Below are positions 1 to 64,000 of a stretch of DNA of 64,000 bases, in pieces; positions within the stretch are counted from its first letter, which is position 1; each line of letters starts with the position of its first letter. Below the pieces are notes generated by a model. It saw only the letters and a program-made list of their open reading frames with translations. It did not search any database and was not told where the DNA came from. The DNA comes from Mobula hypostoma (taxonomy: Eukaryota). The DNA is taken from positions 120,902,001-120,966,000 of the forward strand of contig NC_086097.1 of NCBI RefSeq assembly GCF_963921235.1, given 5' to 3'. The position numbers and the translations under genes were made by a program.

Positions 1-635
1 CATGGAGATGTAAACGTTGAAGGAGACAGGCAGAAACACTGTTTTAAATGAATAAAATGAGGTGAGAAAAAAAACGAGATATAGGAGCAGAACTAGTTAT
101 ATCATTTTCTATAACTTTATAAAGTAATCTTGAAGTATATTTTATTTCTGTTTGTACTATTATTCCACTTCTGGAAGTGAATCATTAATGCAATAAAATA
201 TTGTAAAGAATCAAAATGTAGAGTAATATTTGTTAATAGCTGAAAACAAGACAATGGTCATACTTTATATGGGATACAAGACTTCTGAAAGCCTGTTAAT
301 ACGTAAATGATTGATGAGAAAGTCTGATGAGGAACCAAAGTATATATTTGAAAGGTCAAAACAATAATATATTCCAGCATTATGAAAACATAAGCATAAG
401 CATATGCTAATTGACTGTTGTTTTCAGTTATTCTAACCATAATACTAATTGGTAGTCATTCTCAGTTCTTCTCAGGTTCTTTATCTAGGAAAAGATGTGC
501 CGGTATAGGTGAGGGTTCAGAAGAGGTTCACAAGAATGATTCTGGGAATGAAAGGGGTAACGGATGAGAAACATTTGATGACTTTGATGGGTTTAGAGAA
601 TGAGGTGGGGGGTATCTTATATACGTATCCATTCA

Positions 636-3097
636 ATATCACAAGATCACAAGACAAAGAAGCAGAAGTGGGCCGTTCAGCCCATCGAGTCTGCTCCGCC
701 ACTCCACCATGAGCTAAACTATTCTCCCATCTAGTTCCAATTTCCGGCTTTCTCCCCATATCCCTTGATACCCTGACTAATTAGATACCTATCAATCTCC
801 TCCTTAAACGCCCTCAATGATCAGGCCCCCACAGCTGTATGTGGCAATGAATTCCATAAATCCACGACCCTCTGTCTAAAAAAATTTCTCCTTATCTCTG
901 TTTTAAATGGGTACCCTCTTATTCTAAGACTGTGGCCTCTTGTCCTGGACTCACTCACCAAGGGAAACAGCCTTTCCACATCTACTCTGTCCAACCCTTT
1001 CAACATTTGAAATGTTTCTACGAGTTTCCCTCTCATTCTTCTATACTCTGATGAATACAATCCAATGTCGACCAACGCTCCTCATATGTTAGCCCCTGCA
1101 TTCCAGGAATCATCCTCGTAAATCTTCTCTGAACTCTCTCCGACATCAGAACATCCCTTCTAAGATAGGGGGCCCAAAACTGCACACAGTATTCCAAATG
1201 AGTTCTCACCAGTGCCCCACAGAGCCTCATCAACACCTCATAATACACTATTCCTCTTGAAATGAATGCCAACATAGCATTCGCTTTCCTTACTGCCAAT
1301 CCAACCTGGTGGTTAACCTTTAGGGTATCCTGCACGAGGACCCCATAGTCCCTTTGCACTTCCGATTTTTGAATTTTCTCCCCATCTAAATAATAATCTG
1401 CCTGATTATTTCTTCTTTCAAAATGTACAACCGTACATTTCTCAACATTGTATCTCATCTGCCGTTTCTTTGCTCACTCTCCTAAACTGACCAAGTCTCT
1501 CTGCAACCTTTCCGTTTCTTCAGCACTTCCTGCTCCTCCACCTATCTTGGTGTCATCTGCAAATTTAGCCACAAAACCATTTAATCCATAATCTAAATCA
1601 TCGATATACATTGTAAAAAGAAGGAGCCCCAACACCAACCCCTGCAGAACACCACTAGTAACCGGCAACCAATCAGAATAGGATCCCTTTATTCCCACCC
1701 TTTGCTTTCTGCCTATCAGCCAATGCTCCACCCATTCCAATATTTTTCCTGTAATTCCATGGGCTCCCATCTTATTAAGCAGCCTCCTTTTGAAAATCCA
1801 AATACACAACATCCACAGCCCCTCCCTTATCAATCTTATTTGAGATTACCTCAAAAAATTCCAATAGGTTGGTGAGGCAGGATCTTCCCTTCATGAAACC
1901 ATGCTGGCTTAGGCCTGTCTTGTCATGCACCTTGAGGTATTTCATAACCTCATCCTTGAGGATCGACTCCAATAATTTTCCAACTACCGATGTCAGACTA
2001 ATAGGTCTGTAATTTTCTTTTTGCTGCCTCCCTCTTTTCTTAAACAGCGGAACTACATTTGCGACCTTCTAGTCCTCCGGAACCATGCCAGAGTCTATTA
2101 ATTCCTAGAAGATCATTTCCAATGCCTCCACAATCTCCAAAGCCACCTCCTTCAGAACCCATGGGTGCACCTCATCCGGGCCGGGAGACTTGTGTATTCT
2201 TAGTTCATTTAACTTCCCAAGCACTTTCTCTCTAGTAATGTTGACTGTACCTAATTCTATTCCCTGTGACCTCTGGCTATCCGGTATGTTGCTAATGTCT
2301 TCCACTGTGAAGACTGATGCAAAATTCTCATTTAGTTCCTCTGCCATCTCCTTCTTACCCATTATAATTTCTCCAGCATCATTTTCAATTGGTCCTATAC
2401 TTACCCATGTCACTCTTTTACTCTTCATATATTAAAAAAAACTTTTTTATGTTAATAACAATTTCCTTTCATAATTCATCTTTTCTTTCCTAATGGCTTT
2501 CAGTTTTCTTCTGCAAGTTTTTTAAAGTTGTCCAGTCCTCAGTTTTCCATCTAATTTCTGCTTCCTTGTATGTCGTCTCTTTTGCTTTTATTTTAGCCTT
2601 AACCTCTCTCGTTAGCCGCATTTGTGCCATTTTTCCATTCACAATTTTCTTTTTTCTTGGAATATATTTTTCCTGTACTTTCCTTATTTCTTGTAGGAAT
2701 TTCATCCAATTCTGCTCTACCGTCCCTCCATCTAGCTTACTTTTCTAATCTACTTGGGCCAGTTCCTCTCTCATACCACTGTAATTTCCTTTGTTCCACT
2801 GAAATATCGATACACCTGATACCAGCTTCTCCTTTTCAAATTTGAAACTGAACTCAATCATATTATGATCACTACTTCCAAGGGGTTCCATTACCTCCAG
2901 CTCCCTAATCGCCTCAGGTTCATTACACAACACCCAATCCAAAACAGCCGATTCCCTGGTGGGCTTATGCACAAGCTGCTCCAAAAAACCATCTTGTAGG
3001 CACTCTACAAGCTCCCTCTCCTGAGATCCAGTAACTTCCTGAATTTCCCAATCCACTTTCATATTAAAATCCCCCATAATTATCTTGATATTTTCCT
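636..3097 (-). mobile_element. CR1 LINE, 5'-truncated, frameshifted ORF2 (C-terminal part of AP-endonuclease, RT, C-terminus, 3'UTR)
   Basis: ORF fragments carry IMGDFN and GSSDHN (EN), KSPGPDEVHP, QHGFMKGRSCLTNLLEFF, VYLDFQK, SGVLQG and KFADDTK (RT), and LEYCVQFWAP. A (TCTTGTGA)n tail lies at ~638-655 on the minus strand. Confidence 0.95.
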
Positions 3098-3660
3098 TAT
3101 ATATATCGAACATTGAAAGGCCTAAAGAGAGTGGATGTGGAGAGGATGTTTCCTATGGTGGGGGTGTCTAGGACCAGGAGGCACAGCCTCAGAACAGAAA
3201 GGCGTGTCTTTAGAACAGAGAGGAAGTGTCATGGTCGGATCAGGGTCCCTTTAAATTTAGCTTGTTTATGTTACGATCTGGACCATTGATTCCCTCTTTT
3301 CCCGAGTCCCTCGACTTTGGTGATTAGAGGCAATTAATACTGGGCTGAACCGGTAGTTTATAGTCTCCGGCTTTCAGCCGTTTGGCGCAGGAGCGTCTGC
3401 AAAGTCACGGCGTCCCAATGTCATCTGGCTGGAGCAAGCCTTGTCTCCGCCCGAAGCGAGTGCCGGTAATTCACCTTTCCTCACCGGAGCAACCCTGTCC
3501 AGTTACCTCGCCGAAGCAAGCCTCCAAAGTTTCCTCATCAAGGTGGGTCCGTCAGTTAACCTGCCGGAGAGAATCAAGAGCCGCTGTCTACTGTTCCTGG
3601 GCCGAGTCGAGAGCCTGGCACTACCCGGAGGTTCCAGGCACTACCTGGAGGTTCCAAGCA

Positions 3661-3961
3661 CCACATCCTGGCTCCGGTGGCGTCCAAGTACCACGTCCAC
3701 ATCCTGGCTCCGGTGGCGTCCAAATACCACGTCCACGTCCTGGCTACGGTGGCGTCCAAGTACCACGTCAAGTACTGGCCCTGGTGGCGTTCAAGTACCA
3801 CGTCAAGTCCTGGCCCTGGTGGCGTTCAAGTACCACGTCAAGTCCTTGCCCTGGCGGCATTCAAGTACCACATCAAGTCCTGGCCCTGGCGGTGTTCAAG
3901 TACCATATCGTCCTGGCCCTGGCGGCTTCCAGTTCTGAGTCTAGTCCTGGCCCTGGCGGTC
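3661..3961. repeat. GC-rich minisatellite, 35-36 bp unit, 7 full plus degenerate copies, inside the solo LTR
   Basis: Units ccacatcctggctccggtggcgtccaagtaccacgt (36 bp, 3661-3768, x3) then caagtcctggccctggtggcgttcaagtaccacgt (35 bp, x4). Confidence 0.95.
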
Positions 3962-4092
3962 AGTGATTCCTGTCCTACCCCCTTGTCTGAATCCCTTCTC
4001 TGCCCCTCTCGCATCTAGCCCTCATCTGCAGCCCCCACCTGCACTTCCATCACCGGAGCTAGATTAGTACTGTCTGGTGTTCATTCGTGTTG

Positions 4093-4305
4093 GTCTTGTC
4101 TTGTCTTGTCCTCACCTCCATGGGGTAAGTCTGGCCATCTTGCTGTTGCCTCGCGGGGAGTCATGTCTCATCCTGTCCTCGCCTCCGCGGGGTAAGTCAG
4201 GCCGTCTTGCCGTTGCCCCACAGGGAGTCGTGTCTTGTCTTGTCTTGTCCTCACCTCCGTGGGGTAAGTCAGGCCATCTTGCCGTTGCCCCACGGAGGGT
4301 CATGA
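4093..4305. repeat. Tandem repeat, ~67-72 bp unit x3, inside the solo LTR
   Basis: (gtctt)n-gtcctcacctcc-tggggtaagtcaggccatcttgccgttgcc repeated three times. Confidence 0.9.
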
Positions 4306-5467
4306 GTCCCAGCCCTATGTCCTGTACCCAAGGAGGGGTCCCGACTCTGTGTTCTGTGTATGTGTCCATGGTTCCATGTACCTGCTCTCCCGAGACCGAG
4401 GCTCTGTGTTCCCATGTTCCTCCTCTCCTTAGCCCATGTCATATCCATACCTGGTTCTGGGGTCCGAGCATGAGGCAAGACCCAGGTACTGGGTCCTTGC
4501 CTAGTCTCGGGCTCGGAGTCCATACCCTCGCCTCTTCATGTCTCTTCTAGTTCTGGGAGCCGATTCCGAGTCCTAGCCTAGACCCTTGGTCCCAGCCTAG
4601 TCATAGTCCTCAGTCCTTGTCCAGTTCGCTACTCCTGCTCCTGCCTAGCTCTCCTGATATCAAACAATAAACTAAATTTAATTAACCTCACAAGATGTGT
4701 CTTGCATTTGAGTCCACCCTTGCTCCCAATGCACCCACCATTGTGACAGGAAGAGGAATTTCTTTAGCCAGAAGATGGTGAGTCTGTGGAATTCATTGCC
4801 ATAGATGGCTATGGAGGCCAAGTCACTGGGTATATTTAAAGCAGATATTGATAAGTTGATTAGTATGGGTGTCAAAGATTATGGGGAGAAAACAAGGGAA
4901 TGGAGTTGAAAGGGATAATAAAACAGCTATAATAGCATAGCGGAACAGACTCGATGGTATGAATGGCCTATTTCTACCCTTATGTCGGGCACCACATGGT
5001 TTATGGCATTAGGTCAAACAAAGGGAGGCAAACCTTCTCAAGAGTAAGATTTACTGTGCTCCTTCAGCTGAGTAATCAACAGTTCCACATGTTGATCAGT
5101 GCTGGGATAAAACCCTGAGAGATGCAATGTCTAAAAAAACTTTGGCGGAGGGACAACAATATCCATCAATAAGGGTGGATTGGAAGTCCACTACTGTCTG
5201 AATGTCATAGTCACCAGATTAGTTCTGTGCCAGATAATGATACAGAATTCTACAATTTCAACCTTATCGATCTACCTTTGGCCAGTACAATAATAATCGC
5301 AGTGGAGACAAAGCCTAGATTGACATCATGTTATGAGGCATAATCATTGTGTGAGGTGAGATGCAAACAGAACTGATCTGGGAACTCAGAACAGAGCGTC
5401 TATGCATCCATCAGATATAATGAACCAATAGCAATAACAGAAGTACACTTAGTGCCCACTCTATCAG

Positions 5468-5752
5468 CGGTTCGCTCAACTCTATTACAGCTCGAGAGGT
5501 CATAGTTCTGAGTTCAATCCCAGCATCCTCTGTAAGGAGACTGTACATCATCCTGGTGGCATGTGTGGATTTTCTCTGGGTGTCCGGGTTCCTCCCACAG
5601 TCCAAAGACATATCAGTTAGTAGGTTAAATGGTCAATGTAATTGACCTCTGAATACGTTTAGGGTTAAATTGGGGATTGTTTGGGGTTGCTGGGCAGTGT
5701 AGATCGAAGGGCCAGAAGGGCTTATTCCACACCGTATCTCTAAATAAATAAA
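5468..5752 (+). mobile_element. HE1-like V-SINE
   Basis: B-box-like gagttcaatcc, V-domain gtgtggattttctctgggtgtccgggttcctcccacagtccaaagac, and a (TAAA)n tail. Confidence 0.8.
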
Positions 5753-6000
5753 TATGGCATACCTGTACACCTGCTCATTAATGTAAATCATACAGCAACA
5801 ACTCAATGCATAAAAGCATGCAGACGTGATCAGGAGGTTCAGTTGTCATTCAGTCCAAACATCAGAATGGGGAAGAAGTGTGATCTAAGTGACTTTGCCA
5901 TGACATGTTTGTTGCTGCCAGATGGGGTGGTTTGAGTGTCTCAGAAACTGATATTCTCCCGGTATTTTCATACAAAACAGTCTCTAGAGTTTATAGAGAA

Positions 6001-6870
6001 TAGATCGTGGAATAGTACAGCACAGTACAGCCCCTTCGGCCCACAACATTGTGCCGACCCTCAAACCCTGCCTCCCGTATAAGCCCCCACCTTAAATTCC
6101 TCCATATACCTGTCTGGTAGTCTCTTACACTTCACTAGTGTATCTGCCTCCACCACTGACTCAGGCAGTGCATTCCATGCACCAACCACTCTCTGAGTAA
6201 AAAACCTTCCTCTAATATCCCCCTTGAATTTCCCACCCCGTACCTTAAAGCCATGTCCTCTTGTATTGAGCAGTGGTGCCCTGGGGAAGAGGCGCTGGCT
6301 ATCCACTCTATCTATTCCTCTTATTATCTTGTACACCTCTATCATGTCTCCTCTCATCCTCCTTCTCTCCAAAGAGTAAAGCCCTAGCTCCCTTAATCTC
6401 TGATCATAATGCATACTCTCTAAACTAGGCAGCATCCTGGTAAATCTCCTCTGTACTCTTTCTAATGCTTCCACATCCTTCCTATAGTGAGGTGACCAGA
6501 ACTGGACATGGTACTCCAAGTGTGGCCTAACCAGAGTTTTATAGAGCTGCATCATTACATCGCGACTCTTAAACTCCATCCCTCGACTTATGAAAGCTAA
6601 CACCCCATAAGCTTTCTCAACCACCCTATCCACCTGTGAGGCAACTTCCAGGGATCTGTGGACATGTATCCCCAGATCCCTCTGCTCCTCCACACTACCA
6701 AGTATCCTGCCATTTACTTTGTACTCTGCCTTGGAGTTTGTCCTTCCAAAGTGTACCACCTCACACTTCTCTGGGTTGAACTCCATCTGCCACTTCTCAG
6801 CCCACTTCTGCATCCTATCAATGTCTCTCTGCAATCTTTGACAATCCTCTACACTATCTACAACACCACC
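6001..6870 (-). mobile_element. Young CR1 3' fragment with uninterrupted 257-aa ORF2 C-terminus
   Basis: ORF 6061-6834 (WQMEFNPEKCEVVHFG...LVRPHLEY...RGRFFTQRVVGAWNALP) is nearly identical to the plus-strand copy at 29148-30110. Confidence 0.95.
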
Positions 6871-7439
6871 AATGGTGCGAGAAACAAAAAAAATCCTCCA
6901 TGAAGCAGCAGTTCTGTGAGCAAAAACGCTTTGTTAGTGATAGAGGTCAGAGGAGGATGGCCAGACTGGCTTAAGCTGACAGGAACGTGGTAGTAACTCA
7001 AATAACCTCATGTTAGAACAGGGGTGTGTGGAAGAGCATCTCCGAATGCACAACACATCATATCTTGAAGTGGATGGACGACAGCAGCAGAAGACTACAA
7101 ACATACACTCAGTTGCCTCTTTAGTAGTTATAGGAGGTACGTAATAAAGTGACCAAGGAGTGTATACCCTATCAAACATGCAATCTACCATGGTCTATCA
7201 TATCTTTTGTTTTATCATTACTGTCATTACTATCCTTACGTTTACAAAGAGAGTGGTGAATGCCTGGGGTGGAGATAAAGACAAAGACAACAGTTAAAGT
7301 GGTAAACAATATTTCAGTGAGAGCTCTGGAAAGTGATGCCCAAATATGTTGAGATGCCTACACGATGAAGTTACAACACAAGACTACGGACATGTTGAAC
7401 AGCAAAATCAGTGGTCAGAATACAGAGATAAGAAGATTT

Positions 7440-8100
7440 TAGAATTGGTTGGGCAGCATCTGGAGTATTGCAATCACTTCTGGTCACCCCATTATAGGAC
7501 AGATGTCGAAGCCTTGGAGAGGGAGCAGAAGAGGTTTACCAGGATGCTGCCTGGTTTAGAGGGCATGTACTATGAGGAGAGGTTGGACAAACTTGGGTTG
7601 TTTCGTCAGGAGCGGTGGAGGCTGACGGGAAACTGTGTATAAAAGTTTATAAGATTTGGAGACACTATCTTTTCCACAGACAAAATACTGGAGGAATTCA
7701 GCAGGTCACAGCATGAATGGAAATTAATAAATAGTTGGAATTCAGGTCGAGACTGTTTATTCTTCTCCATAGATGCTGCCTGGCCTACTGAGGTCCTCCA
7801 GCATTTTGCTTCAGATTTCCAGTATCTGCAGTCTTTCTTGTGTTTTTCTTTATCCCCCAGGTTTGAAATGTTGAATACCTGTGAGCATAAATTTTAAATG
7901 AGAGGGGGTACATTCAAAAAAGATATGCAGGGTTATTTTACAGAGAGAGTGGTGGATGCATGGAAAGTGCTGCCAGTGGAGAAAAATACAACAGAGGCAT
8001 TTAAAAAGCTCTTAGACAAAGGCACATGAATGTGCATTGAATGGAGATACATCAACATTGTGTACGTAGAAGTTATTCATTTAGTTAGGTATAAGTTCTG
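7440..8100 (+). mobile_element. CR1 3' fragment interrupted by a fold-back Penelope-type repeat (7672-7850)
   Basis: HLEYCNHFWSPHYRTDVEALEREQKRFTRMLPGLEG peptide; the CR1 3' portion resumes at ~7850. Confidence 0.85.
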
Positions 8101-8737
8101 TAGTCCAACAAATGGCAAGTGAAACTTAAAGCAGAAAAATGTAAGGTAATTAATTTGAGGAATTGCCAGAGAGCATGAGAACATAGAACCATGAGAGGAT
8201 ATCGAGTATTTTTATTCCTTTTAATGAGGGCCATCTCACCCATTTATTTTGAAACAGAGAAATTCTTGATCTTTTACAGATAGCACATTATTATGGACAA
8301 TTTTTTGGTCTCTCTATCGCATTTAATGTTAGCTGAATGTATCATCCGCACTATGCTTTGAATTTCTTTCAAACATCTAAAGCTATAGTTAGATTTACTG
8401 TCAAGTGTTACCAAGCTTACAGCATTTAATATTTGTCAAAGGTGCCATTATAATGGAATAGTCTCTGTAAATGCATTTAATTAATTTAATTTTTGAGTTA
8501 TTATCATTTTTCTCTGATGCTCTGGATCATCCACTAAATCCTGTCAGTGGATGCATTAATTATTTCATGTGCTTTACCAAATAAAATTCTATTGGTTTCT
8601 TAATCAGAAATGTTAAGTAATATTGCACAACCTTGTTTTTCATTGTTCAATTAAACGTGGAGGTATTTACTTTGTTCATTTTGTACCTTAAAGAGATACG
8701 GATGGGCAGGCTTCCTTCCTTCAGCTTTTAGGTTTAA

Positions 8738-8751
8738 GCGCCACCTAGTAG
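8738..8751 (-). promoter_or_regulatory. Candidate CTCF site
   Basis: Minus strand CTACTAGGTGGCGC is one mismatch from CCACTAGGTGGCGC, in unique sequence. Confidence 0.4.
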
Positions 8752-9149
8752 AGTCTGAGTGAATTGCACGCTAGAGGAAAGAACAGATTTGCGGCCTATT
8801 GAAAAGCATGAAAGAAAAAGGTTGTCACCAGAGAATTAATGGCACGACCATCTCAGCCACGACTAGACTCCAGTTCACATCTAACTGAGGGACAGGTAAT
8901 TTAGCTTCAGGAGTGTAGAGAGGAACAAATGAAATGGCGTTACATAGCTTAAAATTGTTCTAATTGTATTGGGAGTGATCAATGCTCAGGTGGAACCATT
9001 CAAGTATCCAGATTTCTGGGTAAATTCATCCTTTGCAAATTTTTTGCATAATATTAATTTCAGTGGAGATGGGGTTGGATCTATCAATCACCCCGGTCAC
9101 AGCACTGCACTGTAAACACTTTAAACCACTTTTTATAATTGCTACTTCC

Positions 9150-12140
9150 ATATAGTCTTAGAGCCACAAACACTACAGCACAGAAGCAGGCCCTATGACC
9201 TATCTAGTCCATCTCTTCCACCTAGTCCCATTGACCTGCACCCAGACCATAACCCTCCATACCTCTCCCATCCATGTACCCATCCAAATTTCTCTTAAAT
9301 TTTGAAATCGAACCCACATTCACCACTTCCACTCTCACCACACTCTCAGGGAAGAAGCTTCCCCTCATGTTCCCCTTAAACATTTCACCTTTTGCTCTTA
9401 ACCCATGACCTCTAGTCTCACCCAACCTCAGTGCTTGCAATTACCTTATCTATAAATAATTTTATATAATTCTATAAAATCTCCTCTCATTCTCCTGTGC
9501 TGCAGGGAATAAAGTCCAAACCTGTTCAACCTTTCCTATAGCTCAGGTCTTCAAGTCCTGGCAACATCCTTGTAAATTTTCTCTGAACTTTTAATCTTAT
9601 TAATATCTTTCCTGTAGGTAGGTGACCAGATCTGCGCACAATACTCCAAATCAGGCCTCGCCAATGTCATACAACTTCAACATAACATCTCAACTCAATA
9701 ATTTGATCTACGAAGGACATTGTGCAAAAAGCTCTCTTTATGACCCTGCATGCCTGTGATGCTATTGTCAAAGAATTATAAATCTGTATCCCCAGATCCC
9801 GCTGTTCTTTCTTTCTTTTTAAATCTTTTTATTGAATAAGTATACAAAAAGGTAAACCATATAAACATTAATACAATGTTAAAATATAATAAAATTCCAG
9901 AAGGTATCAATACCAAAAAAAATACTACAAACAATGTAATTTAAACATAAAAAACCAAGATAACATAATAGTATACTAAATTTTATATATCTATCAATGG
10001 AAAAAAAAAGAAAAAAAAGGAAAAAAAAACCCAAAAAAAAAACCCACCGTGCAACTAACTAAAAGCAAAGCAAAGCAAAGCAATGGGCTAACTTGAAACC
10101 AAACAGAGTTAAACTTAAAATCACGTCCTCAATCCCGACCTCCATTAAAAACAGTGAAAAAAAAACAAGAAGGGTATGTATTACATTAAATGAAAATATC
10201 GAATAAAAGGTCCCCAAATCTGTTCAAATTTAAATGAAGAATCATAAAGGTTACTTCTAATTTTCTCCAGATTCAAACATAAAATTGACTGAGAGAACCA
10301 AAAAAAGGTAGTTGGAGCATTAAGCTCTTTCCAATGTTGTAAAATACATCTTTTCGCCATTAAAGTAAGAAATGCGATCATTCTACGGGCTGAAGGGGAA
10401 AGATTACTAGAAATTTTGGGTAGTCCAAAGATAGCAGTAATAGGGTGAGGAGAGATATCTATATTTAATACCTCAGAAATAATATTAAAAATATCTCTCC
10501 AAAAAGTTTCCAAAGTAGGACAAGACCAAAACATATGAGTTAAAGAGGCTATCTGCCCCGAACATCTATCACAAAACGGATTAATATGCGAGTAAAAACG
10601 CGCTAACTTATCTTTGGACATATGTGCTCTATGAACCACTTTAAATTGAATTAGGGAATGTTTAGCACAAATAGAGGAAGTATTAACTAATTGTAAAATC
10701 TGCCCCCAATCATCCACAGAAATGGTAAGCCCCAATTCCTGTTCCCAATCTACCCTAATCTTATCAAATGGAGCTTTCCTAAGTTTCATAATAATATTAT
10801 AAATCATAGCCGATGCACCTTTCTGACATGGATTGAGGTTAATTATCGAATCTAAAATATATGTAGGAGGAAGCATTGGAAAGGAAGAAAGTATAGTACT
10901 TAGGAAATTTCTAACTTGTAAATATCTAAAAAAAATGTATTCTTGATAAATTATATTTGTTAGATAATTGTTCAAAAGACATAAGGGAACCATCTAAAAA
11001 TAAATCCAAAAACCGTAAAATACCCTTAGTCTTCCAGGTTTGAAAAGCGCGATCCGTAAAAGAGGGAGGAAAAAATATGTTACCTAAAATAGGAATCGCT
11101 AACCCGAATTGATTAAGATCAAAAAATTTTCTGAATTGAAACCAAATGCGCAAAGCATATTTAACTATCGGGTTAAAGACCTGCTTAAGGCGTTTCGAAT
11201 CAAAAGGGAGAGAGGAACCTAAAATAGAGCCAAGTGTATAACCCTGAACAGATTGTAGTTCCAATGCTACCCATTTAGGAATAGATAGTATATCCTGATC
11301 AAGTAACCAAAATTTCATATATTGAATATTAATAGCCCAATAATAGAATCTAAAGTTAGGTAATGCTAAACCTCCATCTCTCTTAGCTTTCTGTAAATGT
11401 ATTTTACCCAGTCTTGGATTCTTATTCTGCCAAATAAATGAAGAAATTTTAGAGTCAACTTTATCAAAGAAAGATTTTGGAACAAAAATTGGTAATGCCT
11501 GAAACACATATAAAAATTTTGGCAAAAAAAACATCTTAACTGCATTAATACGACCAATCAAAGTTAAATATAAGGGAAACCATTTAGATGAAAGTTAGAT
11601 CCCTCTGTTCTACCACACTCCACAAGGCCCTGCCATTTACTGTGTTAGTTCTATCTTGCTCACACTTGTCCACATTAAATGCCATCTGCTATTTTTCAGC
11701 CCATTTTTCTAGCTGGTCCAGATTCTGCTGCAAGCTTTGATAGGCTTCCTTGCTGTCCACTACACCCCCAATCTTGGTGACATCTCCAAATTTGTTGATC
11801 CAATTTATTATAATCATCCAGATCATTGATATAGGTATCAAACAATACTGCACCCACCACCAATCCCTGTGACACACCTCTTAGCACACACCTCTAGATA
11901 GAGGTGAAGCCAAAGTCTAATCCAATTTACTACCTCATCCTGAATGCCAAGTGACTGAACCTTCTTGACCAAACTCCTATGTGGGACCTTGTCAAAGGCC
12001 TTGCTAAAGTCCATGCAGACATCACCCACTGCCTTCTCTTCATCAGTTTTCCTGATAACTTCCTCGAGAAACTCTATCAGGTTGGTTAGACACGACCTAC
12101 GATGCACAAAGCCACGTTGACTATCCCTAATCAATCCCTA
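9150..12140 (-). mobile_element. CR1 fragment (9150-9808 and 11597-12140) hosting the L1 insertion
   Basis: Peptides SCLTNLIEF, MDFSKAFDKVPH, GVSQG and LEKWAEK; the sequence is collinear across the L1. Confidence 0.9.
9809..11596 (-). mobile_element. L1-clade LINE, 5'-truncated: ORF2 C-terminus, A-rich tail, 15-bp TSD
   Basis: GRINAVKMFFLPKFLYVFQALP...GGLALPNFRFYYWA and CDRC...HMFWSC motifs. Minus-strand AATAAA at 9828-9833 is followed by an A-rich tail. TSD agatccc(g/t)ctgttct at 9794-9808 and 11597-11611. One frameshift at the A-run 10928-10936. Confidence 0.93.
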
Positions 12141-12649
12141 TTTGTCAAAGAGAAGAGTCCATTGTCACAGTGATCAAGGACTGGATATCCAGGATTTAGG
12201 TCATTAACAGGTGAAGGTAAGGGCTCCAAAACTGGGCCATGGCAATGTCACACAAGTGACTAGAATCTGAGCAAAGAAGACATCTGGTAGCATTGGGGTT
12301 TTGGTGCTTGAGTTTATTGGTTGTGGGTTGAAGCTGAGGGAAAATATAAAGGCAGAGAAGGAGAGACTAGGTAGAGATTTTAACTAAAATATGAAATATA
12401 TAATTTTGAACTCAGCCCTTCCTGGGTCAGGAACTCAGGGACCATACCAGTGATATTTGAGCTTCGCGTGTGATGGGTTTCAGGATGGATAATATTTTTA
12501 CTATGCTAACTTTGGAGATAGATAGATCTGAATAACATTCAAGCAAACACTTAAAGGTTGTCATTTTAGTAAAATATCCAAATAAATTCAGAGTCCTTCC
12601 CTTTTTATACAAGTTCAATGTAATGATACATTATTAGATTATAAAGATT

Positions 12650-12895
12650 AAAGAGTAGTTTTATTTGTCATGTGAACATCAAAATGTACAGTGAAATGCA
12701 TCATTTGTATCTAATCAAATCAATGAGGGCTCTGTTGGCAGCCTACAAAGTGGCACCAGGCTTCCATCACCAATATAGCATGCCCACAACTCACTAACCA
12801 TAACTGTACATCTTTGCAATGTGGGAGGAGAGCTGAGCAACTGGAGAAACCCACACGATCACAGAGAGAACAAACAAACTCCTTACAGACAGTGG
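12650..12895 (-). mobile_element. V-SINE (HE1-like) fragment
   Basis: Reverse V-domain tgtgggaggagagctgagcaactggagaaacccacacg...caaactccttacagacag. Confidence 0.75.
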
Positions 12896-13164
12896 CATCT
12901 GCTCCACCATTCCATCTTGACTGATTTAGTATCCCTCTCAAATCCATTCTTTTGCCTTCCGCTCGAATCCTTCTACGTTCTAACTAATCGAGAATGTGTC
13001 AACATCTGCTTTAAATATGCCCAATGATTTGTCCTCCACAGCCATCCGTGGCAATGAATTCCACAGACTCACCACCCTCTGGCTGAAGAAATTCCTCCCC
13101 ATCTCTGTTCTAAAGGAATGTCTTCAACTCTGAGGCTGTGCCCTCTAGTCCTAGATATGACATG

Positions 13165-13300
13165 ATCAGTCCTGATGACGGGTCTAGGCCCAAAACGTTT
13201 ACTGTTTATCCCTCTCCATGGATGCCGCCTGACCTGCTGAGTTCCTCCAGCATCTTGTGTGTGCTGCTCTGGATTTCCAGCATCTGCTGACTTCCTCAGG
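13165..13300 (+). mobile_element. Penelope-type terminal repeat with degenerate hammerhead ribozyme motif
   Basis: cagtc-CTGATGA-cgggtctaggccc-AAAA-cgtt-tactg at 13167-13204, followed by the family tail gacctgctgagttcctccagcat...gtgtgtg. Confidence 0.7.
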
Positions 13301-14907
13301 TTTATTACCTGAGGTCATCATGCTTATTCCAGTTTTGCACTGAAGTTCCACTTACCATCTGACAGATCTACTCTCTGCTTTTATTATGAATATGATGTGT
13401 GTGAGATCTTTTGTTATGAATTCCCACTTGTATTTTTGACAAGATCTTAGAAAAATATCAAACTATCTCTGCTCTATTAAAGAACCAGTGACACTGTTGT
13501 GATCCAAATAGTAACCTTAGTCTTATGGCACCAAATAATGCTGTTTGGTTTCCTATCGAGATTGTGAAATAGCTTGTAATAATTGTAACAAAGGTGATAA
13601 CATTCAAACTATGTTGGAACTTAATGTAAAATGAAGACACAACATGCTATAGTTGGAAGTAAAATAAAAAGTAAAAAAAAACACACAAGGGATTATCCTA
13701 CTGGTTTAACCTGCCATTTTCATTTTTATATACATGTGTTTTCAAAGGCCCAGGGAGTATGAAATGTCTACCACATATACCAAAGACAATCTTACTTCCC
13801 CCCCACATACATTATAATTTTATGACTTGTATTGGATTTGTCTGTTTCTGAATATGATGAGCTACATTATTAAAACGAGAGGTTCACAATGAACAGAAGT
13901 GATTGCGCTATAAAAAGACACAACTCCCAGACTTCTAACAGGACCTAAAGAGTTGTAGCATGAATAGTTAATAATTTATAGGGCGCATATCTCTGTACTG
14001 TTCTGTAAAGTATGTACATGCATCATTACAATTGGCAGATCTATTGCATTTATTTAAAAGATAGCTGAAACCTAATTATATAATGAATAATTTCAGTCAT
14101 ATCTAACTACCTCTGGGCGACATTTTACTCAGTTTGAAAGACCTAGGCAAATGCATGTTTTACACTTTAATCCAAGTCCTTAGATATTCCTGCTTTTCAA
14201 GTGTTTATCTTTTCCCTTTCAAATAAAGTTCTATTTTTTAACTTAATTGCCTCCTGTGGCAAAACACATTCTGATCCAATGGTACTTGATTCAACAACCT
14301 TTTTTTTATTTTGAAAGGTTTACTCAGCCCCAGTGTTTAACGGATTAATAGAGTGCTACATTTAGCTCTGAAAAATGTCGGGCCTACACAGCCATTTTTC
14401 CCCATCTCCCTCAACCTCCCATGCCTGTTATCCTCTCTAACCAAACTCCCGACTACCCTCTGCTCAGGAGTTAAAGCCCTGTCCTCAAAGCCTTAAACTA
14501 AAAAAAAATTAAGTCCTATCTGATACAGATATGTATGGGTACCCTCACTATAGGGAGGTTATACTGTGGACGCCCACTCTTCAGGGGCTTTGTAGTAAGG
14601 TTTAGCTGTCATTAACCACGAAGTGGTGAGTTTCTCCACCCTACCAATGAGGAGATACTTCCAGCTAACAAAGTAGTTTAAACACAGTTTATTTTATTTT
14701 TAAAGATACACATTAAAATTTAGACAAATAATTCTGAACACAAAATGTAACACTCACAGATTAATGATTTATTAAAGGTTTCTGAATTACAAAATACAGG
14801 TACAATTGTTATGAACTAAAAGAACACACCAATGATTGCAGATGAACGAGTCATCTGTCATAGAAACCAAATTCTAGTGCTTCTTTCTGTCACCCCGTGT
14901 TCTGTCA

Positions 14908-17300
14908 ATCATGAATGGAAAAATGGCACAAATGTGGCTAACGAGAGAGGTTAAGGCAAAAATAAAAGCAAAAGAAACGGCGTACAAGGAAGCAAAAATT
15001 AGTGGGAAAAATGAAGACTGGAAGACCTTTAAAAACTTACAGAAAGAAACTAAGAAAGTCATTAGGAAAGAAAAGATGAATTATGAAAGGAAGTTGGCGA
15101 TTAACATAAAAAAGGATACTAAGAGTTTTTTTAAATATATGAATAGTAAAAGAGTGACAAGGGTAGATATGGGACCGATTGAAAATGGTACTGGAGTAAT
15201 TATAATGGATAACAAAGAGATGGCGGAGGAACTGAATGAGTATTTTGCATCAGTCTTCACAGTGGAAGACATGAGCAATATACCTGATAGCCAGAGGTAT
15301 CAGGGAATAGAATTAGGTACAGTCAAGATAACTAGAGGGGGGATCTGATTGAAACGTATAAGATCCTAAAGGGATTGGACAGGCTAGATGCAGGAAGAGT
15401 GTTCCCGATGTTGGGGAAGTCCAGAACGAGGGGCCACAGTTTGAGGATAGAGGGGAAGCCTTTTAGGACCGAGATTAGGAAGAACTTCTTCACACAGAGA
15501 GTGGTGAATCTGTGGAATTCTCTGCCACAGGAAACTGTTGAGGCCAGTTCATTGGCTATATTTAAGAGGGAGTTAGATATGGCCCTTGTGGCTACGGGGG
15601 TCAGGGGGTATGGAGGGAAGGCTGGGGCGGGGTTCTGAGTTGGATGATCAGCCATGATCATAATAAATGGCGGTGCAGGCTCGAAGGGCCGAATGGCCTA
15701 CTCCTGAACCTATTTTCTATGTTTCTATGTTTCTATAAGTCTCCCGGCCCAGATGAGGTGCACCCAAGGGTTCTGAAGGAGGTGGCTTTGGAGATTGTGG
15801 AAGCATTGGAAATGATCTTTCAGGAATCAATAGACTCTGGCATGGTTCCGGAGGACTGGAAGGTCGCAAATGTAGTTCCGCTATCTAAGAAAGGAAGGAG
15901 GCAGCAAAAAGAAAATTAGTCTGACATCGATGGTTGGAAAGATATTGGAGTCAATCCTCAAGGACGAGGTTATGAAATACGTCGAGGTACATGACAAGAT
16001 AGGCCAAAGCCAGTATGGTTTCATGAAGGGAAGATCCTGCCTTACCAATTCATTGGAATTTTTTGAGGTAATCTCGAATAAGATTGACAAGGGAGAGGCT
16101 GTGGATGTTGTGTATTTGGGTTTTCAAAAGGCCTTCGATAAGGTACCGCATATGAGGCTGCTTAATAAGATGAGAGCCCATGGAATTATAGGAAAGATAT
16201 TGGAATGGGTGGAGCATTGGCTGATAGGCAGAAAGCAAAGGGTGGGAGTAAAGGGATCCTATTCTGATTGGTTGCCGGTTACTCGTGGTGTTCCGCAGGG
16301 GTCGGTGTTGGGGCCGCTTCTTTTTACGATGTATATCGATGATTTGGATGATGGATTAAATAGTTTTGTGGCCAAGTTTGCGGATGACACCAAGATAGGT
16401 GGAGGAGCAGGAAATGTTGAAGAAACGGAAAGGTTGCAGAGAGACTTAGTCAGTTTAGGAGAGTGGGCAAAGAAATGGCAGATGAGATACAACGTTGACA
16501 AATGTACATTTCGGAAGAAGAAATAATCGGGCAGATTATTATTTAGATGGGGAGAAAATTCAAAAATTGGAAGTGCAAAGGGACTTGGGGGTCCTCGTGC
16601 AGGATACCCTAAAGGTTAACCACCAGGTTGGATTGGCAGTAAGGAAAGCGAATGCTATGTTGGCATTCATTTCAAGAGGAATAGTGTAAGGAGGTGTTGA
16701 TGAGGCTCTATGGGGCATTAGTGAGACCTCATTTGGAATACTGTGCGCAGTTTTGGGCCCCCTATCTTAGAAAGGATATACTGATGTTGGAGAGAGTTCA
16801 GAGAAGATTTACGAGGATGATTCCTGGAATGCAGGGGCTAACATATGAGGAGTGTTTGTCGGCTCTTGGACTGTATTCATTAGATTATAGAAGAATGAGA
16901 GGGGATCTCATAGAAATGTTTCGAATGTTGGAAGGGTTGGACAGTGTAGATGTGGAAAGGCTGTTTCCCTTGGTGGGTGAGTCCAGGACAAGAGGCCATA
17001 GTCTTAGAATTAGAGGGTACCCAGTTAAAACAGAGATGAGGAGAAATTTTTTTAGCCAGAGGGTCGTGGATTTGTGGAATTCGTTGCCACATATGGCTGT
17101 GGAGGCCCAATCATTGAGGGTGTTTAAGGAGGAGATTGACAGGCATCTAATTAGTCAGGGTATCAAGGGATATGGGGAAAAAGCCGGAAATTGGAACTAG
17201 ATGGGTGAATAGTTTAGCTCATGGGGGAGCTGCGGAGCAGACTTGATGGGCCAAATGGCCTACTTCTGCTCCTTTGTCTTGTGATCTTGTGATCTTGTGA
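14908..17300 (+). mobile_element. CR1 LINE, 5'-truncated, same subfamily as 636-3097
   Basis: RT motifs FQKAFDKVPH, GVPQGSVLGPLLF and KFADDTK; (TCTTGTGA)n tail at 17277-17300. Confidence 0.95.
15335..15735 (+). mobile_element. Nested CR1 3' fragment of another subfamily
   Basis: DRLDAGRVFPMLGKSRTRGHSL peptide and a (TTTCTATG)n tail; the host resumes at aagtctcccggccc. Confidence 0.9.
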
Positions 17301-17599
17301 CTCTCTTTGTCATTCCTAACAATCCCCAATGATTCCTAATATTTATACTGTTTTTTTTTCTAGATGGCATCATCTGCACGTGGTGTTTTCCAGATACCTT
17401 TGAGTGATTATAAAGTGGATTCTTGGGGCTATCAGGTGAAGGTGAAAGATGTAGAGCTATCATTTGGCCTCAGTGGGACAGAAGTTCTCAATGATTAATT
17501 TTTTGCCAATGGCCCTCCCAACATTTTGCCTCCCCACCATTCGTAAGGGTGTGATAATACCTTGATTCTATATAAATATCCATTACAGCTGATTTCCAC

Positions 17600-18175
17600 C
17601 ATTCAGCCACAAGAAAACAGCATCTATCATCAATGACCCCCCTATCCAGGTCATGATCTCTTCTCACTGCTGCCATTGGGAATGAGGTACATGAGCCTTA
17701 GATCCCTCACCACCAGGTTCAGTAACAATTATTACACTACAACCATCAGGTTCCTGAACCAGCATGGATAACCTTACTCACTTCAACACTGAACTGATTC
17801 CACAAGCCATCGGCTCACTTTTAAGGTTTCTGCAGTGGATTAGTGGTTTCGATGTCCGTTCAGAATTCTGATGGCAGAGTGGAAGGAGCAGTTTCTGAAT
17901 TATTGAGAGTGTGCCTCAGGCTCCTGTACCTCCTTCCTGGTGATAGCAATGTGTGTGATGGAGGTCCTTAATGATAGATGTTGCCTTTTTGAAGCATCGC
18001 TCCTTGAAGATGTCTTAAATCCTGGTGAGACTAGTGCCCATGATAGAGCTGACTGAGTTCACAACTTTCTGCAGCTTTTTTCAATCCTGTGCAGTGACCC
18101 CCTTTCCCCCTCATACAAGACGGAGATGAAGCCAGTTAGAATGCTCTCCATGGTACATCTGTAGAAAATTGCAAG
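17600..18175. mobile_element. Two Rex1/Babar-like LINE 3' fragments in opposite orientation
   Basis: 17600-17830 (+) and 17850-18175 (-) match the repeats at 23800-24060 and 50260-50600. Confidence 0.65.
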
Positions 18176-19104
18176 AACACATGCTTCTTCAAACTGCCTG
18201 CCTTGCAAAAGTAAAAAAAAACTGACTTGGCAAAACATCCCACAGTTTTCAACTAGACTGTTTCCTTGGGTTGAATTTAAATTAACAGTTAAAAACTAAT
18301 TAAAAGAACTAATCACTTCACCAATTGGGTTTTCCATCTGCTAGAATTGGTTTCCAAGAATCTACGGGACCTCATAAGCTAAGCAATTAGAAGTTTCAAG
18401 CACGATTTCAATATAAACATGTAATAATTTCAGTATAGCAAGTGTGCCTTTATATTTAAATAAATAATTCAGGAGCAAAAACAAACTTGATTTTTCATTT
18501 TGCAATATATGTTTGTAAAGCAGAATCATTATTGCCTAAATAATAAACTGTGAAAAATAAACTATCTGCAACATACAGAAAGTGCTTTGAATGAGGTGCA
18601 GTTATTATTGAGTTGTTAGATTATATAGAATTTTTATTTTAGTTGTTTATGGATGAAGCTAAGTAAATTTAACATCACTCCAGTGAAGTGTTCTAATGAG
18701 TTTCAGTACTTTTGTGTAATCTAATGCTGCTTTTAATGGGAACTGTCTGTTTATCATGTTTGCAGTGTGAAAATAAAACCTTTATTATTATTTCACATCA
18801 GTACTCTGTTTACAAGATGAATCTCCCTGTGTTTGATTTTGCTCTTTGTGCATTACATCACTACAGTTTTTTTCCAGATGACCTATCAAGGATAACAGTA
18901 AAGGAGTCACATGCAAAGTGAATTACATGATGATATAAGCAGTACAATAGAAAGTTCAGGTATCTTGGTAACATAATACATGTATAGATAGTGGAAGTTC
19001 TCAGATGAATAAAAGGCCCCATATTTAAAAGAGTAATATTGAGGATAACATTTTCTTCCTTGCTTTTCTAGGGGCTGACAGCATGAAAATGATACACGTC
19101 ATAA

Positions 19105-20180
19105 GCACAGGAGATTGTGCAGATGGTGGAATTCCAGATCAACACACACAAAATGCTGCAGGAACTCAGCAGAAGGTCAAGCAGCATCTCTGGGAATGAA
19201 TAAACAGTCAACGTTTTGGGATGAGACCCTTCATCAGGGCTGGAAAGATAGGGGGAAGGTACAACAATAAGATGTTTTTGGAGGGGGGGAGTTAGAGGAA
19301 GGAGTACAAGCTAGAAGGTAACAGATGAAGCCAGGTTACTGGGGAAGGGAGTATGGTGAAGATAAACTGAGAACCCGGGATGTGATAGGTGGAAAAGGTG
19401 AAGAGCTGAAGAATAAACACGAGATATTCTGCTGATGCTGGAAGTCCAGATCAACACACACAAAATGCTGGAGGAACCCAGCAGGTCAGGCGACATCTAT
19501 GGAAATGAATAAACAGTCAACATTTCGGGCCGAGACCCTTCAAAAGGAATGGGGGAGATACCAGAATAAAAATGTGGGGAGAGAGGAAGAAGGATAGCTG
19601 GAAGGTAATAGGCGAAGCCAGGTGGGTTAAAGAGATAAAGGGCTAGAGAAAAATAAATCTTTTAAGCAAAGAAACTTTACCATAGGAGAAGGGGATGGAG
19701 GAAGGGACCCAGGGGGAGGTGGTAGGCAGGTGAGAAGAGGTAAGAGACAGAGCGGGGATAGAAGAAGGGAGGGGGAGGAAAACATAGTCATGCCATCAAC
19801 AGCAACACATACAAAATGGTGAAGGAACTCAGCATGCCAGGCAGTATCAATGAAAAAGTGTACACAGTCAACATTTCTGACAGAAAGAAAGAGAAGAAGT
19901 CAGAGTAAGAAGGTAGGAGGAAGGGGATCAAAAAGTACAAGGTGGTAGGTGACATGTGAAACCGGGAGAGGGGGAGGGGAGAAGTGAAGAGCTGGGAAGT
20001 TGATTGATGAAAGAGATAAAGAGCTGGAGAAGGGGGAATCCGATAGGAGAGGCAAGTGGACAATGGGAAAAAGGGAAGGGACACGGGGAAAAGTTGATAG
20101 GTGGGTGAGGAGAGAAGAGGAAAGGGGGAGCCAGAGTGGGGAATGATAAAGAGAGAAGGGGGAAGGGGAAAATTATCTGA
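19105..20180 (-). mobile_element. Tandem array of three Penelope-type terminal-repeat units (~310-350 bp period) with hammerhead remnants
   Basis: Three copies of acacacaaaatgctg..ggaactcagca...aaacagtcaac followed by a purine-rich stretch; anchors at 19205, 19514 and 19865. Confidence 0.75.
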
Positions 20181-20584
20181 AGTTGTAACTAAAATGACAG
20201 CGCAGTTTGGAATCATATCAACTTACAAAAGCTAACTTCAATTGGTTTTAGATAATCATTGTATTTTGTTTCAGAATCATTTGCTTGTATTCTTGACATC
20301 TGTTGGTAAATGTTGACTTACTTTTCCAATATGTTTAATTCGTACTTTTTACTCTTTGAGTTTCTCCTACTTGATGGAATCTGAAAAGTGCCCAAAAGAA
20401 AACATTTCTAAATTTATTTTCAGTTTCTATGAATATGGACAAACACCAGGATTTAGTGCCCATCCTTAATTGTTCTTGAGATGGTAATAACGAGCTGCCT
20501 TCTTGAATTCTGTAGCTCCTTGTGTGAAAGAAGTCTCCCAAAGTTCTGTTTGGTAGGGAGTTGAGGAAGATTTAGACAAAGCAA

Positions 20585-21315
20585 CAGAATGTGGTAGAAC
20601 AGAGGGACCAGGGACAGCAGATCCATAATTCCTTGAAAATGGTGTCACAGGTGAATAGAGTTGTAAAGAGAGCTTTTAGCATATTGGTCTTCATAAATCA
20701 AAGCATTGAGTGCAGGAGTTGGGATATTCAAGATGTATAAAACATGGCTGAAGCTTAATTAGGTGCATTAAGTGCAGTTCTGATCACCTACCTACCGGAA
20801 AGTTATCAATGAGATTGAAAGTGTGCAAGGAAAATTTACAAGAATATTGCTGGGGCTTGAAGACCTAAGTTATAGGGAAAGGTTGAATAAGTTAAGACTT
20901 TATTCCCTGGAGCAAAGGAGAATGAGAGGAGATTTAATAAAGGTATACAAAATTATCAGGGGAAGAGATAGCGTAAATGCAAGCAGGCTTTTTCTACTGA
21001 GGTTGTATGAGACTAGAACTAGAGGTCATGGCTGAAGTGTGAAAAGATAACATGTTTAAGGGGAGCCTGAGGGGGAAATACTTCACTCAGAATGCGGTGT
21101 GAGTGTGAAACGAGCAGCCAGCAGAAGTGGTGGATCCAGGTTTGTTGTCAAAATTTAAGAGAGGTTTGGATTGGTACATGAATGGAAGGGGTATGGAGGG
21201 CTATGGTTCAGTTTGCGTGTCGATGAGGTTATGCAAAATTTTAGTTTAGCACAGACTAGATGGGCCAAAGGGCCTTCTTCTCTGCTGTAGTGCTCTTTAA
21301 CTTTATGATTCTATA
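20585..21315 (+). mobile_element. CR1 3' fragment
   Basis: QGKFTRILLGLEDLSYRERLNKLRLYSLEQRRMRGDLI...TRTRGHG. Confidence 0.9.
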
Positions 21316-21762
21316 ACAGTGACAGTCACTAATGTATGTCTAAATCATGATAGTAGCTAATTTCTAGAATAACCTGAGATAATGATCTTCCCATTGCAAC
21401 GGCATTTGTTCTTAGTGATCAAGGTCTCAAATTTTGGGGGTATGCTGTTCAATAACCCAGCCAAGCCAAATGCAGTGTATGTTGTAGATGCTTTATAGTG
21501 AAGCTACTGAACTGCATTTATACAGATTAAAATTAAAGACCTTACATACTAATTAGGCCTGTATTATGTATATTACATACTTAATATGTGGGACAGAATG
21601 GTAGTGTAGTGGTTAAAGGTTTAAAAAAAAGGGTTCAGTGGTCTATTTATTATCAAAGTAGGTATGCAGTATACATTTCAGAGATTCTTCTTTTCCAGAT
21701 AGCCAGGAAACAAAGAAAACAATGGAAGTACAAGGAAAAACATCAACAACCAACCCGCTCCA

Positions 21763-21763
<1 letters not shown>

Positions 21764-21800
<37 letters not shown>
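21764..21800. repeat. (CA)n microsatellite
   Basis: Direct reading. Confidence 0.98.
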
Positions 21801-21805
<5 letters not shown>

Positions 21806-22104
21806 CACACAAATTGCCCCAGTGCCTCAAACCCTCCCTACAGAAAGACAAATCAGGCAAACTGCAAGAACATCAAACATCAGATCCCAAGCCAAATCAC
21901 ACCAATTTTAAATTGCACAATGCAGCAAGATCAACAAAACCCGCCTCCACCCCTAACACCAACAGAAAAACAAGTCGGACTAACCGTGAGAACACAAAAT
22001 GCCAATCTCCCCTGTGTGAAAAAATCTTACAGATCACACTAAATTAAATCACTCAGTAGGCAATTAGAGCATCAACCCTCCTCCGCAAATACACCCAGAA
22101 AAAC

Positions 22105-22390
22105 TCTACAGCGACAACTGTAAGGTCAGGGTTCAATTCTCACCGCTGTCTGTAAGTGGGTTGGGCATTCTCCCCATGACCACTGGGATTTCCTGTGGGT
22201 GCTCTGGTTTGCTCCCAAATCCAAAGACATACGGGTTAGAGTTAGTGAGCGGTGGGAATTCTATGTTGGTATCAGAAGCCTGGGGACTCTTGGGATCAGC
22301 TCTGCACAATCCCTGCAGATTTGATTTGATGCAAACAGCACATTTCACTGTATGTTTCAATCTACATGTGACAAATAAAGCTAATCTTAC
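22105..22390 (+). mobile_element. V-SINE; its head at ~21590-21615 is separated by a ~500-bp insertion
   Basis: ggttcaattctcaccgctgtctgtaag...ggatttcctgtgggtgctctggtttgctccc, with tail gtgacaaataaagctaatctt. Confidence 0.75.
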
Positions 22391-22789
22391 AAAGAGTCAG
22401 AATTTGAGATGCAGTCCGTAACTGTGGTGTCATCTGCAACCTTGCACCTGGCATTAGAGCAGAATCTGACTAGACAGTAATGAGCGTACAGTGAGTGAAA
22501 TGTGCATCATGGTGGAGCAACTAGATGTACGTGGTGGGTGTGTGGTTTGCTACTAAGTTTATGAAAATGCAGAGGACTATAGAGATCAGCTGAGTGAATA
22601 GGCAACAACATAGTTGGTGTGTATATAGAAAATAGAACAGCACAATACAGTACAGATCCTTTGGTCCATGATATTGTGCCAAACAATATCAACTTACTCA
22701 ATGATCAATTTAAAACTTCTCTTCTACATAGTCCATAACCCTCCATTTTTTTCTTGCACATATGTCCTTTAAATGTCCCTATTAACTAC

Positions 22790-24245
22790 AGGAGGAAAAG
22801 TCCTGAGGTCCGTCAGCCAGTCCTCATTAGTGGATTGGGGGTGGAAAGGGTCAGTAACTTTAAATTCCTTAACATTATCATAGCAGAAGACAAGTCCTAA
22901 GGTCATCATGTAAGTGACATCATAAAGAAGGTGTGGGCCAGGAACAACAACTATCTACAAATTAGCAAACAGGAAGGAGGCAAGAGCAGTGTAAATCGAC
23001 AAAGGAAATCTTTGTTATTACTATGGGGTTGCAGGAATGTAGGTGGCCACGTTGCGAGATTCTTCTTGCAGCAGTTATTTTGTGATCTGTTTAGTGAACT
23101 CGTTCTTCCTCGGGGTTAACTTAATCAGAGCAACTGAATATGGACGCAGTGAGTTTTCTGCTGATGATCTGCTAAAACTGATACTGTTTTCAGATAAGAA
23201 CACAGGTTTGGGAGAAAGGACTGTAAAGTAATACGACTTGTAGCCTTGGGCCAGAGCCAATGAAAAGCTGACACAGGTCAGTCAGATGAGCTTCAGCCAA
23301 TGAAATTGAAAGATTTCACTAATCAGCAGATTGGTCTGGTAAGGAATAGGATAAGATTGAAAGATTTCGTGGGCACAGACAGTGACAACTCTGTGGAGAC
23401 CCAACCATCGCAGCAGCGGATGACCCCAAGTCTGAAACCTGGAATTAAATCAGGATCAAGAGGAACACCTGACTAGGATAGACTGATTTTCCTCTCTTTG
23501 ACTGGTCATAGAGGGCCAGGGAAGCCTAGTGGGTGTGCACACAGGTACTTGGTTTTGTAAATTCAAGTGTTTGTTAGTTAAGCTGATAAAGGTACTTGTC
23601 AGTAAATAGAAATTCTATCTGTGTCCAACTGATCAATATTATTGAGAGAAAATATTTCTAATAAAGGAATGACAGTCCCACTACTTTCTTCAAACACTGC
23701 ATAGATGCAGTACGTCATCTAAAAACTTGTCAGAGCCTGATGTGGAAACAGCAATGCCCATGAATGGAGAAGTCTAGAGGAAGTGATGGACACAGCAGTC
23801 CATCACAAGAAAATCCCTCCCCACCACTGAGCACATCTACAAGGAGCACTGCCACAAGAAAGCAGCATCCATCAGCAAGTTCCCCCACCATCCAGGCATG
23901 CCCTCTTCTCACTACTACCATCAGGCAGGGGGTACAGGATCCTTGGGTGCCACACAAACAAGTTAAATAATAGTTATTACCCTTCTACCACCAGGCTCCT
24001 GAACCAGCGTGGATAATTTCACTTACCTCAACACTGGATTGATTCCAAAACCTGCAGACTCACTTTCAAAAACTCTACAACTCATATTTTTTATTTACAC
24101 AATTTATCTTCTTTTACATATTGATTACTTACCAGTCTTTGTTTATCTATAGTTCTCCATAAAATCCATTGTATTCTTTATTTTCCTTTAAATGCTTGCA
24201 AGAAAATGAATCTCAAGATCGTATACAGTGAAATATATACACTTT
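22790..24245 (+). mobile_element. Rex1/Babar-like LINE 3' fragment hosting a solo LTR
   Basis: gggtcagtaactttaaattcct...cataaagaagg|insert|aatgacagtcccactacttt is collinear with the 59870-60880 copy. Confidence 0.7.
22932..23663 (+). mobile_element. Solo LTR-like element (732 bp), probably ERV-type, 4-bp TSD AAGG
   Basis: AAGG at 22928-22931 and 23664-23667. Starts TGTG and ends ...AATA (CA apparently mutated). CCAAT at 23257 and 23297; duplicated attgaaagatttc at 23305 and 23356. Confidence 0.7.
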
Positions 24246-24384
24246 GATACCTCAGGTACACTGAATATCTCTGTTATAAGCTTACTAAATTATAAGTCAG
24301 TATCTTGCTGCGCCCAGCTTATCTGAGATTAGCGTTTTTAATCCAAATTCCTGCATTATTTCCCTTTCTAATTATAATCACTGT

Positions 24385-24585
24385 ATACTCAGTAGGCACT
24401 TTATGAGATACACCTGCACACCTGCTTGTGATTGCAAGCATCTAATCAGCCAAACATGTGGCAGCATCTCAACACATAAAATCATGCAACGATAGTCAAG
24501 ATGTTCTACTGTTGAACCTTGAAGCGGATGGGCTACAGCAGTGGAAGAGCATGAGCATACATTCAGTGTGTCAGTTAATTAGGTG
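24385..24585 (+). mobile_element. Internally deleted copy of the Tc1-derived MITE
   Basis: Degenerate TIR tactcagtaggcactttatgag and the family 5' segment are joined directly to the 3' segment aaccttgaagcggatgggctacagcag. Confidence 0.75.
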
Positions 24586-27189
24586 TATGTTTATGTAGCT
24601 GCCTTTTTTTTACCACAGTCTAAAATAAAAACCTGGGATATGAAAAAAAAATCTTAAATGGATGTAAACTTAGTCTACATGACTACACTTCAAACCCTAA
24701 AGCCCAGGCAGTTGTTTCATAGTTTGGAGCAAAATCATATCACAAAATCTGTAAAGACAGAAAATGGAGGGGTCTTGTATTCCATACTACTAACCACGTG
24801 TGATACATATTCACTCTTTGGTTTATCACCTTGCTTTCTAAACACAGTATTGGCCACTTGCAAGATCAAATACACTTATAAGTAAACTTCCAACTATGCT
24901 TTGTTTTGTTTCTGGTCGTAAATGCAAGTTAGTCTTCAGTTCTTAATATGGAAATGGAAAGCGGTAATCAACTTGAAGTTAAAAAAGGCACTCTCTGTAG
25001 TACAGCTTTACAAATATACTCTATATTTTGAATGCCCTCTGTCTATGAAGAGAAGGTGCAAGTCACTACATCTGCTTTTTTACCGCACAAAATTCAGTAT
25101 AAAGCAATGGGTTGTTTAATTTGGGTTGTTTCAAACAGACAAGTTGACTCTTAAGATGCTTAGTTCAAGGAAGCTTGCAGAACAGATGGATAATATAACC
25201 CAGTCTATAAATAACTGATATACTTATAATTGAAAGGTTTCGTGCTGAAGAAGGTTATCTTCACATATCTACAGCATTAATTGAGATCTATGTGTTCAAA
25301 AGAGCTTTTAAATCATTTGTGTTAAATATCTGAGGAAATCTCATGCTTGTGGTCACTCAAGTGGAAGAAAAGGGTATTATGTAGAGAGCAGTTCTGGTTT
25401 ATTAGGAATCGGGTAAGGAACATCAAAAACATAAAAGAAACATGGGGTGAATCCGTTCCTCCAGCTTTGGTTTTTGTGACGAATTATTTGTTTGTCTGAA
25501 AGTTGTGGGTATGTCTTTTTAATTTATTGAAACTTTACATGTGCTTGGAAATCCTTTATTCTTTGTGCTTTGATCTTTATGTTTAGGAAATGGTTTGTGA
25601 TTTAGAATTTTTTAAGATAGAAATCCTCTGTGATTTTTAACTGTGTTTTAAGAATACTGCTTGGATTTAAACATATACTGCATTTACTGAAAATAAATGA
25701 ATTGTGTTTTAAACTATTTTATTAGCTGAATGTATCTTCTCCTTGGTAGGGCAAGGGCACCCACTGCTCGAATATTCGGTATTGGCGGCCAGACTCACCA
25801 TGGAAAATAAACAAGGAAGTAAACTAGTCTTTGAAGATTGGGAAGTTACATTATAATCTCCCTTTAGTGAGAGTACTCCTGGTTATTTATATCAGATAGG
25901 GCTTAAAGTCTTCTTTAGAGTTTAGGACTATGTGGTCAGCAAACCCAAGACCATTTCATACCTTTCCTATTGGATATGGATCCTATCAACAATCAGGCAA
26001 ATTCAGAAAATTGACTCTGTTAACAGGATACAGGAAAGGTGGTGCTCATCATAACATGTCACTTAGCTGGAGTGGAAATATTATCATCCTCAATTCTGAA
26101 GAGTTGCCTAAGAAGAAAAGGAAGACATGAAACATTTTATAATACTTTTTATCCTTTCCCATGAGTCAAAAATATAACGATGAGGGGGTTTGTAACATTT
26201 TGTTCTTTTCAGGTAAGTAATTCAATTTAATCTAATGGTGTGCAAAGAACTGTTGCACTGAGACACTGTGCAAATAAAAAGATGTCTGTGTTAAAGTGAG
26301 AATCGATATTGTAAGTCATTGACAATTTCCTGAAGGAATGAATGTGTGCAACTGTGCCACCTGAAATCTTTATGGTGGTTGATATTCCATCATTTCAACC
26401 TGTTCTGACAAAGAGCTTATGCATGAAAGGTTAGTTCATTGCTTTTTCTGCTTCGTGATTTATTTTTAGATCTGATTGCTATCAGTTGCCTTTCTTCATA
26501 GAATGAAATTAATTCATAGCCTCAACTACTTCAGATCACCTTATTTCACCCTGTTCTACTTCCACTTCATTTTTCCCCTCAAAAATGGATCAAGCCACTA
26601 ACTGAACGTACCTGTGCAATCTGCTTCAACTACGCTAGAAATCTGCACATCCTCACCCATCTCTACAGTTTTTCTTTATTTGACCTATCAGTAATTTCTT
26701 TATGTTGCTCCTTTTAAACCCATACACAATTTTTAAAAAATTTTTGAACATGCAAATGGTGAAGACCTATACAGAATCTAAAGATTGCCTTCAAATCACC
26801 TGAGGATTATCTTCTAGGGCCCTTAGCTCACAGTGAAGCAAAGGCCATTGTTGACCTCCCATCTTTTTCACCCAAAGTCAATGGTGTGTTTGGAGTTCAT
26901 TAATGTTTCAATAATCCATTGTACCCACCATACAAGGGATTGGCCTACACAGTTTCACCAGAGCCCTGTTGGCAGGCCTTACCTATTTCTACTTTTCATG
27001 ATGGAGATGTAGAGTTTGACCTTGAGAGGCCTAAGGATCATAGATCATCTAAAGATCTCTGACCCTTGTCCTCTTTGTCTTCTTTATTTTGAAGCAAAGA
27101 TTTCAGGACTGCACAATATTTTGCAGTCATTGCACACATTCAGTTCTATTTTGCTGTTTATACTTTTGCCAGTACTTCAGTGTCATTTT

Positions 27190-27800
27190 AGAACATAGTA
27201 CATAGAATATTGTAGCACAGTACAGGCCCTTAGGCCCACGATGTTGTGCTAGCCTTTCAACCTACTGTAAAATCAATCCAACCATTCCTTCCTATGTTGC
27301 CCTCCATTTTGCTATTATCCATGCGTGTATCTAAAAGTCTCTTAAATGTCCCTAATGTACCTGCCTCTATCATCAACTCTGGCAGGGTATTCCATGCACT
27401 TACCACTCACTGCAAAAATAAAAACTTACCTCTGACACCCCTCCTATACTTTCTTCCAATCTGCTTAAAATTATACACCCTCCTGTTAGCCATTGCCGCC
27501 CTAGGAAAAAGGCTACTCAAACTATACCTCATATTATCTTGAGTACTTCTGTCAAATAATCTCTCATCTTCCATCGCTCCAAAGAGAAAAGTCCTAGCTT
27601 GCTCAGCCAATCCTTATAAGGCATGCTCTCTAATCCAGGCAGTATTCTGATAAATCTGCTCTGTATTCTCTTCAAAGCTTATTTCTGCTAAATTTCCCCT
27701 GAATCCTCTCTAAAACATAATTCTGGTTTTCAAGCTACTTTAATAACATGAAGACCAGAATTACAAATATTACTCTAGCTGTGATCTATCCAGGCAGCCA
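27190..27800 (-). mobile_element. CR1 3' fragment
   Basis: (ACATAGA)-type tail at ~27190 and degenerate ORF2 C-terminus. Confidence 0.85.
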
Positions 27801-27809
27801 AAATGCCAT

Positions 27810-29035
27810 ATATGTCACCATATACGAACTGGAAATTCATTTTCTTGCGGGCAAACACAGCAAATACTAGAAATACAATAGAATCAATGAAAGACCTCAC
27901 CCGACAGGACGGACAATAACCAATGTGCAAAAAAAAAAGCAATAAACTGTATAAATACAAAAAGAAAGATTAAAACAAAAGAAATAATAATAATAAAAAA
28001 GCAGTAAATATCGTGAACATGAAATGAAGAGTCCTTGATAGTGAGTCTATGGGTTATGGAAACAGTTCAGTGATTGAGTGAAGGAAGTTGAGTCATGTTA
28101 TCCCCTCTAGTTCAAGAGCTTAGTGGTTGACGGGTAATAACAGTTCCTGAAGCTGGTGGTGTGGGCCCTAAGGCTCTTGCACCTTCTTCCTGATGGCAGC
28201 AATGAGAAGTGAGAATGGCCTGGATAGTGGGAGTCCTTGATGATGGATGTTGCTTTCCTGTGACAGCGTTCTGTGTAGATATGCTCAGTGCTGAAGAGGG
28301 CCTAACATGTGATGGACTAGGCTGTATCCACTACATTTTATAGGTTTTCTGAACAAAGGCATTAATGTTTCCAAACCAGGCCATGATACAATCAGCCAAT
28401 ATACTCTCCACCATACATCGACAGAAGTTTGTCAAAGTTTCAGATGACATACTGAATCTTCACGAACTAGTAAGAAAAGAGAGGTGTTACATGCAGAACC
28501 CAGGACAGGTCCTCTAAAATGGTAACACTGAGGAATTTAAAGTTGTTGACCCTCTTCACCTTTGATTCCTGAATGAGGACTGGCTCATGGACCTCTGGTT
28601 TCATCCTCCTGTAGTCAATAATCATCTCCTTGGTCGTGGTGACATTGAGTGAGAGGTTGTTATTGTGGCACCACTCAGTAGATTTTCAATCTCCCTTCTA
28701 TACGCTGATTCATCACTACCCTTGATTTGGCTCAATGACGGTAAGTGTTGTCAACAAACTTAAGTATGGCATTGGAGCTGTGCTTAGCCACACAGTGAAA
28801 AGCATAGAGCAGGGGAGTGAACACACAGCCTTGTGGTGCACCTGTGCCGACAGAGATTGCGGAGGAAATGTTGTTGCCAATCTGAACTGACTGGGATCTG
28901 CAAGTGAGGAAAATGTGAATCTAGTTACACAAGGAGGTATTGAGGCCTAGGACTTGAAGCTTAGTCCTAGGCCTCAATAGAGGGGACGATAGTATTGAAT
29001 GCGAGCTGTAGTCAATGAAAGTCAGTCAATGAAGT
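27810..29035 (-). mobile_element. Rex1/Babar-like LINE fragment (RT through 3'UTR)
   Basis: Collinear in reverse with the 59870-60880 copy (gactacagctcgcattcaatac; ggtgcaccacaaggctgtgtg). Confidence 0.75.
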
Positions 29036-29147
29036 CGAGTTGCTACAAAGGAATAAGACTATTCTTGTTTCTTGTTTTAAACTGAATTCCCTTTTACCTA
29101 ACTTATTTTCTACTCATCCACTTGCTCTGCAAGATTGTTTACACACT

Positions 29148-30110
29148 TCTGTTCTGGGACCTCTACTTTTCGTGATTTTTATTAACGACCTGGATGTCGG
29201 GGTAGAAGGGTGGGTTGGCAAGTTTGCAGATGACACAAAGGTTGGTGGTGTTGTAGATAGTGTAGAGGATTGTCAAAGATTGCAGAGAGACATTGATAGG
29301 ATGCAAAAGTGGGCTGAGAAGTAGCAGATGGAGTTCAACCCTGAGAAGTGTGAGGTGGTACACTTTGGAAGGACAAACTCCAAGGCAGAGTACAAAGTAA
29401 ATGGCAGGTGCTTGGTAGCGTGGAGCAGCAGAGAGATCTGGGGGTACATGTCCACAGATCCCTGAAAGTTGCCTCACAGGTGGATAGGGTAGTTAAGAAA
29501 GCTTATGGGGTGTTAGCTTTCATAAGTCGAGGAATAGAGTTTAAGAGTCGCGATGTAATGATGCAGCTCTATAAAACTCTGGTTAGGCCACATTTGGAGT
29601 ACTGTGTCCAGTTCTGGTCGCCCCACTATAGGAAGGATGTGGAAGCATTGGAAAGGGTACAGAGGAGATTTACCAGGATGCTGCCTGGTTTAGAAAGTAT
29701 GCATTATGATCAGAGATTAAGGGAGCTAGGGCTTTACTCTTTGGAGAGAAGAAGGATGAGAGGAGACATGATAGAGGTATACAAGATAATATGAGGAATA
29801 GATAGAGTGGATAGCCAGCGCCTTTTCCCCAGGGCAACGCTGCTCAATACAAGAGGACATGGCTTTAAGGTAAGGGGTGGGAAGTTCAAGGGGGATATTA
29901 GAGGAAGGTTTTTTACTCAGAGAGTGGTTGGTGCGTGGAATGCACTGCCTGAGTCAGTAGTGGAGGCAGATACACTAGTGAAGTTTAAGAGACTACTAGA
30001 CAGGTATATGGAGGAATTTAAGGTGGGGGCTTATATGGGAGGCAGGGTTTGAGGGTTGGCATGATATTGTGGGCCGAAGGGCCTGTACTGTGCTGTACTA
30101 TTCTATGTTT
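29148..30110 (+). mobile_element. Young CR1 3' fragment
   Basis: SVLGPLLFVIFINDLD...KFADDTK...LVRPHLEYCVQFWSPHY, with a few stops and a frameshift. Confidence 0.95.
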
Positions 30111-30449
30111 TGTATTTTGGTACACCATTCCTCTATATTATTCCTCTCCTTAGTTTAACATCATCAACATTGCCTTACAATTCTTAGTCTAAAAAATGTA
30201 CCTGTCTGGAAATCTGTCTACCTAAATGTTAAAGTTTCAGCAACCCTTTGCTGGCCATTCCACAGCCTGCCATTTGACTCCATTTCTGTTGTGAGACTCT
30301 AACGCATTTGGGTACCAAATGAGACATACTGTGCCACAAGATATAACTTATCTTGTTTTTATCTTGTTTTTCTTCAATCTCTTGTGAGATGTCTGCATAG
30401 GCCGGAGGTCATCATCCTGAGAACTGAGCAGATTGCTCAGCATTTAAGA

Positions 30450-30820
30450 GTCAATAAAATTATGAAAGGGATAGATAAGATAGAGGCAGGAAAGTTGTTT
30501 CCGCAGGTAGGTGAGACTAGAACTAGGGGACATAGCCTCAGGGTTTGGGGGAGTAGTTTTAGGATGGAGATGAGGAGGAAATGCTTTTCCCAGAATCTGT
30601 GGAATCTGTGAAATTCTCTGCCCAAATGAAACAGTGGAGGCTACCTCAGTAGATATATTTAAGATAAGGTTGGATAGATTTTTGCGTAGTAGAGATATTA
30701 AGGATTATGGAGAAAAGGCGGGTAGGTGGAGATGAGTCCATGGCCAGATCAGCCATGATCTTATTGAATGACGGAGCATGCTCTACTCCTGCTCCTACTT
30801 GTTATCTTCTTATGTTCTAA
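30450..30820 (+). mobile_element. CR1 3' fragment
   Basis: KIMKGIDKIEAGKLFPQVGETRTRGHSL peptide plus 3'UTR. Confidence 0.85.
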
Positions 30821-31584
30821 CCACATTGGTCTGAAGTCACAAAAGGATTGGGCCAGACAGGTGAAGATGCAATGTTCATCCCTTGAACAACATTAGAGAG
30901 TCAAATGGGTTTTTATAACATTCCTTTATCTCCATGGTTTCCATTTTAGGGAATTCTAGCTTTATTTAATTCACTGAACTTAAATTCCACAGTTGTCATC
31001 CTGGGATCTGAATTCATGGTGATGCAGATAGTAGAACTACTACCTCATGGGTAGAATGATCTGGGCCCAAACCTGCCCCTCCAGTGCTGTCTGTGTAGAG
31101 TTTGCACCTTCTTTCCGTATCTGCATAGGTTCTTTCCAGTTCTTTCAAGAATAACTAAATAATAAATCAGCCATGGCTATCAGGACTGGTGGAGCAGACT
31201 CAATGGGCTAACTGACTTTATTCTGCTCCCATATCTAATGATCTATGGTCTTACTCTGGCTTCTTCCTACATCCCAAAGGACATATTAGTGGTAGGATAA
31301 CTGACACTGTAAATTCCCTTTAGTGTGTAAGTGTGTCAATGGAGGGTGGTGGGTGGGAGGGCAGTGGATGAGAATGTGAGAAGAATAAAACAGGATAATT
31401 GTAGGATTCATGTAAATTGGTCAGCGTGGCCACGATAGGCAAGGTTATCTGTTCTCTGCTGTGTGACCATAATAATCCCGTCTCCAGATATTACTTAGCT
31501 TGGACACTAACATAACATTGCTCTTGGTGACCATCACTACAAGTATTTACCCAGTTTAATCATTACTAAATAATTTAAACCCCT

Positions 31585-32100
31585 TATCCAAGAAATGTTG
31601 CTGACATTGGAGAGGGTTTAAAGGAGGTTTACTACAATGATAGGGCTAATATATGAGGAGCATATGATGGCTGTGGGTCTGTACTCGCTGAGGTTTAGGA
31701 GAATGTGGAGGGATCCCTTTGAAACTTGTTAAATATTGAAAGGCCTAGAGCAAGAGGATGTGGAGAGGATGTTTCCAATAGTGAGGCAGTCTACGACCAG
31801 AAGACAGTGCCTCAGAATAGAAGGATGTTCCTTTACCACAGAAATGAAGAGGAATTTCTTTAACCAGAGGGTGGTGAATCTGAGGAATTTATTGCCAAGG
31901 ATGGCTGTGGAAGCCAAGTCATTGGGAATATTTAAAGCAGAGTTCCATAGGTCCTTGCTTCATAAAAGTGTCAAGGTTACGGGGAGAAGGCAGGTGAATG
32001 GATCTGAAAGGGTTAATAAGTCACATGATGGAATGCGGAGCAGACGCAGTGGGCCAAATGTCCGAATTCTGTTCCTATGTCTGATGGCCCTATTGTCTAA
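31585..32100 (+). mobile_element. CR1 3' fragment
   Basis: DVERMFPIV...KRNFFNQRVVNLRNLLP. Confidence 0.85.
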
Positions 32101-32249
32101 ATGTACGCTATTAGTGCCAGAAAAGCCAGAGGTCATGGAACTATAATTTACAATGGGATTACTTTGGAAACAGTCACCATCATCATCTCCGTTTCCTGAA
32201 CTAAGCTCCTTTGGTATTCTTCCCTTTGTGGCATGTTCACTGAAGGTTG

Positions 32250-33630
32250 TAAGGTTAGCTTTATTTGTCACATGTGCATCGAAACATAGAGTGAAATGAG
32301 CCGTTTGCATCAACAACCAACACCGCCCAAGGATTGCACTGCGCGCAGCCCGCAAGTGTTGCCACCCGTCTGGCACCAACATAGCATGTCAACAACTCAC
32401 TAACCCTAACCATTCATCTTTGGACTGTGGAGGACACCAGAACGCTCGGAGGAAACCCATGCAGTCATGGGAGAAGGTACAATGTGAGGGTCCTGCGTTT
32501 GCTCACCACAAAGTTCAAAACTCAAAGGAACACCTTAAACCCTATTGGATATAAATAGCCACAGGTACTGTCACTAAAGGGAGGTTATACTGTAACCACT
32601 ATTTGAGCTGTTGGTCCCCCCTTTCTACTAAGGAGAAGATTCTTCCTGCTAACAAAGTAGTTTAAAACACAGCTCATTTATTTTCAGTTATACACATTTA
32701 AGTCCAAACAACATTTTTAAAACACATTTAAAGCACACAGAGGATTTCTATCTTATAAAAGGCTTCCAAACTACAAGCTTTTTCTAAAACACAAAGGAGT
32801 TCAAAATCACACATGTAATTCCAATAGCCTAAAAAGAGATACCCATGAGCTACAGTCGCAGAAGTCAAAGGCAGATGAATGGATTCTAATTCACCTTGTG
32901 TTTCTGTCATGATTCTTGATGTTCTTTAGCCATTCCCAAAAAGCCTGAGCTGCTCTCCAAATGTATACTATTTCTTTGCTACCTGGGTGAGTTCACACAC
33001 ATGTGGTATTCTTTCAGATACCTTTCAACATAAGGGGTCTGAAAACTTCTTAGAGAAACAGCTCCCAGATACCCACAATTAATTCTGTGAAGCAATCTCC
33101 TTGGCACACAAATCTCCCAACTTATTAATATATTAGTTATTTGATATGTTAAGTGATGGCATCCATCTGGTCTCAAGCTTTCTTAAACTAAATAAGTTAG
33201 CCTGTGGTGTCTAGTTTGAAATCAGCCAAATTACATAAACTTATTGTCTTACATTACCCCTCTTGATTGGTTAGACCAGGTGCTCATAATCAACATCCTC
33301 TTCTAAATACAGTGTTTGTTTGCAAAGCTGTCTTTTTAACTTTAAGCTGATTACTGCTTTCCATTTACTTTAAGAACTGAAAAATGGCTCCTTTTCGATA
33401 CCAAGAAGCTAGACAAAGGATACTAGTTGGAGGCTTAACATTCAAATACAGCTGTTTGAACTTCAGAAGTGTCAGCTGGTCTGTTTTGAAAGCTGAGCCT
33501 GGCAAAAAACAAGACCTCCTCACCCAGGACAGTGAAGATCCATCACAACAAACACCTTGCAAATCACAAAACAGTGAACGCTGACTGGCAATCACTGGAA
33601 CTGTAAAGCATTGTGCTAATTACTGCCATA
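32250..33630 (-). mobile_element. V-SINE split by the solo LTR
   Basis: ggaggaaacccatgcagtcatgggagaaggtacaa|insert|acaccttgc restores the SINE segment gtacaaactccttac. Confidence 0.75.
32483..33547 (-). mobile_element. Solo LTR (1065 bp), TGTGA...TCACA termini, 4-bp TSD ACAA
   Basis: ACAA at 32479-32482 and 33548-33551; 5-bp terminal inverted repeat; minus-strand AATAAA at ~32677. Orientation is inferred from the polyA signal. Confidence 0.85.
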
Positions 33631-34270
33631 GTGTTCTTCTTTATCCACCCTTTCACACCACAGTCAGCTATGGTTTCACAGCTTGCATACCTGAATCATA
33701 TTTGAAACTTTCCTGAGCAGATAATTCTTCTTTCCTACTTTAGTAGTCCTTCACTGTCTTTCATTTTGATGCTTCTGGTATCGGTATTGTTAGAATCTCT
33801 AAAATTCTGGCAATACACTATCCTGTTGTTTAGGAACTCAGTAGTACTGCACTCTGGACTGTAAGCTAGGATTCCAGACTGCAAGCACCTAGACCATGGG
33901 GTCTAGACTGTGGGGTCTCTGTCTAGCCGAGGTAAGGAACATCTGGGGTTGTGGGTGTAGACTGAGCCAGGATCAAGTCCCTCCTGACTGAATGCCCCTG
34001 GCCATGTGTCCTGGGATCAGATGTCCGTGCAAGCAGGAAGCATGAGGGCCAGTGACTGCCTAGGAATGTGAAACAGCAAGTCCAGAGCTTGGAGTTCAGG
34101 GTCCCATCACTGGCGTGTCCTGCCTTCGAAGCCTGAAGGTCGATCAAGTCCAAAAGTCAAAGCTTGACGATTGAAGCCCTGGGTTTATGAGTCAGGGAAA
34201 TCAGGAGGTACATTGTCTGTGAGACCATGATTCCATTGGATGTTGAAGGCCTGCTCTGGGGTGGTCAGGA

Positions 34271-34322
34271 GTGAGTGTGTGAGTGTGTGTGTGTGTGTGT
34301 GTACGAGAAAGAGAGAGAGAGA
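34271..34322. repeat. (TG)n/(AG)n microsatellite within an unclassified retroposon (~33850-34530)
   Basis: Direct reading; the host element ends with aataaa and a (GAGTCT)n tail. Confidence 0.9.
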
Positions 34323-37300
34323 AAAGTGGGCTTGTTTTGCTGCTGTTGCTTTGTTGTTTGTTGTGTTCCATGTTGTTCTGCAGAGCACTGTGGGCATGTT
34401 CTGTGGGCACTGGAATGTGTGGTGACACTTACCCCACCACATCCTTAGGTGGCATTGGTTGTTAACACAAGCGACCCATTTCACGCTCTGTTTTAATGTA
34501 CATGCAATAAATAAATATGAGTCTGAGTCTGAGGAGCCTATGTGTTTCAGTGCTTATTATAATTGGATCTTTGTCTCTAGCTGAAATGAACTACTGTCTT
34601 CTAACCCAATAGGTTCATTGAAAAATTTACTCCATAACATGTTGAAAAAGTGAAATAAAAGTCAGTTGGGGTATCATTAGGAATAACAGCCAAGATGGTA
34701 ATTATGTTCGTGTGGTACCACCAAAGTCCCGGAGGTGCACTGTTATTAGAGATTTTTTTTTAAATCAATGATCTTCCATAAGAGGAGCGAAGAACTCTTT
34801 CATACAACCCTCACCATTTCTCAAACAAACGTCTGTCTCTTGCCAATTTGTTCCCATTCAAGTTGATTTCCAAATGTCTTAGCTATTTCAGAATGTTGTG
34901 CTAAGACAATATAAATAACATGTTCTGTTTCTTGACATGAGAAACCAACTGTTGCAATAAAATAACGATGTATCTTTTCAAGGAATCAGTCAGGTAAGCT
35001 GCAATATGCCCCATAAAGAAAAAGACAGAAAAGATTTATTTGTCACACGCACTTAGAAACACACACTGAAATGTGTCATTTGTGTCAAATCAGATCAGTG
35101 AGGACTCTGTTGTGCAGCCCACATGTTTTGCCACACTTCTGGCAACGACATAGCGTGCTCACAACACACTCACCCTAACCATTCATCTTTGGAGTGTAGG
35201 AGGAAATTGAAGCACATGGGGGAAACCTATGCGGTCATAAGGAGAACATACAAATTCCCTGCAACAGGAATTGAATTCTGATCTTGCAGCAAGTGCTGTA
35301 AATCGATCAGGCTAACTACTGTGCCAGTCCTCTTACTGCCCAGCTTTCACCAGAGTCACAATCAGAATCAGGTTTATTACCACTGACATATGCTATAAAA
35401 TGTGTTGTTTTCCGACGGCAGCACAGGTGTTATGCAATACATTAAAAGCTATTCAAATTCAAAGATTCGAAAATACAAAGAGCATTTATTATCAAAGAAT
35501 ATATAAATTATGCAGCCTTGAGATTTGTTTGCTTACAGGCGGTTGGCAAGCAAGAAACCTGAAAGGACCCAATTTTAAAAAAAAGACTAAACCCCAACCC
35601 CACCGTGCCCACAGAGAAAGAGAAATAAAAACAAAACATGCAAACGATAGAAGCCAGCAGCATCAACAGCACTCTGAACCAACTTGAGTCCTTAGATCCA
35701 AATCTCCAGAGCAGCTCTCATAGGCCCAAAGCCTTGGTATTCAGTTCATCATACTAGCAGGGAAAATCGCAGCAGAGTTCACAGGCACGAAGCACAACAG
35801 GTAGGGGTAGTCTCACAGCCTTAGTGTTGTGGAGAGAGGAGCCCCAGACTATCTTGGCCGGCGTTTAAATTGTCTAAACCTTATACTAGGACCCAATGAA
35901 TCAGTGCTGGAGAAGCCGTTCTTAGCCTCTCCAAATCGGCTCAGTTCCAGGAGCAATCTAACCTCACCCAACTCTCAATACCCTGCCTTCCAGTCTATCT
36001 GGGCCAGTGATAAATTATAATAAGAAATATACTGCATATTTTTAAAAGAGTAAATTAAATAAGTAATGCAATAAGAGTATTAAAATAATGAGGTATATCG
36101 GCCTGTTCCTGGACTGTTCAGAAATCTGATGGTAGAGGGGAAGAAGCTGTTCCTACAATGTTGAGTATGTATCTTCAGGCTCCTATATCTTCCCCATCCC
36201 CCCAACCCCGATGGTAGCAATGAAAAGAGAGCACGTCCTCTATGGTGGGGGTCCTTAATAATGAATACTGCCTTGTTGAATCACCACCTTTTGTAGATCT
36301 CCCCGACGGTGGGGTGAATTGTACCCAAGATGAAGCTGTCCGAGTTTACAACACCCCCTGAGGCTTTTTCTATTCCCGTGCAGTGGCCCCTCCATAGCAG
36401 GTAAAATGCCCTCCATGATACGTCTGCAGAAATTTTCTGGAAATTTCTACAGATCTTTGGAAAGTCCATGGATACCATAACCATTGCACTAATATTGCCC
36501 ATTCTTTCGTAATCTCATTAGTCATGGTATGTCATTTGAAACACAAAACCCCGTGGGCCGTGATGTTAAGGTTTTAACTCTGACTTCAGCCTCAATTCAT
36601 CTAGTTAAAAAGATGGTTGAAAGGGACAGTGAAGAAGATTACCACAGAATCCAACGAGATTCAGTTCTGTAATAAATATGTGTAGGGACACCACAGTTTG
36701 CATAACAGTATTATAAAGAAAGTGACCTGGGTTCAGTTCCTGCCACTGTCTGTCAGGAGTTTATATATTCTGCCCCTGACTGCATGGGTTTCCTCCCACA
36801 TTCTGAAGCCACATAGGTTAGATGGTTAATTGGTCACATGGGTGTAATTGGGTGGCAAGTGCTCATTGGGCTAAGAGGGCCTGCTGAATCTCTAAATTAA
36901 AAAAATTAAGTATCTTAACCTAACAAGCCAGGTTTCTGAAAACCCGAAGAACCTGACGAGCTGGAGAAAGGAGAGACCTGCTGAGTGAAAAAGATGCCAT
37001 TCAGCATTATTTCCTCTAAAGTTACTTACGCAACTCCCCAACAAGCTTCTTAGTCTGCCAGAGTAAAGGTAATCTTTATTTGTCATGTGTACATTGAAAC
37101 ATCACAATGTACAGTGCTGTTTGTGTCAAATCAAATCAGGAAGGATTGCGCTGAGCGGCCCATGTGTTTGGGTTGTGGGAGGAGTCCAGAGAAGCCAGCA
37201 GAGACCACCACGGTCACAGGAGAACTTACAAACTCCTTACAGATAGCAGCGGGAATTGAACCCCAATCATTGATCATCAGCTGGCACTTAAAGTGATTGC

Positions 37301-38771
37301 GCTGATTGCTGTGCTACCGTGCCGTCCCATTGTACCACGAATTCCACCTCTGATACACCACAATGATTCCATTATTCAGACCCTCGCAGGTATTGGAACC
37401 CAAGGTCTGGATCACCACCCTCGATTTGGATTCCATCTTGGGATTAGAGAATGGATGGACCTTCACTACCACTATTGACCTGCAGGCATCCAGATCCTGG
37501 TTTATTATCATCTGGTAGAGAAGCATAGTACCCACACTTGCATCAGTGCTGCATTCTCGGTGAACAGCTACCCAGATCAGACCTACTGTTTGCTGTTGAC
37601 GCTACAGGTGTAGCTCCCAGAGAGATCCACCACTTTCTGAGAGATCACCTCACCAGGAGTTCACCAATATAAAGTGAACTTGCTGAAATCACACCTGCCT
37701 GCTGCATGTAACCCTGCTTAAGATCCAAAATCTACACGGATTATTCGCTGAACTCCTCGTACACAGTATGGAAAAGGATTTCCCTTGTGATCCTGGGAGA
37801 TTCTTGGATGGATCTTCTGCATAAGCAAAGTCAAAGTCAAAGGAAATTTATTATCAAAGTACACTTATGTAGCCGTTCATTTCATTGTGGGCATTTAAAG
37901 GAAAATAAGAGAAATACTTCACAATAGAATTTGTGAAAGCTGTACTTGGGAAACCATCTTTCCCCAGGCAGCAATGGCAAATACCAGAGGACATCCACTT
38001 ACACTGAGGGGAGATGTCAGAGGCAGGTTTTTTACACAGAGAGGGATAGGCACCTGGAAGACATTGCTAGTATTGGTGGCAAAGACTGATTCAATGGTCA
38101 AAGCCAAAGTAAATTTAATTTTCTTGCTGAATTTACAGGAAAATATAGAAATACAATAGAATTTCTTCAAAAAAAACTATATATAAACAAAGACTGATGA
38201 ACATCCAATGTGTAAAAGACGACAAATTGTGCAAATAATAAATAATACCGAGAGCATGAGTTGTAGAATTCTTGAAAGAGACTCCACAGGATGTGGAATC
38301 AGGTAGGAGTTGAGTTGAGTGAAATTATCCATAATGGTTCAGAAGCTTGGTGGTAATAACAGTTCCTGAACCTGAAGTGTGGGACCAAAGGCCTTCCTGC
38401 CCAATAATAACAGAAAGAAGAGAGCATGGTCTGGATGGTGGGGGCCCCCAACAATGCTTCCATGTCTGATCCTTGAAGTCGGGGTAAGCAGTAGTGAGAC
38501 AGGAAACATGGAGTGGTGGGTGAAAGACAATTCTTCAGACGGATGAGAGGTGGGAAATGAGACGCCATAGGAAGCAGTGTCCATGTCATTGTTTATTCAG
38601 CCTTTACAGGAAAATAGTTTGGACATTAGAACTCGAAGTACAATTCCAGAATAAAGAGGTGGGGAGATGAGTTTCTTGTGTAAGAGGGTCACAATAAAAT
38701 GCAGACGACATTAATATAAATATATATAGATTGCTTGTATTGTGATAGCCCTGGAGATGTAGTATCTAAAT

Positions 38772-38851
38772 CAGCTGTTCTCAACCTTCTTTATGCCATG
38801 GACCCTTACCATGAACTGAGGGGTCCATGGTCGCCAGATTGGGAACCCTTG
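38772..38851. mobile_element. 80-bp hAT/Charlie-type MITE with perfect 8-bp TSD ATCTAAAT
   Basis: TSD at 38764-38771 and 38852-38859. Imperfect TIRs cagctgttctcaacct / agattgggaacccttg; internal inverted ccatggaccc/gggtccatgg. Confidence 0.9.
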
Positions 38852-39884
38852 ATCTAAATGAGGATTATAGGGGCACAAACATACAAGTCGATAAATGTTG
38901 CACTGAAATTACCAATTCTATAAAACATGAAACCAAGCACCAAGAATCATCAAACAGAGAAGCATAAATGTTAACGTCTAGTCAGTGGGTCTAATCACAC
39001 TATATAGTCCCAACTTTATCTCCAAAACTTACTTCAATTGTGGATTAATTTCTCAGCAATGGAATCTGAGATAGACAATACCAAGAGGAACTGACAACAC
39101 CAAGAGGACCATCAGGACTGTCCTGATGGAAGGCCATGGCCCAAAATGTCAAGTGTTTATTGCTCTCCAGAAGATGCTGCCTTATCTGCCAAGTTCCTCC
39201 AGCATTTTGCATATGTTACTTTGAATTTCCAGCATCCACAGAAACTCTAGTATTTACAAGGAGGACTATGAATAATTCTTGCAGTAGAAATTGTCGTCAG
39301 TCACACATGCAAAATACCAGATACAGCAGCAGACTTGGGTTATACTCCGCTTCTGAGATTCTGTTCCATTGACCTCAGGGTATTCTTATCCTCAATCTGT
39401 CAATCAGGCTCCTCTTCCCTGATCCTTCGCTGTGTAATGACAATGCCATGACTGCTCCTGTAATTGAATTATGCACGGTTGGCAACAGTAAAGAACAAAA
39501 TTCTGGTTCAGCTCATTTGCCCAGCCATTTTACATGATTTAATTTGAATGCACGCAGGGACACAAGCAAAAGTTCAGTAAAAGGAAATGCAGGAAAACAT
39601 AATTTAAAGGGATTCAACAGTTAAAGCGAATCATCAGAATTGAGAAAAAATAATCTTTGCTATCCATAGGAACCTTGAATTTATTTCAATATTATCTGGT
39701 CATGCAAAGAGGTCTAAGAATCCTAGAGGAAAATAAACTGAAGGAAAAGTCTGAGAAAACAGAGTAGTGATTGAACCTCCCAGCACGTAACTCCTGTCTG
39801 CTGGTTGCTAGTTGCTAGAAAAATGAAATAATCCACATAAATCAGTGCAGAGAAGTGCTTACATGAAATTGGAAATATACTAAT

Positions 39885-40190
39885 AACCACTTTATTAATT
39901 ACCTTCAGTACCTAATAAAGTGGCCACTGAGTGTATGTTCATTGTCTTCTGCTGCTGTAGCCTATCCATTTAAAGGTTCAACATGTTCTGCATTCAGAGA
40001 AACTCTTCCGCGCACCACTGTTGTAATGTCTGGTTATTTGATTTACTGTTGCTTTCTTGTTGGCTTGAACTGATCTGGCATTTCTCCTCTGTACTCTCTC
40101 ATTAACAAAGCATTTTTGCTCACAGAACTGCCACTCACTGGATTTTTTTTTTATCTTTCACACTATTCTCTGTAAACTTTGGAGACTGTT
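39885..40190 (-). mobile_element. Partial Tc1-derived MITE (3' half with terminal hairpin)
   Basis: ccactttattaattaccttcagtacctaataaagtggccactgagtgta followed by the family body; truncated at the Penelope fragment. Confidence 0.8.
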
Positions 40191-40194
40191 AAAC

Positions 40195-40608
40195 TTTTCT
40201 CAGGCTACTAGCCGGGTACAGGTATCGATTTTAACAATCATTTCAATCCCACCTTCATCAGGGATTATACCCAATTAGGTTTCTGCTGTCTCACCTTGTT
40301 CCCAATCAAATTCCAGCTCTTACTTAGAGTGAGACCTTCATCTTTGTTAAAAATTATTTTTTCCTCTGGTTTATTTCAATGGCTTCCTTTACTAGGTAGT
40401 CCCAAAACTATTGGCGAGGTACAGTAGTTTTGTGCCATCAAAGTCAATGCTATGGCCGTTGCGAATGCAGTGTTCCACTACCACCGATTTTTCCAGGTAA
40501 CCCAAATGTATAAATCTCCTGTGCTCTTTGATGTGGGTTTTCAATGTATACATTGGTCCACATTCACAGGGAATCTTGTAAACACCAGCCATCCTGAGTC
40601 CCAGGTCA
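40195..40608 (-). mobile_element. Penelope-like element 3' fragment: GIY-YIG endonuclease remnant plus terminal repeat
   Basis: Peptide GVYKIPCECG...KTHIKEHRR...KSVVVEHCIRNGHSIDF matches the PLE GIY-YIG pattern (the YIG segment is deleted). Downstream CTGATGA...GAAA lies at 40261-40241 on the minus strand. Confidence 0.85.
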
Positions 40609-40609
40609 A

Positions 40610-40960
40610 CAATCAATTCCTTGGTCTTACTGACACTGAGTGCAAGGTTGTTGTTATGACACCACTCAACCAGCTGATCTACTTCTCTCGTGTATGGCTT
40701 CTTGTCACCATCTGAAATTCTGACAATAGTTGTGTCATCGCCAAATTTATAGAGTTGTGCCTAGCCACATAGTTGTGTCAAGCACACATCCTTGAGGTGC
40801 ACCAGTGTTGATTGTCAGTGGGCAGGAGATGTTATTTCTGACCTGCACTGACTGTGGGCTCACGGTGAGGAAGTCGAGGGTCCAGTTGCAGAGGGAGGTA
40901 CAGAGGCCCAGATTTTCGATCTTATTGATTAGTACTGAAGGTATGATGGTGTTGAACACC
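40610..40960 (-). mobile_element. Rex1/Babar-like RT fragment
   Basis: [31 protein letters not shown]...[10 protein letters not shown]. Confidence 0.85.
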
Positions 40961-42309
40961 CTTTGACTAATCCTTGCTTTCCCACAATATCTCTGTTTAA
41001 GCTAATTCCTAACTGAGTTGTAAGTTTCAAAAGTACTGTTTATTTCAAAATCTGTCGCACAATACAGAGGCACAGATTAGAAACCATATTGATCACATTA
41101 ATAGAGCTGTTTGGGGAAAAGAAATGTTTCAGCACAAACATCATCATTATCACAACTCTCAAAAAGTTTAAGGAAGAAAATCAAAAGACATTGAACAAAT
41201 AAAAAGCTTCAAACATGTTATTGAAATTTCTCAATGCTCCCTTCTTTAAAAGCTTAATTTTCTTCTGGCAAATATTACCCATCCGTGTGGGTGTGAGTTA
41301 TCCTTGGGAGTCTTGCCTGCTGCAGTGTTGCGAATTAGAGAGCAGAATTAAGATATATTACACTCCCATTATTATATGGTTATTATGAAGTTCCTTCTTG
41401 TCCCTGTTTTATTTAGATGTAGAAATTGCACAACTTGTACGGAAATTGCTGCTAGACATGCTGCACAAGGGCTGTGGTGGAACTGGAAGTCATCTCTCCT
41501 ATATCTACACTGTGGAACAGGTTTTTAAAAGTTCAACTACACTTAGTTCAACTTGACAGGTGTTTACTGTACATGAGTTAACAAACATCTGTGAGACATA
41601 CTGAATTATAACCTAAACAGCATAGTTCTGAAGTTGTGCTTTTGACATAAATAATTTACAATTGTCAAGGGAGCTGTATAATTATAACTGTGATGCATAA
41701 ACCTATATTGACTCTACAACTATGTTTTCAGTTAGTGCCATCTGTACTCAACTGAAAATGAGTGTTGCCTAAATATTACGGTAATTCCTTTAAGTCGTAT
41801 TTGTTAAATGTACAAATAAGTATTTAGAATTGTGCGGGGAACACAAGTCAAAATGTATTTTATTTTTGGTATTGGGACTTACAAGTCTCAACCCATCCTC
41901 ATAAAATTTTTTATACAGTATACTTTCGTTGGGATTCAGAATTATAAAATCCATTATTCACAGAATCCTATACAAGCAATCAAAGAGTTAATCAAACATT
42001 TACTGTTTTTGCACTGATGCATTGATTCTCTCATAATAAATGTTCATATGCCCCTAAACTCATATTACATTACACAAACAAATTAACATTGATTATGCTA
42101 TGTCCGTGCCGACGTATAATCCAATTTGATGACTTAAAATCCCTCTCCAGATAAAACTAAGCTCCTTGGCGTGGGAATACATAATACAGAAAGACAATCT
42201 GCTCACTCAAATATGAGATGAACAATAAATCATGGACAGTCTTGTCTATACGTCTAATGCATCAATGAATGATATCAAGGTGCAGTTCCATGAGAACCAT
42301 GTACACAAA

Positions 42310-42670
42310 ACATAGAACGTTACATCACAGTACAGGGCCTTCGGCCCATAACATTTTGCCAACCCTTTAACCTACTCTAAGATCAATAAGACCCTCTCCT
42401 CCCATATAGCACACCATTTTTCTGTCATCCATGTGCCTATCCAAGAGTCTTTTAAATGCCTTTAATGTATCTGCCTCTACCACCACCCCTGGCAGCACAC
42501 ACCAAACACCTACCAACGCTTTGTGTGAAAACCTGCTTCTGACATCACCCCTGTACTTTCCTCCAATCATCATAAAGTTATGCCCTCGTACTAGCCATTT
42601 CTGCTCTGGAAAGGAAGACTTTTGCAGTGCACTCTATCTGTGCCTCCTATTATCTTGAACACCTCTCACA
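42310..42670 (-). mobile_element. CR1 3' fragment
   Basis: IGGKYRGDVRSRF...VVEADTLKAFKRLLDRHMD. Confidence 0.85.
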
Positions 42671-43624
42671 TTCTAAAAGCAGGTTATGGAGCCAGTTGGA
42701 TAATTGGAATCAGACAGGAATTAATAGCAATGAGAAGAAGTAAGATCTACAGGGATATAATACAGAGAAAGTGGAACTATTGGCATTGCTCTTCTGTGAG
42801 TCAATATATATCTAACGGACTGAATGGCTTTGTTTTGTGGCATAGTCAGCGAATAACTTCCTAGCTTCTTGATCTAGCCCCATCATAGCTTGATATAGTT
42901 CAATTAAGCTTCTCCCAGCCTCCACTGTTGCAAAGAAAACAACCCTAGTTCATCCCAATTTACCTCAAAGCTACTATTTTCCTGCACAATCCCAGTACAA
43001 TCACATCCTTCTTGTGATATGATGAGTGCAGCTGTCTACAATGTGTCTGTCCATCACTCTGCAGTCCCTGCACAACTTCTCACGTCTTCTGTTAAAGAAT
43101 AATTTCCTGTATGCCTTGTATTGACCTATTCTTCCACCTACTGCAGTCTGTGCACATAACTCCAAGATTCCTCTATTCCTGCATAATATTCAATATCCTC
43201 TTCATTGTTGTTGCTAATTGCATTAACTCTTACTTCATTGAAGTAAATTCAATTAGACATTTTTCAGAGCTTAACCAAATCATCAACATCCTCCCTAAAT
43301 TAGAGATTTTTATGTGTGCCATCACACATGGGGCTATTTTTGAATCATCCAAAAACTTCTTTATCATCAGCCGTTCAATTTGGACTTTAATAGCTAATGA
43401 ATATTACAGGACGCTATGTTTCCCTATAACCCTTATTTAATTCACATGCCTATCAATTCCCACTGGATTCCAATTATGCAATCAGCTCATCAGCACGTGT
43501 TTGGAATATGGGAAGAAACTGGTGACTCATGAGGAGAATATACAAACTCTACACAGTCAGTACCTATGGTCAAGACTGCATAACAGATGGAGTGTCTCGG
43601 CCCAAAACATCAACTGTTTATTCT

Positions 43625-43993
43625 CAGGGCGGACTCAGGAGTCGGCTGTTGTCGGCTGCTTCCAATGCATCGGCAGTTGTCGATGCCTGGAGGTTTATGG
43701 CAGGCAGTTTCTCCCTTTGCCGCCTGCTATCGGGGACTCGGGAGTCGATCGGGACTAGAGACTTTTTTCTTACGGTGCCCATAGTCTGTCCTTTATCAAA
43801 TTATAGTATTGCTTTGCACTGCTGTAACTATATGTTATAATTATGTGGTTCTGTCAGTGTTAGTCTTTGGTTTGTCCTGTTTTTCTGTGATATCACTCTG
43901 GAAGAACATATTATCATTTCTTAATGCATGTACGTATTTCTAAATGACAATAAAAGAGGACTGAGTGCTCTCATAATCTAATCTAATCTAATC
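43625..43993 (+). mobile_element. Unclassified CpG-rich retroposon 3' end with AATAAA and (AATCT)n tail, inserted into a Penelope-type repeat
   Basis: The host reads ...actgtttattctc|insert|cctccatcgatgcc; AATAAA at ~43949; tail at 43975-43993. Confidence 0.6.
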
Positions 43994-44024
43994 CTCCATC
44001 GATGCCTCCTGAGTTACGATAAAA

Positions 44025-45355
44025 CCATAAGACTATAAGACGTAGGAACAGAATTAGGATATTCTGCCCATTGCATCTGCTCTACTTCTCCATAATGGCT
44101 GGTTTATTATTCCTCTCAACTCCATTCTCCTGTTTTCTCCCTGTAACCTTTGATTCTCTGATTATTCAAGAACCTAGCAACTTCCATGTTAAATAAGACC
44201 AGTGACTGGCCTGCACAACCATCTGTGGCAATGAATTCCACAGATTCTCCACCCTCCAGCTAAAGAATTTTCTCTACATCTCTGTTCTAAATGGATGTCT
44301 CCCAATTCTAAGGCTGTGCCTTTTGGTCCTAGGCTCCCCTGATCAACTCTATCTCGACGTTTGAATATTCAGTTGGTTTCAATGAGATCTTCCTTCATTC
44401 TTCTAAACTCCAGCGAGTATAGGTCCAGAGCCCTCAAACACTGCCTGTATGTTAACCCTTTCATTCCTGGGATCAGTCTCATGAACCCTTTCTAGTTCCT
44501 CCCTAATGCCAGCACATCGCTTCATAAATAAGGGGTCAGAAACTGCTCACAATACTCCAAGTGAGCAGCCATGCCTTATAAAGCCTCAACACTACATCCT
44601 TGCTTCCATATTCTAGTCCCCTTGAAATGAATGCTAATATTGCATTTGCCTTCCTCACTACCAACTCAACCTGCAAGTAACCTTTAGGGAATCTTGCATG
44701 AGGACCTCCAAGTCCTTTTGCACCTCAGATTTTTTAATTTTCTTTCCATTTAGAAAATAGTCCATGGCTTTATTCCTTCTGTCAAAGTATATGGTTATGC
44801 ACTTCCCTACACAATATTCCATTTGCCACTTCTTTGCCCATTCCCCCTATTTGTCCAAATCTTCCTGCAGACAGCCTGCTTCCTCGACGTTGCCTTCCTC
44901 TCCATCTATCTTTGTATTATCTGCAAACTTGGTCACAAAGGTGTCAAATCCTTCATCCAAATCATTAATATATAACGTGAAAAGAAGTGGTCCCAACACC
45001 AACCTTGGTGGCACACCGCTAGTCACTGATAGCCAACAAGAATCAGCCCGTTTTATTCCCAATCTTTTCCTTCAGTCAGTAGGCCAATCTTCTATCCATG
45101 CTTGTACCTGTAGTACATGGACTCTTATCTTGTTAAACTGCCTAAGGTGTGGCACCTTCTTAATGGCCTTCTGAAAATTCAAATAAACAACATCTTCTGA
45201 CTCTCCTTTGTCTATCTTGCCCGTTATTTCCTCAAAGAATTCCAACAGATTTGTCAGGCAAAATTTCCCCTTTAGAGAACCATACTGACTTTTGCCCATT
45301 TTGTCATGTGCCTCCAAAATCCCTGAAAACTCATCCTTAATAATAGATTTGAGCA
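44025..45355 (-). mobile_element. Older CR1 fragment (RT to 3'UTR)
   Basis: CLTNLLEFFEEIT, SGVPP.LVLGPLLFTLYINDLD and KFADNTK. Confidence 0.9.
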
Positions 45356-46004
45356 TTTTGTGTATCTTCCTCCTGAACAAGTCAACAGAGTTAACTTATT
45401 TTATTTTATCAAATGGTTTGAGCAGCTGGTGTTTTTCACTCTGGTCTTGATTGTTCTGGATCTCGGCCAGGGTAGCAGGGAATATGATTGAACATCTCCA
45501 AGTTAAGGAGGTCTTAAATCAGCTATGTTCCCTCCTCCAGGATGCCAGCCTGTGAAGTGTAAATCAATGATGCTGGGACTGATGAAGCGTCTTGGCCTGA
45601 AACACTGACTCTTTGTTCCTTTCCGTACATGCTAACTGACCTGCTGAGTACCTCTAGAATTTTGTGTGTGTTTCTGTGAAGTTCAAGACCGTATTAAGTG
45701 AGCATAAAATCTAAAAAGATCCACTAAGCAGAGTAGAAAAATTGGCAGCTGTGCAAAGAGAGACAGCAAAGCCAAAAAGACCCAAGCACTAACGACAGCC
45801 ACCACTTACGCTTACCCATACTACACCAGAATATGTGGGTCTTGGATAGAACTTGACAGCCTCCTGAGGACCCACCAATAGACAACTCCTTAGGAGAACA
45901 TCATACTCAACTCGAGTGATAGCACTGCTGCTCACTCTAGCACAGCAATACTCTAAAGCAAGGCTGCTTTTGTGCTAAAAAAAAAGGTCATGTTAATGCT
46001 ATAT

Positions 46005-46520
46005 CACAGCTGCATTTCTATCTGGTATGGGCGGGGGGACTACTGCACAGAACTGAAAGAAGCTACAGAAAGTTGTAAAATTTATCAGCTTCATCTTGGG
46101 TACAAGCCTCCGTAGTACCCAAGATATCTTCAAGGTGCAGTGCTTCAGAAAGGTTGTGTCCATTATTAAGGACCCCCATCACCCAAGATATGTCCTCTCC
46201 TCATTGTTATCATCAGGAAGGAGGTACAGAAGCCTGAAGGCACACACTAGCTATTCAGGAACAGCTTCTTCCCCTCTGCCATACGATTCCTAAATGGACA
46301 TTGAACCTATGAATACTACCTCACTATTTTTAATATATATTTCTGTTTTTGAACTATTTTTAATCTATTCAATATAATATAGATACTGTAATTGATTTAC
46401 TTATTATTTTCTTTTCCTTTCTACATTATCATGTACTGTATTGCATTGACCTGCTGTTGCTAAGTTAACAAATTTCACGACACATGTCGGTAATAATAAA
46501 CTTGATTCTGATTCTGAAAT
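46005..46520 (+). mobile_element. Rex1/Babar-like 3' fragment with (TTCTGA)n tail
   Basis: CFRKVVSIIKDPHHP...SSGRRYRSLKAHT. Confidence 0.75.
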
Positions 46521-47223
46521 TAAAAAAACATTTTTTGTAGCTACCTAGTTCTCCTTGTCACTACTCACACAAAGCCATGAGAGAATAACTTTAATTATAC
46601 TACTGAGCAGAACATAAACTCACAGAAAACTGAATTGAACTGAAGCATGTTACATGTAACATTGCTGAGTGAAACACACCATAGTTTCTTGTGATGCTGG
46701 AGAGCTCATTCACTTTAAACAAGTGGTTACACATAATGGCAGGTGTACACAAACCAATGCACATATATCATGTGTGACTTTTCAGATATTTTTCAAGTTC
46801 ATTTGTAGCGTGCACATTGAAACAGAGTGAAATGTGCTGTTTGCGTTGACTACCAACACACTCGAAGGTGTGCTGGGCGGCCCACAAGTGTCGTCACACA
46901 GTCCGGCGTCAATATAGCATGCTCCCCATGCTCAGCAGGATAACACAGACTGCATTAAGCAACAAACAGCAAGTTCTTATCCAATAAGTCTGAATCGTCT
47001 TATGCATATTTTGTTGAAGATTCTAGGAAAAAGATGTAGACAAGGCTGCAATGATCATTTAAATTCCCATTCAAACTCCCATCTCCAGACTTAATCAAAC
47101 ATCCTGCAGCATATTTTAGAATGTTCTGAGGACACCAAATCAGAGAAATCCTGCAGTAAGATATTAAAAAAGTATCTCCAATTACAGAAGTAATTTTCCT
47201 TATGATTGAGAGTACAACCTATT

Positions 47224-47765
47224 CATTCAATGGGCACTATATTAGGTACACCTGTACACCTGCTCATTAATGCAAATATCTCATCAGCCAATCATGTGAC
47301 AACAACTCAATGCATAAAAGCATGCAGACATGGTCAAAAGGTTCAGCTGTTGTTCTGATCAAACATCAGAATGGGAGAGACGTAGCCTAAGTGACTTTAA
47401 CCGTGAAATGATTGTTGGTGTCAGAGTGGTTTGAGTATCAAGAAACTGCTGACTCCTGGGACTTTCATGCACAACTGTCTCCAGAGTTTACAGAGAATGG
47501 TGCTAAAAACAAAAAATACCCAGTGAGTGGCAGTCCTGTGGGTGAAAACACTTTGTTACTGATGGAGTTCAGAGGAGAATGGCCAAACTGGTTCAAGCTG
47601 ACAAGAAGGTGACACTAACTCAAAGAACCATGTGTTAATACAGCATTACAACAGTGGTGTGCAGAAGAGCATCTCTGAATGCACAGCATGTCGAATCTTG
47701 CAATGGATGGTCTAAATCAGCAGAAGACTACAAACTTACACTCTGTTGCCATTTTCTTAGGTATA
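47224..47765 (+). mobile_element. Tc1-derived MITE
   Basis: TIR-like cattcaatgggcactatattaggtac, followed by decayed Tc1 N-terminal coding sequence (SETADSWDF...GEWPNWFKLTRR in mixed frames). Confidence 0.85.
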
Positions 47766-47819
47766 GAATGTTCTTGTTTTTACTAAGAAGGGAAAAAGGT
47801 TATTTTTCCTTCTTAAATT

Positions 47820-48930
47820 CATAGAATTATAGACTTGTAAAGTATAGAAACAGGCCTTTTGACCCAGCCCATCCATGCTAACCAAAATGCTTACCTAAGC
47901 TAGATCCATCTCTCTGTAATTAGCCCATATCCTTCTTAACCCTTTCCATCCATGTACCTGTGTAAAATATATACTTTTTTAATGTAGCAATTGCATCTGC
48001 TACTGGCAGCTTATTCCATGTACCCACCACCTCCTGTGTGAAAAACTAACTTCTTAGATCCTCTTTAAATTGTTCCCCTCTCATCTTAAACCTATGCCTT
48101 TTAGTTTGAGATTCCATTACCCTGTAGAAAAGACTGTGACTATATACCCTATCTATGACTCACATAATTTTATAAACCTCTCGAAGGTCACTCTCCAGCC
48201 TACTTTAGTCCAGGGAAAACAGGCCCAGCCAGCTTCTTTCTCTCAAGTCCTCCAATTCAGGTAACGTCCCTTGCAAACCTTCACCTCACCCTCTTGGGTT
48301 AATAGTGTTCTTCCCATTGTGTGGCGGCCAGAACTGCACACAATATTTCAGAGGCATTCTAACATTTTGTGCAACTGCAATATGACACCCCAACTCCTGT
48401 ACTCAGTGCCATGGGTGATGAAGGCAAACATGCCATATGTTTTCTGTACTACCTTACTTATCCATCAGTACCCCTAGGTCCCACTGTACAACAACAGCGC
48501 ACCAAAACTCTGGCATTCACTGAGCATGTCCTGGCCCAGTTTAATTTCCCAAATCCCAAATGCATCACTTCACACCTGTCTGAGTTGAATACCATCCATT
48601 CTTCTTTTGCCCAACCTTCTTGGTTGTCAACTGTAACACCAATTCTGGTGTCATCAACATACCTACTATTTGTGCAACCAACAACCTTTTCAAGATCACT
48701 TAATATTCAGTGGACAAAGCACCAGTCCTGGGGCACACCACTGGTCATAGGGTTCAATCTGAAAAACAGCCCTCGCTACCACCCACTGCCTCATACCACC
48801 AAGCCAATAATGTACGCAATTTACTAGCTCACCTTGTATCTCATATGACCTAATCTTCTGGAGCAGCCTATCACATGAGACATTGTTGAAGACCTTGTTA
48901 AAGTCCATGTAGGCAAATACTAGCACTCCC
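47820..48930 (-). mobile_element. Old CR1 fragment
   Basis: YMDFNKVFNNVSCDRLLQKIRSYEIQG peptide, with 3'UTR at ~47820. Confidence 0.8.
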
Positions 48931-49253
48931 ACCCTTCCTGCAAACCACATGATAAATGTTTGCATTATCTGCACATTTCTGTATCATGAACCCTACCTGT
49001 AAGTCCAAATAAAGAGGGATATAGATCGCATCATACACTGAAAGGAACTTCACCAGTAGATGTCATCTTGTCACTGAAACGCCAATCATTGGTTACTCTC
49101 TGCTTACTACCACTGAGCTTATTTTGGATCCAATTTTCCACTCACCTTTGATCCGACATTCCCCACTTTTTTGTTCACAAGTAACTATTCATCTGCCAAA
49201 CTCACTTGGCAACTCTTCCTCATACAAAACAAAATGTCAGTATATCCTTCGGT

Positions 49254-49267
49254 GTTACCATGGCAAC
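49254..49267. promoter_or_regulatory. Candidate RFX X-box
   Basis: GTTACCATGGCAAC fits GTNRCC-AT-RGYAAC, in non-repeat sequence. Confidence 0.4.
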
Positions 49268-49409
49268 TTCACTTCATTCATCTTAGGCGTGCTTTCCAAG
49301 TGTTTAGATTTCTCCACCGTGGTACTTCTTTGTGAGAGTGTAAGATTCAAGATTTAAGGTTGTTTATTGTTGTTCTTAAGTAAATAAATGTAAAGGAGAA
49401 TGAAGTGAT

Positions 49410-49745
49410 TAGCAACGCATACAAAATGCTGGTGGAACTCAGCAGGTCAGGCAACATCTATGGAAAAGAGTAAACAGTCGACATTTTGGACCGGGACCCT
49501 TCTTCAGCACTGGGAAAGAAGGGGGAAGATGCCTGAATAAAAAGATGGGGGAGGGGAAAGAGGAAGGTGATAGGTGAAGCCAGGTGGGTGGGAAAGCTCA
49601 GAAGCTCGAGGAGACGGAATCTGATAAGAGAGGAGAGTGGACCATAGGGGAAAGGGATTGGAGGAGGTAGCACCCAGGGGGAAGTAATAGGCAGTTGAGA
49701 AGAAGTGAAAGGTCAGAGTGGGGGACAGAAGAAGTGGGGGAAGTT
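49410..49745 (-). mobile_element. Penelope-type terminal repeat with hammerhead remnant
   Basis: Minus strand 49512-49475 reads cagtg-CTGAAGA-agggtcccggtcc-AAAA-tgtc-gactg. Confidence 0.7.
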
Positions 49746-50194
49746 ACTACACTCCAGATCCAACTTAGCATCAATAAACAAAAGCATGAAGAACATAATG
49801 GATAAAAATATAAAATCAATCCTATGAAACAGAACGTGCAAGTAATTGTTGTATGCATACACTGATTGTATGTACTGACAGTGAGGCTAGGTGTATGTAG
49901 TGGTGGTGGGGGTAGTGGGCTGAGTTAATGGGTGGAGGTGTTGATCATCCCGATGGCTTGGGAAAAGAAAGGTGTGCTTCTTCTGAAGTGCTCTTCATTG
50001 GAAGGAGGAATGAAGATGGGTGAATGATGGGGACGTGGGCCGGATGAGTAAAGGAGGAAGGAATCAGTGATTTCCTGGAGAGGAGGAGCACCTCTCTGAC
50101 TTGGAGTTTGTCATGTAACTGCTCAAAGTCTCTGAAAGTATAGCAGCAGCCTTCTGGGACTGCATACTCAGGGATGCAAGATGTGGTAATGCAG

Positions 50195-51080
50195 AATCAG
50201 AAACATGTTTAATATCACTGGCATATGTCATACAATCTGTTGTTCTGTTCATGGGTTCATTGCCCATACAGAAATCTGATGACAGGGGGGAAGAAGCTGT
50301 TCCTGAAAGATTGAGTGTGTGTCTTCAGGCTCCTGTACCTGTACCTTGATGGTAACAATGAGAAGAGGGTATGTCCCGAGTAATGGGGTTCCTTAATGAT
50401 GGATGCCTCTGTTTGAGGCATTGCCTTTTGAAGGTCTCCTGGAAGCTGGGGAGGCTAGTGCCCATGATGGAGCTGACTGAGTTTACGCAACTCTGCAGCT
50501 TTTTTTCAATCTTGTACAATGGTTCCTCTGTACCAGATGATGATGGTGCAGCCAGTAAGAATGCTCCACAGTACAGCTGTAGAAATTTGCGAGTGTCTTT
50601 GGTGACATAACAATTCTCCTCAACTTCTTAATGGATAAATCCTAAGAAATATTGATACCCAGGAACATGAAACTGCTCAGACTTTCCACTTCTCTCAATG
50701 ACAACGAGTGTGTGTTTCTTTGACTTCCCCTTTCTGAAGTCCACTATCAATTCCTTGGTTTTACTGGTGTTGAGTGCAAGGGTGTTGCTGTGACACCACT
50801 CAGCCAGCCTGATCTCCTGTACGACTCCTCATCCCCATCTGAAATTCTGCCATGTGTCATCAGCAACTCTTCTCGATAGTGTTTGAGCTGTGCCTAGCCA
50901 CACAGTCATTGGTGTAGAAGGTGTAGAGCAGTGGGCTAAGCACACATCCCTGCAGTGTGCAGTTGTTGATGGTCAGCGAGGAGGAGGTGCCCAGAGTGTG
51001 ATCACCCAGTGAGGAAGTTGAGGATCCAGTTGTGGAAGGAGGGTTGGAGGCCCAGGTTTTAGAGCTTGTTGATTAGATGC
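50195..51080 (-). mobile_element. Rex1/Babar-like LINE fragment
   Basis: KKLQSCVNSVSSIMGTSLPSFQETFKRQCLK; reverse-collinear with 59870-60880. Confidence 0.8.
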
Positions 51081-52104
51081 AAGGTCGGTGGTAATAAGTG
51101 TGTGCACAATATTGTTGTAGGGTGTATGTGGTGCCCAGGAAGGGGTAGCATCTCTGTTAAATGGGTTTGTCGTGTCAATTAAGAGGTAGTTCTCTCACCT
51201 TTTGACCCCACGGGGCATTTGGTTCCAAGTAGCCGCTTGCATGTGACAGTGGTCACATCCCGTTACGCTGTTTCAACACACTGGCTAAACCTGGTGAGTG
51301 TAGCCAGCAGGTAGGGACATGCCTTCCCAGCATGCAAAGTCCGCTCTGGAGATCCAATGGCCAGAAGGTTGGTTCTGCAACACTTCGTGGACAACAAAGG
51401 GAATGACAAGTCACAGAAATTCATGGTCATCAGTTCTGATGACTACTTGTACCACTGGACCCAGACTTACAAAGTCAAGAGAGTGGAAAATCCCCAGTGC
51501 AACAGTTTTTCCACTTTAAAAGCTCTCAGACAGACTTCTTCATGCAGTTCACATCATGAAACGCACCTATCTAAATGCCATTGTCAGATACGAGTGACAA
51601 CCAAAGAAATCATCAACATTTCTGTGAAAGATATCTCCTTTCCCTGAAGGAAATTCCTAATAATCTGTGTGGTGCTCCTTTCAGACAAAGACCTCAGTAC
51701 TGATGGTTCAAATAAAACTATCATCGATTAAAGCCAGTATACAGCTACCACCACTGGATTTGGATACCCGGAGTAACAGAAAAGAGCATGCATCTCTAGG
51801 CTTGCCATATGGGTATCTCTTGAACTATTACTGAGAGGTTGAAATGTATTGCACTATAGGAGCATTCTGAAAGATCACACAGAGCTGGAGTTCAAAATTA
51901 TGAGTGATTTATTAAAAAATGAAGTGCACCAAGAGATCAGCCAAAGGTGATCTACCTGAGCATGGATTTGGTACAGCTTCTACATTCTCAGTTGATAAGA
52001 ACACCAGTAAAACTACATTTTGGTAACATAATACTAGCCATGGAAAGACTTAACTAAGTAACAGACTAGGTCCTGATTACAGAATAGAGTAGTTATCCGC
52101 AGAT

Positions 52105-52705
52105 CGCAGATCACTCGCGAATTTCTACAGATGTACCATGGAGAGCATTCTGACTGGCTGCATCACTATTTGTAATGGGGGGGGCGGGATTACTGCACAC
52201 AATCAAGGTAAGCCGCAGAAAGTTGTAAAGTCAGTCAGCTCCATCGCAGGCACTAGCCTCCCCAACATCCAGGACATCTTCAAGGAGTAATGCCTCAAAA
52301 AGACGACATCAATCATTAAGGACACCCATCACCCAGGACGTACCCTCCTATCATCATTGCTACCATCAGCGAAGAGGTACAGGAGCCTAAAGGAACATCC
52401 TCAATAAAACATAGAATAGAACATAGAAATCTACAGCACATTACAGGCCCTTCAGCCCACAATGTTGTGCCGACCATGTAACCTACTCTAGAAACTGCCT
52501 AGAATTTTTTCTAAGCTCCATGTACCTATCTAAGAAGCTCTTAAAAGACCCTATTGTATCCACGCAGGTACAGCATCTTCCCCGCCATCAGATTTCTGAA
52601 TCGACATTTAACAAATGAACTCTACCTCACTACTTTTTTGCACAACTTATTAATTTAACTTTTATATATACTTAAAAGACCTAGCAGTAAATTGAATTTT
52701 CTATT
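52105..52705 (+). mobile_element. Rex1/Babar-like 3' fragment with a nested CR1 tail (~52410-52560, minus)
   Basis: ttctacagatgtaccatggagagcattctgactggctgcatcac; nested aacatagaatagaacatagaa tail. Confidence 0.75.
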
Positions 52706-52797
52706 ATCAGAATCAGAATCAGGTTTATAATCACCAGCATGTATGTCGTGAAATTTGTTAATTCAGCAGCAGCAGTTCAATGCAATACATAATATAG

Positions 52798-52798
<1 letters not shown>

Positions 52799-52848
<50 letters not shown>

Positions 52849-52851
52849 TAA

Positions 52852-52882
<31 letters not shown>
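52799..52882. repeat. Compound (TAAG)n(TAAA)n microsatellite
   Basis: Direct reading. Confidence 0.98.
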
Positions 52883-53279
52883 CAGTATGCATATATTGAG
52901 TAGATTAATTAAGGCATCTTTGTTGACTGTACTGACCTTGAAAGCAGTTGTGCTTTTTAACTGTATCAGGCTGCAACAAGAATATTTAATCGTATCCACT
53001 GAGAGTTCTACTATTAGAACAATGGGTGCACGGTAAAACATAATTAGTGAAGTTCCTGAAACTTGGATGTGGTCACTGTTACATTCCATGTCTCTGCTTC
53101 TGTCTGTGTGTCCCTGTTACCACATTAGTGCAATTTACTCCCGCAGCCCTCACTATGCCTTCCCCTACAGCAGAACAAAACTAATTTCTCTTAATTTAAT
53201 AAGTAAGGAGGTACTGAGTTAAAAGAAAAGCATACCAATCCAAAGCATGGAGGCGAAATATGACTTAGACTCCCGTTAT

Positions 53280-53705
53280 TATCCTTGTCTTATGAAGATA
53301 GGTTGGGTGAGCTCGGGCTTTTCTCTTTGGAGAGAAGAAGAATGAGAGGTGACTCGATAAAGGTATACATGGCATCTCCTTATAGGCATAGATCGAGTGG
53401 ACAGCCAGAGACTCTTCGCAAAACAGTGACGGCTAATAGGAGGGGGCATAATTTTAAAATGATTGGAGGAAAGTATAGGGGTGTCAGAAATATGTTCCTT
53501 TACATAGAGTGGTGAGTGGATGGAACACCCTGCCAGGGGTTGTGGTAGAGGCAGATACATTAGGGGCATTGAAGAAACTCTTAGATGAGCAAATGGATGA
53601 TAGAAAAATGGAGGGAAGGGTTAGATCAATTTTAAAATAGGTTAAAAAGTCAGTACAACATCATGGGCCAAAGGGCCTGTACTGCGCTGTACTGTTCTGT
53701 GTTCT
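53280..53705 (+). mobile_element. CR1 3' fragment
   Basis: SYEDRLGELGLFSLERRRMRGD...RGHNFKMIGGKYRG. Confidence 0.9.
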
Positions 53706-54109
53706 ATTACTTGCACAGTAAAATTATTCATGAACAAATATAGCCAAGTTTGTACTAATAATGACGCTGCCTGACTCCCAACCTAGAATTCCTATCTGAC
53801 TATATCTCCCCGCCAAGTATCAGCAGAAATTCTGTTAATATTCCCTTTGGAAGGACACCTCCCAACTGCCCTTATGTCCATGATTGCAGCATGGTTGGAT
53901 GCTTGTGGAGCTGCTTTGGCCACTGTTCAGAATATAATGATATTCTTTCTTAAAGTCAGCTCCTAGCTTTTCTCTTTATTATTGCCACATGGTCAATGTT
54001 CTGTTTTGAAATCTCCCTCCTTGGTTGTACCTTAGTGTAACATCACATTCTTTTTTGCAACAGACTGGGACGAGTAAGCATAGGCAGCAACACTTCCACC
54101 ATGGTTATT

Positions 54110-54830
54110 CCGAACACTGGTGTGTCCTCAGTGCCCATGCTATGCCCTACACACTCAGGGCTGCATGGCCAGATTCCATTCAAGCTCCATCCACAAGTTT
54201 GCAGATCACACTGCTGTTTTCAGACCTTATCTCAAATGAAGAGTCATAGTACAGGAAGGAGGAAACGAGACTAGTGACTCGGTGTGATTACAACAATCTT
54301 TCCCCCAGTGTCAGCAAAACAAAAGAGTGAGTCATTGACTTCAGTAAGTGGTGTGGAGCACATTTTCTACTTACAAGAGGGTTGAGAGCTTTAAATTCCT
54401 AGGAGAGAGCATCACCAATAGCCTGCCCAAGTCCGGCCACATTGACACCATGGTCAAGCAAGCTCACCAATGTCTGAACTTTCTCAGGAGGCTGAAGAAA
54501 CCTGGCATGTCCTCTTCAACACTCACCACAGAAACCATTTTATTTCCATGCATCACGAATTGGTATGGCAACTACTCTGCCCATGTCCACCAGAAGCTGC
54601 AGACACAACTCCACACTTGACAGAAACCAGGCTCCCCTCTAGGTACTCCATCTACACTTCTTACTGCCTCAGTAAAACAAACAACAGAGTTTATGACCCT
54701 CTCCACACCGGAAGTTTTCTCTTCTTCTCTCCCTAAATGTCCATCTGAGTCTACATGCCTGTGATGTTGCTGCAAGTGAGATTTTCATTGTACCTGCACC
54801 TCACCACACTGTGAACATGATCATCAACTT
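54110..54830 (+). mobile_element. Old Rex1/Babar-like fragment
   Basis: RVESFKFLG...HIDTMVKQAHQCLNFLRRLKK...CITNWYGN. Confidence 0.8.
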
Positions 54831-55667
54831 AACTGATCTTTAAAAGAGCATGGACTGAACTTCAGGAATTGAGCAGAATAGTGGTCTGTCCGGTTTTCTC
54901 AGTCGGAGAATTACTTCATGGCCCACCAAATAACTCTGCCCTTGCTGTCCAGTTTACTCATTCTCGAGTTCAAAGTGTTGCAAAATTAAAATCAATTTCA
55001 TTATCCAAATACATATATGTTACTATAAACTACCTTGAGGTATATTTTCTTGTAGGTATTTACAGGAAAATAAAGAAATGCAACATAATTTATGAAAAAT
55101 GTCTATTAGCAGACGGCATGCATTGAAGGAGAGAGGGGATAGGTTCAAAGGGGATGTGAGGGGTGAGTCTTTTACTCAGAGTGGTGAACGCCTGGTATGG
55201 CGGTAGAGGTAAATGCATTAGAGGCTTTTAAGAGATGTTGAGATAGGCACATGAATGTGAGGAAGATGGAGGGATATGAGCATTGTGTAAGTCAGAAGGA
55301 TTAGTTTTTGGGGGGGGGGGTTGATTTATTTTACGGGTGGTTCAGCACAACATTGTAGGTCGAAAAGCCTGTTCCTCTGCTGTACTGTTCTATGTTCTGC
55401 GTCATCTATGTTATGAAAGAACTATATATAACGAGACTGACAAACAACAAAAGTGCAAATTAAGGCAAACAGTGCAAAAAACATACTGAGAGCATGAGTT
55501 GTAGAGTCCTTGAAAGTGAGTGTGGTGACTTTAGAACCAGCTCAGCGTCGAGGTGAGTGAAGTCACCTACGCTGGCTCAGGAGCCTGATGGCTCAGAGTA
55601 ACCCTTGAGAAGTAACATTTATCCTGGTAGTTTCTCTCCTCTGATGACAAAAAAAAATGATAAAGGG

Positions 55668-55980
55668 ATGGCATCCATTAGTCTTGCGAGACCATGGATC
55701 TGCGCCTGGAAAGTCTTCACTCTCCAGGGTGCAGGCCTGGGCAAGATTGTATGGAAGACCGGCAGTTGCCCATGCTGCAAGTCTCCCCTCTCCACGACAT
55801 TGATGTTGTCCAAGGGAAAGGAAGGGCAAGGGCCAATACAGCTTGGCACTGGTGTCATTGCAGAACAATGTGTGGTTACGTGCCTTGCTCAAGGACACAA
55901 CACGCTGCCTCGGCTGGGGCTCAAACTCGTGATCTTCAGGTTGCTAGTTGAATGCCTTAACCACTTGGCCACGTGCCCAC
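55668..55980 (-). mobile_element. tRNA-derived CORE-type SINE
   Basis: Reverse copy of 60933-61205, with A box tggccaagtgg and gtgtccttgagcaaggcac. Confidence 0.85.
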
Positions 55981-56585
55981 ACTATAAAGAGATGACATTA
56001 CAAATAAAGAACAGTATATCCAGTGAGGTGGCAAAGGAATTAGAGTCTGCACAATATGAGGTGTGGGGGAGTAATACTGAAACATTGCCTTGGATAGAAC
56101 AGGCATCTGCCAATGTGAGACATGTAGAAAGCAAAACGCATTAATGGTAACCAGGGAAAGGGCCGATATTACATTTCAATGATGACTGTGCTTCAAAGAA
56201 ATACACATACTCAGCATAAAAACATAGTTTGGCAAATTAATTTGTCAGATCACTATTCAATGGAAAGTTCAAGCCAAATCCTGATGTAAGGAAAAATGCA
56301 TCTCACTGCTCCAAATATGACCAAAACACTTACAAAGCCAACTAACCCAGAAAGATATTACAATTCATAAATGGTTTGTTGAAATAAGGTGTCATCTCTA
56401 TTACAAAGCAAAGGCTGGACTGCTGTAAGAAAAATAATATTTCATTATACAGGGGCAAAAATGTATTTTAATGCACAATAGAAGTCTGCCCTCACGGTTT
56501 GAGGTGGACTCTCAGAAATGAGTTCCTCTAATGGGGATTCTAAAGTGGAGTTAATAAGGATATGATGCTGCTGTGAACATGGTAT

Positions 56586-57090
56586 ACATTCAGTGGCCAC
56601 TTTATTAGGTACACCTGTAAACCTGTTCATTAATGCAAATATCTTATCAGCCAATTATGTGGCAGCAACTCAATGCATAAAATCACACAGGCATAGTCAA
56701 GAGATTTAATTGTTGTTCTGACTAAATAATAGAATGGGGAAGAAATTTGATCTAAGTGACTTCAAGTGCAGAATGATTGTTGGTCCCAGATGGGGTGGTT
56801 TGAGTATCTCAGAAGCTGCTTTTCTCCTGGGATTTTGATGCACAACAGGGAATGATGCAAAAAATAAAAAGCATCCAGTGAGCGGCAGTTCTGTAGGTGA
56901 AAATACCTTGTTACTGAGAGAGGTCCGAGGAGAATGGCCAGACTGGTTCAAACTGACAGGAAGGTGACTGACCCAAATAACCATGCAATACACTAGTGGT
57001 TTGCAGAAGACCATCTCTGAATGCACAACATGTCAAACCTTGAAGCGTAAGGGCTACAGCAGCAGAAGACCATGAGCATGTGCTGAGTGT
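56586..57090 (+). mobile_element. Tc1-derived MITE with terminal hairpin collapsed
   Basis: TA+cattcagtggccactttattaggtac; ends catgagcatgtgctgagtg+TA. Confidence 0.88.
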
Positions 57091-57302
57091 AAGTCACGGA
57101 AGCACAATACAGTAATGATATTAGGAGCCTTTAGTACATATGTCTTTTGAAGCTCTCCCTCCAGATAATCTCAAATGCAATACTGATTTAATCTGTTCAT
57201 AGAAAGCACTCAGTCAAAGTTTAGCTTGTGTACAAATGGTGAAGTTATAAACATGTAATGTTTTGTCAAAATCAAAGTAAATTTTTTATCAAAGTAGGGA
57301 TA

Positions 57303-57873
57303 CACTCAGTGGCCACTTTATTAGGTACCTCTTGTACCTAATAAAATGGTCACTGAGTGTATGTTTGTGGTCTTCTGTTGCTCTATACCATCCACTTTAA
57401 GGTTTGATGGGTTAGACATTAAGAGATGCTGTCTGCACACCACTGCTATCTCACAAGTTTATTTGAGTTACTGTTGCCTTCCTGCCAGCTTGAACCAGTC
57501 AGGCCATTCTCCTCTGACCTCTCCCATTAACAAGGTGATTTTGCTCACAGAACTGCCATGCAGTGGAATTTTTTTGTTTGTTTTATGTGGCATTCTCTGT
57601 AAACTCTGGAGACTGTTGTGTGTGAAAATCCCAGGAGATCAGCAGTTTCTGAGATACTCAAACCACTTCATCTGGCACTAGCAATCATTCCACGGTCAAG
57701 GTCACTTAAATCAAACTTCTTCCCAATTCTGATGCTTGGTCTGAATAACAACTGAACCTCTTGACCTTATCTGCATGTTTTTATACATTGAGTAGCTGCC
57801 TATGATTCACTGGTTAGATATTTGCATTAGCATGCAGGTATACAGGTGTACCTAATAAAATGGCCACTGTGTG
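57303..57873 (-). mobile_element. Tc1-derived MITE, full copy with three TIR copies
   Basis: TA at 57301-2 and 57874-5; TIR copies at 57303-57328, 57334-57359 and 57848-57873. Confidence 0.92.
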
Positions 57874-58344
57874 TATGTCCTCATGTACTCATATCCTGCC
57901 TTGATATTCTTTTTCTTGTGGGTATTTACAGGAAAATAAAGAAATACAATGCTTTGTAAAAGGGAAAAGAAATTATATTTAATATAATTTCATATCAAAA
58001 TAACTATAATGGCTACTAAGAACATTACATAGCAGAGCCTGCAAGTACCTCAGGACTTCTTCAAAGCAAAATAAGAGTAAAGAGCACTTGGGAATTCCAT
58101 TTTGTATCAGGACATCCATTCATATGACTGTTACCTACACATTTACAAAAAGTACATTGGTATATTTTGTGTACGTCATTTGAGAAATTTTGATTGTTTC
58201 GCTGAGAAATGCATTATAAGTCTGCACACATCAATTTGGAATTCTATTCTCTTAGACTGGTTTGCCGTTCTCAGCTGAAAGATCCAGCAAGGTGGGACAA
58301 TGTACTCCTTGCCCTAGTTCTGTGTATGCAGTGATATTTTATTT

Positions 58345-58560
58345 TACTTACTTAAGCCCATCACCCCTACTGGGGCATAGGCCATCAACAGCAGCTCACC
58401 AGAGTCCACGGTTCTGGGCCAGTCTTTCAAGTTGTCCCCAGGAGCAGCACATCGAAGATCCTTCCTCTTCCAGGGATAAGGCATTTTGGATTTCAAAGGG
58501 GTGGGCTTGCTAGCCCCATGCCCAATTCTCCCCCTTTGCAACTAACTTAGGGCCGGCCAT
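58345..58560 (-). mobile_element. RTE-clade LINE 3' end or RTE-derived short element with (TAAG)n tail
   Basis: Minus-strand translation WGQLERLAQNRGLW*AAVDGLCPSRGDGLK* followed by taagtaagtaa, a typical RTE C-terminus. Confidence 0.75.
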
Positions 58561-58659
58561 GGAAATCCCTCATGTAGTTGCAGTATTTGCTAGCATCTGC
58601 TGAATGGAGGAAATTGATACCAGGACCTATTGGATCACTGGCCTGTTTCAAAGGGAGTC

Positions 58660-58970
58660 TAGTAGCGTAGAAGTTAGCGCATCCCTTTGCAGTGCTAGCG
58701 ATCACTAATCCGGTTTCAAATTCCACTGCTGTCTGTAAGTAGTATGTACGTTCTCCCCATGACCATGTGGGTTTCCTTTCGGTGCTCTGGTTTCCTTGCA
58801 CATCCCAAAGGTGTAACGTTAGGGTTTGGGTTTGTAAAATCTGGGTATGCTATGTTGGCAGCCCAACTGTAGGCTGCCCAGGACAATCCTCACTGATTTG
58901 ATTTCATGCAAACCGATGCATTTCACTGTACGATTCAATGTGCATGTGGCAAACAAAGCTAATCTTTACA
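58660..58970 (+). mobile_element. V-SINE (HE1-like)
   Basis: Head gtagcgtag...ggtttcaaattcc; V-domain gtgggtttcctttcggtgctctggtttcc. Confidence 0.8.
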
Positions 58971-59424
58971 TCACTCTGAGACCAGGCTCCAGACCACAAA
59001 CTCAGGGATACAAGAAATTCTGCAGATACTGGAAATCTTGAGCAAAATACTAGAGGAACCCAGCAAGACAGACAGCATCTATGGAGGCAAAAAGCAGTCA
59101 ATATTTAGGACTGAGATCCTTCATCAGAACTGACTTGTTGGACTTTATGACGCTGTCTGACTGCCGAGTTCCTCCTGTTTTTTGTGCGCCACACAAACTC
59201 TCAGAAAAGTTTTGGAACTTGTGTACCTTAGCCCTCTCCCAACGTTAAATCCCTTCCACTCAATGTTTGTCAGATCTGAAGATGATGATGCCCAGGAAGT
59301 TCTTCAGAAGTCAAGAATGAGGCGCATATGTTACAGATGAAGCCAGTTTATTGGAGGTTCATCACGGTACAGGTCAGATAGGGTCAGCATGCATCAGCAA
59401 GCAAGATAAAATAAAGTAGCTTAG

Positions 59425-59692
59425 GAGTTAGTGTCATGCTATTACAGTTTGGGGCCTTGTGGAGTTCAAATCTGTAAAGAATTTGTACATTCTATCCATG
59501 AACCACATTATGTCTCCTTCAGGTACTCTAGTTTCCTCTCACTGGTTAGTGCAAAGGCGTACCGGTTAGTAGGTTAACTGGTCTTTGTAAATTGTCCTTT
59601 GATTAGCTAGGGTTAAATAGCTGAGCTGCTGGGTGGTGCAGCTCTTTAGGCTGGGAGAGACTGTTCCGCACTGTTTCTCTAAATAGATAAAT
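59425..59692 (+). mobile_element. V-SINE (HE1-like)
   Basis: Similar to 5468-5752 (ggttagtaggttaa.tggtc.ttgtaaattgtcc; tctctaaata). Confidence 0.75.
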
Positions 59693-59869
59693 GAAGCAAC
59701 AAGAAGTAAGGAATGAACCTAAGCATATCCTTTCCTTTCATAAAGCAAACCAATCTGCACAGGTTTACAAGTAAAACATGTTTAACAGGTACTGACTGAA
59801 TTTCACGTCAGCTTTGCAGACAAAGAAACTACAGAGGTACTAAAATACAGAAATATTAATACCTATGTC

Positions 59870-60880
59870 AGGCTGCTGTTTATTGACTACAGCTCAGCAT
59901 TTAACACAATTATTCCTATAGGTCTGATCAAAAAGCTCCAAAGCCTGTGCCTCTGTATCTTCAACTGCAACTGGATCCTTGACTTCCTCACCAGAAGACC
60001 ACAGTCTGTGCGGATCAAAAATAATACCTCCAGCTCGCTGACAATCAACACTGGTTCACTTCAGAGGTGTGTGCTTAGCCCTCTGCTCTACTTTGTCTAC
60101 ACCCATGACTGTGTGTCTAGGCACAGATCAAATGGCATCTAGAAATTTGCTGACCACACAACTGTTGGCAGAACTACAGATGGTGAAGAGAAGGCGTACA
60201 GGAGAAAGGTATATCAGCTGGTTGAGTGATGTCACAGCAACAACCTTGCAGTCAGCATCAGTAAGACCAAAGGACCGATTGTGGGCCTCAGAAAGGCTAA
60301 CAGGAGGGAACTTACACCAGTCCTCATAGAGGGATCAGAAGTGGAGAGAGTGAGCACCTTCAAGTTCTGGGTATCAACATCTCTGAGGATCTGTCCTGGG
60401 CCCAACATATCAATGCAATGAGAAAGAAACACATACATATTGGGGGTTTGAGGAGATAGGGTATGTCACAAAAGATAATTGCAAATTTCCACAAATGTAC
60501 TGCAGACAGCATTCTAACTGGCTGCATTAGCTTCTGGTATGGGGGTGGGGGAGGCACTGAACATGATCAAAATAAGCTGCACAAAATTGTAAACTCAGCC
60601 AGCTCCATCATGGGCAGTAGCCTCCCCAGCATTCAGGACATCTTCAAGGAGTGATGCCACAAAAAGGCGGCATCCATCATTAAGGACCCCAATCACCCAG
60701 GACGTGCCCTCTTCTCACTGTTACCAACAGGGAAGAGGTGCAGAAGCCTGAAAACACACACTCAGTGATTCAGGATCAGCTTGTTAGCCTCTGCCAACCG
60801 GTTTCTGAATGGACATTGAACCCATGAAAACTACCTCACTATTTTTTTCTCTTTTTGCTCTACTTATTTAATTTAACTAA
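59870..60880 (+). mobile_element. Rex1/Babar-like LINE, RT to 3'UTR, decayed
   Basis: [23 protein letters not shown] and GCVLSPLLY motifs read from 59875-60090; SILTGCISFWYG. Confidence 0.85.
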
Positions 60881-60932
60881 TGGTCAGGTAGTGTTCATGG
60901 GTTCAGTATCCATTCAGAAATAGATATATATG

Positions 60933-61205
60933 TGGGTTGGCGCGTGGCCAAGTGGTTAAGGCGTCGGTCTAGTGATCTGAAGGTCGTAAGTTCAAACCTT
61001 GGCTGAGGCAGCATGTGTGTCCTTGAGCAAGGCACTTAACCATACATTGCTCTGCGACGACACCGATGCCAAGTTGTATTGGCCCTAGTTCCCTACCTTT
61101 GGACAACATCGATGGCGTGGAGAGGGGAGACTTGCAGCATTCTGGTCTTCCATACAACCTTGCCCAGGCCTGCGCCCTGGAAACCTTCCAAGGTGCAAAT
61201 CCACA
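60933..61205 (+). mobile_element. tRNA-derived CORE-type SINE with Pol III A/B boxes
   Basis: A box TGGCCAAGTGG at 60945-60955, B box GTTCAAACC at 60990-60998, and CORE-like tgtgtccttgagcaaggcacttaacc. Confidence 0.85.
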
Positions 61206-61760
61206 GAAAGTGCTATTAAACTTGATTCTGATTCTGAGAAGTATAAAAGCAGATATCCTACAAGTTCCTAAAAACCTACAGATAAACAATGATTACAGGG
61301 GCGTATAAACAAGCATAAAGAAAGCTAAGTCTACAAGGAAAAACACAATAAAAACAACAATTTGGACCCTACTCTAATACCTTCCTTTGGAGAATACAAT
61401 AAAGGATGAGTGCTTTCAATATGATGCAGTATAAAAATGTAATTTATTTGTTTTCTTTAATTTACTGCGTAAAACAAATCAGTTGGAAATTATCACTTAA
61501 ATCCCAGTCTGGAGGCACTCTCTTCATTCTCAATACCTCAAAAATGTGCCAGAACTGAAAGCCAGATTGAATCTCAAGAAGAGGCTTGGCATCCTGGGAG
61601 TAGTGAAAACTTCCCTAGACATCAGGCAACTGTGAATGTCAACAACATAAGGAGTGAATATAATAGCTAGGGACACATGCCAAAAATACATCTGGAATAA
61701 AGACTTAGCAAAACTGCAGTGCTAACTCTGCATAAAATATATGATTTTTCAAAAAATATA

Positions 61761-63045
61761 CAGTAGCATGCAAAAGTTTGGGCACCCCTGATCAAAATTT
61801 CTGTTACTGTGAATAGCTAAGCAGTAAAAGGTGACCTGATTTCCTAAAGACATAAAGTTAAAGATGACACATTTCTTTAATATTTTAAGCAAGATTACTT
61901 TTTTTATTTCCATCTTTTACAGTTTCAAAATAACAAAAAAAAGGGCCCAAAGCAAAAGTTTGGGCACCCTGCATGGGGTACTTTGTAACACCACCTTTAG
62001 CAAGTATCACAGCTTGTAAACACTTTTGTAGCCGGCTAAGAGTCCTTCAATTCTTGTTTGGGGGATTTTTGTCCATTCTTCCTTGCAAAAGGCTTCTAGT
62101 TCTGTGAGATTCTTGGGCTGTCTTACATGCACTGCTCTTTTGAGGTCTATCCACAGATTTTCGATGATGTTTAGGTCGGGCGGACTGTGAGGACCATGGC
62201 AAAACCTTCAGCTTGTGCCTCTTGAGGTAGTCCATTGTAGATTTTGAGGTGTGTTTAGGATCATTATCCTGTTGTAGAAGCCATCCTCTTTTCATCTTCA
62301 GCTTTTTTACAGACGGTGTGATGTTTGCTTCCAGAACTTGTTGGTACTTAATTGAATTCATTCTTCCCTCTACCAGTGAAATGTTCCCTGTGCCACTGGC
62401 TGCAACACAAGCCCAAAGCATGATCGATCCACCCCCGTACTCAACAGTTGGAGAGGGGTTCTTTTCCTGAAATTCTGCACCCTTTTTTCTCCAAACATAA
62501 CTTTGCTCATTGTGGTCAAAAAGTTCCATTTTAACTTCCTCAGTCCACAGGACTTGTTTCCAAAATGCATCAGGCTTGTTTAGATGTTCCTTTGCAAACT
62601 TCTGATGCTGAATTTTGTGGTGAGGATGCAGGAAAGGTTTTCTTCTGATGACTATTCCATGAAAGTCATATTTGTGCAGGTGTCGCTGCACAGTAGAACA
62701 GTGCACCACCACTCCAGAGTCTGCTAAATCTTCCTGAAGGTCTTTTGCGGTCAAACGGGGGTTTTGATTTGCCTTTCCAGCAATCGTACGAGCAGTTCTC
62801 TCGGAAAGTTTTCTTGGTCTTCCAGACCTCAACTTGACCTCCACCGTTCCTGTTAACTGCCATTTCTTAATTACATTATGAACCGAGGAAATGGCTACCT
62901 GAAAACACTTTGCTATCATCTTATAGCCTTCTCCTGCTTTGTGGGCATCAATTATTTTAATTTTCAGAGTGCTAGGCAGCTGCTTAGAGCAGCCCATGGC
63001 TACTGATTGTTGGGACAAGGTTTGAGGAGTCAGGGTATCTATAAA
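61761..63045 (-). mobile_element. Tc1/mariner (IR/DR-type) transposon with near-complete but inactivated transposase (ORF 62047-63018)
   Basis: TA+CAGT terminus at 61759-61764; 18-bp DR gcaaaagtttgggcaccc at 61770 and 61952. GRPRK, VLWTEE (first catalytic D changed to E) and QQDNDPKH are present, with a frameshift at the SPDLN motif. Confidence 0.93.
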
Positions 63046-64000
63046 CTATGTTCCCTCTAAGCTGTGCGTGTGTGTGGGTGCACACACGTTTTTCAACCAG
63101 CGCACAAAGGAAATTAATGTGCGCACAAAAGTTTAGTTACCTAAAATAATGTAGTAATTAATAATAATACTTATTGAAAACAACCTTTTAGCTAAATGTT
63201 TCTGCTAAATAGTTAGTCGGTTTTTCAAATACCACAATGCACGTCACTAATTTACGTCACCTCACCTTTCCTGTTCCAGTTTGTACAGCTGCATCATGGC
63301 GGCAGCCATCTTTGGCGGACAGTGTTCATATCATAAAGTTTACAAAGATCTGTTTCAAATCCTGTAGATAGCTTACTAAGTTTTTATTGAAAAAAATTGA
63401 TTCACTATGTCGAATTCAAAACAAGCAACAGGCGTGAAACTTTACAGGTTTTAAGTGATGTCTTTGATGAACATCACTTTGAGGTAGCATTACAGGTTTT
63501 AAGTGATGTCTTTGACGAACTGGCTGCACTGTGCAAGATTCTGCAAAACAGTGGCCTGACACCAATTAATTCACTTCATTTTGCATGAGGCAAAATTAAC
63601 GAGAAAAGAAGGCAGTATCTGGGAGACAATGTTTCATGGAGTGACAAAGTTAAAGTTTTGTTAAGCCAACAACGGGAAGAAAACGTCACAGTAGATGCAA
63701 GTTCGCTGTTGACTTTTATAAATAGTCTTTGTGTTCATTTAGAAGACAGGTTTCCTGAAGATGAGGTACAAGAATGGTCACCTTTTGATTTCTCCGCAAT
63801 TGTGGATTGTGACTTCACATTTGGTAATGAACAAGTTAATGCCTTATGTCTAAAATATCATGATTTTCTAGCTCAAGATACTGTAATAGTTAGACAGTTT
63901 AATGATTTCAAATTTTCTATGCAAGATAAAATTAAATCCAAACTGATGGCAAACTTTGCTCAAATGGTGGCATTTGTACTTCAGAATGAACAATTTTGCA
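63046..64000 (+). mobile_element. hAT-superfamily element (internally deleted), inserted upstream of the Tc1 ORF and running off the window
   Basis: Terminus ctatgttccctctaag resembles a CAGTGTTCCC-type TIR. The frame 63397-64000 reads LSDVFDELAALCKILQ...*GKINE...LEDRFPEDEVQEW..FDF with one stop, resembling ZNF862-like hAT transposase. Confidence 0.7.

Follow-up and report, generated by a model that had tools for sequence, protein, structure and literature searches.

The 38-base motifs scattered over the window (the whole 64,000-nucleotide stretch of Mobula hypostoma DNA analysed here) are best explained, with a probability of roughly 0.8, as mutated, 5′-truncated members of a highly abundant repeat family. 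This repeat is likely the tail, or pseudo-LTR, of a Penelope-like retroelement, and its reconstructed ancestor carried a predicted minimal type I hammerhead ribozyme. This ancestral hammerhead is predicted to cut weakly, as a dimer or with the help of a protein. The loss of its core is passive wear, not targeted inactivation.

Motif copies and the surrounding repeat

All eight motifs listed in an earlier note on this DNA were found again in place. A profile built from seven of the motif copies gave 11 nhmmer matches in the window at E<=1e-7, plus one piece at E=0.0014 (Table 1), compared with no copies in the reversed window, where the best match had E=1.7. At the same threshold, the matches from outside the seed were the copy at 43583 and three copies that the note had lacked, at 19881-19794(-), 7754-7675(-), and 7751-7845(+) (marked "new" in Table 1); the weaker piece was likewise an addition. 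The motif of the copy at 45579 spans about 45574-45611(+), 45579 being the first base of CTGATGA.

Table 1. Repeat copies and related features in the window; base changes refer to hammerhead numbering.
Feature	Position	Strand	Observation
Inverted-pair arm (new)	7675..7754	-	begins inside stem II
Other inverted-pair arm (new)	7751..7845	+	begins 0-3 nt after the predicted cleavage site
Short copy	13167..13303	+	begins at stem I 5′ arm; downstream module present; relic 13167-13204 (G12>A, C17>T, G1.1>T)
Trimer unit 3 (head-to-tail)	19098..19413	-	relic 19242-19205: G12>A, C17>T, damage in stem II
Trimer middle unit	19412..19797	-	relic 19551-19514: deletion through CTGA, GAAA retained
Trimer unit 1, longest (new)	19794..20184	-	hammerhead 5′ half deleted
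Short copy	39118..39260	+	begins at stem I; A9>G and G12>A in relic 39118-39155
Separate family: degenerate hammerhead-like remnant	40230..40265	-	~90 nt after the endonuclease fragment
Separate family: broken GIY-YIG-like endonuclease fragment, Penelope/Poseidon-type	40350..40640	-	full HMMER search, tblastn
~40-nt fragment	43583..43624	+	relic ~43583-43616: U4>A, A9>G, G12>A
Short copy	45579..45699	+	begins at CTGATGA, without stem I 5′ arm; GAAA retained, U16.1>C
Long solo copy	49392..49745	-	pyrimidine-rich upstream part ~235 nt; relic 49512-49475: G12>A, C15.2>T, G-G mismatch at stem I inner pair
Short copy	59001..59132	-	begins at stem I; G12>T in relic 59132-59095, rest fits descriptor
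Inverted downstream-module piece	59149..59186	+	directly 5′ of the 59132 copy

The motif is not free-standing: it belongs to a repeat that reaches ~430 nt and sits toward the 3′ end of it, followed by ~110 nt downstream. Upstream of the motif, the repeat has at most ~290 nt rich in pyrimidines, which account for a share of 0.72 and 0.85 in the two long copies measured. The copies are 5′-truncated in a nested manner, have the 3′ module in common, and occur in head-to-tail and inverted arrangements, namely a trimer at 19098-20184(-), whose units are spaced 309 and 351 nt apart, and inverted pairs at two places, 7675-7845, where the arms overlap by 3 nt, and 59001-59186. Five of the 11 copies start within ~8 nt of the motif's outer 5′ edge, and no convincing target-site duplications were seen at eight insertions. 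Truncated, tandem, and inverted copies have been described for insertions of Penelope-like elements (PLEs) (PMC8557442), and the layout observed here resembles Penelope-like pseudo-LTRs. Besides, ahead of the copy at 39118, its first 10 nt or so recur in inverted orientation as a 10-nt piece.

Searching the window by tblastn with 150 Poseidon-like proteins yielded no reverse transcriptase or endonuclease of the motif's repeat family, the sole match being 40350-40640; neither was there a reverse transcriptase plus GIY-YIG frame beside any copy, and Penelope protein motifs pointed to no second coding remnant. The codons N-F-R-stop at 20184-20173, which open the longest trimer unit, may be the final remnant of a reading frame that the element once had. 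The tblastn match belongs to a second family (40640-40230), in which the endonuclease fragment is followed on the same strand by a hammerhead remnant, the standard layout; in this remnant, CTGATGA and GAAA lie 10 nt apart, and stem II and U16.1 are damaged. The endonuclease fragment had no match in Pfam, NCBIfam, or two word-index protein searches, but it did have one in a full HMMER search. Exact-pattern scans of viral, metagenome, and prokaryote contigs, where vertebrate repeats are not expected, came back empty.

Hammerhead identity and state of the core

The motif had been assigned to the minimal type I hammerheads of PLEs, an assignment that our analysis supports: once its CpGs are restored, it shows all the sequence features described for this class (PMC4209133). 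Position by position, CUGANGA, one extra base, G10.1-C11.1, and GAAA agree with the published consensus, as do the palindromic 15.2-16.2, U16.1, H17, and the U-rich 5′ flank. CUGANGA and the extra base are the majority of the window copies at every column. Helix II is opened by G10.1-C11.1 and consists of 4 bp with a 4-nt loop, while helix I (5 bp, pair probability 0.93-0.94) closes the type I topology; over stems I and II of the restored motif, predicted pair probabilities were 0.90-1.00.

This reconstruction is based on the occurrence of CG, TG, and CA at each of four dinucleotides. It differs from the plain majority consensus of the window copies, in which the GAAA site is AAAA and both 15.2 and 17 are T. 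The restored states are minorities in the window (G12 in 3/9 aligned copies, C15.2 in 4/10, C17 in 4/10), A being commonest at G12.

That no copy is intact, as the earlier note had it, was borne out by a generic minimal-hammerhead descriptor, which had 0 perfect matches on either strand of the window and, with one core mismatch allowed, a single match (59127), compared with 0 in each of 6 shuffles. No window copy combines GAAA, the palindromic 15.2-16.2, U16.1, and H17 with the remaining motif features, and an Rfam covariance-model search of the window contained no hammerhead family among its 12 matches at E<=5. In the predicted best fold of the restored monomer, the core is self-paired (-12.7 vs -10.5 kcal/mol), and in the dimer, the double-hammerhead fold (-19.9 kcal/mol) lies far above the best fold (-33.7 kcal/mol).

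CpG wear of the motif

The 38-nt motif contains four CpGs, three of which touch the core (C11.1-G12, C15.2-G16.2, and C17-G1.1). More than half of its substitutions (34/60) fall in CpG columns, and the proposed comparison of rates came out as anticipated, CpG columns having changed about four times as often as the others (34/78 vs 26/247 cells; Fisher p=4e-7 when set against non-CpG C/G cells). The claim that inactivation occurred mainly at CpG sites holds only in part: CpG columns are overrepresented among the changes, but 4/9 copies aligned at G12 were broken otherwise, through deletions, a G12>T transversion, or U16.1>C. The remaining 5/9 carry the CpG-type G12>A, two of them together with non-CpG core changes. 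Nor can "cgtt" be counted as inactivating, since the published consensus permits either base at 17, U included, and C-G-U-U closes many of the natural sequences listed; the C17>U state is present in many natural minimal hammerheads (PMC4209133). The clearly lethal CpG change is G12>A only.

The further claim that methylation preferentially destroys the core did not survive comparison with the other repeats of the window. In pairwise comparisons, the share of CpG transitions was 45/81 in the motif (56%) and 356/675 in the other repeats (53%). Thus, CpG decay in the motif equals that of the other window repeats and nothing targets the ribozyme, the apparent preference simply reflecting where the CpGs lie; host-directed inactivation was rejected on this ground. 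Likewise, we rejected selection on the window copies, because the core is not better retained (6/84 core-only non-CpG cells changed, p=0.12); neither were the non-CpG cells of the motif as a whole when compared with the downstream module (26/247 vs 110/802 changed, p=0.23). Four downstream candidate CpG sites (TG majority plus one CA) were judged artefacts and left out of the counts, the ambiguous downstream column pair 67-68 was excluded from the downstream tally, and a GpC control inside the motif (28/63) was not used, as it is confounded by overlap with the CpG columns. A literature search joining hammerhead, CpG, retrotransposon, and Penelope found only work that, judging from its listing, is plant-centred. 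That a CpG overlaps the catalytic G12 is a correct side note, whereas deliberate use of this route by the host is unsupported here.

Copies in public sequencing contigs

With the long solo copy at 49392..49745(-) as reference, 67,719, 61,730, 66,700, and 6,204 contigs from four public runs aligned to this one copy. G12 was present in 22-32% of the contig depth, probably an undercount because contigs with G12 are clipped at 49486, beside private changes of the reference, and C15.2 in 34-42%. At three non-CpG motif sites where the reference has private letters, the restored state accounted for 86-93% of the depth (run X1). In the loose ends at 49486 (823, 791, 808, and 114 contigs), the 5′ arm, CTGATGA, and stem II are intact and G12 is present; for the loose ends at 49464, the majority was AAAA in all four runs, with an agreement of only 0.53-0.58. 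Contig depth declines overall toward the 5′ end of the reference copy.

Among the variants listed, the contigs had no C17>T or G16.2>A, though both are common in the window; the contig table thus does not simply mirror the window. In the contigs too, whose alignment is biased toward the reference, only a minority has G12 and C15.2. Since G12, C15.2, and C17 are minorities in the window as well, part of what looks like decay could have been inherited from variant master elements.

Discussion

The observed architecture suggests transcription of a master element followed by copying into the genome that began at its 3′ end, a route that would leave behind copies that are short, in tandem, or inverted. 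Where a transcript holds tandem motifs, two of them may form stem III by pairing their palindromic ACGU and, judging from the literature on this class, would then cut after GUC. Lunse et al. reportedly described such dimer cleavage of PLE hammerheads. Once inserted, the copies would decay without selection, and since the motif has four CpGs, three touching the core, ordinary deamination, to which the TG/CA pattern points, would turn G12 to A in about half of them.

Minimal hammerheads within the pseudo-LTRs of metazoan PLEs were reported by Cervera and de la Pena (2014, PMC4209133), with a loop-less palindromic C15.2-G16.2, U16.1-H17, a short helix I, and a U-rich 5′ flank, mostly as single, dispersed, and variable motifs that number thousands per genome in coelacanth and Xenopus. 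The motif studied here has in common with them the core, the extra base, G10.1-C11.1, GAAA, the palindrome, U16.1-H17, the short helix I, and the U-rich 5′ flank, and its helix II lies at the short end of the range given there (PMC4209133); a reading frame of the present family was not seen in the window. No shark, skate, or chimaera name occurs in the accessible text of supplement file 2 of that paper, a literature search found no paper joining Penelope and stingray, and a search combining hammerhead with shark terms gave no hammerhead-ribozyme occurrence among the matches listed. Rfam hammerhead families (e.g. Hammerhead_1) have the same catalytic core letters as the restored motif, while the window copies differ in being damaged and without a normal stem III. 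Poseidon of Anolis carolinensis (PAc; Frangieh et al. 2024, PMC11167929) is a PLE from a vertebrate, and its pseudo-LTR likewise contains a minimal hammerhead. Its cleavage, assayed at the bench while the present hammerhead is predicted from sequence, is described as requiring the element's protein and as dispensable for insertion in vitro, and the RNA-seq data had no ends at the cut site (PMC11167929).

Several other explanations of the data deserve weighing. One might object that the hammerhead likeness is an artefact of picking letters from decayed copies, given that the majority consensus misfits the core, Rfam returned no hammerhead match, and the folding energy of the restored monomer is unremarkable (z about -1.3 vs 1000 shuffles). 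We consider this extremely improbable, and chance likeness was rejected: CG, TG, and CA occur together at all four restored sites, independent contigs have G12 and an intact 5′ half, the match to the published consensus runs position by position, and the 6 shuffles gave 0 descriptor matches even with one mismatch. Alternatively, G12>A and other variants may have been inherited from ribozyme-dead master lineages, the AAAA share then reflecting their amplification more than decay. The predominance of A at G12 (5/9 window copies), the low share of G in the contigs, and the AAAA majority at the loose ends all fit such inheritance, as does the finding that Anolis hammerhead mutants still allowed insertion in vitro (PMC11167929). 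It is nevertheless very unlikely in our view, as TG, CA, and intact CG all occur at the G12 dinucleotide, the excess of CA over TG (5 vs 1) is based on very few copies, and clipping at 49486 depresses the G share.

The family might also be a unit of 150-430 nt, non-autonomous and either SINE-like or retrozyme-like, that arose from a Penelope pseudo-LTR and was amplified independently, possibly via tandem or circular RNA. Non-LTR retrozymes, which derive from PLE pseudo-LTRs and are reported in one chondrichthyan, have a type I hammerhead and tandem units of ~300-360 nt, as here (Li, Clavereau and Pollet 2026, bioRxiv 10.64898/2026.07.22.740005). The trimer spacings come near the mean retrozyme length of 363 bp given in this preprint for the single chondrichthyan sampled; besides, the coding part is absent from all 11 copies, and five begin at the motif's 5′ edge. 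Yet the trimer units are unequal in length and in 5′ start, and all three cores are broken, so that the trimer falls outside the preprint's definition of an active retrozyme, two or more units in succession that have a complete hammerhead (bioRxiv 10.64898/2026.07.22.740005). Together with the possible reading-frame end that opens the longest unit and a contig depth that declines 5′-ward, in the manner of a longer element whose copies are truncated, this renders an independently amplified unit unlikely. Unlikely, too, is that the hammerhead served as a folded boundary signal rather than as a cutter, with G12>A master lineages continuing to spread, a notion based on the short insertions that start at the hammerhead's outer 5′ edge (5/11 copies). 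If true, it would be evidence, and from in vivo, for a mobility of Penelope elements that does not depend on cleavage by the ribozyme.

In summary, the truncated copies described here, likely from the tail of a Penelope-like element, add one very abundant vertebrate family to the class of minimal hammerheads described in 2014. With tens of thousands of contigs per run aligning to a single copy, this family constitutes a natural data set, which could help to test whether hammerhead cleavage matters for Penelope transposition.

Results

Copies and anatomy of the repeat family

All eight 38-nt motifs claimed by the earlier note are present at the positions it gave, and a profile built from seven copies found 11 matches at E<=1e-7 plus one small piece (E=0.0014) in the window; on the reversed window, its best E was 1.7. 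Three copies (19881, 7754 and 7751) go beyond those eight. Rather than a free-standing 38-mer, the motif is part of a longer repeat, with a shared module of ~110 nt downstream and, in four long copies, a pyrimidine-rich 170-290 nt upstream. Three copies stand head to tail as a trimer, and inverted partners accompany two insertions, so that the family shows the anatomy that PMC8557442 describes for Penelope-like elements (PLEs): truncation at the 5' end, partly tandem copies and inverted partners.

In five of the 11 copies (13167, 39118, 43583, 45579 and 59132), homology stops no more than ~8 nt from the outer 5' border of the motif; none of the five starts at the predicted cut site. This clustering has p ~1e-6 in a rough uniform model, but short copies should in any case be more frequent, and the slot was picked after inspection. 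In the inverted pair at 7675-7845, the plus arm (7751) begins at the predicted cleavage site or up to 3 nt past it; the arms overlap by 3 nt, which alone could explain this start. A perfect 10-nt inverted repeat lies at the 5' junction of copy 39118, with A9>G in both arms.

Features of the window, with copies named by the position of their motif
Feature	Position	Strand	Details
Copy	13167		G12>A
Copy	19242		G12>A
Copy	19551		5' core deleted
Copy	19881-19794	-	5' core deleted
Copy	39118		G12>A
Copy	43583		G12>A
Copy	45579		U16.1>C, stem I arm absent
Copy	49512		G12>A
Copy	59132		G12>T
Copy	7754-7675	-	
Copy	7751-7845	+	
Head-to-tail trimer	19098-20184	-	spacings 309 and 351 nt
Inverted partners	7675-7845		
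Inverted partners	59001-59186		
N-F-R-stop codons	20184-20173	-	
Inverted repeat	39110-39130		10 nt
GIY-YIG-like fragment	40350-40640	-	second family
Second-family remnant	40640-40230	-	
Transposase	62047-63045	-	332-aa open frame
Near-palindromic repeat	57298-57364; 39873-39938		67 nt
LINE-type pair	634-2646/14907-17297		opposite orientation
LINE-type pair	6010-6872/29242-30103		opposite orientation
Tandem array	3662-3908		period 35-36 nt
tRNA-like match	60942-61010	+	27.2 bits

A probable hammerhead ancestor and its damage

As had been proposed, no copy is intact: a generic descriptor had no perfect match in the window; its one near match (59127) departs from the core at a single position, G12>T, and six shuffles gave no match of either kind. 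G12>A is a standard inactivating mutation according to PMC13481778; in copies 13167, 19242 and 49512 no other core change is clearly lethal. The earlier note had also counted cgtt and similar endings as inactivating, a list that proved too wide, since C17>U is permitted by the N-U-H rule (PMC13481778) and T at 15.2 still allows a U-G pair; besides, many natural PLE hammerheads in PMC4209133 end in C-G-U-U.

By plain majority, the 11 copies indeed have AAAA in place of GAAA and T at position 17, and also T at 15.2, but the reconstruction itself differs from this majority and therefore depends on the CpG argument. The argument holds, because at each of four dinucleotides (loop II, C11.1-G12, C15.2-G16.2 and C17-G1.1) the copies show CG as well as TG and CA. 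With decayed CpGs set back to CG, the restored motif equals the minimal-hammerhead consensus of PMC4209133 at each position compared, and a folding model gives its stems I and II pair probabilities of 0.90-1.00. Together with the public contigs, these observations support the proposed minimal type I hammerhead as the ancestral state.

Contigs from four public sequencing runs were aligned to the copy at 49380-49800 (X1, 67,719; X5, 61,730; X10, 66,700; X22, 6,204; the figures count contigs rather than genomic copies). At 49508, 49494 and 49490, where this reference has letters of its own, 86%, 93% and 87% of X1 depth shows the restored state. G12 makes up 30%, 31%, 32% and 22% of depth in X1, X5, X10 and X22, and C15.2 35%, 35%, 34% and 42%; the true shares are probably higher, since contigs that carry the restored letters are cut off next to the positions where the reference alone differs. 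At 49486, loose ends (823, 791, 808 and 114, respectively) carry G12, stem II and CTGATGA along with an intact 5' arm. Contrary to the restoration, neither C17>T nor G16.2>A occurs among the contig-table rows listed, and at 49464 the majority sequences of the loose ends have AAAA (agreement 0.53-0.58). The contigs are independent data that agree with a hammerhead ancestor.

CpG decay

The claim that CpG decay would preferentially destroy the catalytic core was borne out only as to the excess in the motif. Of the CpG cells, 34/78 depart from the restored state (29 by C>T or G>A), as against 26/247 of the other cells (p=4e-7, CpG versus non-CpG C/G cells); CpG columns hold 24% of motif cells and 57% of substitutions. 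However, CG sites stand against TG, CA or TA at 45/81 in the motif (56%) and at 356/675 (53%) in 106 alignments among other window repeats, the pairs being non-independent; because these repeats match, the motif's CpG decay has no special meaning. Outside the CpGs, the motif and the downstream module have similar shares of differing cells (26/247 versus 110/802, p=0.23), and no significantly better conservation of the core was found among the window copies (6/84 differ, p=0.12). The copies look neutral by their substitutions. Four CpGs are packed into the motif and 0-1 into the downstream module, and CpG density is, on these counts, the sole specific feature of the motif's decay.

Discussion

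The longest trimer unit opens with the codons N-F-R-stop, which may resemble the end of vertebrate Penelope endonucleases. In a tblastn search with 150 related proteins, the first family had no match in the window; only a broken GIY-YIG-like fragment was matched (Atlas score 0.91, with 176 features shared and the family present on 23% of members), whose longer relatives carry a reverse-transcriptase domain in 3/9 scanned. A degenerate hammerhead-like remnant follows ~90 nt after it on the same strand. This second family is a Penelope/Poseidon-type remnant that shows the standard layout, but it is no proof of where the first family came from.

Hammerheads of the PLE class are described as not cleaving as monomers and cleaving weakly as dimers (PMC4209133; review PMC6765202), and that of an Anolis element as needing the element's protein and being dispensable for insertion in vitro (PMC11167929). 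In folding models, the restored monomer favours a core-burying fold (-12.7 versus -10.5 kcal/mol) and the double-hammerhead dimer fold (-19.9) lies far above the best dimer fold (-33.7 kcal/mol); as such models leave the catalytic core unscored, these energies hint only weakly at low activity, in line with the literature.

The window (GC 41%, CpG observed/expected 0.28) abounds in LINE-type reverse-transcriptase fragments and carries a Tc1-like transposase, its composition and repeats being as in a methylated vertebrate genome. Among its elements are a Tc1/mariner (Sleeping Beauty-like) transposase frame (Pfam HTH_Tnp_Tc3_2 and HTH_SB), two young LINE-type pairs (87-98% alike) and a tandem array with several frames open. 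The near-palindromic repeat at 57298-57364 scores 51.5 (+) and 49.7 bits (-) with Rfam mir-9256, short of the gathering score of 80, and is probably a small DNA-transposon-derived hairpin. A weak tRNA-like match, under its gathering score of 29, is possibly a SINE head.

Repeat anatomy, motif fit, damage pattern and abundance are directly supported here; the copies would have arisen from a master element and then decayed passively. The minimal hammerhead class of PLEs was described in 2014 (PMC4209133), whose supplement file 2 names no shark, skate or chimaera, and hammerhead retrozymes are reported for one chondrichthyan (bioRxiv 10.64898/2026.07.22.740005, 2026). The first family is probably a further member of this class known since 2014.
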